58,680 nucleotides of DNA. Origin: a virus. Lineage: Duplodnaviria; Caudoviricetes. The position numbers and the translations under genes were made by a program. How positions within the stretch are numbered: the first letter of the stretch is position 1; the number at the start of each line of letters is the position of its first letter. Below the pieces are notes generated by a model that ran no database searches, was not told the origin of the DNA, and saw only the letters and a list, made by a program, of their open reading frames with translations. The stretch spans positions 1 to 58,680 of IMG/VR virus record IMGVR_UViG_3300034683_000215. One strand, written 5' to 3'. This document shows positions 1-58,680 of the stretch, piece after piece.

Positions 1-117
1 GAGACTATGACACCTTGAGTGTACAACAAGTAGGCAACTTTGCCTGGATAGGCAGTGATAGCAATGTATTAGAAACAAAGGTTGCTGAAGCTGATAAATT
101 GGATGGTAAGCATGCCT
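1..117. repeat. Terminal direct repeat copy 1 (circular contig overlap)
   Basis: Identical to 58564-58680. Confidence 0.97.
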
Positions 118-959
118 CTGATTTTGCGCTTAGTTCTCATACACACTCCAATTACACCCCATACGAAAGCAACACCCAAACTATACCAGCAAACACTGGA
201 AAATGGATAAGAATAGCAGAATCAGCCCATTTAAGTGTTGGTAGGAATGAAGGCTTATTTGAGGTAGAATATGTTGTAGGTGGCTACCACGGTAGGGTAT
301 CATTTAGAGCTTCATCACACTATAATAACTATTATAGTGTTAGAATTGTTAAAATTAACGGTTCTCATTATCATAATAGCTCTATTGGAGTTCAAACTGC
401 CAGAGTGGTGTTTAAAAGTGGCGTCTATAGTTATGAATATGCTTATGTTGAGTTATACGTTAAAAATTATAACACAACTTCAACGATGTATGTATATACT
501 AGAATGGTTGATGCAATTGGGTGGTCATTAACAACTGGGGATGGCTCAATACCAACTGGTTATACATCAAAAAATTTAAGTCTGATGCTTGGATACCCAA
601 TCTATAGCACTGATGATACTAGAACTGTTGTTACACCATCCAGTGGTTACCTAACAATTGACTGTAGGTATATGGGTAAAAATTCAGTGGCAACAATTAG
701 TAGCAATACCACATTGCAGATACAGAGAATACCAGATGGCTACAGTGGAATAATTATGGTATTTGTAACCGCAACGAGCAGTATTAGCATAGGTACTTGC
801 TCACGAGAGGACGGTAGTACCATTACCTACAAGTATAAGACTGGTAATTGGACTAACCTAAGTACTGGACATTACCTTATTGCCTACCAGTACCTACCAG
901 ATAGTAGCGGAACACACAAACTATATTTTTCAATATCAACAAATTACACAACAGCATAA
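1..959 (+). CDS. Tail fibre, C-terminal part
   Basis: ADKLDGKHASDFALSSHTH repeat, WIRIA motif, beta-rich S/T/Y composition; in frame with the 56508 ORF. Confidence 0.8.
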   Translation, partial: DYDTLSVQQVGNFAWIGSDSNVLETKVAEADKLDGKHASDFALSSHTHSNYTPYESNTQTIPANTGKWIRIAESAHLSVGRNEGLFEVEYVVGGYHGRVSFRASSHYNNYYSVRIVKINGSHYHNSSIGVQTARVVFKSGVYSYEYAYVELYVKNYNTTSTMYVYTRMVDAIGWSLTTGDGSIPTGYTSKNLSLMLGYPIYSTDDTRTVVTPSSGYLTIDCRYMGKNSVATISSNTTLQIQRIPDGYSGIIMVFVTATSSISIGTCSREDGSTITYKYKTGNWTNLSTGHYLIAYQYLPDSSGTHKLYFSISTNYTTA

Positions 960-973
960 TATAATTATAAGAT

Positions 974-1294
974 ATGAGTACAATAGGATTTTGGCAAATG
1001 GCTGGAGCATTTGGTTTCCTATATGTGGAGCCACAAAGATTAACATTTGAATATGATGGAACACCTTTAATACCATTATCTGGTTCAATTACTATTAATA
1101 GTTCTGCCAACTGGAGTATTAGTTTGATGCCAACTTGGATGGATGTTTCTGCAACCAGTGGAGGTGCTGGTGTAACTATTGTCCATATATATCCACAACC
1201 CAATATGGAGACTAGTCAAAGAAATGGTTCGTTTACAGTATCCAATGGTAGTAACATAGTATTGGTGTATATAACACAGTATGGTATTGTCTAA
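974..1294 (+). CDS. BACON-domain protein
   Basis: W..S...W..VS..SG.....V.....PN.....R.G...V.......V.ITQ pattern of BACON domains. Confidence 0.75.
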   Translation: MSTIGFWQMAGAFGFLYVEPQRLTFEYDGTPLIPLSGSITINSSANWSISLMPTWMDVSATSGGAGVTIVHIYPQPNMETSQRNGSFTVSNGSNIVLVYITQYGIV

Positions 1295-1317
1295 AGAATA
1301 ATAAAATAATAAGAATT

Positions 1318-1590
1318 ATGGCACTACAATTGGATTATTATGAGGCAAATTTAGAGGTTGATGTTCCAGAATGCTACTGGAAAATCACTAAATTAGATGG
1401 GAATAAACAACTGCTAAATGTCTATGTTGGGGTCTTTAAAAACAAAGATAAAGCAGATGCTAATTTTCCACCGATTAATGAGTTTTTATACCAATTTACT
1501 CCAGATTTAAGCTCATCGGATAATTTTCTGACTCAAGGTTATAACTATTTAAAGACTTTAGATGAATTTAAGGATGCAGTGGATGTTTAG
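1318..1590 (+). CDS. Hypothetical protein, possible tail-fibre assembly factor
   Basis: 90 aa acidic ORF after the fibre genes; C-terminal QGYNYLKTLDEFKDAVDV. Confidence 0.45.
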   Translation: MALQLDYYEANLEVDVPECYWKITKLDGNKQLLNVYVGVFKNKDKADANFPPINEFLYQFTPDLSSSDNFLTQGYNYLKTLDEFKDAVDV

Positions 1591-1613
1591 TACTAACTTT
1601 AAAATTATATACT

Positions 1614-1847
1614 ATGAAATTAAGTGTTAACAATCTTAACAAACCTTCCAATAGGAAGTGGAAAAGGATTGCTGATTATTTACTTTATACAGCACTCCCA
1701 GCACTAAATGTGTTTTTTGTAGCAATACAGCCAGGTAGTGCTGAGATATCTTTATGGGGTAGTGCAGTAACTACCTTACTAATAACTTTATTCAAAGGTT
1801 TAACTAAATTTACTGCTGAAGATGATACACAGAATTTACAACAGTAA
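1614..1847 (+). CDS. Holin (putative)
   Basis: 77 aa, basic N-terminus, two hydrophobic segments; overlaps the endolysin start. Confidence 0.6.
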   Translation: MKLSVNNLNKPSNRKWKRIADYLLYTALPALNVFFVAIQPGSAEISLWGSAVTTLLITLFKGLTKFTAEDDTQNLQQ

Positions 1848-2442
1848 AACTCATGTACTATTAGATAATGGGCATGGAATAGATACCCCAGGAAAAAGAA
1901 GTCCTGTATTTGCCGATGGTACACAGTTATTTGAGTATGAGTTTAATAGGGATATTGTTAGTAAAATATCTGGGTATCTTCAATTGTCTAAAATATCCCA
2001 TTCAATAGTGGTACCAGAGGAGAATGATATTCCTCTACCAGACAGGGTGGAAAGGATTAATAACTTTTGTAATGAGAATAAGAAGCAGTTTATATATCTT
2101 GTATCTATACATGGAAATGCTGCAAAAAATCCAAGTGCTAATGGTATAGAGGTTTGGACTTCTAAGGGTAATACTAAATCTGATGAGCTGGCTCCCTACT
2201 TCTATAATAGTCTTAAAAAGCTAGGATGGAAGATGAGACCAAATAACTCATTGGAGTTGGATAGAGAAGAAAACTTCTATATACTAAAGAAAACAGTGTG
2301 TCCAGCTATTCTAACAGAAAATGGGTTTTACACTAATTATAATGAGTGTAAACTAATGAATGAGTTTTATTGGAGACAGCAAATAGCGTTAGCACATGTA
2401 AGGGCTATCAACGAAATAGAGTTTGATTATGCGGTTAAGTAG
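1822..2442 (+). CDS. Endolysin, N-acetylmuramoyl-L-alanine amidase (Amidase_3)
   Basis: LDNGHG, EYEFNR, VSIHGNA, GIEVW and AILTENGF zinc-amidase motifs. Confidence 0.92.
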   Translation: MIHRIYNSKTHVLLDNGHGIDTPGKRSPVFADGTQLFEYEFNRDIVSKISGYLQLSKISHSIVVPEENDIPLPDRVERINNFCNENKKQFIYLVSIHGNAAKNPSANGIEVWTSKGNTKSDELAPYFYNSLKKLGWKMRPNNSLELDREENFYILKKTVCPAILTENGFYTNYNECKLMNEFYWRQQIALAHVRAINEIEFDYAVK

Positions 2443-2944
2443 TGTAATAATAGGAGTTTTTTTAGGAATACTATTAGGATATATATATACTGTAGTATTT
2501 CCAAAAACTATAACCTTAGTTAATGATAGAGTAGAGTATAAGTACGACACGGTTTACATACCCAAAGTTCATAAGGAGGTAGTAGTACAAACTACAATAG
2601 ATACATTTTTTCTAGTGGATACTTTACTTAGGATAGATACGGTTAAAATAATCGAGAAATGCAAAGAAGTCGTAACGGATTACTATACTAAAAGGGAGTA
2701 TTTGGATACAATTATGATACCTAATGGGAAAATTTATTTAAATAATTTGGTTTATACGAATAAAATTATTAACTTTGGGTATCGTTATGATATAACACAA
2801 AGCACTGGAGGACTTTATGCAGGCGGAATGGTAGGGGAAAAATCGTTAACCAGTGTGATAGCGTATCAAAGGGGAAAAGTGATATATCAAGGCATGATAG
2901 GCACCGACGGAATCAAATTAGGTTTAATCTATAAAATCGAGTAG
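2423..2944 (+). CDS. Membrane-anchored lysis accessory protein (spanin-like)
   Basis: N-terminal TM helix, DT repeats, C-terminal beta strands; directly after the endolysin. Confidence 0.5.
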   Translation: MIMRLSSVIIGVFLGILLGYIYTVVFPKTITLVNDRVEYKYDTVYIPKVHKEVVVQTTIDTFFLVDTLLRIDTVKIIEKCKEVVTDYYTKREYLDTIMIPNGKIYLNNLVYTNKIINFGYRYDITQSTGGLYAGGMVGEKSLTSVIAYQRGKVIYQGMIGTDGIKLGLIYKIE

Positions 2945-2945
2945 T

Positions 2946-3206
2946 ATGAAAACAACGATTGGATTTCTCTACGTAAATTGGAAAACGATAGAGAAAATAT
3001 ATGACGGACTAGAGTTTGGTCGTGTAGTGGAATTAATTCCTGAAATGCAACGGCTAAAAGCAGCCGTAATAGAGTTTGATAAAAGAGATGATAAACGGGA
3101 GGCTTTTAATACAGAAATTAAAGCCAACCTGTTTACGAGGGCAGAGATAGAAGAAGCAATCAAGAAAAATTTAGTTAAGCCCAGCGAGGTTTTAGACCTG
3201 ATGTAG
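2946..3206 (+). CDS. Hypothetical protein
   Basis: 86 aa ORF tightly packed in the operon. Confidence 0.6.
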   Translation: MKTTIGFLYVNWKTIEKIYDGLEFGRVVELIPEMQRLKAAVIEFDKRDDKREAFNTEIKANLFTRAEIEEAIKKNLVKPSEVLDLM

Positions 3207-3225
3207 GAGTTTTAATCGGAATGTT

Positions 3226-3254
3226 ATAGCGAACGAAAGTTCGCTATTTTTTTT
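3226..3254 (+). terminator. Rho-independent terminator
   Basis: ATAGCGAAC-GAAA-GTTCGCTAT followed by a T-run. Confidence 0.8.
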
Positions 3255-3255
3255 A

Positions 3256-3263
3256 TATATTTG
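3256..3263 (+). promoter_or_regulatory. Bacteroidota -7 promoter element
   Basis: TATATTTG before the operon start. Equivalent TAnnTTTG sites on + at 8827, 21379, 46225, 49192, 52718 and 56484. Confidence 0.65.
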
Positions 3264-3280
3264 TTGTAAAATATGAGACG

Positions 3281-4009
3281 ATGAAATTACTAGACTACAG
3301 GTTAGCTTTAGATAGGTTGTTAAAACGGGAGCGACAGGGTTCAACCGTTTCGCCGAGCGATTTTAATCGCCTAATAGGTATAGCGTCAAGGCAAGAGTTT
3401 GAAGTATTGCGCCGACAATACGAGTTGAACAATGATATAGTTAACGATTTGCGCCCGTTTATTGTTAAACAATCCGTAAATTGCACAGCAGGAGTAATTA
3501 ATATTCCATCAGGATATGTAAAAACGGCCTCATTGTTGGATAGTAACGGCAACGTAATAGATGAGGTAACCCAGATGGAATATAGGGAAATCAAAAAGAG
3601 TTCGATCCTTGCCCCTACTACAGATGAAAAGGTTTATTATACAATAGAGAATGAAATACATGTTGATCCAGCAACAAGCGAAACGATGACAATGGTCTAT
3701 CTGAGAGAACCTGCTGAGCCGTATTTAGATTATTACGTTAACACAGCGGGCAACATTGTTTATTTAGGAGAGAGGGAAACGGTTGATGAATCTTTAATAG
3801 ATGCAGAATATAAAACATACGGTAAGGACGGCTCGCCAATTCAAATAGCCGGTGGTGTTTATACGTCTCAAACGACGGAATTAGAATGGATAACTGAAGG
3901 CTCTCATGTTAGAATATTTGCCCGTTTGTTAGCATTAGCAGGGCTGACTGTTCCTGATACATTAAGTATTCAATACGCATTAGGCTATGACACGAAGACA
4001 GTGGATTGA
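3281..4009 (+). CDS. Tail ring / head-tail adaptor protein (putative)
   Basis: Size, position and ...TMVYLREP motif typical of podoviral tubular/adaptor proteins. Confidence 0.55.
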   Translation: MKLLDYRLALDRLLKRERQGSTVSPSDFNRLIGIASRQEFEVLRRQYELNNDIVNDLRPFIVKQSVNCTAGVINIPSGYVKTASLLDSNGNVIDEVTQMEYREIKKSSILAPTTDEKVYYTIENEIHVDPATSETMTMVYLREPAEPYLDYYVNTAGNIVYLGERETVDESLIDAEYKTYGKDGSPIQIAGGVYTSQTTELEWITEGSHVRIFARLLALAGLTVPDTLSIQYALGYDTKTVD

Positions 4010-4616
4010 TTTAGTGAAAGCAGAGCTGGGCAAGTTAGACCCGGTTCGTAATTTCAGAACAGGCTTAGTCGATGGTATTCTTACTATCGTCTATGAGAAT
4101 TTGGTTTATAATGTTTACAAGAAAAAACCATACGAGTTAGACGATTTAGGGACTATTGAATACCTGACAGTTCAATACGATGATGTTCAAGATAAATATT
4201 ACGTTGAGTTCCCTTATACGCCTTTACAAATAGACAAGGTAGGTGGCGGAGTAATAGGTGTTTACTATCCAGATGATGATAGTATTGTTTTTGTCCCTAT
4301 GTATCTAAACGAGTTGAAGCACTATCTTCGTTCGGAAGCTAGTTTGCTAGATGGAGATATTGTATATACTGTGATAGGTGATAAAATATTTTTCTCTAAT
4401 CTTTCTGCCGACATGGCAGATGCTACACTCAAAGTGGCAGCCGTCAAGCCTTTTGATGCGTATGATATGGACGAAAAAGTAAAAATCCCTTCGGGGCAAA
4501 CGAATGCTCTAATTTCAGGAGCGATGCAGATGTTAGGAATTGCACAACCAGAAGCAACGTTGAACAATAACACCGATACAAGATATGGCACTACCAGGAT
4601 TGATAAGGCTGAGTGA
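3987..4616 (+). CDS. Tail ring protein (putative)
   Basis: Second of three ~210-240 aa overlapping ORFs before the nozzle gene. Confidence 0.5.
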   Translation: MTRRQWIDLVKAELGKLDPVRNFRTGLVDGILTIVYENLVYNVYKKKPYELDDLGTIEYLTVQYDDVQDKYYVEFPYTPLQIDKVGGGVIGVYYPDDDSIVFVPMYLNELKHYLRSEASLLDGDIVYTVIGDKIFFSNLSADMADATLKVAAVKPFDAYDMDEKVKIPSGQTNALISGAMQMLGIAQPEATLNNNTDTRYGTTRIDKAE

Positions 4617-5265
4617 TATAGCCCATGAAGCCCTATGGCTCTCTGGCAAAGACGATAATTACTACAAACGTTTTTTGCAGCATGCGTTAAACGGGTATAG
4701 GGAATTAAGCAAATATCATATAAAAGATTCTGTTAAAACGGTACGTATCATGCCCGATGCGAACCAAATTGTACCATTTCCTGAAGATATGGTTAATTGG
4801 CTAAAGCTATCGACCAATATAGAGGGGATGAAAGAAACGCTAACATATCGAGGGGATATGGTTAATACAACGACACTTAGCGGCGGGCAAGAAACACGAA
4901 GTGAGTATGGGGAGTTAGGAACATTGGGTGTCGGCGGAAATATGATGCCAGGTGGAATTGAAAACACAGTAGGCTATTTCACGGTGGACTATGACAACAG
5001 ACGTTTTCTGTTGTTTATGCCTACGCTAAAACCAGTGTATTTGGACTATGTTAGCGTTGGGGTGGATAGCGAAAGCGATTATGTTCCTGTTGTAGTTAAG
5101 GATTGTTTAGTGGCTTATATTATGTATAAGGATAGTTACTTCGATGTAAATTCCCCAATGAATGATAAGTTATTTAAGAAGAATGTTTATGAAGAAGAGG
5201 TGTCTAAATTGAGGAGTTGTTATACATTTAATTTAGACAGTTTGAGAGACGCTTTAAATTCTTAA
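4585..5265 (+). CDS. Tail ring protein (putative)
   Basis: PFPEDMVNW, VYLDYVS, VP....CLVAYI adaptor-like pattern. Confidence 0.5.
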   Translation: MALPGLIRLSDIAHEALWLSGKDDNYYKRFLQHALNGYRELSKYHIKDSVKTVRIMPDANQIVPFPEDMVNWLKLSTNIEGMKETLTYRGDMVNTTTLSGGQETRSEYGELGTLGVGGNMMPGGIENTVGYFTVDYDNRRFLLFMPTLKPVYLDYVSVGVDSESDYVPVVVKDCLVAYIMYKDSYFDVNSPMNDKLFKKNVYEEEVSKLRSCYTFNLDSLRDALNS

Positions 5266-5268
5266 TAG

Positions 5269-8200
5269 ATGGAAGTAAAAAGGATAGGTGTCGGCGGTGG
5301 TTTGGATTATGATAACCAGCCGTTTCTTGTAAATGAAGGTGATGGTAGAGAAAGGGCAGATATATCCATAAACGATAATGGGTATGTTGAGCCGATACTC
5401 GATTTTAGCATACAAGGTGGTTTTGTCGATATACAATTCATTGTAGAAGATTCCAATGTATTCTATATATGCGATAAAAGTGGAGGCAAGTATTACTTGT
5501 ATAAGTTTGACGGGTTTTTACACGGGGGTACTTTCTTTCCTGAGATTTTTAACACTAGCGAGGATTTGATAATTAACAAAGACGAAGCCACAGTTACGGC
5601 TTCTGATGGAAAAATATTAATCGTAGAACCCGAACGAGAGCCTATTTATATTGATGTTAATCATTATATAGACTTGAGCTCGTTAAGTGCTGACAAGGCG
5701 GAAATGGGCGATAATGGGACTAATTTAACATTTAGACTACCATATGACCCTCAGATTAATTTAGGTGATTATGTAACATTTTTAGCAACGCCAGAGAACA
5801 TCAATAAGCAATTTGGCGCACGTTTAGGGGGTCGAGCCAAAGTTTTAAGCGTAACAGCAGGAGATGGGTATTGGGAAGTAGAACTAGACCTTTTGTCAAA
5901 ATATTTAGGAGCTGATTATGTGGCAGCGAAAATAGATTTTTATTGGAATAGTGTAGATAAAATACCTTTACTATCGCCTTATTTATATTTAAACAGACCT
6001 ATACCCCACAGGGCGCCAAAGGTTTATATGGAAGCGGACACTTTTTACCATGGGAATAATTTTATCGATACTGTTTTTTCTTTTGGGTATTCATTCGTTT
6101 ATGTAGATGGGTATGAGACACCTGTCTCACCTATGTCAGAGATTGATTTAACATCTCAGAAACAAAAGCTTTTAGGACTAAATCTTAACAAAGCGGTTTT
6201 ATCAGTACGCCCATATAACGGCGTTTCAAAGGTTAAGTTTTATTGCAAGCGTAATAATGAGTCAAACGATTTAGAATTAATAGCAGAAAAAGAAGCATTC
6301 GCTATAACAACTTGCGAATATTACGGCGATTCAGTAATTGATGTATTAGACAATACAGAATATTTAAAATCAAGCCAAGCAATACCTTTGTCTCCAATCG
6401 TAGGGAAATTTTTGGATAATCGAGTTGTCTTAGGTGCAAAAACTAAAGCCTATGATAATGGTGAAGTTAAGTTTATAGGAACTAATTACACAACATGGGA
6501 GAAGGTTACCGGAACAACATTTGAAGCGTATGCAGAAAAAAGTGTAGGTGTATATAGCCCAAATATAGTTAGATTTAAATTTACTCCCCCATCTGAGATA
6601 AATTTTTCTCCTGACACAACGGTAGGATATTATTCTTTGTCCATTGCACAATTTTCTTATTTTAAACATGGAGGAGAACTAGCATGTTCGTATGAGTTGA
6701 AAGGCACTGGAAGTGTATTTTATTCCAATGAGAGTAAGCAGACTGTAGGCGATCGGTTAGCGCAGGAGATAAGCAAGAATTTAGAAATCAATTTTGAAAT
6801 AGCAGGTGTAGCTTGGTCTAAGTATTCATATCAAAGTCATACAATTTATTCGGATTCAACGGGTAGTATTATAGTAGATATTATAATTCCCACAATGGAC
6901 GAGTATCCATATACTGTAGGAACTGGTATAGGAGTAAATCAATTTTCAAATCGTGAAGGTGGAATATCATTCGATAAATCATTAAAATTAGACGAAAAAT
7001 ATCAACTTGGCGTGCAGTTCTTTGATGAGAGCGGTCGTACGGGCGGGGTTGTAACTAGTGATACATCTATCGATTATGAGACATTATCCTATTCCTTAGA
7101 TAGCGTTCAAATAATTAAACCAAGATGTTACTTGGGGAATCCTCCCAGTTGGGCTAAGTATTACCAATTTGCAGTAGCGAAGAGAGTTAACACTAATAGT
7201 CATCATTTTATCCCTTGTAAGAATACACCAGGGGCATGGGGAACGACAAGTAATGCTTATATAGAAGAAGCAAACTACACCTTATTGGCGTTAAATTTAA
7301 TGACCATAAAAAGGGAAGAAGCTGTATCTGGCTTAGCCTATTCTTATAAAGCTGGGGATTATTTAAAATATGTTAGACGATATGACACAAATGGTCAGTT
7401 TAGAACAATAGAATCCGAAAACGAATTAGCAGCGTGGGGGAAAGTAGTTGGCGTTGAATTGCGAAATGATATAGAATATGTTATAGTCGATGGTCTCCCT
7501 AGTTTACAAAGCCATTTTGATACAGGCGCATATATGCAGTTCGAGGTGAAGAATTTTACAGAGTCAAAAACTACGGGGGCATGGCAGTTAATAGGTGATA
7601 GGTATCCTGTAAACGAAATATCATATAGGTATTATCATCCAGACAGAGGTGGATATAGACATGATATTGATTGGGGCGATTATTTTGTTAGACCGGTTCA
7701 AGGGTTATTCTATGATGTAGATGTAGATACCAATCTATATGTAGAATCGAAGTATCTTAATGATAGCTCGTTTAATAAGCAATGTTTTTCGGCTAATAGG
7801 ATAGGCGTTGCGCAGCCCAAATTAGTTGGCGAGGTTTACTATCTGTGTGCTAGTCGTCCATATATCGATGGGACGAATACAAATGGGTACTGTGTTTTTG
7901 ACTACGAAAATGCGACGTACCTAACGGATAGCTTTGGTGGTCTATTTGGTTTTGAGAAAGTTGGTAATAGGTTAGCAGCATTTTTTGAGCGGGCGTTATA
8001 TGTGATGAATATTAATACTATTGAGGTTCAATCAGACAGCAGCAGCGATGCTATTTACGTATCTAGTTACTTTGGAAATGGGAAGTTTTTTGAAAAGTAC
8101 GGAATGAATACGTATAGGTTATCATGTACAGACGGAAATAGAGTTTACTACTACGACACGGAACGAAACACTATAAATTTAATATCTGATAATGGAATAT

Positions 8201-8826
8201 TCGATATATGCGGAGTAGAACAGCATGTAAACGGATTATCCAATAAATTTATGGCTTCTGAGTTCAAAACAAAACCTAAGGCTATCTTTTTTGACAAAAA
8301 GGAAAAACGTGTTTATGTATCGTTTAATGATTATATTTACATTTATGATACTAAGTTTGATAGGTGGATTTTAAAGAGAAATATTTCATTAGATTCTGTT
8401 GTTCACGGGTACGCGAAAATGTATAAAAGTGGGAGCATTCTACTCGTATCAGGAAGTGATTATAATGCTTTGATTGGTGAAACAGGTGTAATTAATACTG
8501 GTGTTTATGATGTCTTTGTCCCATTTGGTGAAGATGTTGATTTTCTTTCTTTGGTATGCTATTCTAACTTTAAACCAGAGGTTGATGTAAACGTTTACGG
8601 TCAAAACGGTTTAATGTTTAAGACCAAAATAAAGAAAGGCGCATGGACAAAAATTAATGACGGGTATTATTGCGATATACCGAAAGGTTGCTTAGCAGGA
8701 GAAACGTTAAGGACATATCATCTATACGAAGGATACGATATGGTTGGCAAAAGTATTCAGTTAAAGTTTTACATTGAAGGAAAATTCTATGGTGTAGAGG
8801 TGCGATACGAAAAAAGAAATTATTAG
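5269..8826 (+). CDS. Tail nozzle / stabilisation protein (putative)
   Basis: 1185 aa, beta-rich, N-terminal GGLDYD; lies between the ring and ejection genes. Confidence 0.6.
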   Translation: MEVKRIGVGGGLDYDNQPFLVNEGDGRERADISINDNGYVEPILDFSIQGGFVDIQFIVEDSNVFYICDKSGGKYYLYKFDGFLHGGTFFPEIFNTSEDLIINKDEATVTASDGKILIVEPEREPIYIDVNHYIDLSSLSADKAEMGDNGTNLTFRLPYDPQINLGDYVTFLATPENINKQFGARLGGRAKVLSVTAGDGYWEVELDLLSKYLGADYVAAKIDFYWNSVDKIPLLSPYLYLNRPIPHRAPKVYMEADTFYHGNNFIDTVFSFGYSFVYVDGYETPVSPMSEIDLTSQKQKLLGLNLNKAVLSVRPYNGVSKVKFYCKRNNESNDLELIAEKEAFAITTCEYYGDSVIDVLDNTEYLKSSQAIPLSPIVGKFLDNRVVLGAKTKAYDNGEVKFIGTNYTTWEKVTGTTFEAYAEKSVGVYSPNIVRFKFTPPSEINFSPDTTVGYYSLSIAQFSYFKHGGELACSYELKGTGSVFYSNESKQTVGDRLAQEISKNLEINFEIAGVAWSKYSYQSHTIYSDSTGSIIVDIIIPTMDEYPYTVGTGIGVNQFSNREGGISFDKSLKLDEKYQLGVQFFDESGRTGGVVTSDTSIDYETLSYSLDSVQIIKPRCYLGNPPSWAKYYQFAVAKRVNTNSHHFIPCKNTPGAWGTTSNAYIEEANYTLLALNLMTIKREEAVSGLAYSYKAGDYLKYVRRYDTNGQFRTIESENELAAWGKVVGVELRNDIEYVIVDGLPSLQSHFDTGAYMQFEVKNFTESKTTGAWQLIGDRYPVNEISYRYYHPDRGGYRHDIDWGDYFVRPVQGLFYDVDVDTNLYVESKYLNDSSFNKQCFSANRIGVAQPKLVGEVYYLCASRPYIDGTNTNGYCVFDYENATYLTDSFGGLFGFEKVGNRLAAFFERALYVMNINTIEVQSDSSSDAIYVSSYFGNGKFFEKYGMNTYRLSCTDGNRVYYYDTERNTINLISDNGIFDICGVEQHVNGLSNKFMASEFKTKPKAIFFDKKEKRVYVSFNDYIYIYDTKFDRWILKRNISLDSVVHGYAKMYKSGSILLVSGSDYNALIGETGVINTGVYDVFVPFGEDVDFLSLVCYSNFKPEVDVNVYGQNGLMFKTKIKKGAWTKINDGYYCDIPKGCLAGETLRTYHLYEGYDMVGKSIQLKFYIEGKFYGVEVRYEKRNY

Positions 8827-8850
8827 TAACTTTGTAAAAAATAAAAGGAT

Positions 8851-9483
8851 ATGTCGTTACTTTTGACAGCAGGAATCATAGCAGGCGTAGGTGCGTTAAC
8901 CAAAACAGCCATAGGTGGATATAATCTTTGGAAAGGGCAAAAAGAGTACAATAAGTTACTCAGAAATGCACCGCGATACGATGCGTCTTTATCAGGAGCG
9001 TATGATACAGCAACGAATATTGCAGCCAGAGGTTATTACGAAGGCATAGATACAACCGATTTTGAAAGAGCCTTAGCGGGTGTTACGAGTAGTCAGATAA
9101 ATCAGTTTAGTAAATACGCAACATCATCTCAGCAGATGATGGGCGCAATTGAACAATCATACGCTAGACAGTTGGAAAGTTTAAATAAGTTATCTTTAGA
9201 CCAGATTCAGCGAAGAGATATGGCTAGGCAGATGTATATTGAGTCGCTGAAGAATAAAGCCGAAGCGGAAAGACAGGAAAAAACAAAAGCATTTGAATAT
9301 AATCAATGGATCCCATGGCAGACAAGGCTAAATGTAGCAGCAGGCAGAGTGCAGTCTGGGAGGGAAATGATATATGGTGGCATTTCTGATGCGTTCTCAA
9401 CGGCATCTAGTTTGGCGATGGCACAATACCAAAGTAATAATCTAACGAATTTGTTTAATCAGCCAGTCCCAAAGACTAAATAG
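8851..9483 (+). CDS. Internal virion (ejection) protein
   Basis: Gly/Ala hydrophobic N-terminus and Q/A-rich helical body. Confidence 0.6.
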   Translation: MSLLLTAGIIAGVGALTKTAIGGYNLWKGQKEYNKLLRNAPRYDASLSGAYDTATNIAARGYYEGIDTTDFERALAGVTSSQINQFSKYATSSQQMMGAIEQSYARQLESLNKLSLDQIQRRDMARQMYIESLKNKAEAERQEKTKAFEYNQWIPWQTRLNVAAGRVQSGREMIYGGISDAFSTASSLAMAQYQSNNLTNLFNQPVPKTK

Positions 9484-9570
9484 GTTCTACGACCAATAGT
9501 CCTCAGTTATCACCATGGGGACTAAGATACTTGGAAGAATATATGAAAAACAACCCATTCGGAGGTTAAT

Positions 9571-10839
9571 ATGGCTACAGTACTACATACAGGGCGAGAG
9601 CTTTACGGGGATGAAAAGATAGACTTTTCACCCAGCGAAGCCATTAGATCAGCGTCAAATCTTGAATTTCAATTAACCGATTATATCCAAAAGGTTAAGC
9701 AGCAAAGAGAGCAAGAGTTGCTTAAATTGATGGATGTAAATACGGATAATCTACTATTGGAACAATATCAGGTAGAAGCGCAAAAAATAGTAGATAGTTT
9801 CGTGGACGAGGCTAAAAATTTATGGAAAAACAAAGACGGATTTTTAAGTACAGAAGATAAATTAGCCTTGCTGAAAAAGAAAAATGAATTGACTAACAGG
9901 GTGGGGAGTTTTAGGGCTAAAGCAGCTGCATATTTACAAGCTAAAGAAGAATTTATACGGAGGAGACATCTGTACGATCCAGATGAAACAATGGAAAGTT
10001 TTAAGAATTTTCTAAACAACCCTATTGAAAACGATGTACCCTCTTTGGTCCCAGCTTATAAAAACCCAGATATAATAACAGTTGGTTATCTTAATAAAGT
10101 GCATCCTTGGTCGCCGCAATCATACGAGAAACAAATTGGAGATAGACGAGTTTATGCCAGATTTCGTGATAACATAGAGTCCGAAGAAGAAGGGAAAAGG
10201 GTATTGGCACAGGTGTTTGATTCAAATGAGGAAGTACAGCGGAGTATCATAAAAGAAATGAAAGAGTATGGAATAAAAGATAAAACTCCAAAAGATTATT
10301 ATATCGAAACTAGGTTGCAACTAACATTGCCAGATACGTTCTTTAAACCAGCGACTAGCAGCAGAGGTTATGGTGGCGGGCGTACATCGAAGGTACCGAT
10401 AGCGTTTGCTAATAACGCATTGAACTTTTCTAGCAAAGAGCCAATTACTTTAGCCGATGGGACAGTTGCTAGCATAAACGGAATGGCTTTTAAAGATAAT
10501 CAAGTGTTCGTTTCCATGTTGGCGGTTGACCCGAATACACAAGTGCCATTAAGTTTTGAAACGGAAGAAGATGCGCGTGCAGCCCTAGCTGCCATGCCAG
10601 GTTATTCGGTATCAAGAGGATCTGATGGGAAGTATTTCTTGGCAAAGAAATCGTATTATCCAATAGGGCAGGATATGTCGGAAGTTGACGATATAATTGA
10701 TGCCTTGTCGGCAAGGTATAGAAACAAATCGGATGTTATAAATGATTTACGTAAGTTCAGGCGGTTATATCAAACAAAGATAAATAGAACGCAAAAACCA
10801 GCAAAGCAAAAGAAAACAACAGGAATTAAATGGGGATAA
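9571..10839 (+). CDS. Internal virion (ejection) protein
   Basis: 422 aa helical protein in the ejection-gene position. Confidence 0.5.
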   Translation: MATVLHTGRELYGDEKIDFSPSEAIRSASNLEFQLTDYIQKVKQQREQELLKLMDVNTDNLLLEQYQVEAQKIVDSFVDEAKNLWKNKDGFLSTEDKLALLKKKNELTNRVGSFRAKAAAYLQAKEEFIRRRHLYDPDETMESFKNFLNNPIENDVPSLVPAYKNPDIITVGYLNKVHPWSPQSYEKQIGDRRVYARFRDNIESEEEGKRVLAQVFDSNEEVQRSIIKEMKEYGIKDKTPKDYYIETRLQLTLPDTFFKPATSSRGYGGGRTSKVPIAFANNALNFSSKEPITLADGTVASINGMAFKDNQVFVSMLAVDPNTQVPLSFETEEDARAALAAMPGYSVSRGSDGKYFLAKKSYYPIGQDMSEVDDIIDALSARYRNKSDVINDLRKFRRLYQTKINRTQKPAKQKKTTGIKWG

Positions 10840-10851
10840 AAAGTAGAAGCG

Positions 10852-13800
10852 ATGAATGAGGAATTATATAAACTATGGCAAACATTAAAGGAAAACTATT
10901 CAGATATTCCTGAGTACGATGTTTTTGCCGAAAAATTTTTGAGCGACGAGACAATTGCAAGGCAGTTGCATAAAAATATGATGCAGGACTTTTCAGATGT
11001 TCCTGAAGATTTTAATACGTTTTATTCAACATTTAAAAAAAAAAGTCAATCCGAAGAAGTCTTATCTCAGCCATCTCAAGAGCCTGCTACAAAGCAGGAG
11101 ACTGGTTCGCCAAATATAGCCATTCCTATTAAGGCTTATTCGGAGCAAACTTTAGACGAACGAAAAAAGATTAATGAATACAATAGCCTACTGGCGGAAA
11201 TATCCGCTATGGGGGCTAATATGGAACAAGCTGAAAAATTCAAAGAATCTGGATTATCATTTCTAGAATTACCAGAAGAAGGCGAAGCGTTAGCAAGGAC
11301 AGAATTTAGCCAAAAATATTTACGTGCAAAAACACTATGGAATGAATTTAAAGAGAGCGGGATTGTAGATGGCGAAATGCGTTATATCGAAAATGACCCT
11401 GCTCGAGAGATGAGTGGTGCTAAGCAAGCTATAGTTCATACATCTAACGCTGTCAAGGACGCCCTGGAAGGTTCAGTTATAGGAAAGATTGCTAAGTTTT
11501 TAGGTGGAGCAGGAACGGATTACACAAGGGAAGAGTTTAGCTTTGCCCCTGATTTTGCGGAGCAAGTAGAAAAGGAAAAAGAGCAGATAGAAGAATTTGA
11601 GCAAAGAGACGTTGATTACAAGAAGATACATTTTGGAAAGTTAGAACAATACGCAACGTTAGCTGGTAGTTTTTTAGTTGATACGCCTCTGTTTATCGCC
11701 TTAGGTGGTAGCACAGGAGCATTGACCAGTAGGGCTACAGGAGCGTATGTAAACACAGTGGCTCGCTCTTTAATGAAGACTGGTATTGCTCCCGAAATGG
11801 CACAAGCAATAGCAGTAAACTCATTAAAAAATACAGTTAAAGGGCTAGCGGTAAAAGGAGCAGAAACGGCTGTTCAGAGTGGAGCTGTGCTAGGTACGTA
11901 CAATGCTATCAATACTTCGCTAGAACAGATACAGGATGCCGAAAAATTTTCAGACATATCCGCCACTGAAATACTTAACAGTTTTGGCCATGGTGCTATA
12001 TTAGGTGCAGGAGTAGGTTTGGTCAGCCCGCTGTGGGCTAAAGCTGCTGATATGGCTACATTAGGATTAGAAAATCAAATATTGAGAAAGGCTGTCAAGG
12101 CAGGAGTAAGCACCGCTGAATTTGGATCAGAGGCAACTATTTTCGCTGGCCTCAGTGCAGCAATGGACGAAAACCAAACCTTCGGCACGGATGCTATAGT
12201 AGAAAACGGATTAATGCTACTAGCGTTAAAGGGAGCCTCTTTGCCTACCAAACTGTTAGGTAAGGCTAAGAAAGTACAAGCAAAAGAAATGAAATTCACT
12301 GAACACGAGCTTAACCTATTAGGAGTTAAGGATAAGACACAGATTAAAAAACTTAGCCAAGATGAGTTAGTCAACCTAGCTGCTAATGAAAATATTCCAT
12401 TAGTAACCAAGTACAAGTTAATGACCGAAATTTCGGGCATTATTCCTATCGGCACGCTGAAGGCAGATGAGGTAGTAACCGAGGGGAACATTGTCAAACT
12501 ATATCGTGAATACAACGGGAAGAAAGAATTAGTTTCAGAATCTAAGTTTGACGATATAGCAGCTGCGAAAGATTATGCGCTTAAGGAAAAACAGGCTATC
12601 ATAGATAGGCAATACAAGACTGCTACTGATAAATTCACCGTCGAACAGCTAGCCGAATACGAAAAGAAGTTAAGTTCGGTAGAGGATGCAGATGCCATGA
12701 TGGATGCGGTGGACACACCAGTCGAGTTGAGGAACGCAAAACAAAAGAAACTGGCTAACAGGTGGTATAACTTAGTAGATGAAGTAACTAATAAGTTTGA
12801 AAAGATAGAGAAAAAAGAGGCTAAAATAAGCCCAAAAGAAGCCGAAATTTCAACGCAAAAAACGCCCCCTATAGAAACTATTAATGAAGGGGAGATCGTT
12901 CAAAAAACGGGCGAAAAACAGCCTAAAACAGAAATAAAAGGAGAGAAGAAAGATGCCAAAGCAATACGAAGCGATGAGGGACAAATTTTACAAGGAGAAC
13001 CTCAAAAAGGGAATGAGCAAGAAGGAAGCCTACGACAAGGCGCAGGAGAAGGCGGCGAAAATTTACAACAGTCGGCACAAAAGAAAACTCTCGCGCAAGA
13101 AGTAGGTACGCTAGATGAAGTTATCACCTTAGATGTGCCTAATAAGAGGCAGGTAATCGAAGAGTTTATTAAGGAAAAACGGGGGGAATTAAAAAACTTA
13201 GATGATAAGTTAATCCCCGTTTTTCTCAGGGAAGTTAATCGAGCAACCGAAAGAACGGCAGGCAGGGTTGTAGAAAGCCTAAAGAAAGCACTAGGTAACT
13301 CCCAGTATGCTCAAAGAATAATGGCTGCCAGCGAGGTGTCTAAATCATTGGAAAATAATATAAAAGGGCTAGACACAAAAGCCTTAAAAAAGATTAAGGT
13401 TGTAGGCAGGGTTACTCGCGATGGGAAGCAGGTTATTTCTAAGGTAAACGGAATCAAGGTAACGGAATTGCCTGATAACATTATAGACGATTACATTGAG
13501 GTAGCCAATAGATTAAATAAAAAAGTTGTAAAACCAGAGGATGTAAAGGCAGCCAATGAGTTTCTGGAAAACTACTCTACGGCCATCAAAGAGCGCAAGC
13601 TTATAGAAGATGCACCTGAATACAAAGTAGAAGAATTGCCTGCTGTAATGCAGGAAAGAGTGAGAGAAATAGACGAATTACTTAAAAGGGGAGAGGTCGA
13701 AGATGTAAAAGCAGCAGATGCCAAGTTGAGGACAGTCGAAAGATATTTACGAAGATATAAGAAAGACGGCATAATAGATACAGAATTAAATTATATTAAT

Positions 13801-16800
13801 GATATAGAGGGCAAGGTGCAGGTTCAAATGGAAGAAGTTATGCAGCGGCTTTCCTCATTAAAAATAGAAGCAAAAGACGCTGTTATAAAAGCCAATAAGG
13901 AGATACTGTCAGAAATAAAAATATCAGAGGAGAATGCTGTCAGCAACGGGGATTACTTAGAGGCTCAAAGAATTAAGCAAACAGTTGAAGAAATTAAAAA
14001 CATTCCTACTGCCCTATATCGGTTAAGGGATAGTGAAATAGCTGACCTAAAAGAATATTTAGATTACTATAACGAAACGGGTGTAATGCCTGTAGGAGCA
14101 TATCAGCTAAACGCAAGGTTGCGCACTATTTCTAGATATGGCAAGGTTGCAGAAAATGTTGTTCGCACAGTAGAAGAACAAATAAGGTCTAACCCCGAGT
14201 TGTCTAAGAAGTTAGACAAAAGTGTTACTGAGCTAAAGAAACTGCTTGCAACTAACCCGCATTCGGCTATTGGGCATCTTTTGAAATTTAAGGAATTTAT
14301 AGGAGAAACAGTTAATAATCCGTTTTACAACTACATACAAAACCCCGGCAGGGCTGCCATTAAGGAATATAGGACAATGCTAGAAAAGTTTATGAATCCT
14401 ATATACGAGGCGGCCAAAACGAGAAATTGGGTGCAAAAGAATATTTATGACACAGGTGGATATGACCGAAAGATGTCCTCTGTCGTGGGTATATTAATGC
14501 CACAGGTTAGGATGTATAACTTCCTACAAAAGCTTGAAAATAGGATAGTAGGCGTGGACGGGAAATACATGGTGGTTGACCCATTCGGGAATCCATATAA
14601 AGAAGGAGGAATAGAAAAAAGGTTTGCCACGAAGAATGAAGCCCTTGAATATGCCAAGAAAATTCCGATAGACAAGCTAGCAGACGGGAGACCTTTCGAC
14701 TTGTTTGATGTGCTGAATTATGAGTTAAAGGACGGTAAAAAGGTAGAAAGTACAAAACGTAGAGCTGCTGTAATAACGAACAATAGCCAAAGGAACAAGG
14801 CAGATTTAAAACTTTTCGACGAGGCGTACAAAGAACTTGTCAAACGGAACGGCGGAAAAGATTTATCAAACATAAAAACAGACGAGGACGCCCTGCGGTT
14901 ATTAAAGCCAGAGGAGCAAAAGCTTTATAAAACCATTAGGGAAAATCTAACTCTTACTGGCGATATGAATGAAACAATAGCGGGTAGGGAAGGGCAAGTA
15001 TTGGCTAAAGAAAACTATTATTATCCAATGCTAAGTAGGAGTTTACGAATGGGTGATGCTAATCCTGAAAGCCTGCTCGTAACCACAATGGAAAGCGGAA
15101 ATCTTAATGTAACAAATCATATTAAGCCGAAAACTATTAGTTTAAATTACATCGATTTCGATGCGGTTAGGACGATTGAACGTTACAATAGAGATGTTTT
15201 GCAATCATATTACGTTCTTCCTGTAGCAAGGGAACAGTTAGGCGCGCTAAAAATGATTAGACGTGAGGTTGAAAATAAAGCCATATACGACGCTATAGAA
15301 AAGGATATTCGAGATGGGTACAAAATGGAATTTACATCCAAAGGGATTTTTGGGCAGGCAGGTTTTGCTTTAGGGTCTAAGTATGTGGATATGTCTCGCT
15401 GGTTTAGGGGAGTGGTGCAAGCAGCAAGAAATTACACACTAGCAAAAGGGGAACGAATAATACTAGATACCACTGCGAACATCCTAAAAGCAGGCCGTCT
15501 ATATACAGGCGATATGTCTAAATGGGATGTGTTTTTCAATAAATACTATCAGGGTTCAGCAGCTCCGAGTTCAGAAGGTGATGTAGGTTTTGGTAGGCAC
15601 GCTGTAGAATACTCAGGATTTCAAAGGAAGGCTAAATTACAAAAAATTACGGACGAATACGTAGCCGTAGGAGACACATTGCCTGGACGTAGAATATGGG
15701 TTGATAAGTTTAAAGAAGCATTTAAGAAACTATACAAGAAAGATTTCGATGTAGAAAAGTTTACCAGTTCTAAGGAGTATAGGTTAGAGGTGATGTCTAA
15801 TCCGAATTGGGAACAGGCCATTGGGATTGCAGATTCGAACTACGAGCAGGTGATGGTCCCAAGCACTAAATATTCAAACATCAAGGAGTTGTCCTACTTC
15901 TTATTCTCATTACGTAGCAACACCAGAGCATTTCAGTATAATGCATCAATGGCCTCTTATGCAATGAATGAGAGTGCGCAGGCAGCAGCTTTGTTTCAAA
16001 ATACAGATGGGAATGTAAACGCAGCGGCCAGGCGTTTATTCCGCTATCTTATTTCAAATATGACGTTTAATGCTTTAACCCAGTTAGGCATAAACACAAC
16101 ACAGTACTTAGGAGGCGTTATTGCAGATGACGAGCGGGCAAAGTATGATGCGTTGATGCGAATGAAATCTTTAACAGACCCAGAACAGGTGCTAGCAAAT
16201 GGGGCTGTTAGCATGGTAAACCTGACCATTGGTAAGTATGCGAATGTAGGGAGGTTGGCCAGCGGTGCTATCTTCACTGGTATATCTAGCGCTTTAAAAT
16301 CGGGCATGAATAAGGCAGAAAAATATAAGTACGAAAACATTGAAAAGAATCTTATAACTAATTTGGGGATAAACCGTGTGCTTTCAACAGATTTTGACCC
16401 TACCAAAACGTATACTAGTTGGAAAGATGTAACTACCATATTTGGCGGCTGGTATGGCAAGGGCGTGTTGGATTACGGTGAAGATTTGGTTAAGTTTCCA
16501 GAGCAAGTATATAACTATGTAGAAAATAAAACATCAGAGGACGAGCTACTAAATGAGCCGTTTAGCTTTGCTCAGATGACAAATGGTCTTTCAGCGTGGT
16601 TAGCGGGGATTATTCCAGGAATGCCAAATGTTAAGTATGCTACTCGAGCCATTACGAGCAACTACATAGGCGCAGTACCAGATAAATATATTAGAGATGT
16701 GGCATCCTTTAAAACGTTTACGCTAACAGCCCTTGATGCAAACGAAGTATTTCAGGAAAAATATAAGCAGGTCAAGGAATATGGAAAGAAAAGAGGCGAG

Positions 16801-17238
16801 GGCGAATCGTTATCCGTAAAGTTAGATAAGGAAGCCAGGACGAAGTGGGACCAGCCGAGCGGCGACTTAACTACCGATGCATGGAGTGCTGCCCAGCGAA
16901 TGACAGAACAATACATAAAAGCAGAGGGTTTGGAAAATGTTTACAAATTCTTTAACTTACCTGTTATAAAAGATAATATCGTTATAGTCGATGAGTTTAT
17001 CAACGAGATTATGAAAGATAAGACGTTAAGCGTAAAAGAGAGGGAGCAAGCATTTGAGTTGATTAAGGTTGAGGCAGATAGGTTGGAATACGCATTTAAT
17101 AAATTTGAAAACGGCGAAAACGTCGGCTATGTTGTTTCCCCAGAGCTAATGAACCACAAAATAATGAAAAAGATTTTAAAGATGAAAGAAAAGATTTTGA
17201 AAAACTATGGAAAAATGACAATCCTTTTCGGCGAATAA
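10852..17238 (+). CDS. Large internal virion (ejection) protein
   Basis: 2128 aa with a Gly/Ala membrane-like region and coiled coils. No RNAP DxDGD motif seen. Confidence 0.65.
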   Translation: MNEELYKLWQTLKENYSDIPEYDVFAEKFLSDETIARQLHKNMMQDFSDVPEDFNTFYSTFKKKSQSEEVLSQPSQEPATKQETGSPNIAIPIKAYSEQTLDERKKINEYNSLLAEISAMGANMEQAEKFKESGLSFLELPEEGEALARTEFSQKYLRAKTLWNEFKESGIVDGEMRYIENDPAREMSGAKQAIVHTSNAVKDALEGSVIGKIAKFLGGAGTDYTREEFSFAPDFAEQVEKEKEQIEEFEQRDVDYKKIHFGKLEQYATLAGSFLVDTPLFIALGGSTGALTSRATGAYVNTVARSLMKTGIAPEMAQAIAVNSLKNTVKGLAVKGAETAVQSGAVLGTYNAINTSLEQIQDAEKFSDISATEILNSFGHGAILGAGVGLVSPLWAKAADMATLGLENQILRKAVKAGVSTAEFGSEATIFAGLSAAMDENQTFGTDAIVENGLMLLALKGASLPTKLLGKAKKVQAKEMKFTEHELNLLGVKDKTQIKKLSQDELVNLAANENIPLVTKYKLMTEISGIIPIGTLKADEVVTEGNIVKLYREYNGKKELVSESKFDDIAAAKDYALKEKQAIIDRQYKTATDKFTVEQLAEYEKKLSSVEDADAMMDAVDTPVELRNAKQKKLANRWYNLVDEVTNKFEKIEKKEAKISPKEAEISTQKTPPIETINEGEIVQKTGEKQPKTEIKGEKKDAKAIRSDEGQILQGEPQKGNEQEGSLRQGAGEGGENLQQSAQKKTLAQEVGTLDEVITLDVPNKRQVIEEFIKEKRGELKNLDDKLIPVFLREVNRATERTAGRVVESLKKALGNSQYAQRIMAASEVSKSLENNIKGLDTKALKKIKVVGRVTRDGKQVISKVNGIKVTELPDNIIDDYIEVANRLNKKVVKPEDVKAANEFLENYSTAIKERKLIEDAPEYKVEELPAVMQERVREIDELLKRGEVEDVKAADAKLRTVERYLRRYKKDGIIDTELNYINDIEGKVQVQMEEVMQRLSSLKIEAKDAVIKANKEILSEIKISEENAVSNGDYLEAQRIKQTVEEIKNIPTALYRLRDSEIADLKEYLDYYNETGVMPVGAYQLNARLRTISRYGKVAENVVRTVEEQIRSNPELSKKLDKSVTELKKLLATNPHSAIGHLLKFKEFIGETVNNPFYNYIQNPGRAAIKEYRTMLEKFMNPIYEAAKTRNWVQKNIYDTGGYDRKMSSVVGILMPQVRMYNFLQKLENRIVGVDGKYMVVDPFGNPYKEGGIEKRFATKNEALEYAKKIPIDKLADGRPFDLFDVLNYELKDGKKVESTKRRAAVITNNSQRNKADLKLFDEAYKELVKRNGGKDLSNIKTDEDALRLLKPEEQKLYKTIRENLTLTGDMNETIAGREGQVLAKENYYYPMLSRSLRMGDANPESLLVTTMESGNLNVTNHIKPKTISLNYIDFDAVRTIERYNRDVLQSYYVLPVAREQLGALKMIRREVENKAIYDAIEKDIRDGYKMEFTSKGIFGQAGFALGSKYVDMSRWFRGVVQAARNYTLAKGERIILDTTANILKAGRLYTGDMSKWDVFFNKYYQGSAAPSSEGDVGFGRHAVEYSGFQRKAKLQKITDEYVAVGDTLPGRRIWVDKFKEAFKKLYKKDFDVEKFTSSKEYRLEVMSNPNWEQAIGIADSNYEQVMVPSTKYSNIKELSYFLFSLRSNTRAFQYNASMASYAMNESAQAAALFQNTDGNVNAAARRLFRYLISNMTFNALTQLGINTTQYLGGVIADDERAKYDALMRMKSLTDPEQVLANGAVSMVNLTIGKYANVGRLASGAIFTGISSALKSGMNKAEKYKYENIEKNLITNLGINRVLSTDFDPTKTYTSWKDVTTIFGGWYGKGVLDYGEDLVKFPEQVYNYVENKTSEDELLNEPFSFAQMTNGLSAWLAGIIPGMPNVKYATRAITSNYIGAVPDKYIRDVASFKTFTLTALDANEVFQEKYKQVKEYGKKRGEGESLSVKLDKEARTKWDQPSGDLTTDAWSAAQRMTEQYIKAEGLENVYKFFNLPVIKDNIVIVDEFINEIMKDKTLSVKEREQAFELIKVEADRLEYAFNKFENGENVGYVVSPELMNHKIMKKILKMKEKILKNYGKMTILFGE
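12953..13105 (+). CDS. Overprinted small basic protein (50 aa)
   Basis: MPKQYEAMRDKFYKENLKKGMSKKEAYDKAQEKAAKIYNSRHKRKLSRKK* in the +1 frame of the large gene, preceded by AAAGGAGAG. Confidence 0.6.
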   Translation: MPKQYEAMRDKFYKENLKKGMSKKEAYDKAQEKAAKIYNSRHKRKLSRKK

Positions 17239-17266
17239 AGGGGCTACTAGAAAGCCCCTTTTTTTT
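17239..17266 (+). terminator. Rho-independent terminator ending the structural operon
   Basis: AGGGGCT-ACTAGAA-AGCCCCT followed by a T-run. Confidence 0.85.
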
Positions 17267-17276
17267 ATTAAAACTA

Positions 17277-17345
17277 TTAGCTAAAAAATTTGCATTTCTC
17301 AAAAAAAGTTCGTATCTTTGTAGTGTCGTAATAATTGTTTTAGCG
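17277..17345 (+). promoter_or_regulatory. Promoter block A, heading cassette array 1
   Basis: TTTG (17289) and TATCTTTG (17313) with 20 bp spacing; inverted copy at 35570-35639. Confidence 0.85.
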
Positions 17346-17350
17346 GTCGA

Positions 17351-17693
17351 GTGTATGGCAAGTGCCTACACAGAACGTAAATAATAAACGCAGTTTAACA
17401 TGAAAGATAATATGAGTGATAATTTTGATATAAACGTAAAAATGCCAGTTTGGAAGAGCATAAAATTGCGTTTATTTAGTGTTGGCAACCAAAGGGAACT
17501 GTTATTAGATTTTCTTTATTGGAGAGAAAAAGAAATACACCCAGCAGACGCTAACAAAATAATAAATAACTATTTAGAGCAGAAAAAATCTAATAATAGT
17601 TGCTAACTTAAATAATAACACTAAAGATTGAAATTATGACAAAAGAAAACAAAAAAGACGAACGGGCATTTGCTATACACGGTGTTATGCCCC
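17351..17693. repeat. attC-like site interrupted by a nested cassette
   Basis: Arms GTGTATGGCAAGTGCC (17351) and GGCATTTGCTATACAC (17665), then GGT-GTTATGC. Confidence 0.7.
17400..17606 (+). CDS. Cassette hypothetical protein (nested cassette)
   Basis: Reads through the arm and GTT (LRLFSVGNQRELL); its stop TAA lies in GCTAAC. Confidence 0.65.
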   Translation: MKDNMSDNFDINVKMPVWKSIKLRLFSVGNQRELLLDFLYWREKEIHPADANKIINNYLEQKKSNNSC

Positions 17694-18040
17694 GTTATTT
17701 TTATCCAAATGGTGATGAGGTAAAAGAAAATGATATTGTGTTTTACTCCGAGAGCAAAAGCGCAGGTGATGACTTCCATTATGCAGACAGTATAAACCTA
17801 ATAGTAAAGCGAGGTAATGAATTAAAAGCAAAAGCTTTTGTGATTACGATGGATAACGCACAAACATTCCAAGATTATGAAGAACCTGAACACAATATGG
17901 TTTCTTTGGAATACGGACAGAATATGTTCAACAAAAATGGTGTGCTACCTGACTTTGAGAAAATAGGTGAATATCCAAAAGATAAAGAAATGTTGACTGC
18001 AAAATATGCCCAAGACCATTTTTGTTTTAATGGGGCATAA
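17636..18040 (+). CDS. Cassette hypothetical protein
   Basis: Starts in the attC-like loop (AFAIHGVMPR spans the arm); stop in GCATAAC. Confidence 0.75.
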   Translation: MTKENKKDERAFAIHGVMPRYFYPNGDEVKENDIVFYSESKSAGDDFHYADSINLIVKRGNELKAKAFVITMDNAQTFQDYEEPEHNMVSLEYGQNMFNKNGVLPDFEKIGEYPKDKEMLTAKYAQDHFCFNGA

Positions 18041-18096
18041 CGGTAAATATAAGAAGCGTGGAGCGTAGCGGAATGATTTTTATATATTGTTAGCTG
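18032..18096. repeat. Short attC-like site
   Basis: GCATAAC...ATATAAGAAGCGT-loop-ATGATTTTTATAT...GTTAGCT. Confidence 0.65.
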
Positions 18097-18133
18097 GCGA
18101 AGCGTACTGTTTAAAAATTTAAAACGAAATATT

Positions 18134-18352
18134 ATGTTGAAAAACTATTTACAAGATTTAGAAGAAATGAGCGAGCGTAATGCAGAATTTAGCGAGTATT
18201 ACCATATGTTATTAAATGGCATTGATGATCTTGAAGGCAATGACAAACCACTATTTGTTTATAGCCTGATGAACGCCATTAGAGATATTGGCTATGAGAA
18301 CGGAAAGCGAGCGGCAAACGAAGCAATGAAGAAATTTTTAAATTGCAGCTAA
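18134..18352 (+). CDS. Cassette hypothetical protein
   Basis: 72 aa; stop in CAGCTAAC. Confidence 0.7.
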   Translation: MLKNYLQDLEEMSERNAEFSEYYHMLLNGIDDLEGNDKPLFVYSLMNAIRDIGYENGKRAANEAMKKFLNCS

Positions 18353-18613
18353 CGGACAGGTATATGAGCCGTGCGGATTAACCTACTAACAATTGAACGA
18401 GGTACACAGTAATAATTTTAAAATATTTTTAGGGATGGAAAAAATAAAAGTAAAAATACCAGAAAAATGTAAAGATTGTGTTTACGTGAATAAAAAAGGA
18501 AATTGTTGGGCTTTGAAAGATAAATGCAACCCAAACAGTATGAATTGTGATTATAGGAAAGATGAAGAGGCGAGCTACAAACGCAAGCATGGCTTATATA
18601 CCATGTTGTAGCA
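18346..18613. repeat. attC-like site with a gene in its loop
   Basis: Arms GGTATATGAGCCGTGC (18359) and GCATGGCTTATATACC (18587). Confidence 0.75.
18435..18611 (+). CDS. Small Cys-rich protein encoded within an attC-like loop
   Basis: MEKIKVKIPEKCKDC...C...C...C; ATG 18435 is in frame with the ORF-track call. Confidence 0.55.
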   Translation: MEKIKVKIPEKCKDCVYVNKKGNCWALKDKCNPNSMNCDYRKDEEASYKRKHGLYTML

Positions 18614-18624
18614 TTGTTTTAATG

Positions 18625-18903
18625 TGCTACAACGTAAAAGTGTATGGTGTCGGTTGCACTTCAAAAACCTACTGACCTACGAACGAGTGATAAACCTCCA
18701 CGTTTACGAGCGTGGCAAAACTTAAATAAAATGAGAAGACATACACAAACGATTGAAGAATGTGAACACTGTGGAAAAGTATTTGAAGCAGGAGAAGATT
18801 ACTGGAAAGATGCACATAATAAATGCTACTGTGTTGATAATGCGTGTGGGTGGGAAGATGACGATACGAGTGACAGCAACTGCACTATACACGGTGTTAG
18901 CAA
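18625..18903. repeat. attC-like site with an extrahelical base
   Basis: GTGTATGGTG(T)CGGTTGC (18640) and GCAACTGCACTATACAC (18876). Confidence 0.75.
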
Positions 18904-18997
18904 TCCGTTAAGTTGCGATGGTTGCAAATACAACGGTACGACTAATGACGACCTTTGCGTAACTTGCGGAGATACATATAAAAACAAAGCAACTTAA
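18731..18997 (+). CDS. Cys-rich (zinc-finger-like) cassette protein
   Basis: CEHC...CYC, then SNCTIHGVSN, then CDGC...CVTC; likely start at 18731. Confidence 0.6.
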   Translation: MRRHTQTIEECEHCGKVFEAGEDYWKDAHNKCYCVDNACGWEDDDTSDSNCTIHGVSNPLSCDGCKYNGTTNDDLCVTCGDTYKNKAT

Positions 18998-19000
18998 TTG

Positions 19001-19104
19001 TTGGTAACGTTTTGCGTATATACGAGGTACGCCAAACGATAAATTTAAAATTATAAACAAATGCTTGTAGGCGTATCTTGTATATACGCTGTTAGCACCA
19101 ATAC
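19001..19104. repeat. attC-like site
   Basis: GCGTATATACGAGGTACGCC (19014) and GGCGTATCTTGTATATACGC (19070), flanked by TAAC and GTTAGC. Confidence 0.8.
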
Positions 19105-19112
19105 GGATTATT

Positions 19113-19355
19113 ATGGAAGATTTTAGATTTACAACAATAGAACCGCTTTTAACAAATGCAGACGCAATGGATTGGTTTTTAAATGAACATTTTTATGAAG
19201 TGTTTGATGAAGATGCAATTTTTCTGAATTACAATGATGGTTATGCAGAAGTGATTGATGGTAAAGGACAAAAATGGGGATTACACGCAAGTGGTGATGG
19301 TGATTTTGTTAGTCACAGAATTAGATTTGAAGCACTAACGAAGTATTGGTGCTAA
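19113..19355 (+). CDS. Cassette hypothetical acidic protein
   Basis: 80 aa; ends in GTATTGGTGCTAA. Confidence 0.7.
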   Translation: MEDFRFTTIEPLLTNADAMDWFLNEHFYEVFDEDAIFLNYNDGYAEVIDGKGQKWGLHASGDGDFVSHRIRFEALTKYWC

Positions 19356-19374
19356 AGAAAAAATAAATATAAAA

Positions 19375-19725
19375 ATGAGTTTAACTGTACGATTAATAGA
19401 AAATAATAAATGCCTCTTTGAGGCAAATATTACACATAATTTAATCCCCATGGCTAAAAAAGTAGGTGTTTACGAAGCATGTTGGCGACCCTACAAAATA
19501 TACGATATAGAAGATGATTTAGAAGATTCGGTTGAAGTAAAAGCCAGAGATATTATATATTTTCTGGTAAGAGGTGTGGTAAAATTAAAGCGTTCTCCCG
19601 AAACTTTCAGAAAATACGATTCCCCTAATGGCTGGGGAACATATGATAATTTTCTACCCTGGTTGGAAAGTTATCTAGCTGCTTGTGAAAAACACCCTAA
19701 TGCAATAATCAAAGTTTATAGATAA
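19375..19725 (+). CDS. Phage hypothetical protein
   Basis: ANITHNL...YDSPNGWGTY motifs; coupled to the next gene. Confidence 0.7.
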   Translation: MSLTVRLIENNKCLFEANITHNLIPMAKKVGVYEACWRPYKIYDIEDDLEDSVEVKARDIIYFLVRGVVKLKRSPETFRKYDSPNGWGTYDNFLPWLESYLAACEKHPNAIIKVYR

Positions 19726-20609
19726 TGGATATAAAAAAAACAAGAAAAGGTAACCTAGGGTCCAGCGACGCCAAGATGGTTGCCAAAATAGCAAAACTTG
19801 GAAAAATTTCTAAATCTGATAAATTTAGAATAGCAGAAGTATTGGGCTTGTACGAAACGCCAAATGTTTATACATCTGCTATGAGGGAGGGACACGAGGT
19901 TGAGGAGTTGTTTTATCAGGCCATCTTGCAAAATTTTAGCGGGGCCAAAAGCAATCCTATTTTTGTCAGCGTAATAAAGCCAAAGCATTTCAATATAATC
20001 AACCACATAGATGTAGAAGTTGAGAAAGAAGATAAGGTGCTTTGGTTTGAGCATAAGGCTACAAAGCACCAATCAATTGATGAGGTAGAAGAGGAATATA
20101 AGTGGCAGCTCCAATGGCATATGATGCTCTTGAAAGAACGTGCTTGTGAGAAAGGCTACTCATTAAAATTAGCATGGTTTAACACCACGACGAAAGAGTT
20201 TTCTTATAAGGAAATTCAAGAAGTCCCCGAAATGATAGAGCATCTTAAGAAGGGGATTGAAATAATCGACCAAGCGTGCGAAAAATTTGAATGGGAAAAG
20301 CCTGAGGAATTACCAGTTGAATATTTGGCAGCCCCTGTGCAGAAAAAGGTGGAAGAGGTAGCGTCAGCGTTGAGGGAGATAGATAATCTCAACAAAAAAG
20401 TAGAAGAATTCAAGAAAAAATTATTAGATATTATGTTGTCTAATAATATAAAATCAATCAAAAATGATTATATCTCGATAACACTAGTTCCAGAGAGCGA
20501 AACGGTTACATTTGACGCTAAAAAATTCAAAGCCGAGAATAAAGAATTATCGGAGAAATACAGCAAGGTAGTAAAGAAAAAACCATACATCATGATCAAA
20601 ACGAAATGA
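19725..20609 (+). CDS. YqaJ / lambda-exonuclease-like recombination nuclease
   Basis: LGSSD, AMREGHEVE, HID...FEHK and YKWQLQW motifs; adjacent to recT. Confidence 0.8.
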   Translation: MDIKKTRKGNLGSSDAKMVAKIAKLGKISKSDKFRIAEVLGLYETPNVYTSAMREGHEVEELFYQAILQNFSGAKSNPIFVSVIKPKHFNIINHIDVEVEKEDKVLWFEHKATKHQSIDEVEEEYKWQLQWHMMLLKERACEKGYSLKLAWFNTTTKEFSYKEIQEVPEMIEHLKKGIEIIDQACEKFEWEKPEELPVEYLAAPVQKKVEEVASALREIDNLNKKVEEFKKKLLDIMLSNNIKSIKNDYISITLVPESETVTFDAKKFKAENKELSEKYSKVVKKKPYIMIKTK

Positions 20610-21358
20610 ACGAGATAAAGAAATTCTTTAAGCAGGACGAGGTGGAAGAAAAGTTTCGCCTTCTGTTAGGCGAAAGGGCACCTCAATTTTTGACCTCGGT
20701 TATGCAAGCCGTGTCGGAAAACTATGATTTGCAATATGTGGACCCTAAGTCCATTTATGGTGCAGCAGTAACAGCAGCCCTTATTAACCTGCCAATCAAC
20801 AAAAATTTGGGATTTGCCCATATAGTTCCATATAAAGGTGTGGCACAATTCCAAATGGGTTGGAAGGGTTTTGTTCAGTTGGCTCATAGGACTAATCAAT
20901 TTGTAAGGATAAACCCTACGGATGTGATGGAAGGAGAGATAATCGAGCGAGATCGGCTAACGGGTGATATGAAATTTAAGTGGCTGCCCGATTCGGAAAG
21001 AAAAGGGCTTGAACCGATAGGGTATGTTTCATATTTTCGACTGGTCAATGGGTTTGAAAGCACCTTCTATATGACTTCAGAAGAGCTCGATGCTCATGCT
21101 AAAAAATATTCAGAGGCTTATAGAAATAACAATGGACCTTGGGTGAATGATAAACCCGCCATGTGCAGGAAAACCGTTATTAAATTAAACCTAAGCAAGA
21201 ACGCACCTCTATCTTTGGATATGCAAAGAGCAATAATGTTCGACCAAGGAGTAACGTTCGACGGAGAAACGGTGGAATACGTGGATAATCCTGAAATAGA
21301 GATTATCGACGAGAAACAAAAAGCCATCGCTGAGAAACTGAATGGCATATTAGATTAA
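20606..21358 (+). CDS. recT: RecT-family single-strand annealing protein
   Basis: LGFAHIVPY, AQFQMGWKGFVQLA, PW....AMCRKTV. Confidence 0.9.
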   Translation: MNEIKKFFKQDEVEEKFRLLLGERAPQFLTSVMQAVSENYDLQYVDPKSIYGAAVTAALINLPINKNLGFAHIVPYKGVAQFQMGWKGFVQLAHRTNQFVRINPTDVMEGEIIERDRLTGDMKFKWLPDSERKGLEPIGYVSYFRLVNGFESTFYMTSEELDAHAKKYSEAYRNNNGPWVNDKPAMCRKTVIKLNLSKNAPLSLDMQRAIMFDQGVTFDGETVEYVDNPEIEIIDEKQKAIAEKLNGILD

Positions 21359-21399
21359 CTTTTCTCAAGATTTATTCGTATTTTTGTAGTATAAAAATA

Positions 21400-21687
21400 A
21401 TGGTTATGGAAATCACATTAAACAAAGATGAGTTAAGGTACATCAGAGAAGGGCTTGATCTATTAGATAAAAAGCCCATAAAAATAAATAAGCATTTGTC
21501 GATGATGTACAATTTTGACCAGGAAAATTTTTGCTATTCGTTCTTTATCGGAATGGATTGTGTAGATGAACTAATATCAGGTGACGTATTATTATACGTA
21601 AACGAGCTCATTGAGGCTATTTTTAGCCCAAATAAGCCTCGAATTTCTAATTTAGGTAGTTATCATAGATCAGTAAATTTTAAGTGA
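21400..21687 (+). CDS. Hypothetical protein
   Basis: ORF after a TATTTTTG promoter. Confidence 0.55.
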   Translation: MVMEITLNKDELRYIREGLDLLDKKPIKINKHLSMMYNFDQENFCYSFFIGMDCVDELISGDVLLYVNELIEAIFSPNKPRISNLGSYHRSVNFK

Positions 21688-21839
21688 AAATATGGAAGAA
21701 AAAAGGCTAAAAGAAGAAATAATTAAGTTGCTATATGAATACGGACAAGCAACATTAGTAACCAAGGCATTCGTCCCGGAAATAGATTTTGTCCCTTTAG
21801 CAGATGATTTAGTAAATCTTTTTAAATTATTTAAAGAAA

Positions 21840-22139
21840 ATGAACAAAAAGATTCTCTATAAGTTAGCCGAGGCAATAGCCGATAGTAGCTTTCCTGACG
21901 GGACGTATGAATATGAGGTGGGAAGATTATTATTTCGAGTTACGTTAGATGTTGACGTAATCGTAATTGACCCAGGAAGTTATTACACACCTCCTGAATA
22001 TCAAGCAGCCATTTCGGTGAGAGAAGTTGAGTGTTATATCGGTGGGCATCTAGTCGAATTGGATTATTATGTGGCAGAGGCATTAGAATACATTCTTGTT
22101 AAGGATTATGGTTGTACATACTTAATCGATGAATTATGA
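21840..22139 (+). CDS. Hypothetical acidic protein
   Basis: GSYYTPPEY motif; overlapping operon layout. Confidence 0.6.
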   Translation: MNKKILYKLAEAIADSSFPDGTYEYEVGRLLFRVTLDVDVIVIDPGSYYTPPEYQAAISVREVECYIGGHLVELDYYVAEALEYILVKDYGCTYLIDEL

Positions 22140-22438
22140 AAATATATTTAGAGCAGCCCGATTTAGAGGTTATGTCAGAATCTGCCGTTAAGCAGTTATT
22201 TGGGTTAGAAAAATTCGTAACTATAACAGTTTCATCTGATGACCTCGTAATCGACCTGTGGTTATATGTGAACCCAAATGTCAGTATAGATGACGAAGAA
22301 TCCAAGTATCTTTTCATGGGTTATAGCGCCTATATTGCTTATGTCGAAGTTGATGTAAGTAATATAGACGACTTATTCAATTTAATCGTAAATAAGATAT
22401 GGGAAAGTTCAAACGAGGAGATAGAGTGGCCGTGCTAG
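22136..22438 (+). CDS. Hypothetical acidic protein
   Basis: ATGA coupling with the previous gene. Confidence 0.6.
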   Translation: MKIYLEQPDLEVMSESAVKQLFGLEKFVTITVSSDDLVIDLWLYVNPNVSIDDEESKYLFMGYSAYIAYVEVDVSNIDDLFNLIVNKIWESSNEEIEWPC

Positions 22439-22656
22439 AGGGCTGCTCATCATGGATGAAGAAACACGACCTTTGGATGAGAGAAATGGGAAAATCTATC
22501 GATTTCATGGAAGGGGAAGTTGTCGTAGATGCATCTCATTTAAAGGGTGATGATGCTTATTATGGCGTCGATCTAGGTTTTAAGTTTTTAGTTGGTATAA
22601 ATCCTAAATTTCTAAAATTATGTTCACCAGAAGAAAAGTCAAAAGAGAACTTGTAG
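22399..22656 (+). CDS. Hypothetical protein (SH3-like KFKRGDRV start)
   Basis: ORF track and N-terminal motif. Confidence 0.55.
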   Translation: MGKFKRGDRVAVLEGCSSWMKKHDLWMREMGKSIDFMEGEVVVDASHLKGDDAYYGVDLGFKFLVGINPKFLKLCSPEEKSKENL

Positions 22657-22937
22657 GCCGTCTAAAAAATAAAGGCTACCAAGTGGTTATCGTGTCTCAT
22701 ATTTACAAGACTGTAGATGTAATAGCCTATAACACCTATCGGGACCTTTACCTAAAGGTGAAAATAGGTCGATTAAAGAAAAGAGACATTCAGTTTTATT
22801 TGAAAATGCGAGCAGAGGGGAAATATTTTTCTTATATCCGCTGCTTGGATGATATTGAAAAGGTTATAAGGCACAATGTTATCCCATTAAGGGACGACCA
22901 TGAAAGGCAAATAAAACGTTTTATAAATAACTTGTAA
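22620..22937 (+). CDS. VRR-NUC / resolvase-like PD-(D/E)XK protein (divergent)
   Basis: LKNKGYQV...DVIA....LYLKVK...Q pattern; the catalytic Glu appears replaced. Confidence 0.4.
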   Translation: MFTRRKVKRELVGRLKNKGYQVVIVSHIYKTVDVIAYNTYRDLYLKVKIGRLKKRDIQFYLKMRAEGKYFSYIRCLDDIEKVIRHNVIPLRDDHERQIKRFINNL

Positions 22938-22940
22938 ATC

Positions 22941-23390
22941 ATGATAAGAGAAATTGCTTTAACGGATGATAATCCGCTGGAATATCTATCTATAAATATA
23001 TTTCAGCTGCCTAAGTCCGATTATAAGGTGGTCGGATATTTAGGGGAAGTTTTAAACTTCGTAAATAGAAAGTCAGCAGCAAAAAGTTATTTCGATTTGC
23101 TTTTTGCTTCGGAGGCCGAAAAAAGATTTATATTCGATTATTTGGAAAGGTTACGCTTAATCGAAAGGATAGGGGAGGAATATAGCGTAACAAAAGAAGG
23201 GAATGAGTTAATAAATGCGCTTAACGAGTTATACATTCGGCATGTAGGTATTTGCTCCTCCTGCAATGAAAAACTTGGGCCAATTAGGTTTAACGAGTAC
23301 CTATCAACGCATGAAGCCGTGTATGAGTTTATGTGCGACGAATGCGCCGATATGTATGAGGAATTACTGTATGGCTGGACGAGCGTTTAA
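22941..23390 (+). CDS. wHTH plus zinc-finger hypothetical protein
   Basis: YSVTKEG wing, CSSC...CDEC. Confidence 0.5.
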   Translation: MIREIALTDDNPLEYLSINIFQLPKSDYKVVGYLGEVLNFVNRKSAAKSYFDLLFASEAEKRFIFDYLERLRLIERIGEEYSVTKEGNELINALNELYIRHVGICSSCNEKLGPIRFNEYLSTHEAVYEFMCDECADMYEELLYGWTSV

Positions 23391-23718
23391 CTTTACCTAC
23401 TTGAGAAGCGTATTAAGGAGAGCCTGGATGCGCTCACCTGAGCGAGGAATTGCCTTACAAAGGGCATTCGTAGAAAAACGCCCAAATGAAAAAGGTCGCT
23501 TGGTAAAGATGTACATGTGCGCATATTGCGGTAAAGTATTACCAGCCAAAGATGTGCAGATAGATCATATTAAAAATGTGGGGACGCTAAAAGATTTTGA
23601 TGACCTGCCCGATTTTGTCAGAAATTTATTCTGCGATGCTTCGGAATTGCAGGTGTTATGCAAGGAGTGCCATAAAGAAAAGACAAAAAAAGAGAGATAT
23701 GGTAAACGTAGCTCTTGA
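23374..23718 (+). CDS. HNH endonuclease
   Basis: CAYC...QIDHI...LQVLCKECHKEKT; likely start at MAGRAF. Confidence 0.85.
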   Translation, partial: AGRAFNFTYLRSVLRRAWMRSPERGIALQRAFVEKRPNEKGRLVKMYMCAYCGKVLPAKDVQIDHIKNVGTLKDFDDLPDFVRNLFCDASELQVLCKECHKEKTKKERYGKRSS

Positions 23719-24442
23719 ATACATGTTACACGGTTTAAAGCCGATACCATGCAAGGATAAAATTCCGATGATAAAAGGATGGCCCGATAAATACATTGCG
23801 CCTATTGAATTTACATACCCAGAAATAGCCATACAAACAGAGATTAATGGAATTGAGGTCATTGACATTGACAATAAGTCAGACAAAACCAAAAAAATTT
23901 TGAGCGCCTTATGGTCTTTCGGCACTGTTGTAAGCAAGACAAGAAGCGGAGGTTATCACTTAATTTATCGAACTGATTATCCTGAAAAGAATCAAAAACT
24001 AGCAAGAACCGCCGACGGATTAACCATTATCGAAACACGAGGTAAAAACGGGATAATCATCACGGAGCCAACGCCAGGATATGAGGTTATAAGGGGAAGT
24101 CTATTTAACATTCCTTATATTCCGCAATGCATCCGAGATGAAATGTTCGAGCTGTCGAAGTCCTTTAATGAGTACACGAGTAAACCCATCCAAACGTATT
24201 CGTTCGACGAAGAAAAGGAGCAGGATTACGAAGGGGCATTGCGTTTGCTTCTCGCCCACGGGTGGACGTTAACCGAATCAAATCGATTAAGAAGGCCTGG
24301 TAAAACTCGGGGATCATCCGCAACATGGGGTTTTACACCGATCCCTTTCGTTTTTTATGTTTTTTCGAGCAATGCGGCGCCTTTCGAAGCAAATAGAGCC
24401 TACTGCCCTAATCAGATTTTTAGCTTGCTCAATCATAGATAA
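23699..24442 (+). CDS. Bifunctional primase-polymerase (Prim-Pol) domain protein without helicase
   Basis: VIDID, TRSGGYHL, IETRGKNG and PTPGY motifs. Confidence 0.8.
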   Translation: MVNVALEYMLHGLKPIPCKDKIPMIKGWPDKYIAPIEFTYPEIAIQTEINGIEVIDIDNKSDKTKKILSALWSFGTVVSKTRSGGYHLIYRTDYPEKNQKLARTADGLTIIETRGKNGIIITEPTPGYEVIRGSLFNIPYIPQCIRDEMFELSKSFNEYTSKPIQTYSFDEEKEQDYEGALRLLLAHGWTLTESNRLRRPGKTRGSSATWGFTPIPFVFYVFSSNAAPFEANRAYCPNQIFSLLNHR

Positions 24443-24559
24443 CCAAAATTAGCCCAAAAACAGGCCAATTTTTAAACGATCATCAATTAGCTAATGGTTT
24501 ATATTGAATAAAAAAAAATAAGGGCTAAAATAGCCCTTAAAATTCAAAATTTAAGCTTT

Positions 24560-24820
24560 TTACTTTTGTTTAGATAATCTGTTCGAAACATAACTGACTA
24601 AAAAACCTCCAAAAAATGGTACTATAGGATAAAAGCATCCTGTTATAGCTAACAGGATGTAAGCTATTCGCTCCCGCTTGTCATTTTGATAAAACAAGCA
24701 TGATGGGAGCAACAAAAAAAGATACATTAGTGCGGGTATTTCACGAAATCCCAACAATATCAGAGCATTTAAAGAAAAAAACATTTCTGTAATTTTTGTT
24801 ATTTCATTAAGCAAATTCAA
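24560..24820 (-). CDS. Hypothetical membrane protein
   Basis: Hydrophobic 86 aa ORF. Confidence 0.45.
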   Translation of the reverse strand: MNLLNEITKITEMFFSLNALILLGFREIPALMYLFLLLPSCLFYQNDKRERIAYILLAITGCFYPIVPFFGGFLVSYVSNRLSKQK

Positions 24821-24821
24821 A

Positions 24822-24855
24822 TAGCCTAGCCGCTTTTTTTTCCTGCGGCTAGGCT
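24822..24855 (-). terminator. Hairpin terminator
   Basis: AGCCTAGCCGC...GCGGCTAGGCT. Confidence 0.6.
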
Positions 24856-24862
24856 GGTAAAG

Positions 24863-25368
24863 TTACTTCTCAGGGGATAATATCCGTAAAATTTCAGCTG
24901 TTACCTTGGGAATCATAATTTGGTTTATTTCATCGTACAGCCCGACGATGTTTTCTGTATGGTCAACCTCTTTAACTGTTGTATAGTGGCAACCTGGTAA
25001 TGGTTTCCGATGGCAAAAATCGGACATTTTCCGTAATAAATAGAATTGTTTAAATAATTTACCGATGATAAAAGAGGTGTGTCATATATATTATGGATAA
25101 AATCAGTTTTTAAACTTTTTTCATTTGGATCGTAATATTCGATCCTACCAATAAAAGATGTGTCGATATGCGTATGCGAGTCAATATCTTTAGCTTTTTC
25201 GGGCCACCGATTGCCTTCATACGTTTCAACGTACCCAAAGCCCCAATACCAACCGCCATTCCATGATGGTGCTTCGAGCCAGTATCTTTTGCCATTTTTG
25301 TATTCCCCTAATAGGTATACATCTTTGCCAAAAAAATGGCTTTTCTGTTTCTTGATTTGTGTTTTCAT
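24863..25368 (-). pseudogene. Frameshifted hypothetical gene
   Basis: N-terminus MKTQIKK...WYWGFGYVETY. A second frame from about 25060 (KLFKQFYLLRK...ILRILSPEK*) ends at 24863 beside the terminator. Confidence 0.55.
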
Positions 25369-25544
25369 TGTTAGTAATTTTTACGGTTTTTTAGAATTTC
25401 CAGTTGCGTTTGCATCGGTAAAAAATCCAACGCGTTGGTATTGTAAACCTCACTAGTGAAATATTCATGGAGGTCTTTCATTTTGGTTCTGTCAACCCTA
25501 TTTCTACTTTTCTTTGCTTTCTTTGTTTTCATTTTTCAAATTGT

Positions 25545-26735
25545 TTAGATGAATTTTTTAACATAGTTAATACAGTCAGCATTTTTCTTTGAAATAACCC
25601 AACCGGGTTTTTTACCTCCCTCAAAATTCAAAAATGGATTGAACTTTGCTTTAAATTCCTTGAGCTTTCCCTTGTGTTTTTTAGTTTCGCCAAAAATCGC
25701 GAAACTTTTTTCTGAGTAATCAATTAAAACAAGTTCCTTTTTAGTAGGCAAATCAACCTCTTTAGTTGATTTTTTTGGTTGTTTTGTTTCTTGTTTCTTT
25801 GTTTCTTGTTGTTTTGTTTCCTGCTGTTTTTTTGTTTCCATATTTGTAAAGTTTAAAGGTTCAAACAAAAAAGGTTTTTCATATTCATCAAAATAAATAG
25901 TATCGACTTTACACTTTTTAAGCAAATCGAGCGAAATTCCAATACGCTCTTCAGGCCCGATGATAGGCATTATTACACCTAGTAACTCTTCGGTTATATT
26001 TACCTCCTCTACCTTAATCGGTAACGTTTCTGTATGATCTGAATTTTGCAGGTAGCACTCTTTTTTATAAATATCGTAGTAAACGACATTGAACTTTCCT
26101 ATAGATTTTAGTTCGTTTGCCCTTTTTATAATTTGCTTGATAGGCAAGGTTATTTTTTGTTTATAATATTTCGATTTTGACAAATAGGAGTCATAAACTG
26201 GCATTTTTACGCCTTGTTCATAGCACGAAAAAACAATTTCATTTAACTTAAGAAAAATACGTTTTTCGGTTTTAAAAATTTCCACCTCCTTATCAATAGG
26301 AAGCTTTAAAAAGCTTTTCAGTTCGTCTATATGAACCGAAAATTCATCGGCGAACTGACAACCCTCCCGAACCACTAAAACAGATGAATTTGTAATTAAT
26401 ATCGTACCTTCTTTGAATAAGATTGAATAATATAAAGTTTTTAGGCTTTTTGTGTTGCTAATACTAGAATAATACTCAATAAACTTTAAATCATTAGTTG
26501 TTAAGACGCCTAATTTTTTGGCGTCTGAGGGCAATAGGTTTAATTCCGGGTATTCATCAACCGAAAAGTTTAATTTTACTCCGGCAGAGAAAACGCCCTC
26601 CTCCGTGGAGGACGTTTTTTGGTAAACTTGATAGCCTAATGTATCAACGTAAACGTAACCGTTTTTTATACAATAGGTATTATCAAGCAAAGGTAAATTC
26701 TTGTTTCTCTTGCAAAGTTTTTTGATTGTTTCCAT
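25545..26735 (-). CDS. Clamp-like N-terminal region, QETKK linker and small C-terminal domain
   Basis: DEYPEL, ITNSSVL and Q.VKMPVY resemble beta-clamp modules; QETKQ/QETKK repeats; IDYSEKSFAIFGETK...GWV domain. Confidence 0.5.
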   Translation of the reverse strand: METIKKLCKRNKNLPLLDNTYCIKNGYVYVDTLGYQVYQKTSSTEEGVFSAGVKLNFSVDEYPELNLLPSDAKKLGVLTTNDLKFIEYYSSISNTKSLKTLYYSILFKEGTILITNSSVLVVREGCQFADEFSVHIDELKSFLKLPIDKEVEIFKTEKRIFLKLNEIVFSCYEQGVKMPVYDSYLSKSKYYKQKITLPIKQIIKRANELKSIGKFNVVYYDIYKKECYLQNSDHTETLPIKVEEVNITEELLGVIMPIIGPEERIGISLDLLKKCKVDTIYFDEYEKPFLFEPLNFTNMETKKQQETKQQETKKQETKQPKKSTKEVDLPTKKELVLIDYSEKSFAIFGETKKHKGKLKEFKAKFNPFLNFEGGKKPGWVISKKNADCINYVKKFI

Positions 26736-26801
26736 GATTGTAAATTTTAATGGTTAATAAAATAGCCGGTTTTTCGGCACCGGCTAGGCCGTATTATTGC
26801 T

Positions 26802-27152
26802 TTAAAGTTCGCATTTCTCCACGTATTTCAGGAGTTCTTTATAATGATCGTACAGGTTTAAACTACCTATTTCATTCATTACTCGATCCTTCCATGCGTC
26901 GAACTCCCTCGGGTCAGTCCGACGTTCAATCTCTAAGAGCATTTGCTCCACGATGTTAATAAGCCTTATGCAATCGTCCCACCAATCGACGTCATCCATC
27001 GTATCAAGGGCGTAATAGTACTCGTCGTCGTAATATATTCCGTTTACGCCGTGGTTTCCTAATAGATCTCTAGTATAATCTAACATACTACGTGGATCGA
27101 TCGCGTTGGTAATTGTTTCCAGCCTCCCGGTTTCTTTACAATATACTTTCAT
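26802..27152 (-). CDS. Hypothetical acidic early protein
   Basis: ORF with an A-rich leader. Confidence 0.65.
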   Translation of the reverse strand: MKVYCKETGRLETITNAIDPRSMLDYTRDLLGNHGVNGIYYDDEYYYALDTMDDVDWWDDCIRLINIVEQMLLEIERRTDPREFDAWKDRVMNEIGSLNLYDHYKELLKYVEKCEL

Positions 27153-27164
27153 AGTTGTAATATT

Positions 27165-27395
27165 TTAAAGTTTTAGAATTATTTGAGCTTCTAACCACTC
27201 TTGCAGCTCGTTCAGGAGATCGTTATCGTCGATCCCCTCCGCTTCTAGAATTTCAGCGCAATAATAGCGTGTGTCCGAAAATTCATAGTTCTGAGGTAAT
27301 CCCCCCGGATAATCCTCGTTTAATTCGCTCACGTAATCAGTTATGATAGCCAACAGCTGGCCTTCATGTTTCTGAATAATTTCATTTAGTTTCAT
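27165..27395 (-). CDS. Hypothetical acidic early protein
   Basis: ORF with an A-rich leader. Confidence 0.65.
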   Translation of the reverse strand: MKLNEIIQKHEGQLLAIITDYVSELNEDYPGGLPQNYEFSDTRYYCAEILEAEGIDDNDLLNELQEWLEAQIILKL

Positions 27396-27399
27396 AGTT

Positions 27400-27594
27400 T
27401 TAAAATTTAGGGTTAAACAATTTTGATTCTTTGCTTGCCGCTATATAGCAGCAAGCTGTCAACAATAGCGAAAGGATTAGACCAATACCCGGAAATTTTT
27501 CGCCTTTGTATAGCAATTTGTCCTTAAGTACAGGTAATAAATAATTATACTCGTCTTTTGTTAATCTATAAGATTTTAGTGAATACATTCCCAT
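27400..27594 (-). CDS. Hypothetical protein
   Basis: 64 aa ORF in the operon. Confidence 0.4.
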   Translation of the reverse strand: MGMYSLKSYRLTKDEYNYLLPVLKDKLLYKGEKFPGIGLILSLLLTACCYIAASKESKLFNPKF

Positions 27595-27650
27595 TTTCGT
27601 TTTGTTTTTTTAAACCGCGTAAAATTTAATGGTTAACAATAAGAAAACGA

Positions 27651-27983
27651 CTATTTACCGAAAATTTCGGCTAAATAGTCGTCTATATTTTCAAGTTTTT
27701 CCTTAAGGATCTCCTGCAGTAACAAAGTGGCCAACACTTCGCTGTTGAGGTCAGCGATAGCATAGCCTAATGCTTCGGCTATTTCGAGGGAAGCGTAAAG
27801 CGATGGATCGTATTCGCTTAAAAAAGCTATTGCATTATTGTAGTAAATTATTTCAGTTTCATCTATACGACCGTATAGATAACTGATAAGGTCCTCTCTG
27901 TCAAGTTCGTTAATATTTGCGATCTTATTATCCTCGATATATTCGAGGATGTAATCCTTCAAAAATTCGTTTGTTGTTTTCAT
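27651..27983 (-). CDS. Highly acidic protein, possible Ocr-like DNA mimic
   Basis: 110 aa, D/E-rich, helical, IIYY motif; own promoter (CAAAGTTA at 28015 on +). Confidence 0.45.
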   Translation of the reverse strand: MKTTNEFLKDYILEYIEDNKIANINELDREDLISYLYGRIDETEIIYYNNAIAFLSEYDPSLYASLEIAEALGYAIADLNSEVLATLLLQEILKEKLENIDDYLAEIFGK

Positions 27984-28091
27984 AGCAATTATTTTAATTG
28001 TTAATATGATAGTTCAAAGTTACAACGATAATAATCGAAATGCAAGTTTTTTTCAAAAAATTTTTGGCGAAAACTTAAATTTAGAAACTTT

Positions 28092-28460
28092 CTAAATAAG
28101 CGCGTCTAAAATTTTTCGGGCTTTTGCAGTTAGCTTGTTACTCTTATCTATATAACCTAACTGCCTTAACTCGTATAACCGTTGATGTAGTATCCTACTA
28201 GATAGATACGAGACAAGACTATAAGGATCAACCCCCATGCTGATTATTAACATTAATATAAGATGATACATAGCTATATTATTACTATATATTATTCCGT
28301 ATATCTTCGACAGCATTATTAAAGCATCTTGTGAGTAACTGTCATTATTTCCTGACAAATTGGCCGAATGTATTACAACGTTAATAATTTCCTTACTCAG
28401 CAGCTGTTTTGTTGTCAACGAACGCGGCGCGTCTATTCTTTTTTTACCCTTTTTTGTCAT
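28092..28460 (-). CDS. Hypothetical wHTH-like protein
   Basis: LRQLGYI...LTAKA C-terminus. Confidence 0.5.
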   Translation of the reverse strand: MTKKGKKRIDAPRSLTTKQLLSKEIINVVIHSANLSGNNDSYSQDALIMLSKIYGIIYSNNIAMYHLILMLIISMGVDPYSLVSYLSSRILHQRLYELRQLGYIDKSNKLTAKARKILDALI

Positions 28461-28576
28461 TTTTTAGCCCTTATTTTGAACGATTCTAAATAAGCGGTAT
28501 AATACCACTACCTGGACAAAGATACAAAAAAAAGCCCTAAAAGGGCTTAAAAACGATATTTTTTATGGTTAAAAAA

Positions 28577-28921
28577 TTATTGTTCTAGTATTGAGCCGCG
28601 CTCTATATACTCTAATTGTCGGCTCCAGTTGCTCCAAATTTCATTAGGCTCAATTCGTTTCCCTAATGAATAAATCTTAATATTTGGATCCATATCAAAC
28701 AAAATTTCAAAAAAACGTCCTATTGCGTAATAGGAAGGAAAAGGGATTTTACGCCCTGAGTGGCTAACCCTACTACCAGGGCGGCCGCTAATGGACTTGA
28801 GCCTAATGTTTACCCACTTACCCCGCTGCGAGGTAAGAATCGTGAAGTTGTTTTCTTTGTACTCCTTGTTTAGGCGTCGAAGAGCCCTTTGGAGTTGTTT
28901 TTCTGTTGCATTCGTTCTCAT
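28577..28921 (-). CDS. Hypothetical basic protein
   Basis: 114 aa ORF. Confidence 0.6.
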   Translation of the reverse strand: MRTNATEKQLQRALRRLNKEYKENNFTILTSQRGKWVNIRLKSISGRPGSRVSHSGRKIPFPSYYAIGRFFEILFDMDPNIKIYSLGKRIEPNEIWSNWSRQLEYIERGSILEQ

Positions 28922-29218
28922 TGCTCTTATTTTTGTTGATCGTTATCGATTAATTCTGCAACTGAATATGCCAAGAGGAACATGCTAATTATAGCACCGA
29001 TTAGCCCAAACCATCCAAAAAATGATGGTTCGTCGTGTATCAATGCAACCACAAAACAAATTACGAAGGTTGCCAAATAGAATACAGGTTTCATGATTTT
29101 AATTTTAATTGGTTAACGATACAAATATAAAAAAACAATTTACGCAACACAAGTTTTTTTCAATCTTTTTTTCCTTTATCCTTGTTATTTATATTTAGTC
29201 TAAATAGCCCAAGCAAGA

Positions 29219-29249
29219 AAGGCAAGGCCTAAAATTTAGGCCTTGCCTT
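29219..29249. terminator. Palindromic hairpin / terminator
   Basis: AAGGCAAGGCCTAAA-A-TTTAGGCCTTGCCTT. Confidence 0.6.
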
Positions 29250-29510
29250 TTTGCTAACAACATTATCAACCGCCATGGCGCGGTTAATGGCTTTATATCA
29301 TACTTTTGCGCCGCCCTTTTTCGTCCTGGACTTTTTGAGGTGGGTGGGGTTTTGGGATTTTGACAGCCCCCGAGCAAACACCCCCCACTAAAAACACGGT
29401 AATACCCCCGATTGTTTATGTTTACAAATTTGTCGATGTAATTGTGATAAAATGTTTTATTTGATTTTAAGTTTAAAGTGTTTTGTTGTTATTTGGATGT
29501 TAGCCACAAT

Positions 29511-30389
29511 TTAAAAAAGATGCGGCATTACTTCTTTGATACGGTTAATCGTAAAAAATGAAAGTCGTTTAAAATCAATTGTTGGATTTTTGAACTCTTT
29601 TACAAAGTTCCAGCTTTCTTCTTTTACAAGGCAGTAAAAAACAGTATTCAAAAGTCGTGGGATCTGTTTACTACTCCAACCGTTTTCAGTCTCAATTTTT
29701 GCCAATTCCTTTTCAATTAAAGCCTTTGTTACAAACTTATTTACTATTTCTTCTTCAATAATTTTGTTTTCTTTAATCTCAGTTACATCGCATTTGGCGT
29801 GTTTTGCCTTAAATTCGTTTTTAACAATCTTTGCCCAAACTACACGCCCAAATCTGTTTTTGTAATTGTAGTTTTTAATTACAATACCTTCGCCAGTTCC
29901 TTGTCCATCTTCAATTAAGTACACATTCTTTTCTAATTGGTTTACTAATATTTCGTATGTAGGGTTCTCAATCTTGCAAATTGGCGGGATGTATTCAATA
30001 CCAAATTCATCGAGCATTACTTTATATGCCTCGTAAGGCAAATAGTTTTCGCCATCCATTACGTCAAACACATAAAAGTTATTCCAAGCCGTTTTTTGGT
30101 AAGTTTTAAGCGTATGCGGCACAAGCCATTCGCCAAATAATCGCAAGTTTGGGTATTTAGCAAAAAATAAGTAAAACATTTCTTGCTGTAAAGCCCAATT
30201 ATAAAAACCTGCATTATCGTTCTCAACTTCTAATTGCCTGTTTCGGCTACCAGCCCGTAAGCCATTTTCAAACCATAATTGAGAATTTGTTCCGTCAATT
30301 TTTGGGAATATGTAGCACATACCCATTTCAATTCCGTTTGTTTCAGTAGTTCCTAATCGTTCTACGTGTTGATACTTTGTAAATTCCAT
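29511..30389 (-). CDS. RNA ligase (Rnl2-like), cassette-borne
   Basis: Nucleotidyltransferase motifs KIDGTN, FGEW, FYVFDV, EGIVIK and AKIV. Confidence 0.85.
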   Translation of the reverse strand: MEFTKYQHVERLGTTETNGIEMGMCYIFPKIDGTNSQLWFENGLRAGSRNRQLEVENDNAGFYNWALQQEMFYLFFAKYPNLRLFGEWLVPHTLKTYQKTAWNNFYVFDVMDGENYLPYEAYKVMLDEFGIEYIPPICKIENPTYEILVNQLEKNVYLIEDGQGTGEGIVIKNYNYKNRFGRVVWAKIVKNEFKAKHAKCDVTEIKENKIIEEEIVNKFVTKALIEKELAKIETENGWSSKQIPRLLNTVFYCLVKEESWNFVKEFKNPTIDFKRLSFFTINRIKEVMPHLF

Positions 30390-30423
30390 ATTTATCTGAT
30401 TTTGTGATTAATAAAATAAAAAC

Positions 30424-30557
30424 TGTGGCTAACAATGTGTATAATTAATTGGGGTTGTAGTGCAGTTTTCAGCGTCCAACCTCGCCCCAGCGTTCGTGTA
30501 TTTTGATTGGTTCGTGCCACGTAATCCCCAACTAATCATACACGTAACGTTAGCAAT
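30424..30557. repeat. attC-like site
   Basis: GTGTATAATTAATTGGGG (30437) and CCCCAACTAATCATACAC (30526). Confidence 0.8.
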
Positions 30558-30852
30558 CAGTGTCTTGCTCACAATTTTTATAAGCTGGATTACATTCTTC
30601 ACATTTATACTCCCATTTAGCATACTGCCACTTACAATTTCCGCAATCCACCACCGCTTCGCTATTGCTAACATGCTGTATATTGCAGTTGCTATCCGTG
30701 TCGGAAGTCAACCCGGCCCACAATTCTAACATACGAACATCATATTTTAGTCGTTCAACTTCATCTCTGTTTCCAGAAGCCCTGTTTTCCATCAGCGTAA
30801 CTGTATCACGTAAATCTTTTATTACATTAATAATACTTCTCATATCTGCCAT
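30550..30852 (-). CDS. Cassette protein: coiled coil, arm-encoded linker, Cys-rich tail
   Basis: DSNCNIQHVSNS spans the arm; CGNC...CEEC tail. Confidence 0.65.
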   Translation of the reverse strand: MADMRSIINVIKDLRDTVTLMENRASGNRDEVERLKYDVRMLELWAGLTSDTDSNCNIQHVSNSEAVVDCGNCKWQYAKWEYKCEECNPAYKNCEQDTDC

Positions 30853-30940
30853 CGCACGTCTAATTTTTAAAGTTTATACTGTTATTTAAATTTGTGCTGT
30901 TTCTGTCGGCAACCGACAACATACAGCTACGACGTAGTTG
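30664..30940. repeat. attC-like site with a gene start in its loop
   Basis: GCTGTATATTGCAGTTGC (30675) and GCAACCGACAACATACAGC (30909). Confidence 0.75.
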
Positions 30941-30943
30941 TAA

Positions 30944-31207
30944 TTAAAAACTTTTCAGCATATTTTCAGCATCATCTCTGGTATTCCAACTAACTTCGCC
31001 ATTATCAAACTCTTCCACTAACTTAGAAAGAAAAGTTTTTAAATGTTCGCTTCGCCAACTAACAGCAGGTATATTCAAATTTTTTACTTGCTGTTGTGCA
31101 AAATAATCAGCTAACTCTTTATACTGAGATTGCTTTAATTTTATTCTTGTTATTGACATTTCGCCAAACTCAAAAATATGGTTTTCCCCTTCTTTGTAAT
31201 GTTTCAT
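30944..31207 (-). CDS. Cassette hypothetical protein
   Basis: KNLNIPAVSWRSE spans arm and core. Confidence 0.65.
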   Translation of the reverse strand: MKHYKEGENHIFEFGEMSITRIKLKQSQYKELADYFAQQQVKNLNIPAVSWRSEHLKTFLSKLVEEFDNGEVSWNTRDDAENMLKSF

Positions 31208-31264
31208 ATCGTTTGTGTTTTAAATTCGTAAAAAATCAAAATATACCTGCGCTACGTTGGGGGC
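31056..31264. repeat. attC-like site with a gene start in its loop
   Basis: GCAGGTATATT (31065) and AATATACCTGC (31240), then GTTGGGGGC. Confidence 0.7.
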
Positions 31265-31266
31265 AA

Positions 31267-31497
31267 TTAAAGCACTTCGCAATCACGCAAATAAAATGAT
31301 TTATGGTTATTTACACCTTCCAAATCAACAATGCAACCATTATCTTCCCATCTTGCGTAATATGCAGCTAATTGTCCATAATCAAACATTAATTTAGCAA
31401 TAATGCCATTTGGTAATTTTAATTTACTTGTTTCGTAATAAATTTTATTTCCTCTTACATCTTTTTCGCCAGTGTACAATCCTTTTACATTTTCCAT
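31267..31497 (-). CDS. Cassette protein, YopX C-terminal-like fragment
   Basis: YTGEKDVRGNKIY resembles the YopX QYTGLKDKNG.EIYEGD motif. Confidence 0.5.
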   Translation of the reverse strand: MENVKGLYTGEKDVRGNKIYYETSKLKLPNGIIAKLMFDYGQLAAYYARWEDNGCIVDLEGVNNHKSFYLRDCEVL

Positions 31498-31500
31498 TTT

Positions 31501-31686
31501 TCAATCAATTAAAAGTGCATAACAATGTATAAAATTAATGCGCTTGGTTATGTTAGTGCTTAATTCAAAGTTTACTGTTTCCTTTTGTACCTCAACATCA
31601 TTGATGTATGATTTACCATTTCTCTCTGAATAATAACCATACACCCACTTACCTTGTTTGTCTAGTCCTTTGTAACTTGTTAGCAT
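31501..31686 (-). CDS. YopX N-terminal-like fragment
   Basis: YKGLDKQGKWVYGYY...V..ETV. Confidence 0.45.
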   Translation of the reverse strand: MLTSYKGLDKQGKWVYGYYSERNGKSYINDVEVQKETVNFELSTNITKRINFIHCYALLID

Positions 31687-31906
31687 TTTTTCTAGATTTA
31701 AGGTTAATAATTGGTTTGTCTATTCCTTTGGCTCTTAATGCTGCTTGTATTTCCAGAGCCTCTTTAATGCTATCTGTATATAGTCCAGCAATATAAAATC
31801 TGTATTTAGAAGGTGGTAAATACTTTAAACTAATAAGATACACCACAAAGCAAATAAATAGGACTAATGGCAGCATATACATAATTAATATTAATATATC
31901 TAACAT
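31649..31906 (-). CDS. Hypothetical membrane protein
   Basis: N-terminal TM segment. Confidence 0.45.
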   Translation of the reverse strand: MLDILILIMYMLPLVLFICFVVYLISLKYLPPSKYRFYIAGLYTDSIKEALEIQAALRAKGIDKPIINLKSRKNANKLQRTRQTR

Positions 31907-32060
31907 ACTTTAGCCCTCCCTAAATTTGTTTTCTAATGTTAAATAACCATTCCTGACATTCATAGGTTGTATCTCCTACTTGATAGCTGAATTTTCCCAT
32001 TTTATTAATGTTTTTTGTTATTAAATCGCACTAAATATATCTGCATCCCGTTGGGGGCAA

Positions 32061-32243
32061 TTAATAGTACTCGATAACCACCACATTTATGGTGATATAA
32101 TCTTCTGAAGAGTTTGCATCCCATAATTCAGTTTTTCTAACTGTATAGGCTTTCATGTAGTCAAACTCTCCGCGCTGCTGAATAAAAACCTCTTTTTCTG
32201 GGTCTTGTTTTTTCAGCTCTTCGATTAGTTCTTTTACTTTCAT
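32061..32243 (-). CDS. Cassette hypothetical protein (MKVKELIEEL family)
   Basis: N-terminus duplicated at 33934-34008. Confidence 0.65.
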   Translation of the reverse strand: MKVKELIEELKKQDPEKEVFIQQRGEFDYMKAYTVRKTELWDANSSEDYITINVVVIEYY

Positions 32244-32352
32244 ATGGTTATAAATTGTTGTTATCAACAAGCGGAAGAACATTCGAGCATTTAATCAAGG
32301 TTAGTACGCAACGCACCATAATAAATAATTTTGCCCACCCGCTTTTGGTTTT

Positions 32353-33147
32353 TCAAACCAATTCGGGTATTTGCTCTCGTAAATATTTGTAAATTTTCCA
32401 CGTTTGTATTTTTGGTGCACTAATGCAAGGGTATAAATTTTTCCAATCTGTGTTTTTCATTAATTGCATCACTTTGGCTTTATACGTTTGGTTGTTCACC
32501 TTAATGTAAATTTCCTGTGCAAATTGTCCTACAAAGTCAACTTCTTTTCCAACATTGCCCCAAGCACACATTCCAAAATCGTAATCGGTAGGTATTGGGT
32601 AAGTTCCGTTTCTTCTATACTCCATTACTGTAACATCATTAAGCTTATAGTCAATCGGCTTGGTGTTAAGTCCTTTTTCAGGTCGCTTATAAATATTAAA
32701 GCTGCATTGTAATTTCACACCACAATATTCCACTATCGGCAGTAGTTCGCTGTAAATCATATCAAACTCATACATTTGTTGGTTGTTGTTGTACTGGCTT
32801 GCAGGTAGTATAAATGCAATGTAGTCGCCTTGCTTTACAGCTTTCTTATAAAACTTAACACTTAGTGTGTTTCGTGTTCCAAATGGTGGGTTTCCAATAA
32901 CACATCTACCTTTAAAGTATGGTAAATCTAATTCAAGGTAGTTTGCTTGCTCAATGTTTTCTGCTTCGGGTTCAATATCAAATGCAAGGTAGTTATCATC
33001 CAAGTAAGGTAAAAACGCACCCGCTCCTGCACTTGGTTCAAGCCATTCAGTTATATTTTCTTCTCCAATTACTTCTTTTGTTTTCTTCACACAATATTCT
33101 GCTAAATCGGCAGGTGTGTAGTATTTATCTAAATTTATTTTTGCCAT
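32353..33147 (-). CDS. DNA adenine methyltransferase (gamma class), cassette-borne
   Basis: KYYTP, LEPSAGAGAF, IGNPPFG. Confidence 0.85.
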   Translation of the reverse strand: MAKINLDKYYTPADLAEYCVKKTKEVIGEENITEWLEPSAGAGAFLPYLDDNYLAFDIEPEAENIEQANYLELDLPYFKGRCVIGNPPFGTRNTLSVKFYKKAVKQGDYIAFILPASQYNNNQQMYEFDMIYSELLPIVEYCGVKLQCSFNIYKRPEKGLNTKPIDYKLNDVTVMEYRRNGTYPIPTDYDFGMCAWGNVGKEVDFVGQFAQEIYIKVNNQTYKAKVMQLMKNTDWKNLYPCISAPKIQTWKIYKYLREQIPELV

Positions 33148-33205
33148 CCCTAAAAATTATTTATTATTACTTCTGTTCATTTAATCAAGTTCCGTGCTGC
33201 CGCCA

Positions 33206-33306
33206 GTTGGTAACAAGTGGTATAAAACAAAACCTCTGGTTGCTTAGTCTCATTGTTCGGGCTATGGTGGTGTCGGTTTCGATTTCATACCACAAGCCCG
33301 TTATGG
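33206..33306. repeat. attC-like site
   Basis: GTGGTATAAAACAAAACC (33217) and GGTTTCGATTTCATACCAC (33275), then GTTATGG. Confidence 0.7.
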
Positions 33307-33390
33307 TTATTATTAATTTCAGTTGTCAAGTAATCCTTTACAACTGCTTTTTTATCCGCTTCAATTCTTATACGTGGAACGTTGTGTGTA

Positions 33391-33544
33391 ATAAAAATGC
33401 TCGTCTCTCCGAGCCGTCACACCTAAGCTAACTGGTACTACATACCATAGGCGGCATTGGTTATCTCCGTTCATCCTACAGTATCACCGTTATGCGTGCC
33501 TCCCTGTGTCCCACACGCTCATCTTCTGCCACCGCATTTTTACA
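33391..33544 (-). ncRNA. Candidate structured RNA in an ORF-less cassette
   Basis: GC-rich, closed by AAAAATGC/GCATTTTT; 3' end GUGACG-GCUCG-GAGAGA-CGAGC hairpin; TATATTTG promoter at 33620-33627 on -. Confidence 0.45.
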
Positions 33545-33772
33545 TACACACAACAATGTATATAATTAATAGCGGTGTTAGTGCAATATTTTAAAGAACT
33601 ACTTTTTGTAAACTTTATGCAAATATATGAAATTCATAGCATTAAATCTGCTACTGTTCGCAAGTAGTAATAACTCGTTTCTGTGTCACCAGTTAGGTGC
33701 ATTGCTACCCACCGCTTTTTACCTTTATGTTCTTTGAGTCTTACCCACTTATACATGTATTAGCAATCATTG

Positions 33773-33988
33773 CTATAAATCAATATCAATTTTAGGCTTG
33801 TATTTACTAATATGAAAAGTTACAGGAATTGTTTTACCATCAAGGTCAAGCAACGAATTGCTAACATGCTGTAATACGGCATTATTTTTTACTACCTTTT
33901 CCTGTTCACATTCATTCCATACTTTTATTAAAGCCTCTTTTTCTGGGTCTTGTTTTTTCAGCTCTTCGATTAGTTCTTTTACTTTCAT
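33773..33988 (-). CDS. Chimeric cassette protein
   Basis: MKVKELIEELKKQDPEKE joined to NAVLQHVSNS. Confidence 0.55.
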   Translation of the reverse strand: MKVKELIEELKKQDPEKEALIKVWNECEQEKVVKNNAVLQHVSNSLLDLDGKTIPVTFHISKYKPKIDIDL

Positions 33989-34021
33989 ATGGTTAAAAAT
34001 TGTTGTTAGGCACAATAAAAA

Positions 34022-34231
34022 TTACTTACGTTCTCGTTCCAATATTTCATTCTGTTTTTCTAGCAAAGTATTTCTATACTTCAACTCTATCTGTATATTT
34101 ATTAGCAAAATGCTAATCAATATTCCAAAAACAAGCATTGTCATAAAAATAAAAAATGTTCCCATAAATCGTAATTTTAAAAGCGTACTAACCTTATACT
34201 TTGCCGTTAGCGGTAATTTTCCATAAACCAC
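34022..34231 (-). CDS. Small membrane protein (start uncertain)
   Basis: TM segment plus a short coiled coil. Confidence 0.45.
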   Translation of the reverse strand: MVYGKLPLTAKYKVSTLLKLRFMGTFFIFMTMLVFGILISILLINIQIELKYRNTLLEKQNEILERERK

Positions 34232-34473
34232 TTAACACCTGCTATAAATGCTTCCTGTTTGTCGTACCAATTTACGACAACTTCCATAGTATCTTCGTTT
34301 GTGTTATCATCATTAGATTTATCGCTATAATTTATAGCAGCAGTTTCAATTTCATTTTCGGAAGGAAAACTACCGCTAACAGCAAATAAATCCAATAACT
34401 CACTTTCTGCATCATTGAAAGATAAATCACCAGATTTAATTCTATTTAGTATTTGTTTAATTTTTTCTTTCAT
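34207..34473 (-). CDS. Cassette hypothetical protein
   Basis: LDLFAVSGS spans the arm; AFIAGVKW motif. Confidence 0.7.
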   Translation of the reverse strand: MKEKIKQILNRIKSGDLSFNDAESELLDLFAVSGSFPSENEIETAAINYSDKSNDDNTNEDTMEVVVNWYDKQEAFIAGVKWFMENYR

Positions 34474-34506
34474 ATCGTTGCTGTATTTATTTGCGTTCCG
34501 TTAAGT
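34371..34506. repeat. attC-like site at the array boundary
   Basis: GCAAATAAAT (34382) and ATTTATTTGC (34485), then GTTCC-GTTAAG. Confidence 0.65.
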
Positions 34507-34820
34507 ATTTCGTATGCTATAGCCGAAATTTTTGTAATGGTTAAGAAGTTTTTAGCCATGATGTTATAAGTTTGGTTTGCTATGTTGACATAGTCTATTT
34601 TAGCGTCTGGGTTAATGATGCCGAAAAAATCTAGGATGGCGTTAACTTCATTAAGGGATAGTAGGAATTTTTTTGCTTCATCGGTTGATTTAAACCTGTC
34701 TTTCTTTATGTGGACATAAAGATATAAAATTGCCTCATGTGCTTTAAACTCTTGGAAAGAGTTTATTCTATTTAATCTGATATAATCGGTCAGTAAGTTT
34801 GTAATATCTTGTTTAATCAT
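34470..34820 (-). CDS. Hypothetical protein whose C-terminus runs into the array
   Basis: Ends ...ILNGTQINTATI, encoded by the attC-like arm. Confidence 0.6.
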   Translation of the reverse strand: MIKQDITNLLTDYIRLNRINSFQEFKAHEAILYLYVHIKKDRFKSTDEAKKFLLSLNEVNAILDFFGIINPDAKIDYVNIANQTYNIMAKNFLTITKISAIAYEILNGTQINTATI

Positions 34821-34850
34821 GTGGAGTATTTTTTTTGTGGTTTTCGTCTA

Positions 34851-35543
34851 TTAGTTAAACCATTTGATTATAGTATCGCCCTTGAAACCTTTTTCCCAAA
34901 TAAACCAAGCATATGCAACTGCACTACCACCGCCCGCAATCATTTCATCAAATCGTGCATTTTTTGCACATAATAATCTACTACTTGATACATAGATTGT
35001 TTTAGGTGGATTAGATAAAAATAATTTTTTACGTTCTTTACCCTCTAAAAATTGGATTTTTAAAAACATTGCGATTTTATTACCTTCGGGTATAATATTT
35101 AATGCTTTTTCAATAAATTGTTTAGCATATTTATATGGTGGATTTGTGATAATATCACCATTCCAAAAAGTAATATCATCGCTAAGAAAATCAACACCAC
35201 CTTCACCAAATCCTCTATAAATTAGATCGGTACTTTTTACAGTATAACCAGCCTTTTCAAAAACTTTACTTAAATGACCTTCACCACAAGCACATTCCCA
35301 TATGTTTTGGGAGAATGTTTCAAGTTCTAACAATAATTCACCCGCTTTAGGGTCAGTTGCGTAAAAATCGTGTATGTCTCTATGCTCTTTAGACAACTTT
35401 TGTTTTTCAATTCTCCATTCCGCATACTGATCTGCGAAATCATCCATTGCTATACGAATAGAATCGTAAAGCTTAGGATTTTTACTCTTTATGTCGTATA
35501 CTGGAATCCCCGCATTTTCTAAAATCATATCTGGAGTTTTCAT
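34851..35543 (-). CDS. DNA amino-methyltransferase with an N-terminal extension
   Basis: DFYAT, WECACGEGH, ITNPPY, AYAWFIW. Confidence 0.85.
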   Translation of the reverse strand: MKTPDMILENAGIPVYDIKSKNPKLYDSIRIAMDDFADQYAEWRIEKQKLSKEHRDIHDFYATDPKAGELLLELETFSQNIWECACGEGHLSKVFEKAGYTVKSTDLIYRGFGEGGVDFLSDDITFWNGDIITNPPYKYAKQFIEKALNIIPEGNKIAMFLKIQFLEGKERKKLFLSNPPKTIYVSSSRLLCAKNARFDEMIAGGGSAVAYAWFIWEKGFKGDTIIKWFN

Positions 35544-35569
35544 TGCGTTAGGATTTGTTGTTATTTATT

Positions 35570-35639
35570 CGCTAAAACAATTATTACGACACTACAAAGA
35601 TACGAACTTTTTTTGAGAAATGCAAATTTTTTTAGCTAA
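35570..35639 (-). promoter_or_regulatory. Promoter block B (inverted copy of block A)
   Basis: The reverse complement matches 17277-17345 except for one extra A. Confidence 0.85.
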
Positions 35640-35643
35640 AAAT

Positions 35644-36072
35644 TTATATTCCAGTAGATCCAAAGCCTCCTCTGGAATCATTATTCAAGTTATCAACCAT
35701 TTCAAACTTAACATTCGGCTGATTTTTGATAATTCTGAATTGCAAGATGCGCTCGTATTTTTTTATGAATGTTTCCCCTGTTAAACAAAAAAGGTATCCA
35801 CCCCAAATATCATCATCGCCGCGGTAGGAGTTATCAATTATCCCTATTGAGTTGGCAAGAATCAACCCGTGCCTCTTGAACAAGCTGCTTCGGGGAGCGA
35901 TTATGGCTTCGTACCCAGCTGGCAGTTCCATTGAAACACCTAAAGATATTTGTAAAATGTCTCCCTGTCTGATATGCCAACCATCACCTGTGAACCTGTC
36001 TGGTAGGTTAACAATATCCACCAAGTATAAATCAACCCAATCGCCGTTATCTAGTTTAACTAGTCTCGGCAT
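35644..36072 (-). CDS. dut: dUTPase
   Basis: PRSS, GIIDNSYRG, ERILQ and RGGFGSTG motifs. Confidence 0.93.
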   Translation of the reverse strand: MPRLVKLDNGDWVDLYLVDIVNLPDRFTGDGWHIRQGDILQISLGVSMELPAGYEAIIAPRSSLFKRHGLILANSIGIIDNSYRGDDDIWGGYLFCLTGETFIKKYERILQFRIIKNQPNVKFEMVDNLNNDSRGGFGSTGI

Positions 36073-36221
36073 GTTTTTGTCGTGATATTTTACTCTTATT
36101 ATAGATTGTGTTTTTAGGGCTATTTTAAGCCGAAATTTTAATTCAAAAATACTAGTGATTAATTATACTACTTACAAGTAGTTCGTTTAAATGTAAGCCT
36201 AAAAATAGGCTAAAACGGGCT

Positions 36222-37199
36222 TTAAACAGTTTTGATTATCGCTTTAAAAATTTGATATGCAACCTGGGGGACTATGGCGTTACCGTATGCTTTTAATGAC
36301 TCTTTTCTCCATTTAGAAAAGGTAATTCCGTCCAGTCTGTCGGAAAGCCCATCATCTCCGCTACAAACCGGGGGTTGAGTTGGGAAGTTTTGCCAGGAGT
36401 CTGTGCGAAGCAATGGGCAAAGGTTGCATTCTGTAATTTCGGATTTTTCCTTACCGCGCCGCTCTTGCAGCAACTCACTACTGGCGTTGGTAGAAGCGTT
36501 TTTGCTATTACCTCCTCTAGGTTGCCCTTGTTTCTGTTGGCTAACTTTACATTGCCCACAAGGTTGGAACCATTCACTTCGTTGGCTCTCGGGGTTGGTA
36601 ATAATCGGTTGTAAATAAATCCAGTTGCAACCTCCTGTGCAAGTGTGCCGCTGTTGCCCATCCGTTGTTCCTTCTTGTTTAGATTTTCCGAAATGGCATC
36701 CATTGCGCTTGGTGTTTTTAGCAACAATCCAGACCCTATCCCTTCTGTGCGGCGCGTTGACACCTGCAGCTGGAAGTATAACCGTTTGAACCTCGTAGCC
36801 TTCATTTTCCAAATCAGAAAGCACCTGCTCGAATACCACTCCCCCTCCCGAACTAAGTAGCCCAGAAACGTTTTCGCCCACGACGAATAACGGGGAAGTT
36901 TCTCTAATTGCTCTAAGCATTTCCGGCCAGAGGTATCGGTCATCTTCATTGCCTTTTCGCTTCCCGGCAACGCTGAATGGCTGGCATGGGAATCCCCCTG
37001 TGAGGATGTCAACATTTCCTCGATGTATAGTGAAGTCTGTTTTTCTGATGTCCTCATAACTAATTGTATTAGGCCAGTAGTAATTAAGCACCTTTCGGCA
37101 GAATGGGTCTATTTCGCAGTTAAATATGTTATTCCACCCCATCCATTCGGCGGCTAAATCAAAGCCACCTATCCCGCTGAATAAACTTGCATGATTCAT
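36222..37199 (-). CDS. DNA cytosine-5 methyltransferase, alpha polypeptide
   Basis: LFSGIGG, GFPCQPFS, ENV, HRRDRVW, YGNAIVPQVA. Confidence 0.9.
   Translation of the reverse strand: MNHASLFSGIGGFDLAAEWMGWNNIFNCEIDPFCRKVLNYYWPNTISYEDIRKTDFTIHRGNVDILTGGFPCQPFSVAGKRKGNEDDRYLWPEMLRAIRETSPLFVVGENVSGLLSSGGGVVFEQVLSDLENEGYEVQTVILPAAGVNAPHRRDRVWIVAKNTKRNGCHFGKSKQEGTTDGQQRHTCTGGCNWIYLQPIITNPESQRSEWFQPCGQCKVSQQKQGQPRGGNSKNASTNASSELLQERRGKEKSEITECNLCPLLRTDSWQNFPTQPPVCSGDDGLSDRLDGITFSKWRKESLKAYGNAIVPQVAYQIFKAIIKTV
36293..37057 (-). CDS. Cytosine methyltransferase beta polypeptide (alternate frame)
   Basis: Three LL(K/P)TP repeats and motif IX-like LNPRFVAEMMGFPTDW. Confidence 0.7.
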   Translation of the reverse strand: MRTSEKQTSLYIEEMLTSSQGDSHASHSALPGSEKAMKMTDTSGRKCLEQLEKLPRYSSWAKTFLGYLVREGEWYSSRCFLIWKMKATRFKRLYFQLQVSTRRTEGIGSGLLLKTPSAMDAISENLNKKEQRMGNSGTLAQEVATGFIYNRLLPTPRANEVNGSNLVGNVKLANRNKGNLEEVIAKTLLPTPVVSCCKSGAVRKNPKLQNATFAHCFAQTPGKTSQLNPRFVAEMMGFPTDWTELPFLNGEKSH

Positions 37200-37642
37200 T
37201 AAACTATTGATTTGCTTTCTCCGGTTACAGCATTGTAATAAGCCAAAAATTTTTCGGCTTGCTCCATGTAGTAGTAAGCGTCATTTCTATCTTTAAGATA
37301 GTTCTCAATATTATCTTCTATTTGTTTAATAGTAGTGTAAATTGTAACTGGCATTTTAGTTTCCATAATATCTGACACCACATTTAGGCTATTTAAAATA
37401 GTAGCATGAGCCTTCCTGTTCGTTAAATTGGCTATCTGCTCAAGTGTTAAAGATGTATATTTAAAAGCGAAATATTGAAATATTTGACGTTTATAGCGTA
37501 TGTTATCTACCCTGGAATCAATAGAAATCATATCCAAATCAAAACCAATAATAGCCGTCAAAACGTCAACAGGAATAAGTTTCTCGCTCTTTTTAAACAC
37601 TCTCCCATTAGAAACGATTGTTGATGCGCAATGATTATTCAT
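37199..37642 (-). CDS. DnaA domain IV-like HTH protein
   Basis: RQIFQY...SLTLEQIA...R.AHATILNS. Confidence 0.7.
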   Translation of the reverse strand: MNNHCASTIVSNGRVFKKSEKLIPVDVLTAIIGFDLDMISIDSRVDNIRYKRQIFQYFAFKYTSLTLEQIANLTNRKAHATILNSLNVVSDIMETKMPVTIYTTIKQIEDNIENYLKDRNDAYYYMEQAEKFLAYYNAVTGESKSIV

Positions 37643-37653
37643 AGTCTTAAAAA

Positions 37654-38214
37654 TTAAAATGGTACTTCATCTTCCACTTGTGGTAAGTCCAACGGTTGCG
37701 TTGATTGTTTCTTATCCTCAAATGGTTTATACAAATCAAAATAATCCTCGTTAGTTAAAACAATTTCTTCATCTATGCGATGGACGCTTCTTATGTAATT
37801 CTCCCAGTAGTAGCTATATATATATCCCCCTACTGTCGGCTCTGCTCGCTCAACCTCTCGGCGCCCGATAACTGCTTTAAATTTAGGTCGAGTGGATAAA
37901 CGCTCCCTTAGATGTTCCAAAAAATGTTCATTAAGTGTCGTTGTAAACCTATCATACCAATTCTCCTTTGGGTCGTCGAGCAAAGTAGGGATATGAAATA
38001 ATTTAATCTTACCGTAAGATACCGCTTCTTTAGCGTATGGATGATATTCAGGTCTTTTCCATAGCTCGACATACAGGTATCTTTTCATTTTACCAACGCG
38101 CCACTCGCACTTGGTGCATTTTAAAACATGAACGCCGCAGGGAATAAGAGGCTTACCCCATTGCTTAGTAGGGAGAAACATCCTATTTAACGTATCTCGC
38201 CAATTAGCGTCCAT
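37654..38214 (-). CDS. Hypothetical protein with an SSB-like acidic tail
   Basis: C-terminus EDEVPF. Confidence 0.5.
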   Translation of the reverse strand: MDANWRDTLNRMFLPTKQWGKPLIPCGVHVLKCTKCEWRVGKMKRYLYVELWKRPEYHPYAKEAVSYGKIKLFHIPTLLDDPKENWYDRFTTTLNEHFLEHLRERLSTRPKFKAVIGRREVERAEPTVGGYIYSYYWENYIRSVHRIDEEIVLTNEDYFDLYKPFEDKKQSTQPLDLPQVEDEVPF

Positions 38215-38216
38215 AA

Positions 38217-38435
38217 CTACTCATTATCCTCGATTAGCTTGGTTAACGAAATGTATCCAAAACTATTCTCATATAGGCAGTTTAAATAATTGCTAACCGC
38301 CTCATCGTTTCCTTGCATCAAGAAATAATTAGCTGTTCTCGGGTCCAGCGGGAATATTTCTCCCGTCTCCGTTTCGTAGTAATGATACTTACCAGTATCT
38401 ATATACCGTCCGTCTTTAAATTTTACTATTTCCAT
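38217..38435 (-). CDS. Hypothetical protein
   Basis: ORF in the operon. Confidence 0.55.
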   Translation of the reverse strand: MEIVKFKDGRYIDTGKYHYYETETGEIFPLDPRTANYFLMQGNDEAVSNYLNCLYENSFGYISLTKLIEDNE

Positions 38436-38802
38436 TTATCTTAGCTTTAAAATGGTTAATCATTTCTTCCAACTCAGAGAGCGAAAATTTTTTTGGTTGC
38501 CTAGCCAATCTTTTAAGCTCATCAACATCAACATCGGTTACTCTAAGGTAAAACTCATAAATATCAGGTTTTCCGTCGAATAGCCTATTACACTCTCTGC
38601 ACTGAGGAAACGCGTTTTGTTCATTCCAACGTATCGAGTGGTGTCTCCTTGACAAAAAATGTCCGCAGTCTAAATCTTCCACCCGAAAAGGATGGTTGCA
38701 GGTAAAGCATCTATTCCACCCATTAACCGCTCCTCTATTTCTTATGTACTTGCTGAACACTTTGTCCAGCTCTTTCTCCAACTGGCTTCTCGACTTCTTC
38801 AT
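38416..38802 (-). CDS. NinG/Rap-like recombination endonuclease
   Basis: LDKVFSKYIR.R, CFTC, DCGHF, RWNEQN..PQCRECN. Confidence 0.85.
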   Translation of the reverse strand: MKKSRSQLEKELDKVFSKYIRNRGAVNGWNRCFTCNHPFRVEDLDCGHFLSRRHHSIRWNEQNAFPQCRECNRLFDGKPDIYEFYLRVTDVDVDELKRLARQPKKFSLSELEEMINHFKAKINGNSKI

Positions 38803-38941
38803 CTATTAAACAACCTTTACTGCGTAAATAGTTAAAATATTTCTCTGAGCTCCAAAAAATCTGATAGTCATCATCTGGTAATTTTACCCTCGCAGGTGTT
38901 GAATCTAAAACATAAAAAGTAAATCCCTTTACACTCGTCAT
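38735..38941 (-). CDS. Hypothetical protein
   Basis: Coupled ORF. Confidence 0.4.
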   Translation of the reverse strand: MTSVKGFTFYVLDSTPARVKLPDDDYQIFWSSEKYFNYLRSKGCLIDEEVEKPVGERAGQSVQQVHKK

Positions 38942-39615
38942 ACAAGCATGAAATTTATCATCTTATCGCATCTTATCCGACAAGATAAGCACTGGTTAAA
39001 ATTCGGTGAATACTCTTTCGATTCCTTATAGAGTCTTATTAATTCTTTTGCCTCGCTAAATCTAACCTTACTAGGGGCGTATATAATATCCTCAATGTGT
39101 CCGTGATAATCAACCAATCTATGGACGTAGTAAATATTACCCCTAAATTTTTCTAAATTCTTAGGCATGTCGTTAGTGTAATTGTTAAGAATATACACTG
39201 CCACATTTGCCTGATTCTGAATGCTAACATAATAGTTTCCATACGACTTCTTTATCCTGTTGCTTATCGATGAACATACTTCAAAGTTAACTCCACAAAC
39301 AAACCTACGGCCGTTAGCATTCACAACCTCGGGGAATGAATGAAAATAATTTCCTGCCCCTTCTGTTTCCAACCATACATAATTCACTCCTGCAATCCGT
39401 TTTTTTGCCTCATCGGCTGCTGCATCAATCTTCTTCTGCTCAGCCGTAGGTTTTCCAGTTTTAGTTAACTTAAACGTTTCTACGATTTCACCATCTGGTG
39501 TTGATCCGAATAATTTGGTTAAAAAATAATTCTGGCGCAACTCATCCTCATAGTCGTCGATATACGACTTACAATTAAGCTCATCTATCTTATTTGCTAA
39601 TTTGGGAATAAGCAT
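38938..39615 (-). CDS. Hypothetical protein, possible degenerate Cas4-like nuclease
   Basis: C-terminal CxxCxxxC. Confidence 0.4.
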   Translation of the reverse strand: MLIPKLANKIDELNCKSYIDDYEDELRQNYFLTKLFGSTPDGEIVETFKLTKTGKPTAEQKKIDAAADEAKKRIAGVNYVWLETEGAGNYFHSFPEVVNANGRRFVCGVNFEVCSSISNRIKKSYGNYYVSIQNQANVAVYILNNYTNDMPKNLEKFRGNIYYVHRLVDYHGHIEDIIYAPSKVRFSEAKELIRLYKESKEYSPNFNQCLSCRIRCDKMINFMLV

Positions 39616-39844
39616 CTATTGTATCGTAAAACGTTTTTAAAAACAGTTCTTTGTTTCTCGTGGCAACATAAACTCTAGTGGCATTCTCGAGGGCTACATC
39701 AGCCCAACCTCTCGGGGCTTTTTCAAGTCCAACATTGTAATGCTTCTCTACAGCCTTTAGGTAAGGGATGAGGTCATCGATAGTTGACGCTTCGATTATA
39801 TGCCCTTCGATTAGTGCCTCAACACACTTTACTATTGCTTTCAT
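39590..39844 (-). CDS. Hypothetical protein
   Basis: Coupled ORF. Confidence 0.55.
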   Translation of the reverse strand: MKAIVKCVEALIEGHIIEASTIDDLIPYLKAVEKHYNVGLEKAPRGWADVALENATRVYVATRNKELFLKTFYDTIDAYSQISK

Positions 39845-40251
39845 TCCTTAGCGAATAAAAAGTTTGCCTTCCTGCCATTAGACCTAAACAGTATAGACCC
39901 CCTGCCCGGATAAGACAATTGCGATTTGTTAACTCTTACGCTATACGGAACGAAAGGCATCAGCACATCGTAAAAAGCATCATCATCAAAAACTATCTGT
40001 ACAGCGATTATTATATTATTCTCATCGGCTCCGATTCTAATTTCCTCGTTATTGTATTCCCTTTTATAAATTCTCTCCGTACCGAAGCCCACTTTAAACG
40101 GAATAATTGTGTCTGGCTTAGCCCAGAAAATACTATCAGCTGTTTCCGCTGGTTTCCCGAATAGCCCAAAATATTTCGCTGCAATCATATTAGTTTGACT
40201 GTAAGCAGCTAGGCTAAACATCATTGTAATCAGTAATAACATTCTTTTCAT
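39841..40251 (-). CDS. Exported hypothetical protein
   Basis: Signal peptide MKRMLLLITMMFSLAAYS-Q, a Bacteroidota-style Gln after the cleavage site. Confidence 0.65.
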   Translation of the reverse strand: MKRMLLLITMMFSLAAYSQTNMIAAKYFGLFGKPAETADSIFWAKPDTIIPFKVGFGTERIYKREYNNEEIRIGADENNIIIAVQIVFDDDAFYDVLMPFVPYSVRVNKSQLSYPGRGSILFRSNGRKANFLFAKE

Positions 40252-40528
40252 GGCGCTCTTTAAATTTAGTTCTTAATTTATTTTTATAAAAATTAACTAA
40301 CTTACCGATTTCGTTTATTACAAACTTAATCTCTCTTTTGTTTTGTACGTTACGTTCGACTCCATGGTTGCCTACAATCTTAATGTTTTTATAAAAACCA
40401 ACTCGAACATAAAGTTTTTCGTTTTCGTTTTCCACATCTACGATTACTCCGTCGTATGGAACAAAGTTCAAATAGACTTCGAGCAACCGTTTCAGGTATA
40501 ACAATTTAATTTCTTGGCTCCTTTTCAT
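40214..40528 (-). CDS. Hypothetical protein
   Basis: Coupled ORF. Confidence 0.55.
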   Translation of the reverse strand: MKRSQEIKLLYLKRLLEVYLNFVPYDGVIVDVENENEKLYVRVGFYKNIKIVGNHGVERNVQNKREIKFVINEIGKLVNFYKNKLRTKFKERHEKNVITDYNDV

Positions 40529-41177
40529 AAACTCCTTCTATGTTAAAGATAGAAACAAACCTGTACTTGTTGCCGTCTAAAAACAAATGCAAATCATTCT
40601 CGAGGAATATTATAGGCTGTCTCGTAATAATCCTATCTCCCACTTTAACAGGTGCAGCTTTCTTATGCTTATGCTCAACCACCTGTCCTACATATTTAAC
40701 AATTGCTTCTTTTGCGTCAACATATTCCTCCTCATAACCAAGGGCAGACTTTTTCTTAATTACAGGTTCGCACAATACTTTCCCATTCAGCGGATAAATT
40801 TCATCCCCACGTTTTCGGACTATCAACGACGCATAGTCGAGGAGGTAATAGTAACATTTTCCGATTTCAAATAGCGTAGCAGTCATTCCTGAGTGGAAGT
40901 CAAACCACACCAAATCACCTACCTCGACTTCAATATGCGCCGTAATGTTTTCCGACAGACTTAAACCAGAGGATTTTAAAACTACCTCGCCATATCTTAT
41001 AGCATGATCGACAGGCTGATACCTTCTTTTTTCGGTATGTACGCTTTCAATATCGCCAAGCATAAGATTTCCAACTTTAAGGTATTCATCTGGGAATACC
41101 CTAATCAACACCTTCCCATTTAAAATCCTCTGGGGAAGTTTTTCTAACATTATGCTAGAACGGTAATCCGTCATCAT
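40506..41177 (-). CDS. Tandem GroES (Cpn10)-like co-chaperonin
   Basis: Two repeats: LNGKVLIR...GEVV...VEVGDLV and PLNGKVLCE...VKYVG...VKVGDRI. Confidence 0.75.
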   Translation of the reverse strand: MMTDYRSSIMLEKLPQRILNGKVLIRVFPDEYLKVGNLMLGDIESVHTEKRRYQPVDHAIRYGEVVLKSSGLSLSENITAHIEVEVGDLVWFDFHSGMTATLFEIGKCYYYLLDYASLIVRKRGDEIYPLNGKVLCEPVIKKKSALGYEEEYVDAKEAIVKYVGQVVEHKHKKAAPVKVGDRIITRQPIIFLENDLHLFLDGNKYRFVSIFNIEGVYEKEPRN

Positions 41178-41457
41178 CTTTCTTTTGGCTTGATGCTTTT
41201 TCTACTATGGTTAAATTTTCAACAACCAATGAAGTATAATATTTTTCTTTATACTCCCTACAGTTGATTTTAAAATCAACCGTTAAAACATCGCCTATTT
41301 GGGCTTCGGAAAGCAATTCTGCGTGCTGGTTCCATGCGTCAAAACAGAATAGCCTATCTTTAACGCTGATGACAAACTGGGCTACTTTCCATTGTCCGTT
41401 CTTTCCCTCGCCTGAACGAGTTTCAAGTTTTTTTGCTAGTTTTCCTTTTACTTCCAT
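41155..41457 (-). CDS. OB-fold single-stranded DNA-binding protein (DUF3127-like)
   Basis: G.....W....FVI, FDAW, INCREY..KYYTSL, DDDGLPF tail. Confidence 0.8.
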   Translation of the reverse strand: MEVKGKLAKKLETRSGEGKNGQWKVAQFVISVKDRLFCFDAWNQHAELLSEAQIGDVLTVDFKINCREYKEKYYTSLVVENLTIVEKASSQKKDDDGLPF

Positions 41458-41675
41458 ATTAACACTTTTTTAAACATTTCGGTTATTTGAAATTCATCAC
41501 TCTCTATTATTTCAACAGGATACTCATAAACTTCCCGAGGTCCTGCCACGAATATACTCTTGACTTTATACGTATAAAACTGTTCCTTTGTAGGGTCTAT
41601 TTGCACAATATCAAATATTGTCATTACTGGCGTTTTGCCAGACGGCATTTTACTGTAAGTCGCTATCGGCTTCAT
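41448..41675 (-). CDS. Hypothetical protein
   Basis: Coupled ORF. Confidence 0.5.
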   Translation of the reverse strand: MKPIATYSKMPSGKTPVMTIFDIVQIDPTKEQFYTYKVKSIFVAGPREVYEYPVEIIESDEFQITEMFKKVLIWK

Positions 41676-41847
41676 CCGTAAACGTTTTTACAAATACATC
41701 AATAAATTCTTTTTCTTCATCCGAAAGGTCGAGGCTTTTAACAAAACCAGGCTTTGAAAAATGACTTGAAATTTTCAAAAGAATGCCAACTAGCATTTGC
41801 AATTCTTCAGCCTCAAAATCTATTCGATACCTGTAATTAACAATCAT
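41650..41847 (-). CDS. Hypothetical protein
   Basis: Coupled ORF. Confidence 0.5.
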   Translation of the reverse strand: MIVNYRYRIDFEAEELQMLVGILLKISSHFSKPGFVKSLDLSDEEKEFIDVFVKTFTDEADSDLQ

Positions 41848-42194
41848 AAATTCAAATACTTTTTAATTTGTAATATTTTTTCACTGTCAGGAACGCGGCT
41901 TTCGATTATTCTAACTATCTTGATAAACGCCTTATCATCAAGCACTCTCTCAAATAGATAATAATAGTTTAGTGTTTTCATTAACGACTTCTTTTCCATC
42001 GATAATTCAGACACTTTCTGCTCTAATTTCTTTGCTTTTACTTGAGCGTTCTCCTGGACTGCACGGATAAGACCATACTTAGTGGCAACAAATCTTTCTC
42101 CATCTGGAGAAACATACGCTCCATCTCGTGGTTTTAAATCGTTATACCACGCTATATAAGCGATTGCTTTCGCTAAAAGTTCTTTGCTTTTCAT
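41844..42194 (-). CDS. Hypothetical coiled-coil protein
   Basis: Coupled ORF. Confidence 0.55.
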   Translation of the reverse strand: MKSKELLAKAIAYIAWYNDLKPRDGAYVSPDGERFVATKYGLIRAVQENAQVKAKKLEQKVSELSMEKKSLMKTLNYYYLFERVLDDKAFIKIVRIIESRVPDSEKILQIKKYLNL

Positions 42195-42778
42195 CTGAAA
42201 AGAATGCTATCTAGAGTTGCCTCATCATTATCTAATATATCGCCAAGTTCAATTGTACATGAAGCGTCTCGCTTCAATATCGCCGACGTATAAATTCCCC
42301 ACCTATCTATTGCTACAACATAAGTAATTACACCTAAGTTGTTTAAATGTTTTACCAGTGGGCCATAGTCAGTGTCAGACACAAAAAGTACAGCTACTTG
42401 GAACTCGTTGTTCATCGCTCCCCGAATTGCATCGCAGGCTAAATCAACGTCCACCCCTCTTTCCATCATATCATCATCTTTTGGATACATAGGGGTTATA
42501 GATAAATCATACCCTAGAGACCACACAACTTCCATTGACAGACGATCATACTTTATTGCATCTTCCTCCAAAGATCGAGTAGGCTTCGCCCCTACAAAGA
42601 ATTTTGCTCCGCAAAAGATTGTTTCTTCTGATGAGCCAATCCTTTCGTTTTTAATCACTTCGTCTGAAATGAATGAGACTAATTTACCAAGATTCAACCC
42701 ATGGCCAGTTTTCTTTTTTACAGCGTCAAATAAGGCCATATATACTCTGTGTTGTACGAACAATTTTATCTTTTTCAT
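42191..42778 (-). CDS. NYN/LabA (PIN-like) domain protein
   Basis: ERGVDVDLACD and LFVSDTDYGPLV...G motifs. Confidence 0.8.
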   Translation of the reverse strand: MKKIKLFVQHRVYMALFDAVKKKTGHGLNLGKLVSFISDEVIKNERIGSSEETIFCGAKFFVGAKPTRSLEEDAIKYDRLSMEVVWSLGYDLSITPMYPKDDDMMERGVDVDLACDAIRGAMNNEFQVAVLFVSDTDYGPLVKHLNNLGVITYVVAIDRWGIYTSAILKRDASCTIELGDILDNDEATLDSILFR

Positions 42779-42780
42779 TT

Positions 42781-43791
42781 TTATTCAACCATTAAAGGCA
42801 TTAAGTAAGTTTTTTTATTCCCATTCTGAAACAAAACAATCTTGTTTGAACCCCAAAAAGACATTGTAATATCATCTGCATATTCAAATACAGAAAGGAT
42901 TTCAAGCAAGTATCTTCCCGATAACCCAACATTAACATCTGCTTTAATCCCAGTGTCAATCAGACACGATACATTAAAATCGAGATCAACAGCGGATATT
43001 TTTAAGGTATCATCTGAAAAGAATTTAATGGTATGCGTGTTAGCGTTAGCGTAAACTAAAGCCTGATTAATAACAGACTTCAAATTACCAACGTTAAACT
43101 GTGCTATGGATAATGGAGATTCCTTAGGAAGCATCGCTGCAAAATTAGGATAATTACCTTCCACAAGCCTAGATTGCACTTTGACATGGTCATTGTCAAA
43201 TGTTATTGATTGATTCCCAATAGTAACCCTACCTGGGCTACTTGGGGCCAATCTAGGTAAGGAAGGGTTAATTATTACTGAAAAATTTCCGACTGGTTCA
43301 TTAATTTTCGTATGGAACAACCTATGAGCATCTGATGAATAAATACTGATACCGTCCCCACCTTCAATATAAATACCAGATAGATAAGGTCTCAACTCAT
43401 CTTTTGAAACAAAGGTAGATGCCGATTTAATGGCGTTAATAAAATCCTCATCAACATCAAACGATATTACCTCATCATCGATTAATGGGATAGGATAATC
43501 CTCGGCAGGCAGATGCGGAAGAGTAAATTTCCCAGTCTTGGTTTTGATGATTACATTCTTGTCATCTGTAATGATTTCATAATCAGAATCTCCCAACACG
43601 GAGATTGTTTTATTAAACCTGCCGTACTCGACGCATACAGGATTAAATGCAAATGGAGCTTTAACCGTTATATGCGTCTCGAGGTCTGTTCCCTCGATTT
43701 TTTCTGCGCCTATAACCACATACTCAAGTATAGGTATAGGGGACTTTTTAATTAGCCCAGAAAAGGGCTTTAATAGGTCTTTAATGTTCAT
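42781..43791 (-). CDS. dnaN: DNA polymerase III beta sliding clamp
   Basis: PIPILE, GTDLE, AEDYP, RPYLSGI, SDAHRL, SRLVEGNYPNF, LMPL. Confidence 0.9.
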   Translation of the reverse strand: MNIKDLLKPFSGLIKKSPIPILEYVVIGAEKIEGTDLETHITVKAPFAFNPVCVEYGRFNKTISVLGDSDYEIITDDKNVIIKTKTGKFTLPHLPAEDYPIPLIDDEVISFDVDEDFINAIKSASTFVSKDELRPYLSGIYIEGGDGISIYSSDAHRLFHTKINEPVGNFSVIINPSLPRLAPSSPGRVTIGNQSITFDNDHVKVQSRLVEGNYPNFAAMLPKESPLSIAQFNVGNLKSVINQALVYANANTHTIKFFSDDTLKISAVDLDFNVSCLIDTGIKADVNVGLSGRYLLEILSVFEYADDITMSFWGSNKIVLFQNGNKKTYLMPLMVE

Positions 43792-43868
43792 AGATTTTAT
43801 TTTTTTTAAAATAACATTGCAAAGATACGAATAATTTTTAACAATTCCAAATTTTTTAACAGAAAAGA

Positions 43869-44282
43869 TTAAGAAATATTTATCTCCACTATATTCCTTT
43901 TATATTTATTTACCTTATTTTTATACTTAATTGTGGCAGTTTTTTTATGCCCTTTTGGGCCGCCATTCCATATCCTTACATCGTTGCCATAAATATCCAA
44001 ATAACGCTTAAAAACCGTTATAGCTTTTAATGGATTATACATTTCTTCAAGTTTATAATTAGTGCCATAATAATAGTTTATATCATCTATAACGCACTGC
44101 CTAACTTGAAGAAGTCCAACGGCGTTTTCCGCAGGGTTGTATGCTTTCATGTCCCCCGCTGATTCTACCATTACGACTCCCCACAATATGGATAAAAATT
44201 CATCATGGTTTATCTCATATGAAAATCCAGGAGCGTAACATTTAATAGGAATGAACAATGCAAAAAAGAGTAACTTTCTCAT
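43869..44282 (-). CDS. Lytic transglycosylase / lysozyme-like exported protein
   Basis: Signal-like N-terminus, VES.G...AYN, AVGLLQV, WNGGP. Confidence 0.75.
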   Translation of the reverse strand: MRKLLFFALFIPIKCYAPGFSYEINHDEFLSILWGVVMVESAGDMKAYNPAENAVGLLQVRQCVIDDINYYYGTNYKLEEMYNPLKAITVFKRYLDIYGNDVRIWNGGPKGHKKTATIKYKNKVNKYKRNIVEINIS

Positions 44283-44544
44283 AATTAATTTTTTTTGTTA
44301 TCGGCAAAAATAGCATTTTAAATTTTAACGGCACAAATGTACGAAAAAATTTTGAGAAATCCAATTTTTTTTAAGCAAAAAAATACCATGCCTCTAATTT
44401 TGCATTTTAAGGTATCAAATTTCAACGTTCTTCGTTCGGGAGTACAAATATACCACTTAGGGGTAGAACGCTTAAATATGAGCCTAAAAATGCCCTTAAA
44501 TGGCTTTCTATTAATCGAGATTAAATCGAGTTGAGTTATGATTA

Positions 44545-44975
44545 ACTTTTTTGGGGGGGGACTATAGGGGGGGGTATAGTAAGTAATATTAGTTATTCTA
44601 TATCGATTCTTATAGTATATCTAGTATGTATTAAACATCTTTTAGCATTCCTTACATTCTGTTAGTTTACTTATATTGGTTTATCTATAATACTATTCTT
44701 TTAGTAAGTAATAATGGTTATAAATATAGTTTAAGCCGCTTGTGTTATTTAGTATATTATAGTAAATACTATTGGTTATACTAAGTAATAGTGGTTTATC
44801 TATATACTAACATATATGTTTTATACATAAACATTCTTTGTATATATTATATATAAGCATTGTTCTATATTATATATTATATATTATATATATATATTAT
44901 ATATTATTATATATAGTATATTATATATAAGTAAGTAAAGTAATTAGTATATAAGGGGGGTATGGGGGGGAAATT
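44545..44975. other. AT-rich non-coding region, candidate replication origin
   Basis: TATATTA tandem repeats and very high AT content, bounded by G-runs (GGGGGGGGACTATAGGGGGGG and AAGGGGGTATGGGGGG). Confidence 0.5.
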
Positions 44976-45873
44976 ATCTGAGCAAGTTTTTCTTTGTGAG
45001 CTTTTTGATGTTGTTGTGTCGTCCTCTAGAAACATGTCCGCAATCTTTGCATCTGTAAGAGCTGTAAACGCCAGCAGGTGTAAAATATTCGCCAATTTCT
45101 TTTACATTGTAAGAACCACATCTGGGGCATGCTGAATCTATTGCTTCTGTTAAAATAGCCATATTTGGGTGGGTTTTTATCCAAGGTCTTATTTCCACGT
45201 ATGCTTCTTCAAGAAGTCTAACATCGTTATCGCAATATTCTGCCATATAGGTTAGAGCTTCTTCATCTCCTTTGATACATTTCTCCCAAAGTTCAATGTC
45301 GGTTTGTATTTTTTCTTTATTGAACATTAGTTGAGAAACATAGTTTAGACTTGAACGAGTAAAAGCGAATCGGCTTTTGACGGTTTTATATAAATCAATT
45401 GAAGCAAAATTTTTAGGCGGTGGCATTTTATGTAGTAGAAATCTGGTGTTCAATCTTTTAATATCAAATTTATCTCCGTTATAAGTTACAATGGCATCAG
45501 CCTGGTTTATTAAATTATAAATTTCTTCTGCTATTCTTTTGTCATCTTCATTAATAGCCTCATCAGGTGTTTGCACGGCTGAAAAAATTTCTGGCTCAAA
45601 AAGCCATTTAGCAGACCAACATATCATATGCCATTCCCGTAAAATTTTATCCGTGCTAAATACAGGCTGAAAAATATTAAAAGCCATACAAACCATAGGG
45701 GATATTTCAATATCAAGCAAAAGAATCTTAGGAATCCTGAATTTAATTTCTTTTGCGAAATTTATATATCTAACCAACGATGCTGGTCGTAGATTGTAAT
45801 GTACTAGAGTTGCATTAAAACCGTGTATCTCGAGATATTCCATGATCTCGATTAGTTTACTATCGCTAATCAT
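44974..45873 (-). CDS. DEDD / RNase H-like 3'-5' exonuclease with a zinc ribbon
   Basis: LLDIE, TYNGDKFD, SIDLY, YCDNDV, CPRC...CKDC. Confidence 0.8.
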   Translation of the reverse strand: MISDSKLIEIMEYLEIHGFNATLVHYNLRPASLVRYINFAKEIKFRIPKILLLDIEISPMVCMAFNIFQPVFSTDKILREWHMICWSAKWLFEPEIFSAVQTPDEAINEDDKRIAEEIYNLINQADAIVTYNGDKFDIKRLNTRFLLHKMPPPKNFASIDLYKTVKSRFAFTRSSLNYVSQLMFNKEKIQTDIELWEKCIKGDEEALTYMAEYCDNDVRLLEEAYVEIRPWIKTHPNMAILTEAIDSACPRCGSYNVKEIGEYFTPAGVYSSYRCKDCGHVSRGRHNNIKKLTKKNLLR

Positions 45874-45879
45874 GGTTAT

Positions 45880-46149
45880 TTATTTTTCGTCAAGGAGTAA
45901 TTCTTTTTGCACAAGTTCTTCTAGCTTACTCCCCGAATATCCCATACGTGAATATTTTTCTATCAATAACTCTAATTCAGACTCACGTCTATGTAATTGT
46001 CTTTGGCTGAAGCCTTTTAATTTCTTGTTGACGTGTTCTCTTTTATTCCAGCCACGAATCCAAGCCTGTTGTAATTCATCTCTTAGAATCTTAACAGCGG
46101 TTTTATCATCCAATGTCCGAATGAGTTCAACCAATTCTTGTGTTGTCAT
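45880..46149 (-). CDS. Hypothetical protein
   Basis: First gene after the divergent promoter (CAAATATA at 46174 on +). Confidence 0.6.
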   Translation of the reverse strand: MTTQELVELIRTLDDKTAVKILRDELQQAWIRGWNKREHVNKKLKGFSQRQLHRRESELELLIEKYSRMGYSGSKLEELVQKELLLDEK

Positions 46150-46250
46150 AACATGTTAATATTTTATTACACACAAATATAATAAATTTATTATCAATAA
46201 CATAATAAATAATAAAAAAATTATTATATTTGAACAAAATTTTATTGACA

Positions 46251-46910
46251 ATGGCTAAGAAAAAACAAACTAATAATTTACCCTATGAGGTAGGGATGAT
46301 GTATGATCCGAATAAAACTTTATCGGACTTAATTTTGTATGATGAATTTAGGGTTGATTTTGGAATAGATAAAGAGAAATTTTTAAAATTTGTTGTTTTG
46401 GTTTATGATATAAATTCTCCCATGCGAAATATGTATGTTGATTTGTGGGAGCGCAAGAGAGCAACAGCGATAATGGTAGGTTTCAAAGTTGATGAGAGCG
46501 GTAAATTTGAAGGGGATGTTGAAGCTATGCTTGTTGGTGAAAATATGGAATGTAATAAGGCCATTTCTAAATATGTTGTTGTGCAGGGTATCCCTGAATA
46601 CACGGCTCTTGTAGCATTGCAAACCTCATTGCATTGCGAAATGTTAAAAGTTCAAAAAGGCATAGCAAATCAAAATGTAACTAAAAATATTATTTTGCTG
46701 CAAAACAACATAAAATCTAATACAGAGTATTTATTCGGTGGGGAAGAGCCCTTGAATTTAAGACAGGCTCTTTATGGAATAATTGAGAAAGATAGATTTC
46801 CTTTACCTGATGAGGTTGTAAGGCGAATTGCTGAGGGTGATAAGCTAGATGATTATAACCCTTATGGGGACTATAGCGTAGATGAATTAAAATTTATTGG
46901 CGATGAGTAA
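46251..46910 (+). CDS. Hypothetical protein, possible terminase small subunit
   Basis: Immediately precedes and overlaps TerL. Confidence 0.45.
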   Translation: MAKKKQTNNLPYEVGMMYDPNKTLSDLILYDEFRVDFGIDKEKFLKFVVLVYDINSPMRNMYVDLWERKRATAIMVGFKVDESGKFEGDVEAMLVGENMECNKAISKYVVVQGIPEYTALVALQTSLHCEMLKVQKGIANQNVTKNIILLQNNIKSNTEYLFGGEEPLNLRQALYGIIEKDRFPLPDEVVRRIAEGDKLDDYNPYGDYSVDELKFIGDE

Positions 46911-49185
46911 ATATGAGTATTTACCAGCCGATGATAGTTTTTTGATGAATGATGATCCGTCATTAACACCAATACGGATTTCATTACCTAAGCCACCACC
47001 ATTAGAATTAATAGATGGATATGGGTTACCACCTGAAGAGCAACGGTTTGAGAGAGAAGTTGTTCCTCAGCGTTTGGTAAATTTATATGAGCATGTGAAG
47101 TCAGTTCTTCAAAATAAAGAATCAAAAGTAAGCAATTATAAAATGACGTTTTTTAGGCTGCAAAAAGAATTTTGGGAGAAATTAAAAAAAGATGAAAAAC
47201 ATTATAAAAAAGAAATAGAATGGTTAAAAAAAGTTTGGTGGCATAGGATAAATGGCTATTGGTTTTTTAATTATGGGAAGCCTACATATATTTGCGGTTG
47301 GCATTATATGTATTTAAACTTTTGGTATTTTCCTGAAAGCAAAAAAAAATCTGGGCATTTTCCTGAGTATAGAGATAGGGATAGGCGGTGGTTTTTATTT
47401 CAGTGGTATATCTATAAAACAACTGAAACCTTTGCGGATTATGATGAAAAAGGTCGGCCAATAAAAGTGGATGGGAAGTATAGGATGATTGATATTGGCC
47501 GAAAAACATTTTATGGAACAATTAATACTAAGCAAAGACGGGCAGGAGAAACACACAAATCGTTATGTATAGGGAATGAAATTGTATCATTGTCAGAAGG
47601 TAGTATAGGCGGTATAATATCTTACAATAAAAAGAATTCAGAGGATCATTTCAGAAAGAAACTATCCATAGCATGGCAGCATTTTCCAATCTATTTTATG
47701 CCATACTATGATGGGAGTTTTTCGCCACAAACAACAATAAACTACAGAACACCTGGGACAGAAACAGGGGAAACAGGTTTGAACTCAGTAATAGACTATG
47801 CCGAAAGCGGAGAGGGTACTGCTTATGATGGGCAAAGGCTTGTGTTTATTCTTTGCGATGAGGAAGGTAAGACGGAAGGAATTGATATATTAAACCGTTG
47901 GTACCAGTTGGCAGAATGTATGTCAACGGGTAATGGTATGGATATAATTGGCCATGCTATACATCCAACTACAGTGGAAGAAATGAGCTCTGGTGAGAAC
48001 GTAGAGCGTTTTAAGATGCTTGTTGAGCAAAGCGATTTTTACGAGCGTGATAGGTTAACAGGGCGAACGATAAGCGGGTTATGCAGATTTTTTATTCCAA
48101 CAGACGACGGAGCCGAAGGATTTATTGACAGTTATGGGTATTCTGTAAAAGATGAATTAAAAGATTACCAAAAGAAAGAGGGGTTTCGATATACAGCCAC
48201 AGAATTTTACAGAAATGAAAGGAAGGCCTTATTAGCTAAGGGTACACCAGACGCGTTAGAAAAATATCGTTCATTATGTAGGAAGTATCCACTAGAGTAT
48301 GCTGACAGTTGGATAAGCACATCTTCAGGGATAGGGTGGGATATAACTAAAATTGAAAAACGTTTAGCAGAATTGGACTTATATCCTGCCAAGAAGCCAC
48401 GACGTGGTAATTTTGTAGGTACCATAGAGACAGGCTATAGGTTTGTAGATGACCCTGAAGGGCGGTGGTACGTTTCGTATTTACCACCCGCATTAGAAGC
48501 AAACCAGTACAAGACAATAAATGGCATAGATTCCCTGACGGGAAAAAGCAAGCAAATGTATGCTCCGTTAAAAAGGGATAGGTTTACGCTAGGCGTGGAC
48601 CCAATCAAGGAGATAGGACGAGGAAAGTCTAGAAATAAGTTGTCCAATTTCGGCGGTGCTATTTTTATGCATCACGATAGCCGAATTGATTACAGTGGGA
48701 TACCCGACGAAAAGCGGATAACGAATAGGTTTGTTGCAACCTATTGCTATCGACCAGACGTTACAGAAGATGCCTATAAGGATATGATAGCCGCAGCAAT
48801 TTATTACGGTGCGATGATTTACCCCGAGGTGAATGTCAGCGGATTTTGGGAGTACATAGAGGAGAAAGGGCTAGGTGGATATTTGAAGTATGACTATGAT
48901 ATAGTTCATAATAAAATTAAAGATAAGCCAGGAGTTTATACCAGTCCGCAAACAAAGCAGGATATGTATAATGCTTTTAGAGATTATATAGCCATTGAAG
49001 TTGAGCGTGAAGTACATGATGACCTACTAAGGCAAGCGAGAGATATTCGTAATTTGGACCAGCTAACAGATTTTGACTTACTAATGGCAGCAATGATTGC
49101 TTATAGAGGCGCAACATCAAAAGTGAATGATGTGTTAGTCGAGGAAGTTGAGTTGGATATATCTAAGTTGAGAGGTATATTCTAA
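46897..49185 (+). CDS. terL: Terminase large subunit
   Basis: KQRRAGET (Walker A-like), LCDEEGK (Walker B), LGVDP nuclease motif, PEVN, FDLLMA. Confidence 0.88.
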   Translation: MAMSKYEYLPADDSFLMNDDPSLTPIRISLPKPPPLELIDGYGLPPEEQRFEREVVPQRLVNLYEHVKSVLQNKESKVSNYKMTFFRLQKEFWEKLKKDEKHYKKEIEWLKKVWWHRINGYWFFNYGKPTYICGWHYMYLNFWYFPESKKKSGHFPEYRDRDRRWFLFQWYIYKTTETFADYDEKGRPIKVDGKYRMIDIGRKTFYGTINTKQRRAGETHKSLCIGNEIVSLSEGSIGGIISYNKKNSEDHFRKKLSIAWQHFPIYFMPYYDGSFSPQTTINYRTPGTETGETGLNSVIDYAESGEGTAYDGQRLVFILCDEEGKTEGIDILNRWYQLAECMSTGNGMDIIGHAIHPTTVEEMSSGENVERFKMLVEQSDFYERDRLTGRTISGLCRFFIPTDDGAEGFIDSYGYSVKDELKDYQKKEGFRYTATEFYRNERKALLAKGTPDALEKYRSLCRKYPLEYADSWISTSSGIGWDITKIEKRLAELDLYPAKKPRRGNFVGTIETGYRFVDDPEGRWYVSYLPPALEANQYKTINGIDSLTGKSKQMYAPLKRDRFTLGVDPIKEIGRGKSRNKLSNFGGAIFMHHDSRIDYSGIPDEKRITNRFVATYCYRPDVTEDAYKDMIAAAIYYGAMIYPEVNVSGFWEYIEEKGLGGYLKYDYDIVHNKIKDKPGVYTSPQTKQDMYNAFRDYIAIEVEREVHDDLLRQARDIRNLDQLTDFDLLMAAMIAYRGATSKVNDVLVEEVELDISKLRGIF

Positions 49186-49212
49186 ATTTTATATATTTGC
49201 AAAAAGAACGAT

Positions 49213-51465
49213 ATGATACCAGATAAATTAGTAGAGGATTACCAGGTTGAATTTCCGTATGGAGATCCAGATGAAGAATTTGCATTGAGGTATGCAAAGG
49301 CCGCATGGTCAGCTTTTTCTCGTGGCTCATCAGGTGTTGATTATAGTTTCCTAAAAGGGTGGAATACTTGGCGTCTTTATGGGGCTGGGAAACAACCATC
49401 GTTTATTTACGAAACGTGGGCAAAAAACACGAAGGCAATTTCTACAAAAATAAATGAATCGCCAAACCAATACAATATAGACAGTAAGAAAATAAATAAC
49501 TATTTAAGAAAGGCATGGAAGAATGTAGACTTTACTGTTATATCGTTTATACCCAAAATAAAATCAATAATAAAGGGTGCATTAGAAAATGCTGATTATA
49601 ATGTAAAAGTTTACGCAATTGACAGTTTTAGTAGAGATTCCGAAGAGGAACAGAAATGGAAGTTTTATGTAGAAAACGTTGAGAGAGAATTTCTAGATGG
49701 AGTAAGAGAACTGATAGGGCTACAAGCCCCAGATATGCCAGTTAAAATAGATTCAATAAAAGAGTTACAATTACTATCAGATGCTGAAGGATTCAAAGTG
49801 AATTGGGCTATTGCGCTAGAAAAAATATGCAGGTTTTCGTTTGAGATGTCAGGTTATAAAGAGCAGCGCGATATGCTAATAGATGACTTGCTAGACGGAG
49901 GCATGGCTGTTGTTAAAGACGACGTGGTAAATGGATTCATTCAGCATAAGTACGTTGACCCGGAAATGTTTATTATTCAATTTTCTAATAGAAGTGATTA
50001 TGCTGATGCACAGTATGCTGGCCATTTGGAATACGTTCCTTTAAGCGAAATAGCATCCAAAGTAGGACACGATGCAGCCAAAAATATAGTCAGCTTTTAC
50101 AATGAAAATCAAGTAATTCCAGAAAGCGAATGGGGAAGACCTGGCGTGATGACAGGTAGTAACGGATTAAACGACTACATAGGGAAAGTACTAGTTTTGA
50201 ATTTATCTTTTATCGCAAATGAATATGATTATTATAGAGAGATAAATTATTGGGGGAGAACCAAGATAAAGAGAGTTGACAAAAACTATAAAAAGAAGGG
50301 CGATTCAAAAATAGTTAAGTATCCACGTCCCATGCTATTTGAGGTAAAATGGGTTGTAGGTACAGATTGTGTTTATGAATTTGGGCCTGTATTTAATCAG
50401 CCAAAAGATAGAAATAATAACGTAAGGCTTAATTATCATGTTTACGCATTGCCTGTTACCAGTTTGGTACAGCAATTAATACCGTTAGAAGATGAGTATA
50501 TGAAGGGCTGGTTGCTATATCAGGCAGGCGTTAACGGCGGGTTTAAGTCAGGAATTGCGTTAAATACAGCAATGCTAAAAAATGTTACATTAGATGGCCA
50601 AGCCGCAGATCCAATAGAGTTGATAGCGTTTTATAAAGAGGAGCGAGTTATGCCATATGGGCAGTCTCATACAGGAGAGTATAGGGGAGGAGCAGTAAGT
50701 CCAGTCGTTCCGATTCAAGGTATTTCAGAAATGGTGATCAATGAAGCTGTAAATAGGAAGCGTTATGTTAGCGAAATGGTTTATGATATTGTTGGAATAG
50801 ATGTTTTGAGGCAGCCGATAGTTAATGGACAAAATGTGGGTATGGATGAAATTAGGCTAGAGTCTGTTCAGCTGGTTGTTAAGCCGATAGTCCATGCATT
50901 GTTAAACATAAAAGATAGCCTTGCAAAAAATATGGCCTTAAGGGTTCAAAATCTTGTAGCGTATGATGAAGAATTTGCTAAGAGATATTCTGGGATTTTG
51001 AATAATAGCGAGGTAGAAATGCTTAAGTTGGCTGAAAAATCAGATGTTATATATTCTGTCGTACTCAAGGCTAAACCTACTCGTGATGATGTAATGTCAA
51101 TGATGCAGTCGGTACAAGCATCTTACTCTCAAGGTCTCCTTGATCCACATGATTATATGTATATCATGGAGCAAATTCTAAACGATGTTGAACTTGGGAA
51201 GATAAGACAGTTTGTAGCGTATAAGATAGAGAAGAGAAGGCAAGAAATGCAACAACAACAGATGGCTGCTATTGATAGGCAAAATCAAGGTTTGGCAATG
51301 GTTAACCAGTCCAGCATGGAGCAACAAATGGCTCTATTAGATAAGAAGATACAAGGAAAGATTGAAGAAGTAACGGCTAAGTATCAAGGCGAATTGGTTA
51401 AAGAAAGAGAAATAACTAACCGAGAGCTTGAAAAGGTAATTAGAAAAATAATGGCCAATGGATGA
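49213..51465 (+). CDS. Portal protein
   Basis: 750 aa after TerL; FIPK, YVDP..F and YAGH motifs; Q-rich coiled C-terminus. Confidence 0.8.
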   Translation: MIPDKLVEDYQVEFPYGDPDEEFALRYAKAAWSAFSRGSSGVDYSFLKGWNTWRLYGAGKQPSFIYETWAKNTKAISTKINESPNQYNIDSKKINNYLRKAWKNVDFTVISFIPKIKSIIKGALENADYNVKVYAIDSFSRDSEEEQKWKFYVENVEREFLDGVRELIGLQAPDMPVKIDSIKELQLLSDAEGFKVNWAIALEKICRFSFEMSGYKEQRDMLIDDLLDGGMAVVKDDVVNGFIQHKYVDPEMFIIQFSNRSDYADAQYAGHLEYVPLSEIASKVGHDAAKNIVSFYNENQVIPESEWGRPGVMTGSNGLNDYIGKVLVLNLSFIANEYDYYREINYWGRTKIKRVDKNYKKKGDSKIVKYPRPMLFEVKWVVGTDCVYEFGPVFNQPKDRNNNVRLNYHVYALPVTSLVQQLIPLEDEYMKGWLLYQAGVNGGFKSGIALNTAMLKNVTLDGQAADPIELIAFYKEERVMPYGQSHTGEYRGGAVSPVVPIQGISEMVINEAVNRKRYVSEMVYDIVGIDVLRQPIVNGQNVGMDEIRLESVQLVVKPIVHALLNIKDSLAKNMALRVQNLVAYDEEFAKRYSGILNNSEVEMLKLAEKSDVIYSVVLKAKPTRDDVMSMMQSVQASYSQGLLDPHDYMYIMEQILNDVELGKIRQFVAYKIEKRRQEMQQQQMAAIDRQNQGLAMVNQSSMEQQMALLDKKIQGKIEEVTAKYQGELVKEREITNRELEKVIRKIMANG

Positions 51466-52705
51466 GAAAAAAGAATGGTTTTTGAACCAGATAGAACAGT
51501 TGTATCTTAACCACAGCATCACAGCTGAGGAAAAGGAGGCATATATACAGCAATACGACTATTACGAAAAAAATAAAACAGATGAAGAGCAATATGTAAA
51601 AGCGTTGGCCAATGACCCAGAAGCATATTACGACGGGGAAAATAAATATTACGCGCTAGCTGCCAGAAACGCAGCAGCAGGCGATGTTGTTCGGACAGAT
51701 TTAATTTACCTTTTTGGGAAGCAAATATACGAAGCAGCCCAGCAAGGGCATATTATTGTTTTGCCTAAGCATTTTAATTTTAACGATTTTAATACGGGAT
51801 ATACAAGGAGAATTACAAATGTTGCCTATACTGTTCCTCAATTAAAAATGGAAGAAAAAACGGGGATGAAAGATCCAATGCACCTTAGTGGGGACTCGAT
51901 GAAACAAAAAGTAAATCAACCAGCATTACATAATTATGTGGCTAATATGTCTCGTTTTGCTAATACAAAAACATTAATTAATTTCTTTTCGATACAAAAT
52001 GAGAACTCTTTAGTATATAAACAGGGTGGCGAAAAATTATTATTAGACCACGAGCCAATTGATTTCAAGGTTGGGAAAATTATGTATGATATTAGCATTA
52101 AGGTAAAGAACAGTAAATTATTTATAAAAACATTTGGGAATAAGCCATTTGAACTAGGTTTTAACCAGAAGCGTGAAGAAATTGAAATAATGAGAGCTTT
52201 AGCTGTTACTGTAAGAGACGGTACGGAAAGGTATATGGATAACTATGTAAAAAGTTATCGGACTGTTGGCGATTTTGCAATTAAATTTGATGATAAAAAT
52301 AGTGAGTATTCACAAGAAATTTACGAAAAGATTAAGGGCTATCCTGGCGACGGAATTTATGCCAAGATGAGTTCAATGATAAAAGAAATTAATAATGAGG
52401 GAGTTGTTTCACCCGAAGATGTAAAACGAAAAATAGAGGAAAAAATAGGAATGAGTTTACCTAAAACTTATTTAGATATTATTAGTAAAGATGAATTAAA
52501 TAAACGGGCTAGAAATATTGGACTAACAAAATATCCGATGATAACTGGTCAAAGGTATTATAATTTATCACCAATCGAGCCTGTTTATGATTTATCTCAA
52601 AATGGAGTAGTTCACGAAAAGTTAAATTTGCAAAGAGTTATTGATACTGATGAGGAGACAAATTTAGGCTCAAATAACGTAGAATCTGAACAAATTAGAA
52701 AGTAA
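51458..52705 (+). CDS. Hypothetical protein
   Basis: 415 aa between portal and scaffold; no motif recognised. Confidence 0.7.
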   Translation: MDEKKEWFLNQIEQLYLNHSITAEEKEAYIQQYDYYEKNKTDEEQYVKALANDPEAYYDGENKYYALAARNAAAGDVVRTDLIYLFGKQIYEAAQQGHIIVLPKHFNFNDFNTGYTRRITNVAYTVPQLKMEEKTGMKDPMHLSGDSMKQKVNQPALHNYVANMSRFANTKTLINFFSIQNENSLVYKQGGEKLLLDHEPIDFKVGKIMYDISIKVKNSKLFIKTFGNKPFELGFNQKREEIEIMRALAVTVRDGTERYMDNYVKSYRTVGDFAIKFDDKNSEYSQEIYEKIKGYPGDGIYAKMSSMIKEINNEGVVSPEDVKRKIEEKIGMSLPKTYLDIISKDELNKRARNIGLTKYPMITGQRYYNLSPIEPVYDLSQNGVVHEKLNLQRVIDTDEETNLGSNNVESEQIRK

Positions 52706-52742
52706 ATTTATTTTTTATATATTTGCATAAAATGAATAGTCT

Positions 52743-53834
52743 ATGGAACGAATAGAAGATGTTTTAAAGGGGATAAAAGAAAAATACAGTCCTCAAGGTA
52801 ATCCTGAGCAGGAAGAAAATGTTGAACAAACGCCACCAGTTGAAGAAAAATCGACAGAAGCAGAGGTGGTAGAGGAGCAACAGACCGAAGAAAAAGAGGT
52901 GAATACTAGCGGTGAAGCCGTAGTAGAAGATGATAAAGCCTCTGCTGTTAATGTACCTGATGAACGATATTTGGAGATTGAAAAAGAAAATGAGGAGTTG
53001 CGAAAAAAACTCGAAGAGTTAAAGGAATATTTTGAAAAAGTCTCTGACCCTACTGCGTATTTTTCAAGTGAAGAAGCTTTTAAGGCAGAGCAATTGAAGA
53101 AAGTAAGAAAGGATTTGCCAGATGAGGTAGCCAAAGCTGCAGTAGGTGATATTGACAAGTTGGGCTTGACTGACCTGTTGGTTTATGATATTTTGATGGA
53201 CGTACCAAACATCGAAGGGGGAGTCGAGGGGGCAATGGAATTATTGATGGAGAAATACGGGATAGACAGTTTTGAAGATATACCCCGTATAGTAAAGAAC
53301 AAGATGTTGGTAGATGCCAATCGTTCTAAACAAAGGCTGTTAGAGTTAAGGAATAGCATTCCCCAAGTGGAGCGTCCAAAGGTTTTAGACGAGGTGTTTA
53401 GCAACATAAACAACACCAAAGAGCAGGTTGTAAAGTTGGAACAAGAATGGCAAACCAATGTGCCAACGGTTGATAAGATAGTTATCAAACCTAATGACGG
53501 CACAGCTGAGTTTCAATTCGCAATAGATTCAGAGTTTCTTGAAAAGGCTAAGCAGGATTTACCAAAGCTGATGGCAGCCTATGGGCTTGACCCTAAATCG
53601 CCTGAGGCCGTAGAGCGAGCAAAGGCTGAAATAAAAGTTGCGTACTTGGCAAGCAATTTCGAGCGAATTGCAGAGGAGTATGCAAACTATAGGGTTACTC
53701 AAGCTTTGGATAAGTTTAGGCGTGAAAATGCCGGAATGGTATCAAAGCCTAAAGAAGGACAGCCTGTAAATCAAGAAACAGATTTGGTTAATAGTGCAAT
53801 TAGCGCAGCTAAGAAAGCAGGATTAAGAATATAA
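52743..53834 (+). CDS. Scaffolding protein (putative)
   Basis: Acidic disordered N-terminus and coiled coil; precedes the MCP. Confidence 0.65.
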   Translation: MERIEDVLKGIKEKYSPQGNPEQEENVEQTPPVEEKSTEAEVVEEQQTEEKEVNTSGEAVVEDDKASAVNVPDERYLEIEKENEELRKKLEELKEYFEKVSDPTAYFSSEEAFKAEQLKKVRKDLPDEVAKAAVGDIDKLGLTDLLVYDILMDVPNIEGGVEGAMELLMEKYGIDSFEDIPRIVKNKMLVDANRSKQRLLELRNSIPQVERPKVLDEVFSNINNTKEQVVKLEQEWQTNVPTVDKIVIKPNDGTAEFQFAIDSEFLEKAKQDLPKLMAAYGLDPKSPEAVERAKAEIKVAYLASNFERIAEEYANYRVTQALDKFRRENAGMVSKPKEGQPVNQETDLVNSAISAAKKAGLRI

Positions 53835-53861
53835 AAACAACGCAAAAAAAATATTACATAA

Positions 53862-55361
53862 ATGGCAAACACAAAAACACCAGCATCTGTACCCGTAACT
53901 GGGTATGTAGGTAATTACGGTCAAAGTTATATTGACCTAGTCTCCTTAGCAGGAGCAGTTCCTGAAATTAAGGAGCAAGTATTAGCAAAACTTTACAGGC
54001 AAGAGGGAGATGGCGCTAAGTTATTAGACTTGCTTCGTATCGTAGGTAATGAGTTTTTCGTAAAAGGCGAAAGGCTGACAGCGTTTGAAGAAATAGGCGT
54101 GAAGGGTACTGTAACTGTAGCAGCAGCTGGTCCAGCAGCCATAGGACATACAGCAGGAGATCCTATTTACTTTCAGTTAAGTTCATCTGATTACAGCGCA
54201 TCTGGAAGTTTACCTTTAAGGGTTGCTGAAACTGTATATTTACCAGGTACACTGTTTAACAAGGATTATCCTGTAGCAGCTCAGGTTATTACTAGCTACA
54301 CCAGTGGTTCCTACGGTGGTTTGACAGCAGGGTCTGGTGCATCAAGGGTATGGGAAGTTAAAATACTTGAAGGCGTTAAGTTGCAGTCAGACATAACTGC
54401 GTCCACTATCCTTTCTATTGGTGCAACCTTGTTTGGCCGTGGGGCAGGACAGCCTGAACCAAAAAACTATCTGAACTATCAAAGGGATTTCTATACTGGT
54501 ATTTCAAAAGAGACAGTAGAAATCGAAGGTGGTGTTCAAGCGATGGAGCGTCAAGTAGCATTTGATATTGATGGTCAGATGCGAGTTTGGGACGCTGGGT
54601 TAGCACGCGCAGAGTTTTCGCTTGACAAGCAGATTGAACATCAGCTCTGGGTTGGTAACCTCAACACTGGTGATGTAACATTAAACAACACCGAAAGCGG
54701 TGCGCCAACTAAGACTAAGTCAACTAAAGGGCTATTACCTACCGTAGCAGACAGTGCTTCTCGTTTAGTACTAGACAGCGGTCTTTTCAATGGGCTGGAA
54801 GATTTTGATGACATTCGAGACCTTCAGTTGGCAAACAATGTTATTGCCGATATTAATCTTTTCATTACTAACCCCGCGCTGTACACACAGGTTGAGAATA
54901 CTGTCCTAACAGCTTCTGATAACGGGGCTGCTACATTGTACGACAAGGAGATGCAGATGTTTGGTATTCCTTTCAAGCGCGTAATGAAGAACAATCGTAT
55001 CTACTACTTGGTTGAACTTTCTACCCTTGCTAACCCAAGAGGCTTAGGTGCTACAACCTTAGGTACTGGTCCTAATGGATTCGTAATTCCGCTTGAAAAC
55101 GTTGCTACCAATGTTTCAAATGAGATTACATTCGGTAATGTTACCTATGGTCCAATGAGCGGTAAGGTTACTATTCCTAATATTGCTGTTGGATACCTGA
55201 ATAATAACGGTGAAAACCGTAGGAAGATTATTCAGCCAGTAGCAGGTGTAAACGGAATGGGCTTACCAGCCAGCAATCAGTACGATAGCATTAAAGGTTT
55301 CTTGTTAAGTGAATACATGCTGACAGTGATGACACCAAACAAGATTGTTTGGATTAAGTGA
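53862..55361 (+). CDS. Major capsid protein
   Basis: 499 aa; Q.DFYTGISKE, E..LWVG and TKGLL HK97-like motifs; followed by a terminator. Confidence 0.8.
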   Translation: MANTKTPASVPVTGYVGNYGQSYIDLVSLAGAVPEIKEQVLAKLYRQEGDGAKLLDLLRIVGNEFFVKGERLTAFEEIGVKGTVTVAAAGPAAIGHTAGDPIYFQLSSSDYSASGSLPLRVAETVYLPGTLFNKDYPVAAQVITSYTSGSYGGLTAGSGASRVWEVKILEGVKLQSDITASTILSIGATLFGRGAGQPEPKNYLNYQRDFYTGISKETVEIEGGVQAMERQVAFDIDGQMRVWDAGLARAEFSLDKQIEHQLWVGNLNTGDVTLNNTESGAPTKTKSTKGLLPTVADSASRLVLDSGLFNGLEDFDDIRDLQLANNVIADINLFITNPALYTQVENTVLTASDNGAATLYDKEMQMFGIPFKRVMKNNRIYYLVELSTLANPRGLGATTLGTGPNGFVIPLENVATNVSNEITFGNVTYGPMSGKVTIPNIAVGYLNNNGENRRKIIQPVAGVNGMGLPASNQYDSIKGFLLSEYMLTVMTPNKIVWIK

Positions 55362-55367
55362 TGATTT

Positions 55368-55396
55368 GGGCGGGTTTTTGCCCCGCCCTTATTTTT
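55368..55396 (+). terminator. Terminator
   Basis: GGGCGGG...CCCGCCC followed by a T-rich tail. Confidence 0.7.
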
Positions 55397-55416
55397 AAAA
55401 CTAAAATCTAAAAACG

Positions 55417-56433
55417 ATGATATACGTAAACGGAACATTACTAGACATTACACAAGACACGCCATATGTAAAGGAGTATTTGAGCAAGAGAGAAGAACTC
55501 CTTAAGAATTATGAGTTTCCTATGGTATTTACTACAAGGCGTGAACCAATAATCAATCCGAGTGGGGTTGCTGAGCCACCTAAAATTATAATAATCCCAG
55601 CTGCCTCAGTAGTGCAGGAAGAATTTGGGACGGTTGAGTGGCGTTACACTAATTCTATCTCAAGAAACGGGCGTTACTCTCCACGCTCGATAATGATAAA
55701 TGGAGAGATAGCAGTTGGGAAGGAAGATTTAGATTTGGCTTTTTTTCTTTTGTACAAGTCCCAGCACGGGCCGAAGTCAGGTTTACTTTACCTGAAAGAC
55801 GCTAAGAGAGAGGCTGACGAGTACGTAAGTAAGAAAGCAGCCCTAAGCGGATTGACATATATCCTATATGATGAAGATTCTCCTTTATCTGACGAGGATG
55901 TTAGAACTATTGCTCTAGCCTTAGGTATTTCAAATGCTGATGACAAGAAGTACACAACCAACCAGGTTAAATTGATGATAGAGCAGGAGGTTATAAAAGG
56001 CGAAACATCAGGCGATACTTTCTGTAACTATAAAACATTTAAGGAGTTTAGCCGCGTAAACGATTGGGTTAAACTTTTGGCACGCATACAAAAACTGTAC
56101 GATAAGAAAGTTATCGAGTATGATTATGTTGACGGCTGTTTCTACTTAATCAACCAAGAAGGTCAGAGAATTAATAGGTTGTACAAGATTTCTGCGTCTG
56201 ATTATGCTCAAAAAGATAGGCTATTAGCACGAAAGTTGATGGAGGACAAAGTAATGCTTTCCTTGCTGAATGAGCATGCGGGCGAAAAAGTTGATGGCGA
56301 CTTAGATATACTAACCGAAGAAGAACTAAGCGAACTCTCAATGGACGCATTACGTGGACTTGCTAAGCGCAAAGGGATTAAGTCCTTTGGCATATCAAAA
56401 GAGGAACTTATAAAGCAATTAGCAGGCGGATAA
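55417..56433 (+). CDS. Structural/hypothetical protein with a C-terminal Rho-N/HeH-like domain
   Basis: LSMDALRGLAKRKGI....SKEELIKQL. Confidence 0.6.
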   Translation: MIYVNGTLLDITQDTPYVKEYLSKREELLKNYEFPMVFTTRREPIINPSGVAEPPKIIIIPAASVVQEEFGTVEWRYTNSISRNGRYSPRSIMINGEIAVGKEDLDLAFFLLYKSQHGPKSGLLYLKDAKREADEYVSKKAALSGLTYILYDEDSPLSDEDVRTIALALGISNADDKKYTTNQVKLMIEQEVIKGETSGDTFCNYKTFKEFSRVNDWVKLLARIQKLYDKKVIEYDYVDGCFYLINQEGQRINRLYKISASDYAQKDRLLARKLMEDKVMLSLLNEHAGEKVDGDLDILTEEELSELSMDALRGLAKRKGIKSFGISKEELIKQLAGG

Positions 56434-56449
56434 ATGCTTAGCCTATGGG

Positions 56450-56481
56450 AAAAAACCCAGACGAAAGTCTGGGTTTTTTTT
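56450..56481 (+). terminator. Terminator
   Basis: AAAAAACCCAGAC-GAAA-GTCTGGGTTTTTTT. Confidence 0.85.
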
Positions 56482-56507
56482 ATTATATTTGTGTCAAATA
56501 AAAGGTT

Positions 56508-58680
56508 ATGGTAAATGATATACAGTTAAGATTTGTTTGTCGTACAGACAGCGGGGTGGATAACAAGCTGTACATAACAGACACATCGACATATTCGGGG
56601 GAAACCGTACAAATCAAAATAGAAATAATTGTAGATGGTACGGTTTATTATGTAGATAATTCGTACTCTCATCCACAGGGCGGCGAAAAGTCGTATAATG
56701 TGCCTATTTATGAAAGCAAGATTAAGAACGGCACGTATGCCATAACAGCCTATTTCAAGGAAGGGGTTAATGAAACTACTGTAACCAAGAGTCTAGTATT
56801 AGATTACAATCCTCCATTAATAACGCCCAAGTTGATAGTGGACGGCATGGCATCCATAATTTATGGGCAGGATGACACGACCACGCCTTATCAGCACGTT
56901 AAGTCATACAAACATACAAAGCCAGACGGGAGTTATGTAATTTTTAGCGATAACTATAACATAACACCAATACAATCGGGGACACATAGACTTGATATAT
57001 ATCATGATATTACGGTAACCAATATTAATTACGAATTAAGAGATTATATAAGTGGATATACAGAAGTAGTAGCGTATAAGCTAAACGAAACAGATATATA
57101 TTCTCAACTTGTTTCCTACAAGAGAGCATATGCACAGGAAGCCAATCCGAGCGTAAGGCGCAATATGTTAAAAGTGATAAATCAACTTGATAGATACGAA
57201 GATGATTATTTCATGTCTAAGCGCATAAAAGATTCATTAACTGCCTATGATGCTTTAAAAAATATATATTTAACGTTAAACGAAGCCCCAGTAGTAAATG
57301 TAGAAGATATACCAGTTTGGAGTCCGTCAGAAGGAGGTGTAACGGCACACGACCAACTCACAGAGGAGAGCCGCAACTTGTCAGACCAGCACCCGATAGC
57401 GGCGATAACTGGACTACAGGACGCTTTGGACACCAAGCTTGATGAGTCGGAGTTTTCGGCTGGTAATATTTTAAGTAAGTTATTGACGGTTGATGGACAT
57501 GGCAGCGGATTAGATGCAGATACAATCGATGGGTATCACGCTTCAGATATAGTGTTTCAAGGAGTACCAACGGGGCAAGTTGATGTTGGGTACGTACCAT
57601 TCATTTCAAATACAAACTGGGATTTATATTCGACAACGATATTTTGCGAAACTACCGCAGGTGGGGCTGTAAGCCGTTATTTTATAGGGGATGATACCTT
57701 AGCAGATGGTAAACATGGTATGTTTTGGATTGCTGCAAAATCTGATGATAACATAATTCTAAGATTAGGTAATAGTTTTGCAAAGCACGAAGACCCTATA
57801 GTAAATGCGCTGGATGTAGTGCTTGTTTCAGAGGAAAGCGATGTAACAAGTTCTGCTGAACTAACGGGTATAAATACGGATGTAACAATGGTTAATTATT
57901 CCGGCTACGACCCAAGTTATCCGGCGTATCTATATGGGCATAAAATATCAACACTGATAAATAGCCGAACAGCGGGCTTTGATGGAATTGTTGCAGAGCA
58001 GAAATGTTTAGATATTAAATATGGACATGATAGTATAAATGCAAGCAGCTCTCCTACTAGTACGGCAGCGTATGGGATATTCATAACTCCCTATGCGAAG
58101 AAGGGTACTATAACGAATGCTTACGATATTTATCTTGATGCAGAGCAAACAGGAGGGACAGTAACCAATGGTTTTTCTATTTACCAAGCAAACACGAAGG
58201 AAAATTATTTCAAGGGTAATATAATAACAGAAAAACAACTTATATCGTCCATTGCCACTGGAACTTCGCCGTTACAGGTTACATCAACTACTGTTGTAAC
58301 AAATCTAAATTCTGATATGCTGGATGGTAAGCATGCCTCTGATTTTGCTTTGAGTAGTCATACTCATACTGAATCTGAAATAACTGATTTCAACCATACA
58401 CATGGCAATTTGACAAATGATGGTAAGATTGGCATACAAAGTGGAAAAGTTATAACCACAGGAGTTGGTGGTATTTTACAAGCCAGTGATGTGGATAGCC
58501 TAACCATTGGTAATGCTGACAGGGCTTGGAAACTACAGTATGAGACACCAGGCCAACAGTGGGGAGACTATGACACCTTGAGTGTACAACAAGTAGGCAA
58601 CTTTGCCTGGATAGGCAGTGATAGCAATGTATTAGAAACAAAGGTTGCTGAAGCTGATAAATTGGATGGTAAGCATGCCT
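56508..58680 (+). CDS. Tail fibre / receptor-binding protein, N-terminal part (continues into 1-959; about 1004 aa in total)
   Basis: ATG at 56508 (MVNDIQLRFVCR...) follows a terminator and a TATATTTG promoter. The frame matches ORF 15..959. Fibre motifs DADTIDGYHASD and DMLDGKHASDFALSSHTH. Absent from the ORF track because it runs off the end. Confidence 0.8.
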   Translation, partial: MVNDIQLRFVCRTDSGVDNKLYITDTSTYSGETVQIKIEIIVDGTVYYVDNSYSHPQGGEKSYNVPIYESKIKNGTYAITAYFKEGVNETTVTKSLVLDYNPPLITPKLIVDGMASIIYGQDDTTTPYQHVKSYKHTKPDGSYVIFSDNYNITPIQSGTHRLDIYHDITVTNINYELRDYISGYTEVVAYKLNETDIYSQLVSYKRAYAQEANPSVRRNMLKVINQLDRYEDDYFMSKRIKDSLTAYDALKNIYLTLNEAPVVNVEDIPVWSPSEGGVTAHDQLTEESRNLSDQHPIAAITGLQDALDTKLDESEFSAGNILSKLLTVDGHGSGLDADTIDGYHASDIVFQGVPTGQVDVGYVPFISNTNWDLYSTTIFCETTAGGAVSRYFIGDDTLADGKHGMFWIAAKSDDNIILRLGNSFAKHEDPIVNALDVVLVSEESDVTSSAELTGINTDVTMVNYSGYDPSYPAYLYGHKISTLINSRTAGFDGIVAEQKCLDIKYGHDSINASSSPTSTAAYGIFITPYAKKGTITNAYDIYLDAEQTGGTVTNGFSIYQANTKENYFKGNIITEKQLISSIATGTSPLQVTSTTVVTNLNSDMLDGKHASDFALSSHTHTESEITDFNHTHGNLTNDGKIGIQSGKVITTGVGGILQASDVDSLTIGNADRAWKLQYETPGQQWGDYDTLSVQQVGNFAWIGSDSNVLETKVAEADKLDGKHA
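58564..58680. repeat. Terminal direct repeat copy 2 (circular contig overlap)
   Basis: Identical to 1-117; the reading frame is continuous across the join. Confidence 0.97.

Follow-up and report, generated by a model that had tools for sequence, protein, structure and literature searches.

Attachment-like hairpin sites of a Bacteroidota integron-like system probably bound gene cassettes of inverted polarity in a phage genome

Introduction

Canonical attC sites are cut at G|TT on the top strand and AA|C on the bottom strand. Two regions of a phage genome contain hairpins that end in the same triplets, and a preliminary description, made from the DNA alone, held that these are integron-type sites whose genes run antisense to the attC and begin inside the hairpin loop. 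The locus raises two questions, namely whether the hairpins are recombination sites of a cassette system and whether the polarity of that system is reversed in the phage. As a whole, the earlier inference is supported by the analysis below, with corrections to its parts.

Results

Two clusters of sites on a contig with no recombinase gene

The window, i.e. the entire stretch of DNA analysed, is the whole phage contig (IMGVR_UViG_3300034683_000215; 58,680 nucleotides, 58.7 kb). Its hairpin recombination sites form two clusters, each with additional half-sites: cluster 1 on the plus strand at 17.37–19.10 kb and cluster 2 on the minus strand at 30.42–34.51 kb. The hairpin sites number at least ten in both clusters together, and their layout is TAAC-G, a 5-nt spacer, a stem, an A-rich loop of 36–250 nt, the return stem, a 3-nt spacer and T-GTTAG. 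A covariance model, R1, built from phage copies, has six matches in the window at E<0.01; the long-loop sites and half-sites come in addition. Rfam 15 gave no match in the window at gathering score, and the five weak matches (E up to 5) overlap none of the elements. Elsewhere in the contig, an AT-rich repeat block lies at 44.85 kb.

No tyrosine, serine or Y1 recombinase was found in the contig by searching with PF00589, PF00239 and PF01797, and a homolog of the recombinase encoded by the related phage locus L192 is absent from the window. PF00589 was likewise found in none of five related element-bearing records. The window therefore does not have the array-adjoining integrase of a complete integron. 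It does agree with a cluster of attC sites lacking an integrase, which the portion of Qi et al. 2023 (PMC9892861) used here defines as two or more neighbouring sites on a replicon without an integrase.

Site B (17369..17490, plus; AAC 17374–17376, GTT 17481–17483; R1 27.3 bits, E 8e-4) opens the plus-strand cluster. Its loop contains ATG 17400 of a 68-aa ORF that crosses the 3' arm as LFSVGNQ, and its arm duplex reaches −16.3 kcal/mol, as against −12.1 for the antisense. That ORF (17400–17606) stops in the crossover box of site C (17602..17692, plus; AAC 17605–17607, GTT 17684–17686), a degenerate site recognised by sequence, which has lost its 5' arm and scores 10.2 bits with R1, below significance. 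ATG 17636 lies in the loop of C, the 3' arm and GTT of which translate as AIHGVMPR. The ORF 17636–18040 ends on the TAA (18038–18040) of the TAACG of site D (18034..18098, plus; R1 30.8 bits), a short-loop site followed by an ORF (18134–18352) in frame with its GTT. This ORF ends in turn on the TAA of the TAACG of site E (18347..18380, plus), a 5' half-site recognised by sequence, with the 3' arm absent and no strand preference in folding (sense −9.7, antisense −10.4 kcal/mol). Site F (18628..18902, plus; AAC 18631–18633, GTT 18896–18898) has a long loop of ~240 nt; an ORF ending at 18997 begins either in this loop (ATG 18731) or in the arm (18644), the 3' arm reads CTIHGVSN, and the arm duplex is −26.8 vs −18.2 kcal/mol antisense (z −4.4). 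Site G (19001..19100, plus; AAC 19006–19008, GTT 19091–19093) combines a 36-nt loop with 20-nt arms that are 90% complementary; it scores 60.7 bits with R1 in the sense and only 20.6 in the antisense direction, its duplex is −38.8 vs −27.2 kcal/mol antisense, and its loop ORF has 20 codons and terminates just beyond ATG 19113.

On the minus strand, site H (30424..30556; 123 nt from AAC to GTTAG) scores 111.3 bits with R1, compared with 19.9 antisense. Its loop has no start codon, the RNA ligase gene (29511–30389) lies downstream, and the TAA of its TAACG ends ORF 30550–30852. Site H plus its leader recurs at ~83% identity ahead of two other genes, in loci L192 and L194. The 100-aa ORF that ends at H starts in the long loop of site I (30660..30937, minus), the 5' box of which is degenerate; the 3' arm reads CNIQHVSNS, and the arm duplex is −28.0 vs −20.5 kcal/mol (z −3.5). 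Site J (31052..31262, minus; 140-nt loop; duplex −36.4 kcal/mol, z −9.6) starts ORF 30944–31207 in its loop and reads NIPAVSWRS. Apart from those of the 44.85-kb AT-rich block, no inverted repeat within 400 nt is longer than that of J (33 nt, 79%), and J is 71% identical to positions 2972–3173 of locus L001.

Farther along the same strand lie a 3'-arm remnant (31514..31554; direct-repeat family D9; R1 12.4 bits, below significance) and a 5' half-site, L (32033..32064), with a crossover box and arm like those of J (direct repeat D15, 84%). Site K2 (33205..33307, minus; R1 29.9 bits) has a methyltransferase-like ORF (32353–33147) downstream and shares its post-GTT leader with a site that precedes a ligase gene in L015; its whole fold is better in the antisense, by +6.2 kcal/mol. 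Site N (33857..33880, minus) is a 3'-arm remnant within ORF 33773–34015 (VLQHVSNS), with the 5' partner absent, a 17-nt repeat (D13) in common with site I, and folding energies of −23.6 vs −22.6 kcal/mol. Site P (34371..34507, minus; R1 22.8 bits, E 0.008) starts an 88-aa ORF (34207–34473) in its loop and reads LFAVSGS. The stop of this ORF is the TAA of a crossover box at 34195..34226 (minus), which forms a 23-nt inverted repeat (I6, 91%; duplex −37.7 kcal/mol, z −10) with the far box of P; from this pairing, the two boxes are the ends of a single cassette.

Five of the seven positions singled out earlier as best-paired thus fall on well-paired members of one family, namely 17383 (B), 18640 (F), 19014 (G), 30437 (H) and 30675 (I). 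Of the other two, 17351 is merely a small local hairpin upstream of site B, and 18359 belongs to the half-site E, which has no partner arm. All seven recurring peptides reported at the same time are present in the ORF translations, with GTT read as Val throughout. Start codons do occur in the loops of B, F, I, J and P, but the claim does not extend to G, with its 20-codon ORF only, or to H.

A conserved hairpin marked by G.T wobbles

Arm-to-arm duplexes are stabler on the coding strand in all eight elements (8/8), by 4–12 kcal/mol and with 2–4 G.T pairs each, which bears out the earlier observation that the substitutions are G-T wobbles on that strand and A-C mismatches on the other. Their z-scores against 500 shuffles range from −3.5 to −10, with the exception of D (−1.8). 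Folding of both strands, the check proposed earlier, gives this bias for the arm duplexes but not for whole segments. Thus, the sense-minus-antisense difference of whole-segment folds is −4 to −16 kcal/mol (one, +6), and random segments of the phage genome favour the sense too (−3.4 ± 5.5 kcal/mol for 130-nt segments, −7.6 ± 8.6 for 270-nt segments). Since the elements lie within this folding background, the strand bias resides in conserved, position-specific G.T pairs and not in total energy.

The structure is conserved well beyond the window. Among 12 phage seed copies, 84.4% of cells are paired, compared with 25–44% in slid controls, and 14 of 22 pairs have changed on both sides. In 25 phage copies, 86.0% are paired, AAC is kept in 25/25, the GTT letters in 24, 25 and 24 of 25, and the two G.U pairs in 24/25 and 19/25. 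Distinct bacterial copies, 149 in number, are 88.8% paired with 19/22 pairs compensatory, and they retain the same G.U pairs in 139/149 and 136/149; the six AAC/GTT positions are held in 148–150 of 150 bacterial copies. The upper helix has 16 pairs (89–92% paired), and the spacer is asymmetric (5' side, 5 nt; 3' side, 3 nt). Loops of model copies span 10–152 nt, with near-equal medians in bacteria and phages (79 vs 76). The loops had been described as enlarged; this holds for F, I and J only (140–250 nt), whereas ~75 nt is the norm of the family, in bacteria too.

Several features of canonical attC sites are therefore present: a paired AAC...GTT core, a spacer-separated second box with a variable loop, and compensatory changes. 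Strand-marking extrahelical bases are absent as a feature, the bulge columns being filled in at most 4/150 bacterial and 1/25 phage copies, and two fixed G.T wobbles take their place. These data also bear on the idea that the inverted repeats are functionless products of chance or of coding, i.e. of a peptide motif in paralogous small proteins. Several 3' arms do lie inside ORFs and encode similar peptides, and the hexamer GTTAGC by itself shows no enrichment (24 copies on one strand of the window and 21 on the other, with ~20 per strand estimated from base composition). Many copies, such as G, D and H, are however non-coding, covariation as high as that of the phage or of the bacterial copies was reached in 0/500 shuffles, and the element recurs in hundreds of bacterial and viral contigs, so that we regard this explanation as highly improbable.

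Bacterial arrays next to a recombinase gene

A 20-base gapped pattern occurred in at least 120 stretches of a genome collection (chance expectation ~17, estimated at equal base frequencies), and of the 80 listed almost all are from Bacteroidota or allied phyla. These 80 loci contain 170 model matches, in same-strand arrays. In the 4/4 arrays examined, from three genomes, the array start adjoins the top integrase-like tyrosine recombinase gene. For example, contig 14 of genome G006 has an integrase-like gene at 467755–468522 and 33 model matches from 470723 to 539932 (70 kb). The array unit is one ORF plus one site of ~133 nt, and site sequences are homogeneous within a lineage. The recombinase gene is encoded on the same strand as the cassette ORFs, and its 3' end points to the array.

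The array enzymes score 173–204 bits with TIGR02249 (integron integrase), below the cut-off of 265, and two of three pass NF040815 ('tyrosine recombinase/integron integrase'). The best solved match of the L173 enzyme is IntI4 (2a3v), yet IntI4 residues 200–247 are left uncovered; the bacterial array enzymes have neither the IntI-specific insertion nor a score above the cut-off. Phage loci L192 and L202 encode recombinases with 38–44% identity to the array enzymes. The integron-type assignment made earlier is strengthened by these arrays and by joints at AAC (see below), though "attC-like" is a safer name than "attC", since the IntI insertion is missing from the partner enzyme and extrahelical bases from the sites. 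The part of the IntegronFinder 2.0 preprint used here reports integrases in Bacteroidetes as almost all lone, and current tools may accordingly miss these arrays.

Reversed polarity and reading from the loop

Relative to the folding strand, i.e. the one with the G.T wobbles, flanking genes of 83 bacterial copies are opposite in 61, same in 4 and unclear in 18, whereas those of 91 phage copies are the same in 72, opposite in 0 and unclear in 19. Annotated genes of Cellulophaga phage phi19:3 and Polaribacter phage P12002L share the strand of the element. The polarity of the phage cassettes is thus reversed relative to the bacterial arrays, as had been proposed. We found no report in the literature of inverted polarity for phage cassette sites.

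With phage genes on the opposite strand from those of bacteria, small genes start in or just past the hairpin and often stop at the next crossover triplet. In 29/76 phage copies, a reading frame of at least 40 codons runs from a loop ATG across the 3' arm in frame with GTT (5 and 10 in the other frames); the same count in 66 bacterial copies gives 2, 3 and 2. An ORF ends on the TAA of the next TAACG in 26/76 phage copies, and the GenBank annotation of phi19:3 places the start of gp033 inside a loop. This frame preference and the annotated start support the view that the site doubles as leader and coding sequence, with translation from the loop and a hairpin in the mRNA as its predictions.

The same observations could be read as an element borrowed from host arrays and acting mainly in RNA in the phages, where a stable hairpin in the mRNA would expose the start codon in an A-rich loop left open, insulate cistrons, or mark processing or termination, recombination being incidental. 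The consistent sense orientation would follow, G.U pairing is ordinary in RNA, the phage loops are A-richer than bacterial ones (A content 0.42 vs 0.33) and in many cases contain an ATG that opens a long ORF, and a T-run follows GTTAG in 44/91 phage copies. The T-run and flank consensus are equally present in bacteria (51/80), however, where the opposite strand is transcribed. Moreover, the near-invariant AAC/GTT, the two wobbles and the spacers are kept as in bacteria, which a recombinase would need and an RNA would not; Rfam families give no match; and variants that differ by AAC-to-AAC cassettes are found as DNA. We therefore consider a primarily RNA role unlikely.

Cassette boundaries in homologous and metagenomic sequences

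In 21 viral and 8 bacterial HSPs, the BLAST block that covers the downstream flank begins between −2 and 0 relative to the first A of AAC; one such block, between loci L086 and L122, is 95.6% identical over 575 nt. The crossover end being the 5' AAC in the phage sense, the hairpin goes with the downstream gene. A second group of homology blocks, in 18 viral HSPs, begins at the 3' arm (+108 to +110), and leaders past GTT are common to different genes, which together indicate that ordinary homologous exchange at the repeats takes place too.

Metagenome contigs contain this phage minus single cassettes. The joints 17373>17605, 18037>18350 and 18630>19006 run exactly from AAC to AAC with 3–6 letters in common; each is represented by one Logan contig, the shorter side of which has 24–30 letters. 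Thus, a contig of run X5 lacks 17374–17604, skipping the site B cassette, while X4 contigs lack 18038–18349 (site D cassette; six letters shared; right end at site E) and 18631–19005 (site F cassette; five letters shared). Conversely, an X5 contig carries the site C cassette (17605–18035) alone with different flanks, and an X6 contig carries the cassette 18631–19014 alone between other flanks. X4 contigs break at 18043, 19006, 30543 and 30933. The X4 joint 30553>30933 deletes site I with ends a few nucleotides away from the triplets, and the X4 joint 33901>34206, which terminates immediately past the AAC of the box at 34195..34226, is a replacement. X4 and the probable source sample belong to the same study, and the contigs from RNA libraries are not evidence of transcription. 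The boundary thus falls at the outer triplet, as in attC, with the exact bond located only to within the 3–6 common letters.

Such variants might instead arise if the sites were mere homology patches shuffled by the phage's own machinery, as has been proposed for T4-type modules, with no site-specific recombinase. Genes for RecT and a RecE-like exonuclease are present in the phage (19725–21358), its contig has no recombinase, breakpoints occur at the 3' arm as well, and unrelated genes have leaders in common. Nevertheless, homologous exchange needs more than the 3–6 identical letters at the three exact joints, double-strand homology would require neither the strict strand rule nor the conserved wobbles, and homologs of the array recombinase exist in related phages. 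Homology alone therefore seems to us a poor candidate, slightly poorer than a role in RNA.

Discussion

The phage sites are of one family with the bacterial arrays, are structurally conserved, stand in inverted polarity, have boundaries at AAC, and occur in metagenomic variants that are precise to the cassette. Taken together, the clusters are probably single-strand hairpin sites of a Bacteroidota integron-like system, present in the phage as an integrase-less, attC-like cluster that bounds small accessory-gene cassettes.

The folding strand, with its G.T wobbles and 5-nt/3-nt spacer, corresponds in bacteria to the canonical non-coding 'bottom' strand and is the coding strand in the phage. With the folding strand coding, a phage cassette would consist of a crossover in TAAC-G, a hairpin and leader, an ORF, and the next TAA|C. 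The start codon would often be supplied by the loop and the stop by the next TAA|C triplet, and the small proteins may be translated from the loop. The AAC triplet would be the point of excision, insertion and swapping, with a recombinase presumably acting in trans, either a host integrase-like enzyme or a homolog encoded by a few of the related phages. The sense strand would fold as lagging-strand template, and we favour, as the reason for the inversion, that the recombinogenic strand could thereby lie on this template with the genes co-oriented with replication. According to the part of Loot et al. 2017 (PMC5371416) used here, recombination is more frequent for bottom strands that lie on the lagging-strand template, this placement being the 'evolvable' orientation.

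A broader reading, to which we give a little less than an even chance, is that Bacteroidota and their phages harbour a largely uncharted integron-like system with a Xer-like recombinase and G.T-marked sites, held by the phages in mirror polarity. If so, the recombinase would have no IntI insertion, the sites would have no extrahelical bases, and chromosomal arrays would reach tens of kilobases. Each phage cassette would come with a 5' hairpin leader and a start codon of its own and end on the crossover TAA. With the recombinogenic strand on the lagging-strand template, accessory and anti-defence genes could be exchanged fast during infection, by a host or phage-borne enzyme in trans.

Comparison with known systems

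That lytic phages contain attC clusters is already published. The part of Qi et al. 2023 (PMC9892861) used here describes them in virulent phages including P12002L, one of three tested, and reports that IntI1 recombined one P12002L site, on the bottom strand only; that site is not necessarily a model match. As far as this part of the paper goes, those clusters resemble the present ones in their inverted AAC...GTT hairpins with unpaired spacer, second box and variable loop, in delimiting small cassettes of a lytic phage that has no integrase, and in methyltransferase cargo. The present sites differ in having no extrahelical bases, the strand being marked by G.T wobbles and the 5/3-nt spacer, and in having genes on the folding strand, often starting in the loop; on direction in P12002L, the same part notes only 'divergent directions'. 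In our analysis, P12002L has seven model matches at E<0.002.

Large sedentary chromosomal integrons have sites of ~125 nt, e.g. the Vibrio cholerae repeats. The bacterial relatives described here are similar to them in forming long same-strand arrays that adjoin a tyrosine recombinase; unlike in those integrons, the recombinase gene shares the strand of the cassette ORFs, its 3' end pointing to the array, and the enzyme has no IntI insertion.

T4-type phages reportedly have promoter-early stem-loop modules, said to have been described by Arbiol and colleagues in 2010. There, too, small novel ORFs in hyperplastic regions are flanked by repeated modules, to which shuffling is attributed. Those modules, however, combine promoter and terminator and recombine by homology, whereas the present sites belong to the family of the recombinase-linked bacterial arrays, with breakpoints at a defined triplet.

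Finally, CTX phage is said, in work attributed to Val and colleagues in 2005, to have a folded single-strand attachment site used by host XerCD. As in the present case, the phage encodes no recombinase, and a single-stranded DNA hairpin mimics a host Xer-type core site. CTX phage has one site, through which its single-stranded genome integrates, whereas here many sites bound cassettes in a double-stranded genome.

Hairpin sites on the coding strand

Reading and folding of the window uncovered one recurrent architecture on the coding strand at the places named in the preliminary description. It begins with TAAC-G, the TAA of which is often the stop codon of the upstream ORF, and continues with a spacer of about 5 nt, the 5′ arm of a stem with G/N-GTATG, an A-rich loop of 36–250 nt, and a return arm with TTATAC followed, after 3 nt, by T-GTTAG. 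Seven sites had been named, and five fit this architecture: B (17383; 17369..17490), F (18640; 18628..18902) and G (19014; 19001..19100) on the plus strand, and H (30437; 30424..30556) and I (30675; 30660..30937) on the minus strand. The remaining two did not hold up as full sites, 17351 being only a small local hairpin and 18359 a half-site. Family members beyond the named sites are D (18034..18098, plus) and, on the minus strand, J (31052..31262), K2 (33205..33307) and P (34371..34507); remnants of the element lie at C (17602..17692, plus), L (32033..32064, minus), N (33857..33880, minus) and 31514–31554. All seven peptides listed as recurrent were found in ORF translations, with GTT read as valine every time. 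A strand bias had also been claimed, and the arm duplexes are indeed stronger on the coding strand in 8/8 elements, with 2–4 G·T pairs apiece. Folding of whole segments, proposed as a check on that bias, failed to separate sense from antisense with both RNA and DNA parameters and gave energies not above genome background; these energies are uninformative because the G-rich coding strand folds better throughout this genome, and are not taken as evidence.

The hexamer GTTAGC was dropped as a marker because it is not enriched (24 and 21 copies on the two window strands vs about 20 per strand expected, our own estimate from base composition). A duplex-energy scan of all AAC...GTT pairs was too permissive, with 118 and 91 candidates genome-wide, and a stricter scan missed known copies; a covariance model (R1), built from phage copies and read with the 5′ AAC side first, was used in place of both. 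In 12 aligned phage copies, 84.4% of cells are paired and 14/22 pairs have changed on both sides; 0/500 shuffles gave covariation as high, and slid controls were only 25–44% paired. At E<0.01, R1 matches the window six times, each time on the local coding strand, and the antisense matches of the two best copies reach only about 20 bits. Equivalent hairpins, with the outer boxes kept and different stems, lie upstream of the ligase gene in loci encoding relatives of the window's RNA ligase; R1 gave 25 matches, from 5 loci, in the set of 50. All 25 phage copies keep the AAC unchanged, and the successive letters of GTT are kept in 24, 25 and 24 of them. Two G·U pairs, five positions apart, occur in 24/25 and 19/25 copies and become C·A mismatches on the opposite strand. 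It is in this position-specific wobble that the strand bias noticed earlier has its firm footing.

Other identities for the hairpin were considered and rejected. No Rfam match and no motif fit by eye pointed to a self-cleaving ribozyme, intron, retron or CRISPR-repeat mimic. Also rejected was an ORF running in frame from the conserved 5′-arm ATG to the TAG of GTTAG, which is open in H and closed in other 123-nt copies. Isolated phages, searched by blastn with site H (133 nt), gave no meaningful match.

The phage genome

The window, a single 58,680-base virus contig and the entire record, is bounded by direct terminal repeats. It encodes a 2128-aa tail protein, a RecE-like exonuclease, RecT, a primase-polymerase, an RNA ligase, a C5 methyltransferase and a sliding clamp; PHROGs assigned no function to 16/20 ORFs scanned in the region. 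Genes run on the plus strand up to 24.4 kb, on the minus strand from 24.5 to about 45.9 kb, and then on the plus strand again, and the GC skew tracks this pattern. Where gene direction and skew switch, an AT-rich block of overlapping palindromic repeats (44847–44934) is a candidate replication origin. The closest cultured relative by ligase (55% identity) is the Cellulophaga phage phi19:3, which makes a host within the Flavobacteriaceae probable.

Several local features were noted in passing. The C5 methyltransferase ORF (36222–37199) matches its Pfam profile only at positions 1–176 of 324 and is overlapped in a different frame by a 254-aa ORF (36293–37057); the gene could be frameshifted or split, or its target-recognition part could be unusual. 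At 25772–25831, within a 396-aa ORF (25545–26735), three to four tandem units of 15 nt encode a repeated K/Q/E/T-rich peptide. Short G+C-rich perfect palindromes followed by T-runs (29218–29250 and 28524–28547) look like ordinary intrinsic terminators, with no relation to the cassette sites.

Bacterial arrays with the same element

A search pattern that fixed 20 bases, taken from conserved columns, had at least 120 matching stretches in a collection of species genomes, where about 17 would be expected by chance (our own estimate, equal base frequencies); among the 80 matches listed, almost all come from Bacteroidota or allied phyla. R1 gave 170 matches in these 80 loci, at least one per locus, and the matches form same-strand arrays, for example 13 copies in 8 kb (L054). 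In 149 distinct bacterial copies, 88.8% of cells are paired, 19/22 pairs are compensatory, and the two G·U pairs are present in 139 and 136. Extrahelical bases are absent, bulge columns being filled in at most 4/150 bacterial copies. Outside the model, phage and bacterial copies alike (viral n=91, bacterial n=80) have a conserved AATTG 8 nt before TAACG, and a conserved G then a T-run 7 nt after GTTA; these flanks may be part of an enzyme footprint. The 149 bacterial copies have the same structure as the phage element, which is therefore the repeat that bounds cassettes in an integron-like system of Bacteroidota.

The arrays (loci L054, L118, L107 and L171–L176) are very large, one of them about 70 kb, and lie in Flavobacteriaceae genomes. 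In three genomes searched whole, the strongest integron-integrase profile match sits at the array start in 4/4 cases. In G006 a recombinase at 467755–468522 of contig 14 accompanies an array from 470723 to 539932 (33 matches), and one at 154509–155318 of contig 9 an array from 142376 to 153205; the corresponding positions are 272687–273481 and 274102 to 286480 in G007 contig 1, and 34948–35763 and 37666 to 51483 in G009 contig 12. The recombinase gene shares the coding strand of the cassettes and points its 3′ end towards the array. It encodes a tyrosine recombinase of 368–386 aa that is integron-integrase-like, without the integrase-specific insertion. Two of three array enzymes pass the NCBIfam model ‘site-specific tyrosine recombinase/integron integrase’, and on the integron-integrase model the enzymes score 173–204 bits, below the cut-off of 265. 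The best solved relative of one of them is Vibrio IntI4, whose residues 200–247, the insertion, have no counterpart in that array enzyme.

Gene polarity is reversed between phages and bacteria

In integrons, the folding strand is established as the non-coding ‘bottom’ strand (Ghaly et al. 2021; Loot et al. 2017, PMC5371416). The preliminary description proposed that the phage sites have the reverse polarity, and strand scoring bears this out. When ORFs of 60 aa or more lying no farther than 700 nt from a pattern match were counted and a 2:1 majority was required, the 83 matches in bacterial loci comprised 61 with genes on the strand opposite the site, 4 on the same strand and 18 unclear; the same 20-base pattern matches at least 119 stretches in the viral collection, and there 72 of 91 matches in viral contigs have genes on the same strand, 0 on the opposite strand, and 19 are unclear. 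Of the four ‘same’ cases in bacteria, three (L052, L063 and L066) are among the best scorers against the phage-built model, and L052 and L066 could be phage sequence that was binned with a genome, since they lie on contigs of only 2.2 and 2.9 kb. In three bacterial arrays, a cassette consists of one ORF followed within a few bases by one site, and the ORFs are on the strand opposite the model. All matches at E<0.002 in phi19:3 (2) and the Polaribacter phage P12002L (7) are on the strand of the surrounding annotated genes. Family members lie at 15664–16165 in phi19:3 and at 29.2–39.3 kb in P12002L.

These counts and annotations place the folding strand on the coding side in phages and on the non-coding side in bacteria. 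The main rival explanation is that the hairpin may act as RNA, in the mRNA. A role as an intrinsic terminator was rejected: bacterial copies, in which transcription uses the other strand, have the T-run behind the site just as often, and it is therefore not phage-specific. Contigs from an RNA library (X7) do cover some cassettes, although such cover is no proof of transcription and a lack of cover carries no meaning. Clusters of attC sites in lytic phages have already been published (Qi et al. 2023, PMC9892861). Our literature search, within a limited set of papers, found no paper on inverted gene polarity at phage attC sites, nor a description of systematic mirror polarity with loop starts and TAA stops.

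Cassette boundaries, loop starts and stops

Elements with 450-nt flanks were compared all against all. Of the similarity blocks that cover the downstream flank, 21 HSPs from viruses and 8 from bacteria begin between −2 and 0 relative to the leading A of AAC (for example L086 vs L122, 95.6% identity over 575 nt), and a second, smaller cluster of block starts lies at the 3′ arm (18 viral HSPs). Since blocks start at AAC, the unit in model orientation is the hairpin plus what follows. The crossover thus lies at the 5′ AAC, which corrects the earlier account. Read this way, the bacterial unit is a canonical cassette backwards, and the phage unit a hairpin leader with its own gene.

The claim that genes begin inside the loop is also sustained, as far as predicted ORFs go. 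From a loop ATG, at least 40 codons run through GTT in its frame in 29 of 76 phage copies, against 5 and 10 in the other frames; the bacterial figures (n=66) are 2, against 3 and 2. ORFs of at least 40 codons end on the TAA of TAACG in 26 of the 76 phage copies (control frames 4 and 0) and in 6 of the 66 bacterial ones (6 and 4). For the ligase ORF of L001, a loop ATG is the only possible start by prediction, and the annotated gp033 of phi19:3 (15731–16036) has its start within a loop and its end on the TAACG that follows.

Cassette variants in metagenomes

The segment 17.3–19.4 kb is almost complete in four runs, with parts present in others; the small-share runs X8–X20 carry no information on habitat. 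Logan contigs of runs X4–X7 were compared to 17–35 kb of the window; X4 is from the same study as the probable source sample. Every joint described here is a single contig with 24–30 letters on its shorter side. Three joints run from AAC to AAC, skipping 17374–17604 (X5), 18038–18349 (X4) and 18631–19005 (X4), with only 3–6 shared letters. A further joint in X4 skips 30554–30932, its ends a few nt off the triplets, and in the same run a stretch starting right after the AAC at 34206 is replaced. Contigs of X4 also end at sites (18043, 19006, 30543 and 30933). Depths with vs without a cassette are comparable (29.8 vs 27.3; 60.6 vs 19.8), rare forms not being visible in contigs. In X6, from a third study, one contig has 18631–19014 with different flanks.

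Enzyme supply and cargo

The window encodes no homolog of the array enzyme, and no tyrosine recombinase, Y1 transposase or serine recombinase was found in it; PF00589 matched 0/5 related element-bearing records. The preliminary description is therefore corrected in this respect: the phage is without an integrase. Homologs of the array enzyme occur in 3/131 viral loci. Two are full-length (L192, 6288–7121, minus; L202, 7446–8249, plus), with 38–44% identity to the bacterial array enzymes, and because both contigs carry hairpin sites, complete phage-borne systems seem to exist. With homologs in viral loci and in bacteria, both the gene pool of phages and their hosts can provide the enzyme, and for this phage we infer that it must act in trans. 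The tyrosine recombinase gp036 of phi19:3 is unrelated to the array type (best E 2.7). As reported by Qi et al. 2023 (PMC9892861), IntI1 recombines 5/6 attC sites from three virulent phages, one P12002L site through its bottom strand only.

Among the cargo of cassettes from related phages are C5 and N6/N4 DNA methyltransferases whose genes begin within or at the site, and in the window a methyltransferase-like ORF (32353–33147) and the RNA ligase each come after a site. In P12002L, four methyltransferase genes and one Mom-like gene have sites at their flanks. The leader and trailer of the methyltransferase-like ORF (33130–33215 and 32260–32363) are 75–77% identical to 9919–10007 and 10926–11028 of another phage locus (L015), where they surround an RNA ligase gene: the same slot with a different gene. 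An 89-nt direct repeat, 93% identical (32182–32270 and 33927–34015), spans the leader and first 20-odd codons of two small ORFs (32061–32282 and 33773–34015), which diverge after it, and looks like a recent module duplication or exchange.

A model for the mirror polarity

We regard the finding as real, and the view of attC-type sites with reversed gene polarity and loop-borne starts as supported, with the corrections described. Loot et al. 2017 (PMC5371416) report that bottom strands recombine more when carried by the lagging-strand template, and that large stable arrays hold these strands on the leading-strand template. Provided that phage genes run in the direction of replication, which the skew pattern allows and does not prove, a folding strand that is also the coding strand would lie on the lagging-strand template, that is, in the high-turnover orientation. 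Genes would then necessarily be inverted within their cassettes, and the loop would be a natural place for the start codon. Mirror polarity offers a natural test of whether site orientation relative to replication sets cassette turnover, and the pairs Cellulophaga baltica with phi19:3 and Polaribacter with P12002L are in culture for experiments.

If this is true, a defined recombination grammar rather than random mosaicism would build the hyperplastic regions of small genes in many phages of Bacteroidota; at least 119 viral contigs match one strict pattern. Phage accessory genes would be delimited by a rule, from crossover to hairpin and leader, ORF and next TAA|C, and the traffic of methyltransferase and other counter-defence genes between phages and hosts would become easier to follow. 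Current integron finders would seem to overlook many chromosomal arrays of cassettes, a large class, in a phylum that is important in the sea and the gut.

Comparison with integrons

The proposed identity of the sites with attC holds in part. The architecture and the array logic are the same; the strand marker and the enzyme subtype are different, and we file the sites as attC-like because extrahelical bases are absent and the array enzyme is without the insertion. Our search of a limited set of papers found none describing these Bacteroidota arrays with an insertion-less recombinase, which standard integron tools may miss. The IntegronFinder 2.0 preprint reports almost only lone integrases for Bacteroidetes, which fits sites that the standard model misses. 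Lastly, the site-plus-leader module of H recurs at about 83% identity and lies upstream of three unrelated genes in three phages, which shows that exchange is not confined to crossover at AAC; this sharing among phages resembles the site homogeneity within chromosomal arrays.

Follow-up and report, generated by a model that had tools for sequence, protein, structure and literature searches.

The window analysed here, an IMG/VR virus record, is 58,680 nt long and bounded by direct terminal repeats. It is a complete phage contig, and its gene content points to a phage of Bacteroidota. The genes include those for RecT (by Pfam match), NinG, a Prim-Pol, a DnaN-like clamp, a C5 methylase, an amidase and a protein with a BACON domain, together with a RecE-like exonuclease (19725-20609; PHROG match), and the closest RecT relatives among cultured phages have Bacteroidota as hosts. 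No site-specific recombinase domain is present in the 69 window ORFs scanned, six-frame searches of the window with PF00589 and PF01797 gave zero matches, and PF00589 is also absent from three related phage records. A blastn search (in the 'distant' setting) of positions 16900-18400 against the phage collection returned no match. The region of interest begins behind a gene for a 2128-aa protein, which is followed in order by a terminator hairpin (17234-17264), a promoter-like module (17271-17345, + strand) and small genes on the + strand. The module contains the motif TTTG..TAtcTTTG at approximately 17289-17322, which we take to fit the Bacteroidetes-type promoter consensus, and a 96% identical copy lies at 35570-35645 on the - strand.

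Between the promoter-like module and the end of the second small gene, ORF134 (17636-18040), there are two hairpin sites, one inside the other, all elements being on the + strand. Arm 1 of the outer site, which belongs to the ORF134 cassette, is at 17351-17367 and forms 17 bp, G.T wobbles included, with arm 2 at 17664-17680, the latter falling within codons 10-15 of ORF134; covarying arms are in the same place in homologues. The body of the ORF134 cassette extends from GTTATGCCCC to GGGGCATAAC (17684-18041), with complementary ends and the stop codon TAA in the AAC box. The 5′ box of the outer site is AGC rather than AAC, and it is here that the promoter module abuts. Within the outer loop is a target AAC (17374-17376), which constitutes the left junction and is followed by a 231-nt cassette (17377-17607) composed of a spacer GTAAAT, an arm, a loop, a second arm, TAGT, GTTGGCAAC, a body and GTTGCTAAC. 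The inner arms (17383-17396 and 17463-17476) are 14 nt long and form 13 Watson-Crick pairs and one G.T, the single mismatch being a G in arm 1 against a T in arm 2. The cassette encodes ORF68 (17400-17606), whose start codon is in the inner loop and whose stop codon TAA is inside GCTAAC. The 5′ end of the body is the GTT box GTTGGCAAC (R′-like, 17481-17489), at which GTT is invariant in the family model described below, and the 3′ end is the AAC box GTTGCTAAC (R″-like, 17599-17607), which constitutes the right junction; between them, an inverted repeat (17500-17517 and 17581-17598) flanks the conserved coding part. What remains of the outer loop (17608-17663) consists of a leader beginning with TTAAAT and the ORF134 start codon at 17636. 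The whole unit is flanked by a direct repeat of 14 nt with one mismatch, such that 10 of the 11 bases past AAC are alike at the left and right junctions.

The initial annotation had described a complete unit between the outer arms, and each element of it (the AAC, the arms, the boxes, GTAAAT and TTAAAT) is where it was placed. It had also proposed that removal of 17377-17607 would leave a short loop typical of such sites, and this holds well: the outer arms now enclose approximately 296 nt, and without the insert the loop is 65-67 nt, compared with 68-74 nt at the equivalent sites of homologues. Folding with RNA parameters gives the outer helix of 17 pairs in both the real and the in silico emptied sequence; with DNA parameters it formed in neither (z -1.2 for the emptied sequence). 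Complementary cassette ends are present elsewhere too (17684/18028 in the window, and in loci L010, L018 and L019), and there is a perfect 13-nt pair between 19092-19104 and 19343-19355. A reading of the ORF68 unit as two tandem empty sites was dropped because the conserved coding body starts at the GTT box, and it is further weakened by the complementary ends of other cassettes.

Homologues of ORF68 were found as 15 other proteins with 58-99% identity, and they are known only as proteins; neither single-protein nor alignment queries gave a relative among viral contigs. The part that is conserved begins at V(S/G)N, which corresponds to the GTT(A/G)GCAAC box, and the N-terminus differs in two homologues (P0013 and P0014). 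The conservation from the GTT box and the differing N-termini together indicate that the cassette body extends from GTT box to AAC box, and that the site contributes the start codon from its loop.

The genome contigs collection contains no relative of ORF134, and homologues are encoded in nine viral and twelve metagenomic loci. The initial annotation would have been contradicted had the homologues of the outer site always contained the inner segment, but all ten distinct lineages with readable upstream sequence (L005, L006, L008, L009, L010, L011, L014, L017, L018 and L019) have the same covarying helix without an insert. In these sites a helix of 16-20 bp begins a few bases past the ..TAAC of the preceding gene and stops 1-4 bases ahead of GTTATGCC, with a loop of 68-74 nt comprising an AT-rich leader, the ATG and the first codons. 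From one lineage to another the arm sequences are almost wholly different, with complementarity kept. There are two loci that show no such arrangement. One is L015, which has no arm 1 in the 76 nt upstream at which the sequence is cut, and the other is L016 (a metagenome contig, approximately 476-832), where a homologue with 76% identity has no hairpin site; the L016 gene has a GGAGG-type ribosome-binding site. The ORF134 gene also occurs, then, in phages or hosts that are not part of the cassette system.

Comparison of close relatives places breakpoints at the AAC just 5′ of arm 1 (L007 versus L008, and L011 versus L013), and the letters shared at these breakpoints are AAC plus a few bases. 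Downstream of GGGGCATAAC there is different sequence in every relative. The DNA likeness between the window and L005 starts at 17667 and ends at 18044, and its starting only at 17667 shows that exchange, or fast change, takes place at the arm 2 and GTT side also. In L007, at approximately 2915, comparison with L008 shows a unit that follows GTGTTAGCG rather than ..GCTAAC, with a GTT-type box that abuts the spacer; the promoter junction in the window (TTTTAGCG, then GTCGA) resembles this one.

The filled and empty forms of the outer site were sought in Logan contigs of four sequencing runs (X5-X8), which were compared with 16900-18300. The initial annotation had called for reads spanning an empty site, and an X5 contig (494 nt, depth 10.2), from a study other than the likely source of the window, joins 17373 to 17605, skipping 231 nt with only the three letters AAC in common. 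To the right of the joint it extends for 431 nt with 2 letters differing; the left side is just 30 nt, where the comparison gives the intervening stretch as not known and at most 27 letters could intervene. In run X8, which belongs to a third study, the loop is likewise unfilled in two contigs from a more distant relative: one skips 232 nt with a T between, and the other skips 243 nt with 12 other letters between. Each empty allele is represented by single Logan contigs. Ahead of arm 1 in X8 stands ..GGTAAC GGTTT, which is the customary box plus spacer. X6 and X7 have no joint, X6 spanning 17621-18010 only, and X7 matches 17244-17528 without a difference and so carries the left junction of the filled form.

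These alleles bear directly on where strands were exchanged. In both informative empty alleles AAC is followed by T, the target type, which puts the crossover within AAC and not in the ten similar bases beyond it. That breakpoints are at AAC is consistent across the X5 joint and the two pairs of relatives. The more specific proposal, a crossover at the gene-distal AAC, stands in that the X5 joint shares AAC, although its position is fixed only to within those three bases. Similarly, the secondary AAC proposed as the insertion point is present in the outer loop, but it is part of a recurrent motif, AACTT, which is found in the loops of 27 of 69 phage sites.

Several other X5 observations concern the same region. 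One contig has the left end of an ORF68-type site right behind ..CTGCT, which is an ordinary array position, although the contig is short. Another, near 17374-17490, seems to have the GTTGGCAAC box of the ORF68 site together with its two arms, but with a different loop (joint 17394 to 17465), and it continues differently right after the AAC at 17489; this hints that the AAC inside the GTT box is a second exchange point. An X5 joint from 17703 to 18022, with a 22-nt side, was set aside because the cassette ends are inverted repeats.

The number of sites in the window is well above background. Sites with the arrangement AAC, gap, helix, gap, GTT and a score of at least 13 number nine in the window, against a mean of 0.6 in ten dinucleotide shuffles, and the architecture as a whole exceeds chance. 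Twenty-seven phage sites with loops of 64-76 nt were aligned, with the structure supplied by hand. In the MAFFT alignment 75.3% of cells pair, compared with 59.4% after shuffling (none of 500 shuffles was as high), the covariation score is 0.417 (0.179 shuffled), and 18 of the 19 arm pairs have changes on both sides. RNAalifold predicted no pairs from this alignment, a null result attributable to some rows in which the arms are shifted by one column. A covariance model (R1), derived solely from the 27 phage sites, identifies 69 sites in 170 kb of phage loci, all of them on the gene strand. The R1 alignment of these matches is itself fitted to the model; in it, pairing reaches 90.1% across the arms and covariation is 0.543, compared with 0.156 in shuffles (0 of 500 as high) and at most 0.122 with the 3′ partners slid. 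The AAC/GTT pairs hold in 65 of 65, 65 of 66 and 63 of 66 phage sites, and, counted from the loop, pair seven is G.T in 57 of 64 sites, A-T in 7 and G-C in none. The spacer is unequal, with 5-6 nt on the 5′ side and 1-3 nt on the 3′ side, and no conserved bulged base of the extrahelical kind was seen in the family.

The ORF68 site is a weak match to the model (22.1 bits, E 0.029). Others in the window are stronger, including a wholly intergenic site at 19001-19099 (+ strand; 20-bp arms, 36-nt loop; 40.3 bits, E 3.6e-6) and the best, at 30425-30556 (- strand; 18-bp arms, 71-nt loop), whose score of 91.5 bits is that of a site among the 27 sequences from which the model was built. The family is also carried by the cultured Polaribacter phage P12002L, in which the site finder lists ten sites. 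Rfam 15 gave no match at the gathering score across the whole window, and in 17200-19400 there are chance-level matches only (all with E at least 0.64).

The phage loops fall into classes of approximately 34, 72 and 140 nt. Larger loops were also observed. At 18346-18613 a 16-bp helix (18359-18374 with 18587-18602, two G.T) encloses a 212-nt loop that holds nearly all of a small ORF (18393-18611), and the helix is followed by GTTGTAGC, 13 nt and GCTACAAC, which corresponds to a cassette body just 13 nt long. Further loops, 140, 225 and 227 nt in length, are at 31055-31263 (- strand), near 30688-30939 (- strand) and near 18631-18904, and may represent further genes inside loops.

The same model finds sites in bacterial chromosomes. 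There are 32 R1 matches in a Flaviramulus genome (G001), clustered at contig ends, and one cluster is preceded by a 73-aa remnant, from the C-terminus, of the array-linked tyrosine recombinase described below (contig 9; L059 6536-6757), which heads a cassette array running to the contig end. Two Chryseobacterium genomes and one Cyclobacteriaceae genome gave no R1 match. In genome G357 a 375-aa Xer-like tyrosine recombinase heads the only array of the genome, which contains all seven R1 matches (11 full-length with filters off), on one strand with the ORFs on the other. The best family match of this recombinase is NF040815 (232.6 bits; cut-off 220), and it scores below the cut-off for TIGR02249, the integron-integrase family (221.3 against 265 bits), a cut-off that is passed by none of 401 Flavobacteriaceae genomes. 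Its best solved relative is a XerC-like protein, and its alignment with IntI (2A3V) is broken into two pieces, between which it has 25 residues against the 68 of IntI (179-246).

Full-length homologues of the G357 recombinase (at least 53% identity, E at most 6e-127) are present at 79 places in the 401 genomes, and 20 of these loci were fetched and searched with a site threshold of E at most 0.01. Nineteen have sites, with a total of 100 matches, all downstream of the recombinase and on the opposite strand; the exception is L078, which has a recombinase without a site. The ORFs run with the recombinase in L067, and in the three arrays with ORFs listed the cassette ORFs lie antisense to the modelled site strand. 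Among 91 bacterial sites, 90-91 have the AAC/GTT pairs, arm pairing is 93.8%, and the G.T is present in all 91, with a second G.T in 79. Because the G.T is kept on the antisense strand of these three arrays, the constraint appears to be on a folded DNA strand and not on mRNA. The phage genes are on the folding strand, the opposite of the bacterial arrangement, and phage units are thus not simply borrowed bacterial cassettes. Ten of 92 bacterial sites (loci L067-L086) are 190-209 nt long compared with approximately 135 nt for the others, and form a discrete size class with about 62 extra nt in the loop.

Taken together, the best explanation, to which we assign a probability of roughly 0.7, is that ORF68 is a nested cassette acquired by integron-type site-specific recombination in which a recombinase of the host acted in trans. 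The nesting itself is real, and the sites belong, as attC-like DNA sites, to an integron-like system of non-IntI type; the attC analogy drawn in the initial annotation is strengthened by the occurrence of the same site family in arrays beside a Flavobacteriaceae tyrosine recombinase. That the event was an insertion and not a loss, which enzyme acted and which strand was cleaved are matters that we infer. The small-gene regions of the phage would be built from integron-type cassettes, each unit on the gene strand consisting of a spacer, a covarying hairpin of 14-20 bp with its G.T, a GTT box, a gene and an AAC box, and units would be joined at AAC. This generic build accords with the earlier suggestion that the mobile unit is arm, loop, arm and body carrying a whole gene. 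The 231-nt ORF68 cassette would have entered the hairpin loop of the ORF134 cassette at a secondary AAC, which reads GTT on the opposite strand, and would thereby have split the outer arms by approximately 296 nt. The hairpins are predicted to act as single-stranded-DNA recombination sites of the same family as those in the Flavobacteriaceae arrays behind the Xer-like recombinase, and since the phage has no such enzyme, that of the host would presumably serve in trans.

There are clear parallels with integrons. Like attC, the sites are imperfect palindromes with outer AAC/GTT boxes and variable, covarying inner arms, of which one strand folds, and the cassette boundary is at G|TT, which is AAC on the folding strand, although here at a resolution of three bases. 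IntI cleaves between A and C on the bottom strand. As in integron cassettes, the 5′ GTT box is complementary to the 3′ AAC box of the same cassette, and stop codons are in the AAC box. There are also departures. Classical attC sites have extrahelical bases, which mark the recombined strand and are bound by an extra segment of IntI; the linked bacterial recombinase lacks the IntI stretch 179-246 of 2A3V, and the sites have a G.T wobble 7 bp from the loop where the classical sites have their extrahelical bases. A further difference from integrons is that the phage gene is on the folding strand behind its own site, often with the start codon in the loop.

The proposed insertion resembles the secondary-site events of integrons, in that the target is outside a proper site and reads GTTCT on the other strand, which fits GWT; Loot and co-workers describe integron cassettes inserting at GWT sites outside att sites (bioRxiv 2022.09.11.507474). 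Integrase-less clusters of attC sites (CALINs) in virulent phages, P12002L included, are described by Qi et al. 2023 (PMC9892861), who report two predicted attC sites in P12002L and recombination of one P12002L site with attI1 by IntI1 in E. coli, with G|TTRRRY junctions. The phage described here is similarly an integrase-less phage with attC-type sites, and P12002L holds the same family. It differs from the CALINs as they are set out in that report (PMC9892861) in that the family fills the small-gene regions (ten sites listed in P12002L), in the link of the sites to a non-IntI recombinase of the host family, and in having a natural filled/empty pair. For Bacteroidetes, the account of IntegronFinder 2.0 names one complete integron, that of Salinibacter ruber. 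Ross et al. describe rAID-1 of Bacteroidales as having a XerD-like recombinase, co-directional genes and integron-like intergenic repeats (bioRxiv 471110). By that description the Flavobacteriaceae loci, with an Xer-like recombinase, then co-directional cassettes and a repeated structured site, are similar, but the phage has no recombinase and its genes are inverted relative to the sites, and the rAID-1 arrays are chromosomal.

A different explanation for the ORF68 indel is homology-assisted shuffling without a site-specific enzyme, in which RecT and the RecE-like exonuclease, or replication slippage, act on short boundary motifs and the hairpins are passengers. The phage does encode both of these proteins and no tyrosine recombinase, the unit is flanked by the 14-nt direct repeat, and the likeness to L005 from 17667 shows breakpoints near arm 2 and the GTT box also. 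A pure site-specific event does not require 10 of 11 bases to be common beyond AAC, and this similarity leaves room for a homology-assisted route. However, the other breakpoints share only AAC and a few bases, and the T that follows AAC in both empty alleles places the crossover within 3-4 bases of the 14-nt repeat. Moreover, in 19 of the 20 bacterial loci the same sites accompany a tyrosine recombinase, and the strong covariation and invariant G.T show that the hairpin itself is under selection. We therefore regard shuffling of this kind as unlikely. Such shuffling is the model put forward for the promoter-stem-loop cassettes of T4-type phages, which are comparable in that small early genes are separated by structured repeats that mark recombination breakpoints. 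The T4-type motifs, however, contain promoters; in the window there is a single promoter module and the sites match a recombinase-linked family.

Alternatively, the helices could be mainly mRNA structures, for control of translation start or for stability or processing of an early polycistronic RNA, with the indel being unrelated. This would account for the G.U pairs being on the sense strand in phages, for the outer helix forming around the nested unit with RNA parameters, and for the position of start codons, as in 13 of 24 listed sites an ORF of at least 60 aa starts at an ATG in arm 1 or the loop and runs through arm 2. However, the wobble is invariant in the bacterial sites, antisense to the cassette genes in the three arrays inspected, the sites with 33-36 nt loops are wholly upstream of the leader, no Rfam family matches, and indels ending at AAC are left unexplained, so that this seems quite improbable as the main role; a secondary RNA role of the hairpins in phages is possible. 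Finally, although the region is rich in repeats of comparable size (9 kb contain 12 direct-repeat families and 14 inverted pairs, such that the short repeats are singly not beyond chance), the nine sites compared with a mean of 0.6 in shuffles, the covariation, the empty allele and the model matches elsewhere make coincidental repeats in AT-rich DNA, with no element present, a negligible prospect.

With nested integron-type insertion as the preferred reading, what is new here is the dense and inverted use of the site system in phages together with a filled/empty polymorphism. Illegitimate or short-homology recombination is the usual explanation for the mosaicism of small accessory genes in phages. 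In the present case gene boundaries are marked by a defined, structure-specific site family in a group of Bacteroidota phages that includes the cultured P12002L, and this family matches the chromosomal cassette arrays of the host family, with a natural filled/empty pair joined at a conserved AAC. It is now testable whether a host gene-capture system shuffles phage genes, and such a system could move cassettes between phage and chromosome; the filled/empty pair is in effect a natural experiment on the cut position of a non-IntI system. A broader proposal, which we make tentatively and with less than even confidence, is that the small-gene regions of lytic phages of Flavobacteriia may be recombinase-less arrays serviced in trans by the Xer-like recombinase of the host. 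The cassettes would be reversed, with the site first, the gene on the folding strand and the start codon in the loop; the hairpin would serve both as a single-stranded-DNA site and as a 5′ structure of the mRNA, and loops would be landing sites such that arrays grow by nesting.

Two minor features elsewhere in the window are of note. Weaker copies of the promoter-like module are present at 43814-43858 and 44333-44371, both on the - strand, and the likeness of the promoter copies stops exactly at the start of the spacer of the next site. Close to where the - and + strand gene blocks diverge there is a region of dense, AT-only palindromic repeats (44840-44935), which could be a replication origin.

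Follow-up and report, generated by a model that had tools for sequence, protein, structure and literature searches.

Two-stem units mark the borders between re-paired halves of small proteins in a virulent-looking phage

Domain shuffling in bacteria and phages is usually viewed as a matter of rare, illegitimate recombination. In the virulent-looking, Bacteroidota-type phage analyzed here and in its relatives, the halves of proteins are bounded by a defined nucleic-acid structure, and dozens of natural in-frame re-pairings meet at one codon. Front and back halves of small proteins have been re-paired many times in nature, and the sites where they join are built from two stems that exist, covary, and are under selection on one strand. 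Structure and shuffling rest on firm ground; accounts of how exchange works, and the choice between an RNA and a DNA fold, are proposals.

The phage genome

The window is the entire record of 58,680 nt, which has 117-nt direct terminal repeats and a G+C content of 35-40%. Terminase and portal genes are present, and the record encodes RecE-like and RecT proteins, an HNH endonuclease, a primase-polymerase, an RNA ligase, several DNA methyltransferases, and NinG; gene direction follows the GC skew. CAAAnnTA-containing repeats on the minus strand (family D1) and TATCTTTG near 17313 resemble the host-type Bacteroidota -7 promoter box (TAnnTTTG). Anaerophaga sp. is the source name given for one homologue. 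No tRNA gene or Rfam family reached threshold in the record (for Rfam, 0 matches at gathering scores and two irrelevant sub-threshold ones in E-value mode). An integron integrase, a transposase, and a Y1 transposase were likewise not found in the record, and the tyrosine (PF00589) and serine (PF00239) recombinase models had 0 matches in the 58,680 nt; in controls, they matched 14/14 and 12/14 genomes.

An island shared by otherwise different proteins

Two ORFs, 18731-18997 and 30550-30852, had been read from the letters as sharing an arm and a cysteine-rich tail behind unrelated N-termini, and each part of that reading held. The arm, GCAACTGCA(C/A)TATACA....GTTAGCAAT, is identical at 25 of 29 nt between 18876-18904 (+) and 30692-30664 (-), and this 29-nt island encodes DSNC(T/N)I(H/Q)(G/H)VSN in the two ORFs. 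The common CxxC...CxxC...YKN tail has 16 of 42 aa identical (BLASTP, E = 2e-5), and BLASTP aligns the tails alone, the N-halves being unrelated. "Zinc finger" and "coiled coil," the labels given to the two N-halves from the letters, are plausible; Pfam gave nothing over its cut-off for the small proteins, both N-halves included, and PHROGs likewise gave nothing above threshold. A third ORF, 33773-33988, contains LQHVSNS, as had been claimed. It has an exact 17-mer in common with ORF 30550-30852 and nothing else; the 17-mer has no third place in the record at ≤2 mismatches.

The motif is far more frequent than chance would have it. TATAC-N2-7-GTTAG was observed 9 times against 0.86 expected, and GTTAGCAAT has 5 copies against 0.81 expected; neither count was reached in any of 200 dinucleotide shuffles, and reversed-pattern controls showed no enrichment in this test. 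We could identify seven linker-bearing ORFs (18731-18997, 30550-30852, 33773-33988, 38217-38435, 30944-31207, 34207-34473, and 17636-18040), and in 7/7 the GTT is an in-frame Val, as the sequence-only reading had it. However, this is no general rule genome-wide, because sense-strand GTTAGC reads Val-Ser 11 times and Leu-Ala 12 times; frame +1 is closed to GTTAG because TAG results. ORF 38217-38435 (GTTAGCAAT, AVSN) was rejected as a true junction: it has no flanking helices and was therefore excluded from the protein tabulation below, and its 9-mer is probably a chance copy. Codons are identical for all seven residues that the two proteins have in common within the island, compared with about half in the remaining tail (hand count), a first hint that selection acts on the nucleic acid.

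Anatomy of the two-stem units

The two paralogs (18731-18997 and 30550-30852) have three sites in common, L, M, and R. L is an upstream non-coding arm, TGTATGNTGTCGGTTGC, of which the record has only two copies at ≤3 mismatches, one per paralog; M is the island; and R is TTG(C/G)TAACGTT, at or just past the stop codon. The 5' part of M finds its complement in L, and GTTAGCAAT finds its complement in R. On the sense strand, a unit reads ...GCTAAC, 2-7 nt, GTATGG-arm...loop...arm-CTATAC, 3-5 nt, GTTAGC...body...GCTAAC. Stem 1, with the base GTAT(G/A)G...CTATAC, is either empty (e.g., 19014-19089 and 30543-30437) or holds the ATG and the front half of a protein. Stem 2, with the base GTT...AAC, is a bare hairpin (18605-18633) or encloses a back half or a whole gene. 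The stop codon TAA frequently lies inside GCTAAC, and because the stop sits in the stem arm, unrelated back halves end in ..DC-stop or ..ENYR-stop. The motif is present also in empty, non-coding units. This two-stem plan recurs at 17.35-19.36 kb (+), 31.25-29.50 kb (-), and 34.5-34.2 kb (-). The features referred to in the text are as follows.

17351-18041 (+): unit with stem 1 (17351-17366 : 17665-17680) and stem 2 (17684-17697 : 18028-18041)
18359-18633 (+): stem 1 (18359-18374 : 18587-18602) around ORF 18435-18611, which stops at the junction, and the empty stem 2 hairpin 18605-18633
18640-18657 (+): stem 1 5' arm (L) of gene 18731-18997, non-coding, ~75-90 nt before the ATG; pairs with 18876-18892
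18731-18997 (+): ORF of 88 aa; front half with Cys pairs, Val-Ser-Asn junction, Cys-rich back half of type A
18876-18904 (+): junction M; stem 1 3' arm GCAACTGCACTATACAC, 3-nt spacer, and GTTAGCAAT as stem 2 5' arm, read Val-Ser-Asn
18998-19008 (+): stem 2 3' arm R, immediately past the stop; TTGTTGGTAAC, with one G-G mismatch against GTTAGCAA
19014-19104 (+): compact "empty" stem 1 with 20-bp arms and a 36-nt loop, then GTTAGCACCAATAC
19725-21358: RecE-like and RecT genes
23266-23718: HNH endonuclease gene
29498-30543 (-): empty stem 1 (30543-30526 : 30454-30437), then TGTTAGCCACAGTTT (30434-30420)
29511-30389 (-): Rnl2-like RNA ligase gene, 292 aa
30549-30927 (-): paralogous unit; L 30927-30909, ORF 30852-30550, M 30692-30664, R 30557-30549 with the stop codon
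30935-31250 (-): unit of ORF 30944-31207 (PAVSW); stem 1 31250-31228 : 31087-65, junction GTTAGT, weak stem 2
32182-32270 (-): 89-nt repeat, 93% identical to 33927-34015
33760-33988 (-): ORF 33988-33773, 71 aa; junction 33873-33857, R 33767-33760
34202-34494 (-): unit of ORF 34207-34473 (LLDLFAVSG); stem 1 34494-82 : 34394-82, stem 2 34384-64 : 34222-02, 21 nt

Stem 1 of gene 18731-18997 has an ungapped core at 18640-18649 : 18883-18892, and in relatives the R arm is TTGTTGCTAAC, which is complementary throughout. From an alternative in-frame ATG at 18644, within the L arm, the product of this gene would be 117 aa. Downstream, GTTAGCACCAATAC (to 19104) pairs with 19343-19355 around ORF 19113-19355, with the TAA stop within the 3' arm; the stop of unit 34202-34494 is likewise a TAA within the stem 2 3' arm. 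On the minus strand, ORF 30852-30550 encodes 100 aa with a back half of type B, and TGTTAGCCACAGTTT (30434-30420) pairs with 29512-29498, enclosing the RNA ligase gene in a 935-nt unit. The junction of ORF 17636-18040 reads AIHGVM, and the 14-bp stem 2 of its unit is unlike the other stem 2 arms in sequence, an instance of covariation. The 17-mer at 33873-33857 is the one also found at 30680-30664; no stem 1 was found for ORF 33773-33988. ORF 18435-18611 was considered as a free-standing copy of the Cys module and rejected (E = 0.016 to one paralog and 9.7 to the other).

Front and back halves are re-paired at one valine codon

A profile built from the two tails was scored against 1.84 billion representative proteins and gave 14 matches at E ≤ 0.001, from which the long repetitive proteins P0015 and P0017 were dropped. 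The other 12 are proteins of 63-104 aa in which the module is C-terminal; they fall into two subtypes, and every front is different. At the DNA level, subtype A was followed in one IMG/VR contig and 10 confirmed metagenome loci (83 pattern matches), with L009 left out because it encodes the L008 protein again and L016 because it is truncated; L015, which lacks a start, and L017, which the contig end cuts, contributed helices and nothing else. For the nine loci that have this back half in common, DNA identity starts exactly at T-GTTAGCAAT, only the TATAC core is common upstream, and nine different sequences stand directly after AAC. Searches from ORF 34207-34473 and ORF 33773-33988 gave 19 and 17 proteins, respectively, with many half-query matches. 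A word-index search with the type B tail returned only the query itself, viral-contig scans for P0002 and type B gave no match, and a terminase search found one 99% fragment that does not reach the regions of interest. An AlphaFold2 model of the 88-aa protein, built from 7 sequences, had a mean pLDDT of 37 and was unusable.

The sequence-only reading had proposed that occasional recombination at the GTT, or within the arms, fuses N- and C-modules in frame and generates combinatorial small proteins. Our table of junction-bearing proteins has 59 entries, all split at the Val: the window gives 6, the loci 7, and databases 46, with P0004, P0015, P0017, P0019, L009, and L015-L017 omitted. The halves form 33 N-clusters and 10 C-clusters in 44 combinations, and multiple C partners are seen for six N-clusters, among them one with six partners. 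The front MKEKIKQI..LLDLFA of ORF 34207-34473 is found with six back families, and the front ..KVWNECEQEKVVKNNAVL with three, including the window's own and the Cys module in L011. The middle segment of ORF 33773-33988 is fused to the type A back half in L011 and to a third back half in database proteins. Seen from the other side, the Cys module has 18 front families, the SLLDLDGKTIPV module 14, and the SFPSENEIETAAL module 5, counts that are inflated since sampling began from these three back families; this bias touches neither the many-to-many pattern nor where the border lies. The proposal of in-frame fusion is thus supported, with recombination at the GTT as its putative mechanism.

The position of the border can be read from pairwise agreement around the junction. 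Pairs with the same back and different fronts (363 pairs) agree in 9% of cases at -1 and in 85% at the Val, and from -15 to -1 in no more than 20%, save 41% at -3. Pairs with the same front and different backs (95 pairs) agree in 99% at the Val, 81% at +1, 66% at +2, and 58% at +3, and from +6 onward in no more than 15%, save 36% at +13 and 21% at +15. Where neither half is in common (1,221 pairs), the Val still agrees in 90% and the Ser in 77%. The predicted breakpoint at the Val codon is therefore present; a second class of border, right after AAC at the stop, had not been foreseen.

Both stems covary and are selected on the sense strand

For both paralogs, the minimum free energy fold and the centroid fold contain the L:M and M:R helices (z = -3.45 and -2.50). 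The only base of L that varies between the paralogs (G/T) lies opposite the only variable base of M (C/A), a compensatory change. Across 12 loci, duplexes between a locus's own upstream region and its own arm average -25.4 kcal/mol, compared with -15.1 (sd 4.5) for foreign pairs; the own duplex ranks first in 7 loci and second in 3, and the two loci where it does not rank high have one front family in common and no stem 1. Ungapped stem 1 helices of ≥9 bp number 13 against 4.08 expected (0/100 shuffles reach 13), and ungapped stem 2 helices of ≥9 bp number 5 against 0.90 expected (1/100 shuffles reaches 5). A loose scan for GTT...AAC (≥9 bp, span ≤1,500) gave 164 matches against 126 expected, mostly chance, and served solely to pick the 14-bp stem 17684-18041.

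The arms change in step. Stem 2 occurs as the pairs GTTAGCAAT/ATTGCTAAC, GTTAGCGGTAGTTTTCC/GGAAAATTACCGCTAAC, GTTATGCCCCGTTA/TAATGGGGCATAAC, GTTAGCACCAATAC/GTATTGGTGCTAA, and GTTATAAAA/TTTTATAAC. The last comes from a more distant 58-kb phage (L018), which also carries near-identical copies of the arms of unit 30935-31250; its junction is GTTATAAAA (Val-Ile-Lys) and the sequence past the stop has changed to TTTTATAAC, a joint change that attests the covariation of stem 2. In stem 1, upstream arms and last codons form locus-specific pairs such as AGCAGGTATGGTTAGTTGCC/GGCAATTAACTATACCTGCT, GTGTATGTGTAGTTTTTGCCC/GGGCAAAAATTACCTATACAC, and CGTATAACAACAGTGC/GCATTGTTGTTATACG. TATAC itself is not a peptide motif, because L014 retains it in a different reading register (LLYDVSN).

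Under scoring that is symmetric for the two strands, the pairs in 19 helices are 278 Watson-Crick, 25 G·T on the sense strand, 0 A·C, and 4 other mismatches; these helices are partly non-independent, as the paralogs are related and so are L012 and L013. Two G·T pairs stand at fixed places, just past GTAT and five bases on, in at least 7 of 16 stem 1 helices (hand reading). The excess of G·T on the sense strand and its fixed places argue that the fold is selected on that strand, and in 10/10 helix-bearing loci the sense strand folds more stably than the antisense strand. On the one hand, the sense strand is the mRNA strand. On the other hand, judging from GC skew, it is probably also the lagging-strand template; thus, strand bias does not separate RNA from folded single-stranded DNA.

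Exchange borders in foreign metagenome contigs

Contigs from four other studies were compared with the window over 29400-34600. Similarity ends within the second paralog's R core (30551, 30552, and 30554), and further ends lie at 29496, 30434, and 34383, as well as at 33858 and 33927. Among the 24 loose ends listed (77 more exist), 5 are ≤4 nt from one of 12 core triplets, with ~0.6 expected (hand count). One foreign contig matches exactly 29499-30551, that is, the empty hairpin and the ligase unit, and in another 29518 and 30413 are joined. Others carry different sequence in place of the loops 31100-31211 and 34398-34480 while the arms are kept, and one contig covers 34200-34383 only, continuing with a different ...CATATACAC arm. 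One comparison run was labelled RNA-Seq; it is probably DNA. Together with the divergence of the nine loci after AAC, these ends define two border classes, before GTT and after AAC; the exchanged unit is a single stem-loop module.

We also considered the M strand as a splint that aligns transcript ends for the Rnl2-like ligase (29511-30389) and rejected the idea: the ligase is itself one enclosed cargo, a relative skips it, and PF09414 finds no match in G002, a related record of 100% completeness, or in two fragments.

Resemblance to integron attC sites

On balance, we consider it probable that the sites are attC-like compound folding sites that punctuate blocks of accessory genes, with exchange at their cores by a host-supplied integrase or by RecE/RecT. 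Integron attC sites are about 57-141 nt long, and extrahelical bases mark the strand that is recombined. The compact sites here are ~107 nt (18998-19104) and ~138 nt (30557-30420), whereas loaded sites exceed 300 nt, well past the usual attC sizes; regular bulges are absent, with one bulged base in the two paralogs (hand pairing), and the two G·T pairs of stem 1, C·A on the opposite strand, occupy fixed places instead. The likeness lies in the layout. Every stem 2, like the outer boxes, begins with GTT and ends with AAC. Unpaired spacers, 2-7 nt on one side and 3-5 nt on the other, separate the boxes from inner stems of 12-30 bp, and the loop is variable. Further common traits are strand-specific folding, stop codons at the AAC box, and small accessory genes, DNA methyltransferases among them, that stand in arrays. 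With AAC/GTT boxes, spacers, inner stem, and loop in place, the arrays resemble attC clusters without an integrase.

Such clusters (CALINs) are known from phages. In the part of the study by Qi et al. (2023; PMC9892861) available to us, 17 are reported, one of them in Polaribacter phage P12002L, and IntI1 recombined 5 of the 6 phage attC sites tested. We found the same layout at intergenic sites in the methyltransferase region of P12002L, for example ...CTAAC, 6 nt, GTATATAC...GTATATAC, ATT, GTTAC..., although these sites may differ from the ones assayed; one P12002L site has a GTTAGGC core. Measured against the attC core 5'-GTTRRRY-3' as given in the same portion of PMC9892861, GTTAGCA, GTTAGCG, GTTAGCC, GTTATGC, and GTTATAA fit at 4-5 of 7 positions.

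Several features set the phage sites apart. A canonical cassette is an ORF with its attC downstream, whereas here the hairpin goes with the downstream gene; it does not travel with the upstream ORF, because all nine loci diverge right after AAC. Borders occur at both AAC and GTT, and those at AAC are not predicted by the canonical integron. The better-folding strand is the sense (top) strand here and the bottom strand in integrons, and stem 2, at 14-21 bp, is longer than an R box needs. Co-orientation with transcription, as would be expected of an RNA element, also counts against attC, as does the lack of an integrase in the record. Finally, front halves and start codons lie in the loops and the GTT core is a Val inside a gene, which is not so in the clusters of PMC9892861 as far as the available text describes them; in that text "in-frame" and "start codon" are absent, and "fusion" occurs once, about plasmids. 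Literature on attC, gene cassettes, and in-frame fusion (10 of 76 titles listed) had nothing relevant; we found phage attC clusters in print and not hairpin-encoded protein heads or their re-pairing.

If the attC-like reading is correct, exchange would take place on a folded single strand at the conserved cores, and its agent would be either an integron-type integrase supplied by the host or homology-driven recombination via the phage RecE/RecT. A crossover at G|TT would swap a front half in frame, and a crossover at AA|C would move a whole gene along with the hairpin in which it starts. The features that set the phage sites apart might be reconciled with attC if either strand can fold, giving AA|C or G|TT crossovers. 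Taken to its full extent, this would amount to a DNA-level "exon shuffling" system for small proteins in virulent phages, with AA|C or G|TT chosen by the strand that is folded, an integrase borrowed from the host, and combinatorial accessory proteins, probably for host takeover or anti-defence, as its products; we offer this tentatively and think it rather unlikely in so complete a form.

Alternative explanations

A possible, if somewhat doubtful, alternative is that the stems are mRNA structures, namely panhandles for processing or stability, and that the modules are swapped by RecE/RecT homologous recombination at the stem bases. Counted as RNA, the 19 helices hold 25 G·U and 0 A·C pairs; together with the more stable sense fold in all ten loci, this is what an mRNA structure would show, but the sense strand is also the likely lagging-strand template (inferred from GC skew), so that folded single-stranded DNA fits the bias equally well, and the G·T pairs at fixed places in the inner stem resemble a protein-recognition mark. 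In both gene blocks the sites are oriented with transcription, stops lie inside arms, and long stem 2 helices surround whole ORFs, including the 935-nt ligase unit; all of this suits a transcript, yet no Rfam family matches, and cleavage of the stems would split the fused ORFs. As for the exchange itself, the record has the RecE-like and RecT genes at 19725-21358 and no integrase, and borders lie at both ends of every stem-loop unit, in keeping with homologous recombination at the stem bases, whereas the recurrence of the layout in P12002L, reported as an attC-cluster phage in the accessible portion of PMC9892861, speaks for attC.

The swapping step of the mRNA reading has a parallel in the PeSLs of T4-type phages, short conserved motifs of regulatory appearance that flank small accessory ORFs in plastic regions and mark where indels and swaps between related phages begin and end (Arbiol 2010, PMC2839356; Comeau 2014, PMC4122927; both in the parts accessible). 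Replacement borders at the motif are found here as well (30551, 30552, 30554, 29496, 30434, 34383, and the loop replacements). As those portions of PMC2839356 and PMC4122927 describe them, however, PeSLs are intergenic, combine a host sigma-70-type promoter with a terminator stem-loop, stand in direct orientation, and exchange whole ORFs, whereas in this phage paired inverted arms enclose the modules, some of them inside genes, and the swaps are in frame. The -7-type box (TAnnTTTG) occurs elsewhere in the record (D1; ~17313) and, on reading, not inside the units.

We regard as improbable a third reading, in which each unit is a cargo cassette that has short inverted repeats (GTT...AAC) at its ends and is moved by a transposase or nuclease acting in trans, like MITEs or mobile insertion cassettes. 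Perfect 9-bp inverted repeats around back halves of 100-175 nt, unrelated cargo between identical ends (10 back-half families), and the HNH endonuclease gene at 23266-23718 are consistent with it; on the other hand, the arm sequences covary instead of staying constant, no target-site duplication was seen in the flanks, and the record has no transposase. The last reading, a conserved peptide linker (..I-P-x-V-S-N..) in a two-domain family whose DNA likeness is incidental or stems from recent gene conversion of the paralogs, would account for Val and Ser even where neither half is in common and for every accepted junction copy being in frame, but it is already contradicted, and hardly credible, given that the coding arm covaries with non-coding partners (L and R), that the motif recurs in empty non-coding units, that TATAC is kept in a different register, and that island codons are identical at 7/7 residues compared with about half in the remaining tail.

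Implications

If the attC-like, integron-type reading is true, recombination sites can sit inside genes and encode protein, and phage attC clusters are engines of protein innovation, beyond gene carriage. If the stems are RNA structures, they represent an undescribed, widespread punctuation of mRNA in Bacteroidota-type phages. Under either reading, the rule lets many orphan phage genes be divided into modules, a search key is provided by GTT...AAC stems next to GTATGG...CTATAC stems, and the junction offers a natural scaffold for modular protein fusion.

Other systems with variable protein parts

Shufflons and invertible tail-fibre segments (Rci, Gin/Cin) join a constant part in frame to alternatives at short sites; a dedicated recombinase lies beside the sites, and C-termini are swapped by inversion within one genome. 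In-frame joining of protein parts at short recombination sites is common to those systems and this phage, but here the record has no such recombinase and the modules all face one way. A diversity-generating retroelement does not fit, as the reverse transcriptase model (PF00078) had 0 matches in the record. The start-associated sequences of cluster K mycobacteriophages combine a motif with an imperfect inverted repeat upstream of genes, oriented with transcription, and placement inside ORFs or at the bounds of exchanged protein parts is not reported in the accessible part of that article (PMC3203893). In the gp38 adhesins of the T4 superfamily, glycine-rich motifs inside the gene delimit variable segments that are apparently shuffled between phages; these belong to one protein family, with coding-only motifs and without non-coding partner arms or stems, in the part of PMC3157838 available.

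Modules away from the junctions

The 89-nt repeat at 32182-32270 gives ORF 32061-32243 and ORF 33773-33988 the same first 19 codons, and it represents a module border away from any GTT core. In L019, the third back-half domain lies within a longer protein without the junction; thus, this domain exists outside the junction system too.

Module borders and domain content

A module border that is not located at the GTT core (the junction between stems 1 and 2, where GTT is read as Val) is marked by an 89-nt repeat, whose two copies (32182-32270 and 33927-34015) are 93% identical. This repeat supplies a common upstream region and the first 19 codons to two ORFs, 33773-33988 and 32061-32243 (minus strand), the continuations of which differ. 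One edge of the repeat, position 33927, is also the end point of one foreign contig, from the metagenome of another study. In another phage, locus L019 (1060-1446) encodes a 128-aa protein with a Cys-rich front and a SFPSENEIETAAL-type domain without the Val junction; therefore, the back halves are domains that exist outside this system too.

The conserved base of stem 1, GTATGG, includes an ATG. The copy at 18644, within the 5' arm at 18640-18657, is in frame with gene 18731-18997, and its use would yield a 117-aa product. The equivalent ATG of the paralog, ORF 30550-30852, opens a 20-codon frame only. Elsewhere, the RNA ligase gene (29511-30389; PF09414) is the sole cargo of a 15-nt stem 2, and in a relative from another metagenome this gene is absent or replaced, with a joint of 29518 to 30413.

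Other regions of the genome

The minus strand at 33150-33640 is ORF-free for about 480 nt and has a higher G+C content. Ahead of it lies a junction-like TATATACATT-GTTGTGTGTA, which pairs with TACACACAAC 174 nt further (33554-33381). Comparison of this region with Rfam gave no match; a non-coding RNA and a decayed cassette are both possible readings of it. Separately, a 15-nt tandem repeat (25772-25831) was seen within ORF 25545-26735 (396 aa), which had no match in Pfam or PHROG.

Palindromic and tandem repeats at 44841-44934, which are AT-rich, coincide with the cumulative GC skew minimum between divergent gene blocks; the site is likely a replication origin. A 58-nt repeat family carries CAAAnnTA on the minus strand:

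28009-28066, 58-nt repeat
35589-35646, 58-nt repeat
43814-43871, 58-nt repeat
44328-44385, 58-nt repeat
about 17313, further site

In gene sense this motif reads TAnnTTTG, which resembles the Bacteroidota-type -7 promoter box, and the repeats probably serve the host polymerase as promoters for the early blocks.

Follow-up and report, generated by a model that had tools for sequence, protein, structure and literature searches.

A probable integron-type array of mobile gene cassettes, with genes antisense to their sites, in a tailed phage lacking a recombinase

We analysed a 58,680-nucleotide stretch of viral DNA (IMGVR_UViG_3300034683_000215; the whole stretch is called the window here). We find that the phage region 29499-34505 is probably, at roughly three chances in four, a row of mobile gene cassettes of the integron type in a recombinase-less tailed phage. 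The evidence supports an array of the integron/CALIN type that is mirror-oriented to array 1 of the window and has genes for an RNA ligase and a methyltransferase besides non-coding cargo. The initial annotation had proposed such a second, oppositely oriented array with this cargo, and the core of its reading is supported. Every complementary end and hairpin that it had listed was located in the window sequence, and comparative data show them to be functional borders.

Units, sites and borders of the array

The array was mapped unit by unit (Table 1). The sites are imperfect palindromes of the attC type, built as R''-L''-loop-L'-R' with conserved AAC and GTT. The starts of the cassettes are complementary to their own inverse cores (10/10, 9/9, 10/10 and 16/17), which places the crossover at G/TT. 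As in integrons, the inverse core that matches a cassette start belongs to the site of the same cassette and not to a neighbouring one. The loops of three hairpins are 100-230 nt long and contain gene starts, while textbook attC sites are shorter.

Table 1. Features mapped in and beside the array (R1, bit scores and E values of the covariance model described in the text)
Feature	Position	Strand	Details
Left array border	29499..29508	+	R' core and cassette-specific extension GTTAGCCACA; no preceding hairpin
Unit 1, RNA-ligase cassette with own hairpin site	29499..30548	+	gene 29511-30389 (-), Pfam RNA_ligase match, E=7e-19
Complementary ends	29499 / 30424		GTTAGCCACA / TGTGGCTAAC; 10/10
attC-like site 1	30424..30559	+	R'' 30424-30433, L'' 30437-30455, L' 30526-30544; followed by R' of the next unit at 30549; full hairpin formed by minus-strand fold
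Unit 2	30549..30933	+	long-loop site, arms 30675 and 30908; ORF 30550-30852 (-, 100 aa) begins in loop, crosses L'' and R'', stop is TAA of R' core
Complementary ends	30549 / 30664		GTTAGCAAT / ATTGCTAAC; 9/9
Unit 3	30934..31254	+	degenerate R', R'' 31056-31063, long-loop site; arms 31065/31240 form a 33-nt inverted pair (79%); ORF 30944-31207 (-, 87 aa)
Complementary ends	30934 / 31056		GT-AGTTG / CAACTAAC; one T missing
Composite/chimeric stretch	31255..32048	+	opens with R' GTTGGGGGCAA; ORFs 31267-31497, 31501-31686, 31649-31906 (all -); decayed site 31514-31607; orphan L' and spacer 32033-32048; R1 10.4 bits, E=7
Second R' GTTGGGGGCAA copy and small gene	32049..32259	+	gene 32061-32282 (-), MKVKELIEEL start at 32243; no site after it
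Methyltransferase unit	32260..33295	+	gene 32353-33147 (-); site 33205-33310, R1 E=0.025
Complementary ends	32260 / 33206		GTTATCAAC / GTTGGTAAC; 8/9, extended 12/15
85-bp remnant	33296..33380	+	R' GTTATGGTTAT at start; no partner
ORF-less cassette	33381..33554	+	G+C above surroundings; strongly structured; minus-strand RNA fold -56.5 kcal/mol, z = -3.4
Complementary ends	33381 / 33545		10/10
Decayed site	33545..33622	+	R'' and L'' retained, L' gone; R1 17.9 bits, E=0.11
Mosaic stretch	33623..34205	+	ORFs 33634-33756, 33773-34015; membrane ORF 34022-34231; embedded R''/L'' remnant 33857-33879; R' GTTAGGCACAA at 34005; collapsed site 34183-34205
Last unit	34206..34499	+	ends 34206/34364-80; site arms 34382 and 34480-94; minus-strand fold z = -3.8; ORF 34207-34473 (-, 88 aa), start in loop, stop is TAA of R' core
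Complementary ends	34206 / 34364		16/17; 23-nt arm pair, 91% complementary
Right array border	34500..34505	+	R' GTTAAG
Resident phage gene	34470..34820	-	last 8 to 10 codons come from final site
Hairpin arms	30437/30526, 30675/30908, 31065/31240, 33217/33275, 34382/34480-94		

The methyltransferase gene shows 29% identity to phage N6-adenine methyltransferases (tblastn). ORF 33773-34015 of the mosaic stretch is a paralogue of the small gene 32061-32282, and 32300 and 34183 form a further complementary pair (10/10). A matching R'' or L'' was sought for the composite stretch and none was found; the window, including the ORF-less cassette, gave no Rfam match. Several units are decayed, chimeric or site-less, which counts against the integron-type reading. 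The initial annotation was right about this decay, but its suggestion of an older array is doubtful, as the array is polymorphic in the source-study sample.

In a crude count, pairs of GTT-10mers and their reverse complements (at most one mismatch) were no more frequent than in shuffled sequences (15 observed; mean 9.3, maximum 19), so that their number alone proves little. GCTAAC was enriched (45 against 24 ± 5 expected). The decisive evidence is comparative.

At the upstream edge, an insertion boundary at 34500 inside ORF 34470-34820 had been proposed, and two observations support it. A variant protein (P0001, 99% identical) is the same through ...AYEILNG and then reads KV* instead of TQINTATI*. 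The contigs of the source-study sample (X3) and of a second metagenome (X7) diverge past 34503-4. The empty site that had been expected was not found, which counts against the integron-type reading; a search of viral_contigs gave no relative of either ORF 34470-34820 or ORF 25545-26735. At the other edge, the array opens with GTTAGCC directly after ...TTATTTGGAT, resembling the attI-like end of locus L244 over 8-9 nt only.

Cassette copies and polymorphism at the unit borders

The ligase unit was found in unrelated surroundings. Together with its hairpin, the unit 29499-30551/2 is >99% identical in two metagenome runs from two other studies, one from sludge (X7; 4 differences from the window) and one marine (X11; 6 differences), where its flanks are unlike those in the window. 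The homology to these runs and to two other phage contigs (L001 and L003) begins exactly at 29499. In L001 and L003, the cassette is ~90% identical and its ends are identical, and nothing else is common with the 58.7-kb genome. The ends carry compensatory changes in L004 (GTTAGGTGCC / GGCACCTAAC) and also in L005. Homologous ligases elsewhere had been expected to share these flanks; those of L001, L003, L004, L005, X7 and X11 do, and many distant homologues do not. In L015 and L017, the ends of the methyltransferase unit enclose a ligase, and 32333-33285 is near-identical in X5. Marine, sludge, oil-field and subsurface samples all contain near-identical cassettes.

The ligase copies of L001 and L003 have hairpins unlike that of the window, which the strict integron model does not predict. 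Either the hairpin was replaced over time, or crossovers also occur on the R'' side.

Examining Logan contigs of four runs, we find that they break or diverge at 29499, 30550-53, 30933, 32234-50, 33378-407, 34206 and 34503-4. Within X3, depth shifts and alternative joints fall at the unit borders. The methyltransferase unit has a depth of 21.7 there, about a quarter of that in its flanks (~90). An X3 unitig spanning 30525-30962 has an alternative joint from 30553 to 30933 (depth 19.8), and a unitig breaks at 30933, next to the start of unit 3. Another alternative joint leads from 33901 to 34206, the unitig 34206-34504 (depth 111.7) has a second context, and the hairpin arm before 33378 differs from that in the window.

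Site family, orientation and candidate recombinase

We built a covariance model (R1) from other loci and then ran it on the window. It matched 30424-30559 on the + strand with 55.7 bits (E=1e-10); the opposite strand there scored 20.2 bits. Its better matches in the window are all confined to the two arrays and fall on the strand opposite to the genes. Compensatory changes affect 12 of the 14 stem pairs, and two A.C mismatches are conserved. The same site family occurs in phage loci L001, L003, L005, L015, L016 and L018 and in Polaribacter phage P12002L (29.2-32.3 kb and 37.2-39.7 kb); R1 matched 6 of 50 ligase loci besides P12002L. Of 151 Bacteroidota genomes sampled, 36 also have it, and a single narrow motif finds matches in 92 IMG/VR stretches. 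At least six of seven variable positions were complementary in 14 of 34 adjacent site pairs, compared to 2.1% of 4546 random pairs, and R'' and R' around one hairpin showed only the complementarity of random pairs (mean 2.67 versus 2.65). In the bacterial array L144, 10 of 11 pairs carry this complementary-end signature.

The orientation of the genes separates the phage arrays from the bacterial ones. The window has no flanking ORF on the site strand and seven on the opposite strand. Across the viral loci, 38 flanking ORFs are opposite and one is on the same strand; in a second viral sample, genes are antisense at 75 of 83 sites. In contrast, four bacterial arrays have 44 flanking ORFs on the same strand and one opposite. 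The co-orientation of genes with the attC top strand expected of an integron is not seen in the window. The phage cargo is antisense to the site, which makes the coding strand the one that folds better; at three of four window sites, the gene-sense strand gave the better fold.

Searching for an enzyme, we found no match to PF00589, PF01797 or PF00239 in the window, and no tyrosine or serine recombinase in the phage. Five array-bearing phage genomes have no protein family in common except the ligase used to select them. In bacteria, the site family is linked to a clade of tyrosine recombinases that lack the IntI-specific insertion and score below the TIGR02249 cut-off. Members lie 0.8-9 kb from the first R1 site in G006 (twice), G054, G078 and G091, and G108 has a recombinase stump near its R1 array. 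Fifteen of 36 R1-positive genomes have an insertion-less homologue within 20 kb on the contig of the array, and the other 21 have no linked one; counted per genome, such homologues occur in 25 of 36 R1-positive versus 39 of 115 R1-negative genomes. Five of 11 fetched array stretches, which possibly cover the wrong side, contain none. A conserved attI-like junction followed by differing first cassettes is seen in L250, L252 and L253. An adjoining integrase with the IntI-specific insertion, the mark of a complete integron, was not among the recombinases beside these arrays; in G026, one R1 array has a canonical integron integrase 4 kb away, the C-terminus of which looks broken. The enzyme acting on the phage would most likely be a Xer-like, insertion-less relative of integron integrases, of the kind found beside arrays of the same family on Bacteroidota chromosomes.

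An ordinary CALIN, with true attC sites moved during infection of integron-bearing hosts by a canonical host IntI that has the extra domain, is an alternative explanation. Among 401 Bacteroidota genomes sampled, 113 have an IntI above the curated cut-off. In L129 and L123, the attC sites next to IntI share the R''-spacer-L''...L'-spacer-R' layout and spacer asymmetry, and in G026 an IntI gene is 4-6.5 kb away from the R1 sites. IntI1 is also reported, in a result that speaks for the integron-type reading as well, to have recombined P12002L_attC2 with attI1 (Qi et al. 2023, PMC9892861), an attC2 that we do not equate with a given R1 site. However, IntI is not associated with R1 per genome (13/36 R1-positive versus 39/115 R1-negative), is physically linked to it in one of 36 R1 genomes, where the insertion-less clade is linked in 15, and exceeds the cut-off in none of five site-bearing genomes. 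Among 12 loci around IntI genes, one has weak R1 matches and none has strong ones. We regard this explanation as unlikely.

Two further explanations dispense with an integron-type reaction. The hairpins might have a regulatory role as RNA or DNA elements (promoters, terminators or processing sites), with the genes shuffled through homologous recombination between hairpins by the phage RecT and exonuclease, as has been proposed for PeSL cassettes. The phage does encode proteins resembling RecT and the YqaJ exonuclease, a hairpin precedes each gene, and the coding-strand stems fold well with G.U-compatible positions. Within one genome the hairpins are homogenised, as in L003, where the two flanks of the ligase are nearly identical, and they differ between 90%-identical ligase copies. 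Such elements leave unexplained the cassette-specific complementary ends and the non-complementary flanks of one hairpin, as well as near-identical units in flanks without homology beyond GTT. Stem pairs are nearly all Watson-Crick. An element that acts in the transcript would be expected to have a constant orientation, yet the sites run with the genes in bacteria and against them in phages; we consider this account very improbable. Still less credit is due to double-stranded, pdif-like Xer/dif modules, in which housekeeping XerC/D would act on 28-bp sites with one variable and one conserved arm. R-arm-bounded modules do alternate with L-arm-bounded ones, gene starts lie inside some of the latter, the linked recombinase is Xer-like and Xer is present in every host. 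But the covariation of 12 of 14 stem pairs and the 10-bp ends point to base pairing rather than protein-only recognition, near-identical copies have unit borders at R' cores only, and duplex recombination between inverted sites would invert the cargo, not excise it.

In the integron-type reading, a + strand unit runs from G/TT-x through cargo, x'-AAC, 2-3 nt, L'' arm, loop, L' arm and 4-6 nt to the next G, its first 9-10 nt pairing with the inverse core that precedes its own hairpin. Such pairing is what remains after a circular cassette that has one folded site enters at G/TT. Single-stranded DNA from phage replication or from RecT/exonuclease recombination may form the hairpin. A tyrosine recombinase supplied in trans by the host would exchange one strand at G/TT, and replication would resolve the product. 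Cassettes could thereby be gained, lost or swapped between co-infecting phages, and perhaps also with host arrays. The cargo (adenine methyltransferase, RNA ligase, small proteins and the structured ORF-less unit) fits accessory or counter-defence roles.

Relation to known systems and significance

Integrons are usually seen as bacterial gene-capture devices that are rare in Bacteroidota and touch phages sporadically, and the integron-specific integrase domain is thought to be essential for attC recognition. The array shares with integrons and CALINs its imperfect palindromic sites, invariant AAC...GTT, asymmetric R-L spacer and variable loop, and its units from G/TT to G/TT; integrase-less arrays also exist among them. 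Bacteria of the same phylum show an integron-like platform of recombinase, attI-like junction and variable first cassette. Unlike in integrons, the linked recombinase lacks the IntI-specific insertion, the R-box pairing extends over 9-10 bp, the phage genes are antisense and some loops contain gene starts. The stem is longer than in attC, and the two conserved A.C mismatches replace bulged bases.

The PeSL cassettes of T4-type phages resemble the array in having small accessory genes in plastic regions with repeated stem-loops between them. PeSLs are reportedly promoter-plus-stem-loop repeats thought to work by homologous recombination, and are said to be without cassette-specific complementary ends and AAC/GTT cores. 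Here, the flanks are non-homologous and the ends cassette-specific, and exchange by homology within repeats does not describe them. In the pdif modules of Acinetobacter plasmids, gene modules lie between inverted recombinase sites and a host Xer-type enzyme acts in trans, and CTX phage exploits Xer through a folded single-stranded site. The array is similar in its gene modules between inverted sites and, presumably, in a host enzyme supplied in trans. It differs in that both arms covary as stems, cassettes are serial and bounded at G/TT, and a dedicated recombinase gene adjoins the bacterial arrays of the family.

CALINs in virulent phages have already been published (Qi et al. 2023, PMC9892861), and Bacteroidetes are reported to have mostly In0 and very few complete integrons (Neron et al. 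2022, IntegronFinder, PMC9024848). P12002L is similar to our phage in being of lytic type, in its methyltransferase genes between attC-type sites and, probably, in its Flavobacteriia-like hosts (PMC9892861). Two predicted sites in P12002L are described as having "divergent directions", and the part of that account considered here contains no site family, mirror orientation, cassette-end signature or alternative recombinase (Qi et al. 2023, PMC9892861). We found neither the mirror orientation nor the insertion-less recombinase clade in the published literature.

Our results suggest that phages of Bacteroidota trade accessory genes via the gene-capture machinery of their hosts. One site family occurs across numerous phage contigs and in roughly one in four sampled Bacteroidota genomes, and a strict orientation rule divides phage arrays from bacterial ones. 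We tentatively propose, at a little under even odds, that Bacteroidota phages have their own mirror-image cassette pool with an exposed coding strand, on a platform shared with their hosts. A sister integron system, with a recombinase lacking the integron-specific domain, would serve this pool. Transcription and lagging-strand synthesis would expose the coding (non-template) strand and allow fast cassette exchange. On the shared platform, hosts may store defence and adaptive genes, and phages methyltransferases, RNA ligase and small genes of unknown function; standard integron surveys would largely miss it. If true, this would offer a tractable system for the evolution of folded-DNA recombination from Xer-type enzymes, suggest a route for the trade of counter-defence genes among lytic phages and provide a ready marker for phage accessory genes of unknown function.

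Units and hairpin sites of the array

Reading the sequence, we found all the coordinates of the initial annotation borne out. It had proposed minus-strand gene cassettes with complementary ends, separated by hairpins. The five hairpins it listed are all present, and the perfect end pairs at 29499/30424 (10/10), 30549/30664 (9/9) and 33381/33545 (10/10) were confirmed. The ends at 34206/34364 form a 23-nt pair (91%), and those at 32260/33206 match at 8/9 positions, or 12/15 on extension. As it had noted, the core at 30934 is GTTAG minus one T.

On the plus strand, antisense to the genes, a junction reads x'-(G/C/A)NTAAC (x and x' being complementary cassette ends), 2-3 nt, the L'' arm (..GTATAAGYAAT..), a loop, the L' arm (..ACTRCTCATAC..), 4-6 nt (in most cases with C as the last base), and GTTNNN-y. 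When 24 long-loop sites from nine sources were aligned, they showed a 14-pair stem with compensatory changes at 12 pairs, broken by two invariant A.C mismatches. The mismatches become G.T on the gene-sense strand, which forms the full hairpin at three of the four sites tested.

The raw count of inverted 10-mers (≤1 mismatch) was not significantly above shuffles, and the case therefore rests on comparison rather than on motif counts. Because a generic AAC...hairpin...GTT finder was noisy (466 matches versus 198 in shuffled sequence), it was used only to nominate sites, followed by curation and the building of R1, a covariance model of the site family. Of the 27 sites that went into R1, array 1 of the window contributed one, and the other 26 belong to other loci. 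The model's matches in the array of interest, one strong and four weaker, are all on the plus strand; its remaining good matches fall within array 1 (17.4-19.1 kb) and are on the minus strand.

Coordinates of features in and around the array
Position	Feature	Detail
17366-19357	array 1, mirror image	genes plus strand, sites minus strand
18998-19100	R1 match, array 1	73 bits, a seed sequence
18031-18098; 17366-17490	R1 matches, array 1	
19091-19357	last array-1 cassette	ends 13/14 complementary; no hairpin following
29100-29498	left of array	~400 nt without ORF, directly adjoining
29218-29250	palindrome	perfect, 16 bp
29300-29410	tract	G+C-rich
30424-30559(+)	R1 match	E=1e-10
33205-33310; 33545-33622; 34127-34216; 31514-31607 (all +)	R1 matches	weaker
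30549-30933	unit	ORF 30550-30852; TAA stop (30550-30552) inside complement of GTTAGC
30934-31254	unit	ORF 30944-31207; stop (30944-30946) ~10 nt inside degenerate core
31255-32259	mosaic	duplicated R' GTTGGGGGCAA, decayed site, orphan L'
32182-32270 / 33927-34015	direct repeat	89 nt, 93% identical
33296-33380	remnant	
33381-33554	unit	no ORF; G+C above surroundings
33555-34205	mosaic	decayed site, 89-nt repeat common with 32182-32270, embedded R''/L'' remnant, collapsed site
34206-34499	unit	ORF 34207-34473; TAA stop (34207-34209) inside complement of GTTAGC

Units 1, 2 and 3 are intact, as are the methyltransferase unit and the last one. In the three ORF-bearing units of the table, the ORF starts within the 100-230-nt loop, continues through L'' and R'' and terminates close to the following core. 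Several ORFs cross a junction with GTT-AGC in frame, giving Val-Ser (QHVSNS at 30664 and 33857; HGVSN at 18896). Such in-frame junctions within genes suggest that different protein halves could be joined. The 89-nt repeat takes in the leader plus the initial 18 codons (MKVKELIEELKKQDPEKE) of two small genes whose C-terminal parts differ. For the ORF-less unit, folding of the gene-sense strand predicted a closed multibranch structure (-56.5 kcal/mol, z = -3.4), and Rfam gave no match; the unit may carry a small RNA gene as cargo. Two exactly complementary 10-mers, GTTAGTACGC (32300, within the methyltransferase unit) and GCGTACTAAC (34183, at the collapsed site), lie 1.9 kb apart. They may be left over from an older cassette that later insertions broke apart.

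Cassette ends, gene orientation and distribution of the sites

We curated 72 sites; of these, 69 had AAC and GTT as anchors. For 34 pairs of neighbours, the R' that follows one hairpin was compared with the R'' that precedes the next: 11 pairs are complementary at 7/7 variable positions and three at 6/7. At least 6/7 is attained by 2.1% of 4546 random pairs. Complementarity between the two flanks of one hairpin does not exceed the random level. Where neighbours score low, sites between them have probably gone undetected. In the bacterial array L144, 10 of 11 pairs have complementary ends. Own-end complementarity is the defining cassette relationship of integrons, and the same is seen in the curated sites and in L144.

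Gene orientation differs between phages and bacteria. In the first viral set, 38 flanking ORFs were opposite to the site and one was on the same strand, versus 44 same and one opposite in four bacterial arrays. A second, independent viral sample comprised 83 sites in the 80 loci obtained for 92 IMG/VR stretches; neighbours were only opposite at 75 sites, only same at two, mixed at four and absent at two. Loci from genome contigs gave 12 opposite, 11 same, eight mixed and five none, and many of the opposite cases lie on short MAG contigs, possibly of viral origin. We did not find the mirror-orientation rule in print.

One narrow family motif recovered those 92 IMG/VR stretches; in GTDB genomes, chiefly of Bacteroidota, it matched 36 stretches. 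R1 matched in 36 of 151 sampled Bacteroidota genomes. L144 has 12 sites at E <= 0.05 within 16 kb; bacterial arrays such as this one carry an Abi_C protein, an AAA_21 ATPase, an esterase, a nitroreductase and a mercuric-reductase-like protein. The site family also occurs between the methyltransferase genes of Polaribacter phage P12002L, for which Qi et al. 2023 (PMC9892861) described a CALIN (an attC-type array without integrase) with two predicted sites. Two arrays of P12002L directly follow the same ~75-nt stretch (29160-29235 and 37190-37270 of that phage), ending ...TTTTATCCGTT|GTTA, possibly a docking sequence present twice. Of this stretch, the window has only TTGATTTTAAGT. We dropped TTGATTTTAAGT as a shared docking sequence, since it lies upstream of the window and P12002L arrays and is absent from every other array examined.

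Mobility of the cassettes and the right border

The window is a complete, direct-terminally repeated virus record of 58,680 bp (G+C ~36%) encoding a large terminase, portal protein, RecT-like annealing protein, NinG/Rap junction nuclease, dUTPase, sliding clamp, primase-polymerase and several DNA methyltransferases. Six-frame searches of it gave no match to a tyrosine recombinase, Y1 transposase or serine recombinase at E <= 1. By BLASTP, no phage recombinase was common to the five array-bearing genomes, and NinG/Rap was common only to the window and P12002L. Rfam showed nothing relevant in the window, and no tRNAs were found. Among public phages, the 6-kb region matched the DNA of one gene alone, the Cellulophaga phage phi19:3 ligase (66%), beside which the AAC...hairpin...GTT finder revealed no clear family site; blastn with one site as query gave nothing useful.

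The ligase cassette is ~90% identical in two other loci (L001, L003), where homology begins at 29499 and nothing else is common with the window genome. Around the less similar ligases of L004 and L005 (77% and 76% protein identity), the two ends co-vary (GTTAGGTGCC / GGCACCTAAC), and in L015 and L017 a 56%-identical ligase lies between homologues of the window's methyltransferase-cassette ends. Older ligase copies carry differing hairpins, which is outside what the cassette reading accounts for. Logan contigs of four public sequencing runs (X3, X5, X7 and X11) were compared with the array. They contained 29499-30552 with six differences (marine run X11) and 29499-30551 with four (sludge run X7, another study), both in unlike flanking DNA. 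Thus the moving unit spans the interval between successive GTT cores, hairpin included. The oil-field run X5 has a nearly identical methyltransferase; window segment 29097-29210 is also found again in X5.

Run X3 and the probable source belong to one study. Unitigs of X3 end at 30543-53, 30933, 32234-50, 33378-407, 33901, 33997, 34206-35 and 34475-504, and these breakpoints coincide with the predicted unit borders. Alternative joints (30553->30933 and 33901->34206) and a second context for the last unit (34206-34504) are present, and by rough contig depths the methyltransferase unit stands at 21.7 versus ~90 in the flanks.

At the right border, ORF 34470-34820 runs across CTTAAC, the complement of R' GTTAAG, into the L' arm. 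Its variant cluster P0001 (99% identical) is the same through ...AYEILNG and then has KV* in place of TQINTATI*, so the tail of this resident gene is supplied by whichever site adjoins. A search of 5.8 billion proteins returned one near-identical cluster only. Among the viral contigs searched we found no relatives of ORF 34470-34820 or ORF 25545-26735, and no empty site.

A candidate recombinase in bacteria

The canonical integron integrase IntI scored above the curated TIGR02249 cut-off in 113 of 401 sampled Bacteroidota species genomes. This count is far above the near-integron-free picture of Bacteroidetes, in which Neron et al. 2022 (PMC9024848) call integrons rare, and sits oddly with it. 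IntI showed no association with R1 sites (13/36 R1-positive versus 39/115 R1-negative genomes), and the attC sites of two IntI-bearing loci (L123, L129) are unlike the phage family. IntI is physically linked to R1 sites only in genome G026, whose integrase is without the conserved C-terminal block.

A 379-aa tyrosine recombinase lies beside both Mariniflexile arrays. The idea that these arrays are prophages with a phage integrase was dropped once orientations had been counted and the recombinases compared. G054, G078 and G091 have homologues (39-45% identity) at a distance of 0.8-4 kb from the first array site, and G108 has a 48-aa recombinase stump beside its array; five other stretches fetched had no homologue. 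Aligned with three canonical integrases, the array-linked recombinases are without the block holding KYP...W.WQ..FP. For their integron-like recombinase subgroup, Smyshlyaev et al. 2021 call this insertion 'not fully conserved'. Of the 151 sampled genomes, 25/36 R1-positive versus 39/115 R1-negative ones have a homologue (E <= 1e-35), and in 15 of the 36 R1-positive genomes it is on the same contig within 20 kb. In L250, L252 and L253, ~90 nt adjoining the recombinase start are conserved through ...CTCTGTT|GTT, followed by differing first cassettes. The attI site of integrons likewise has a conserved junction and then variable first cassettes.

In the literature searched, the site family, the mirror orientation and the insertion-less platform are not described; the supplementary tables of Qi et al., outside that search, may say more on the P12002L sites. 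The system differs from an integron in the IntI-specific domain and, in phages, in gene orientation. A host insertion-less recombinase, an Xer-like relative without the IntI-specific block, would act on the phage sites, with the coding strand as the putative active strand. We read the region as an array without a recombinase, belonging to a Bacteroidota cassette system that is integron-like and works as an integron does.
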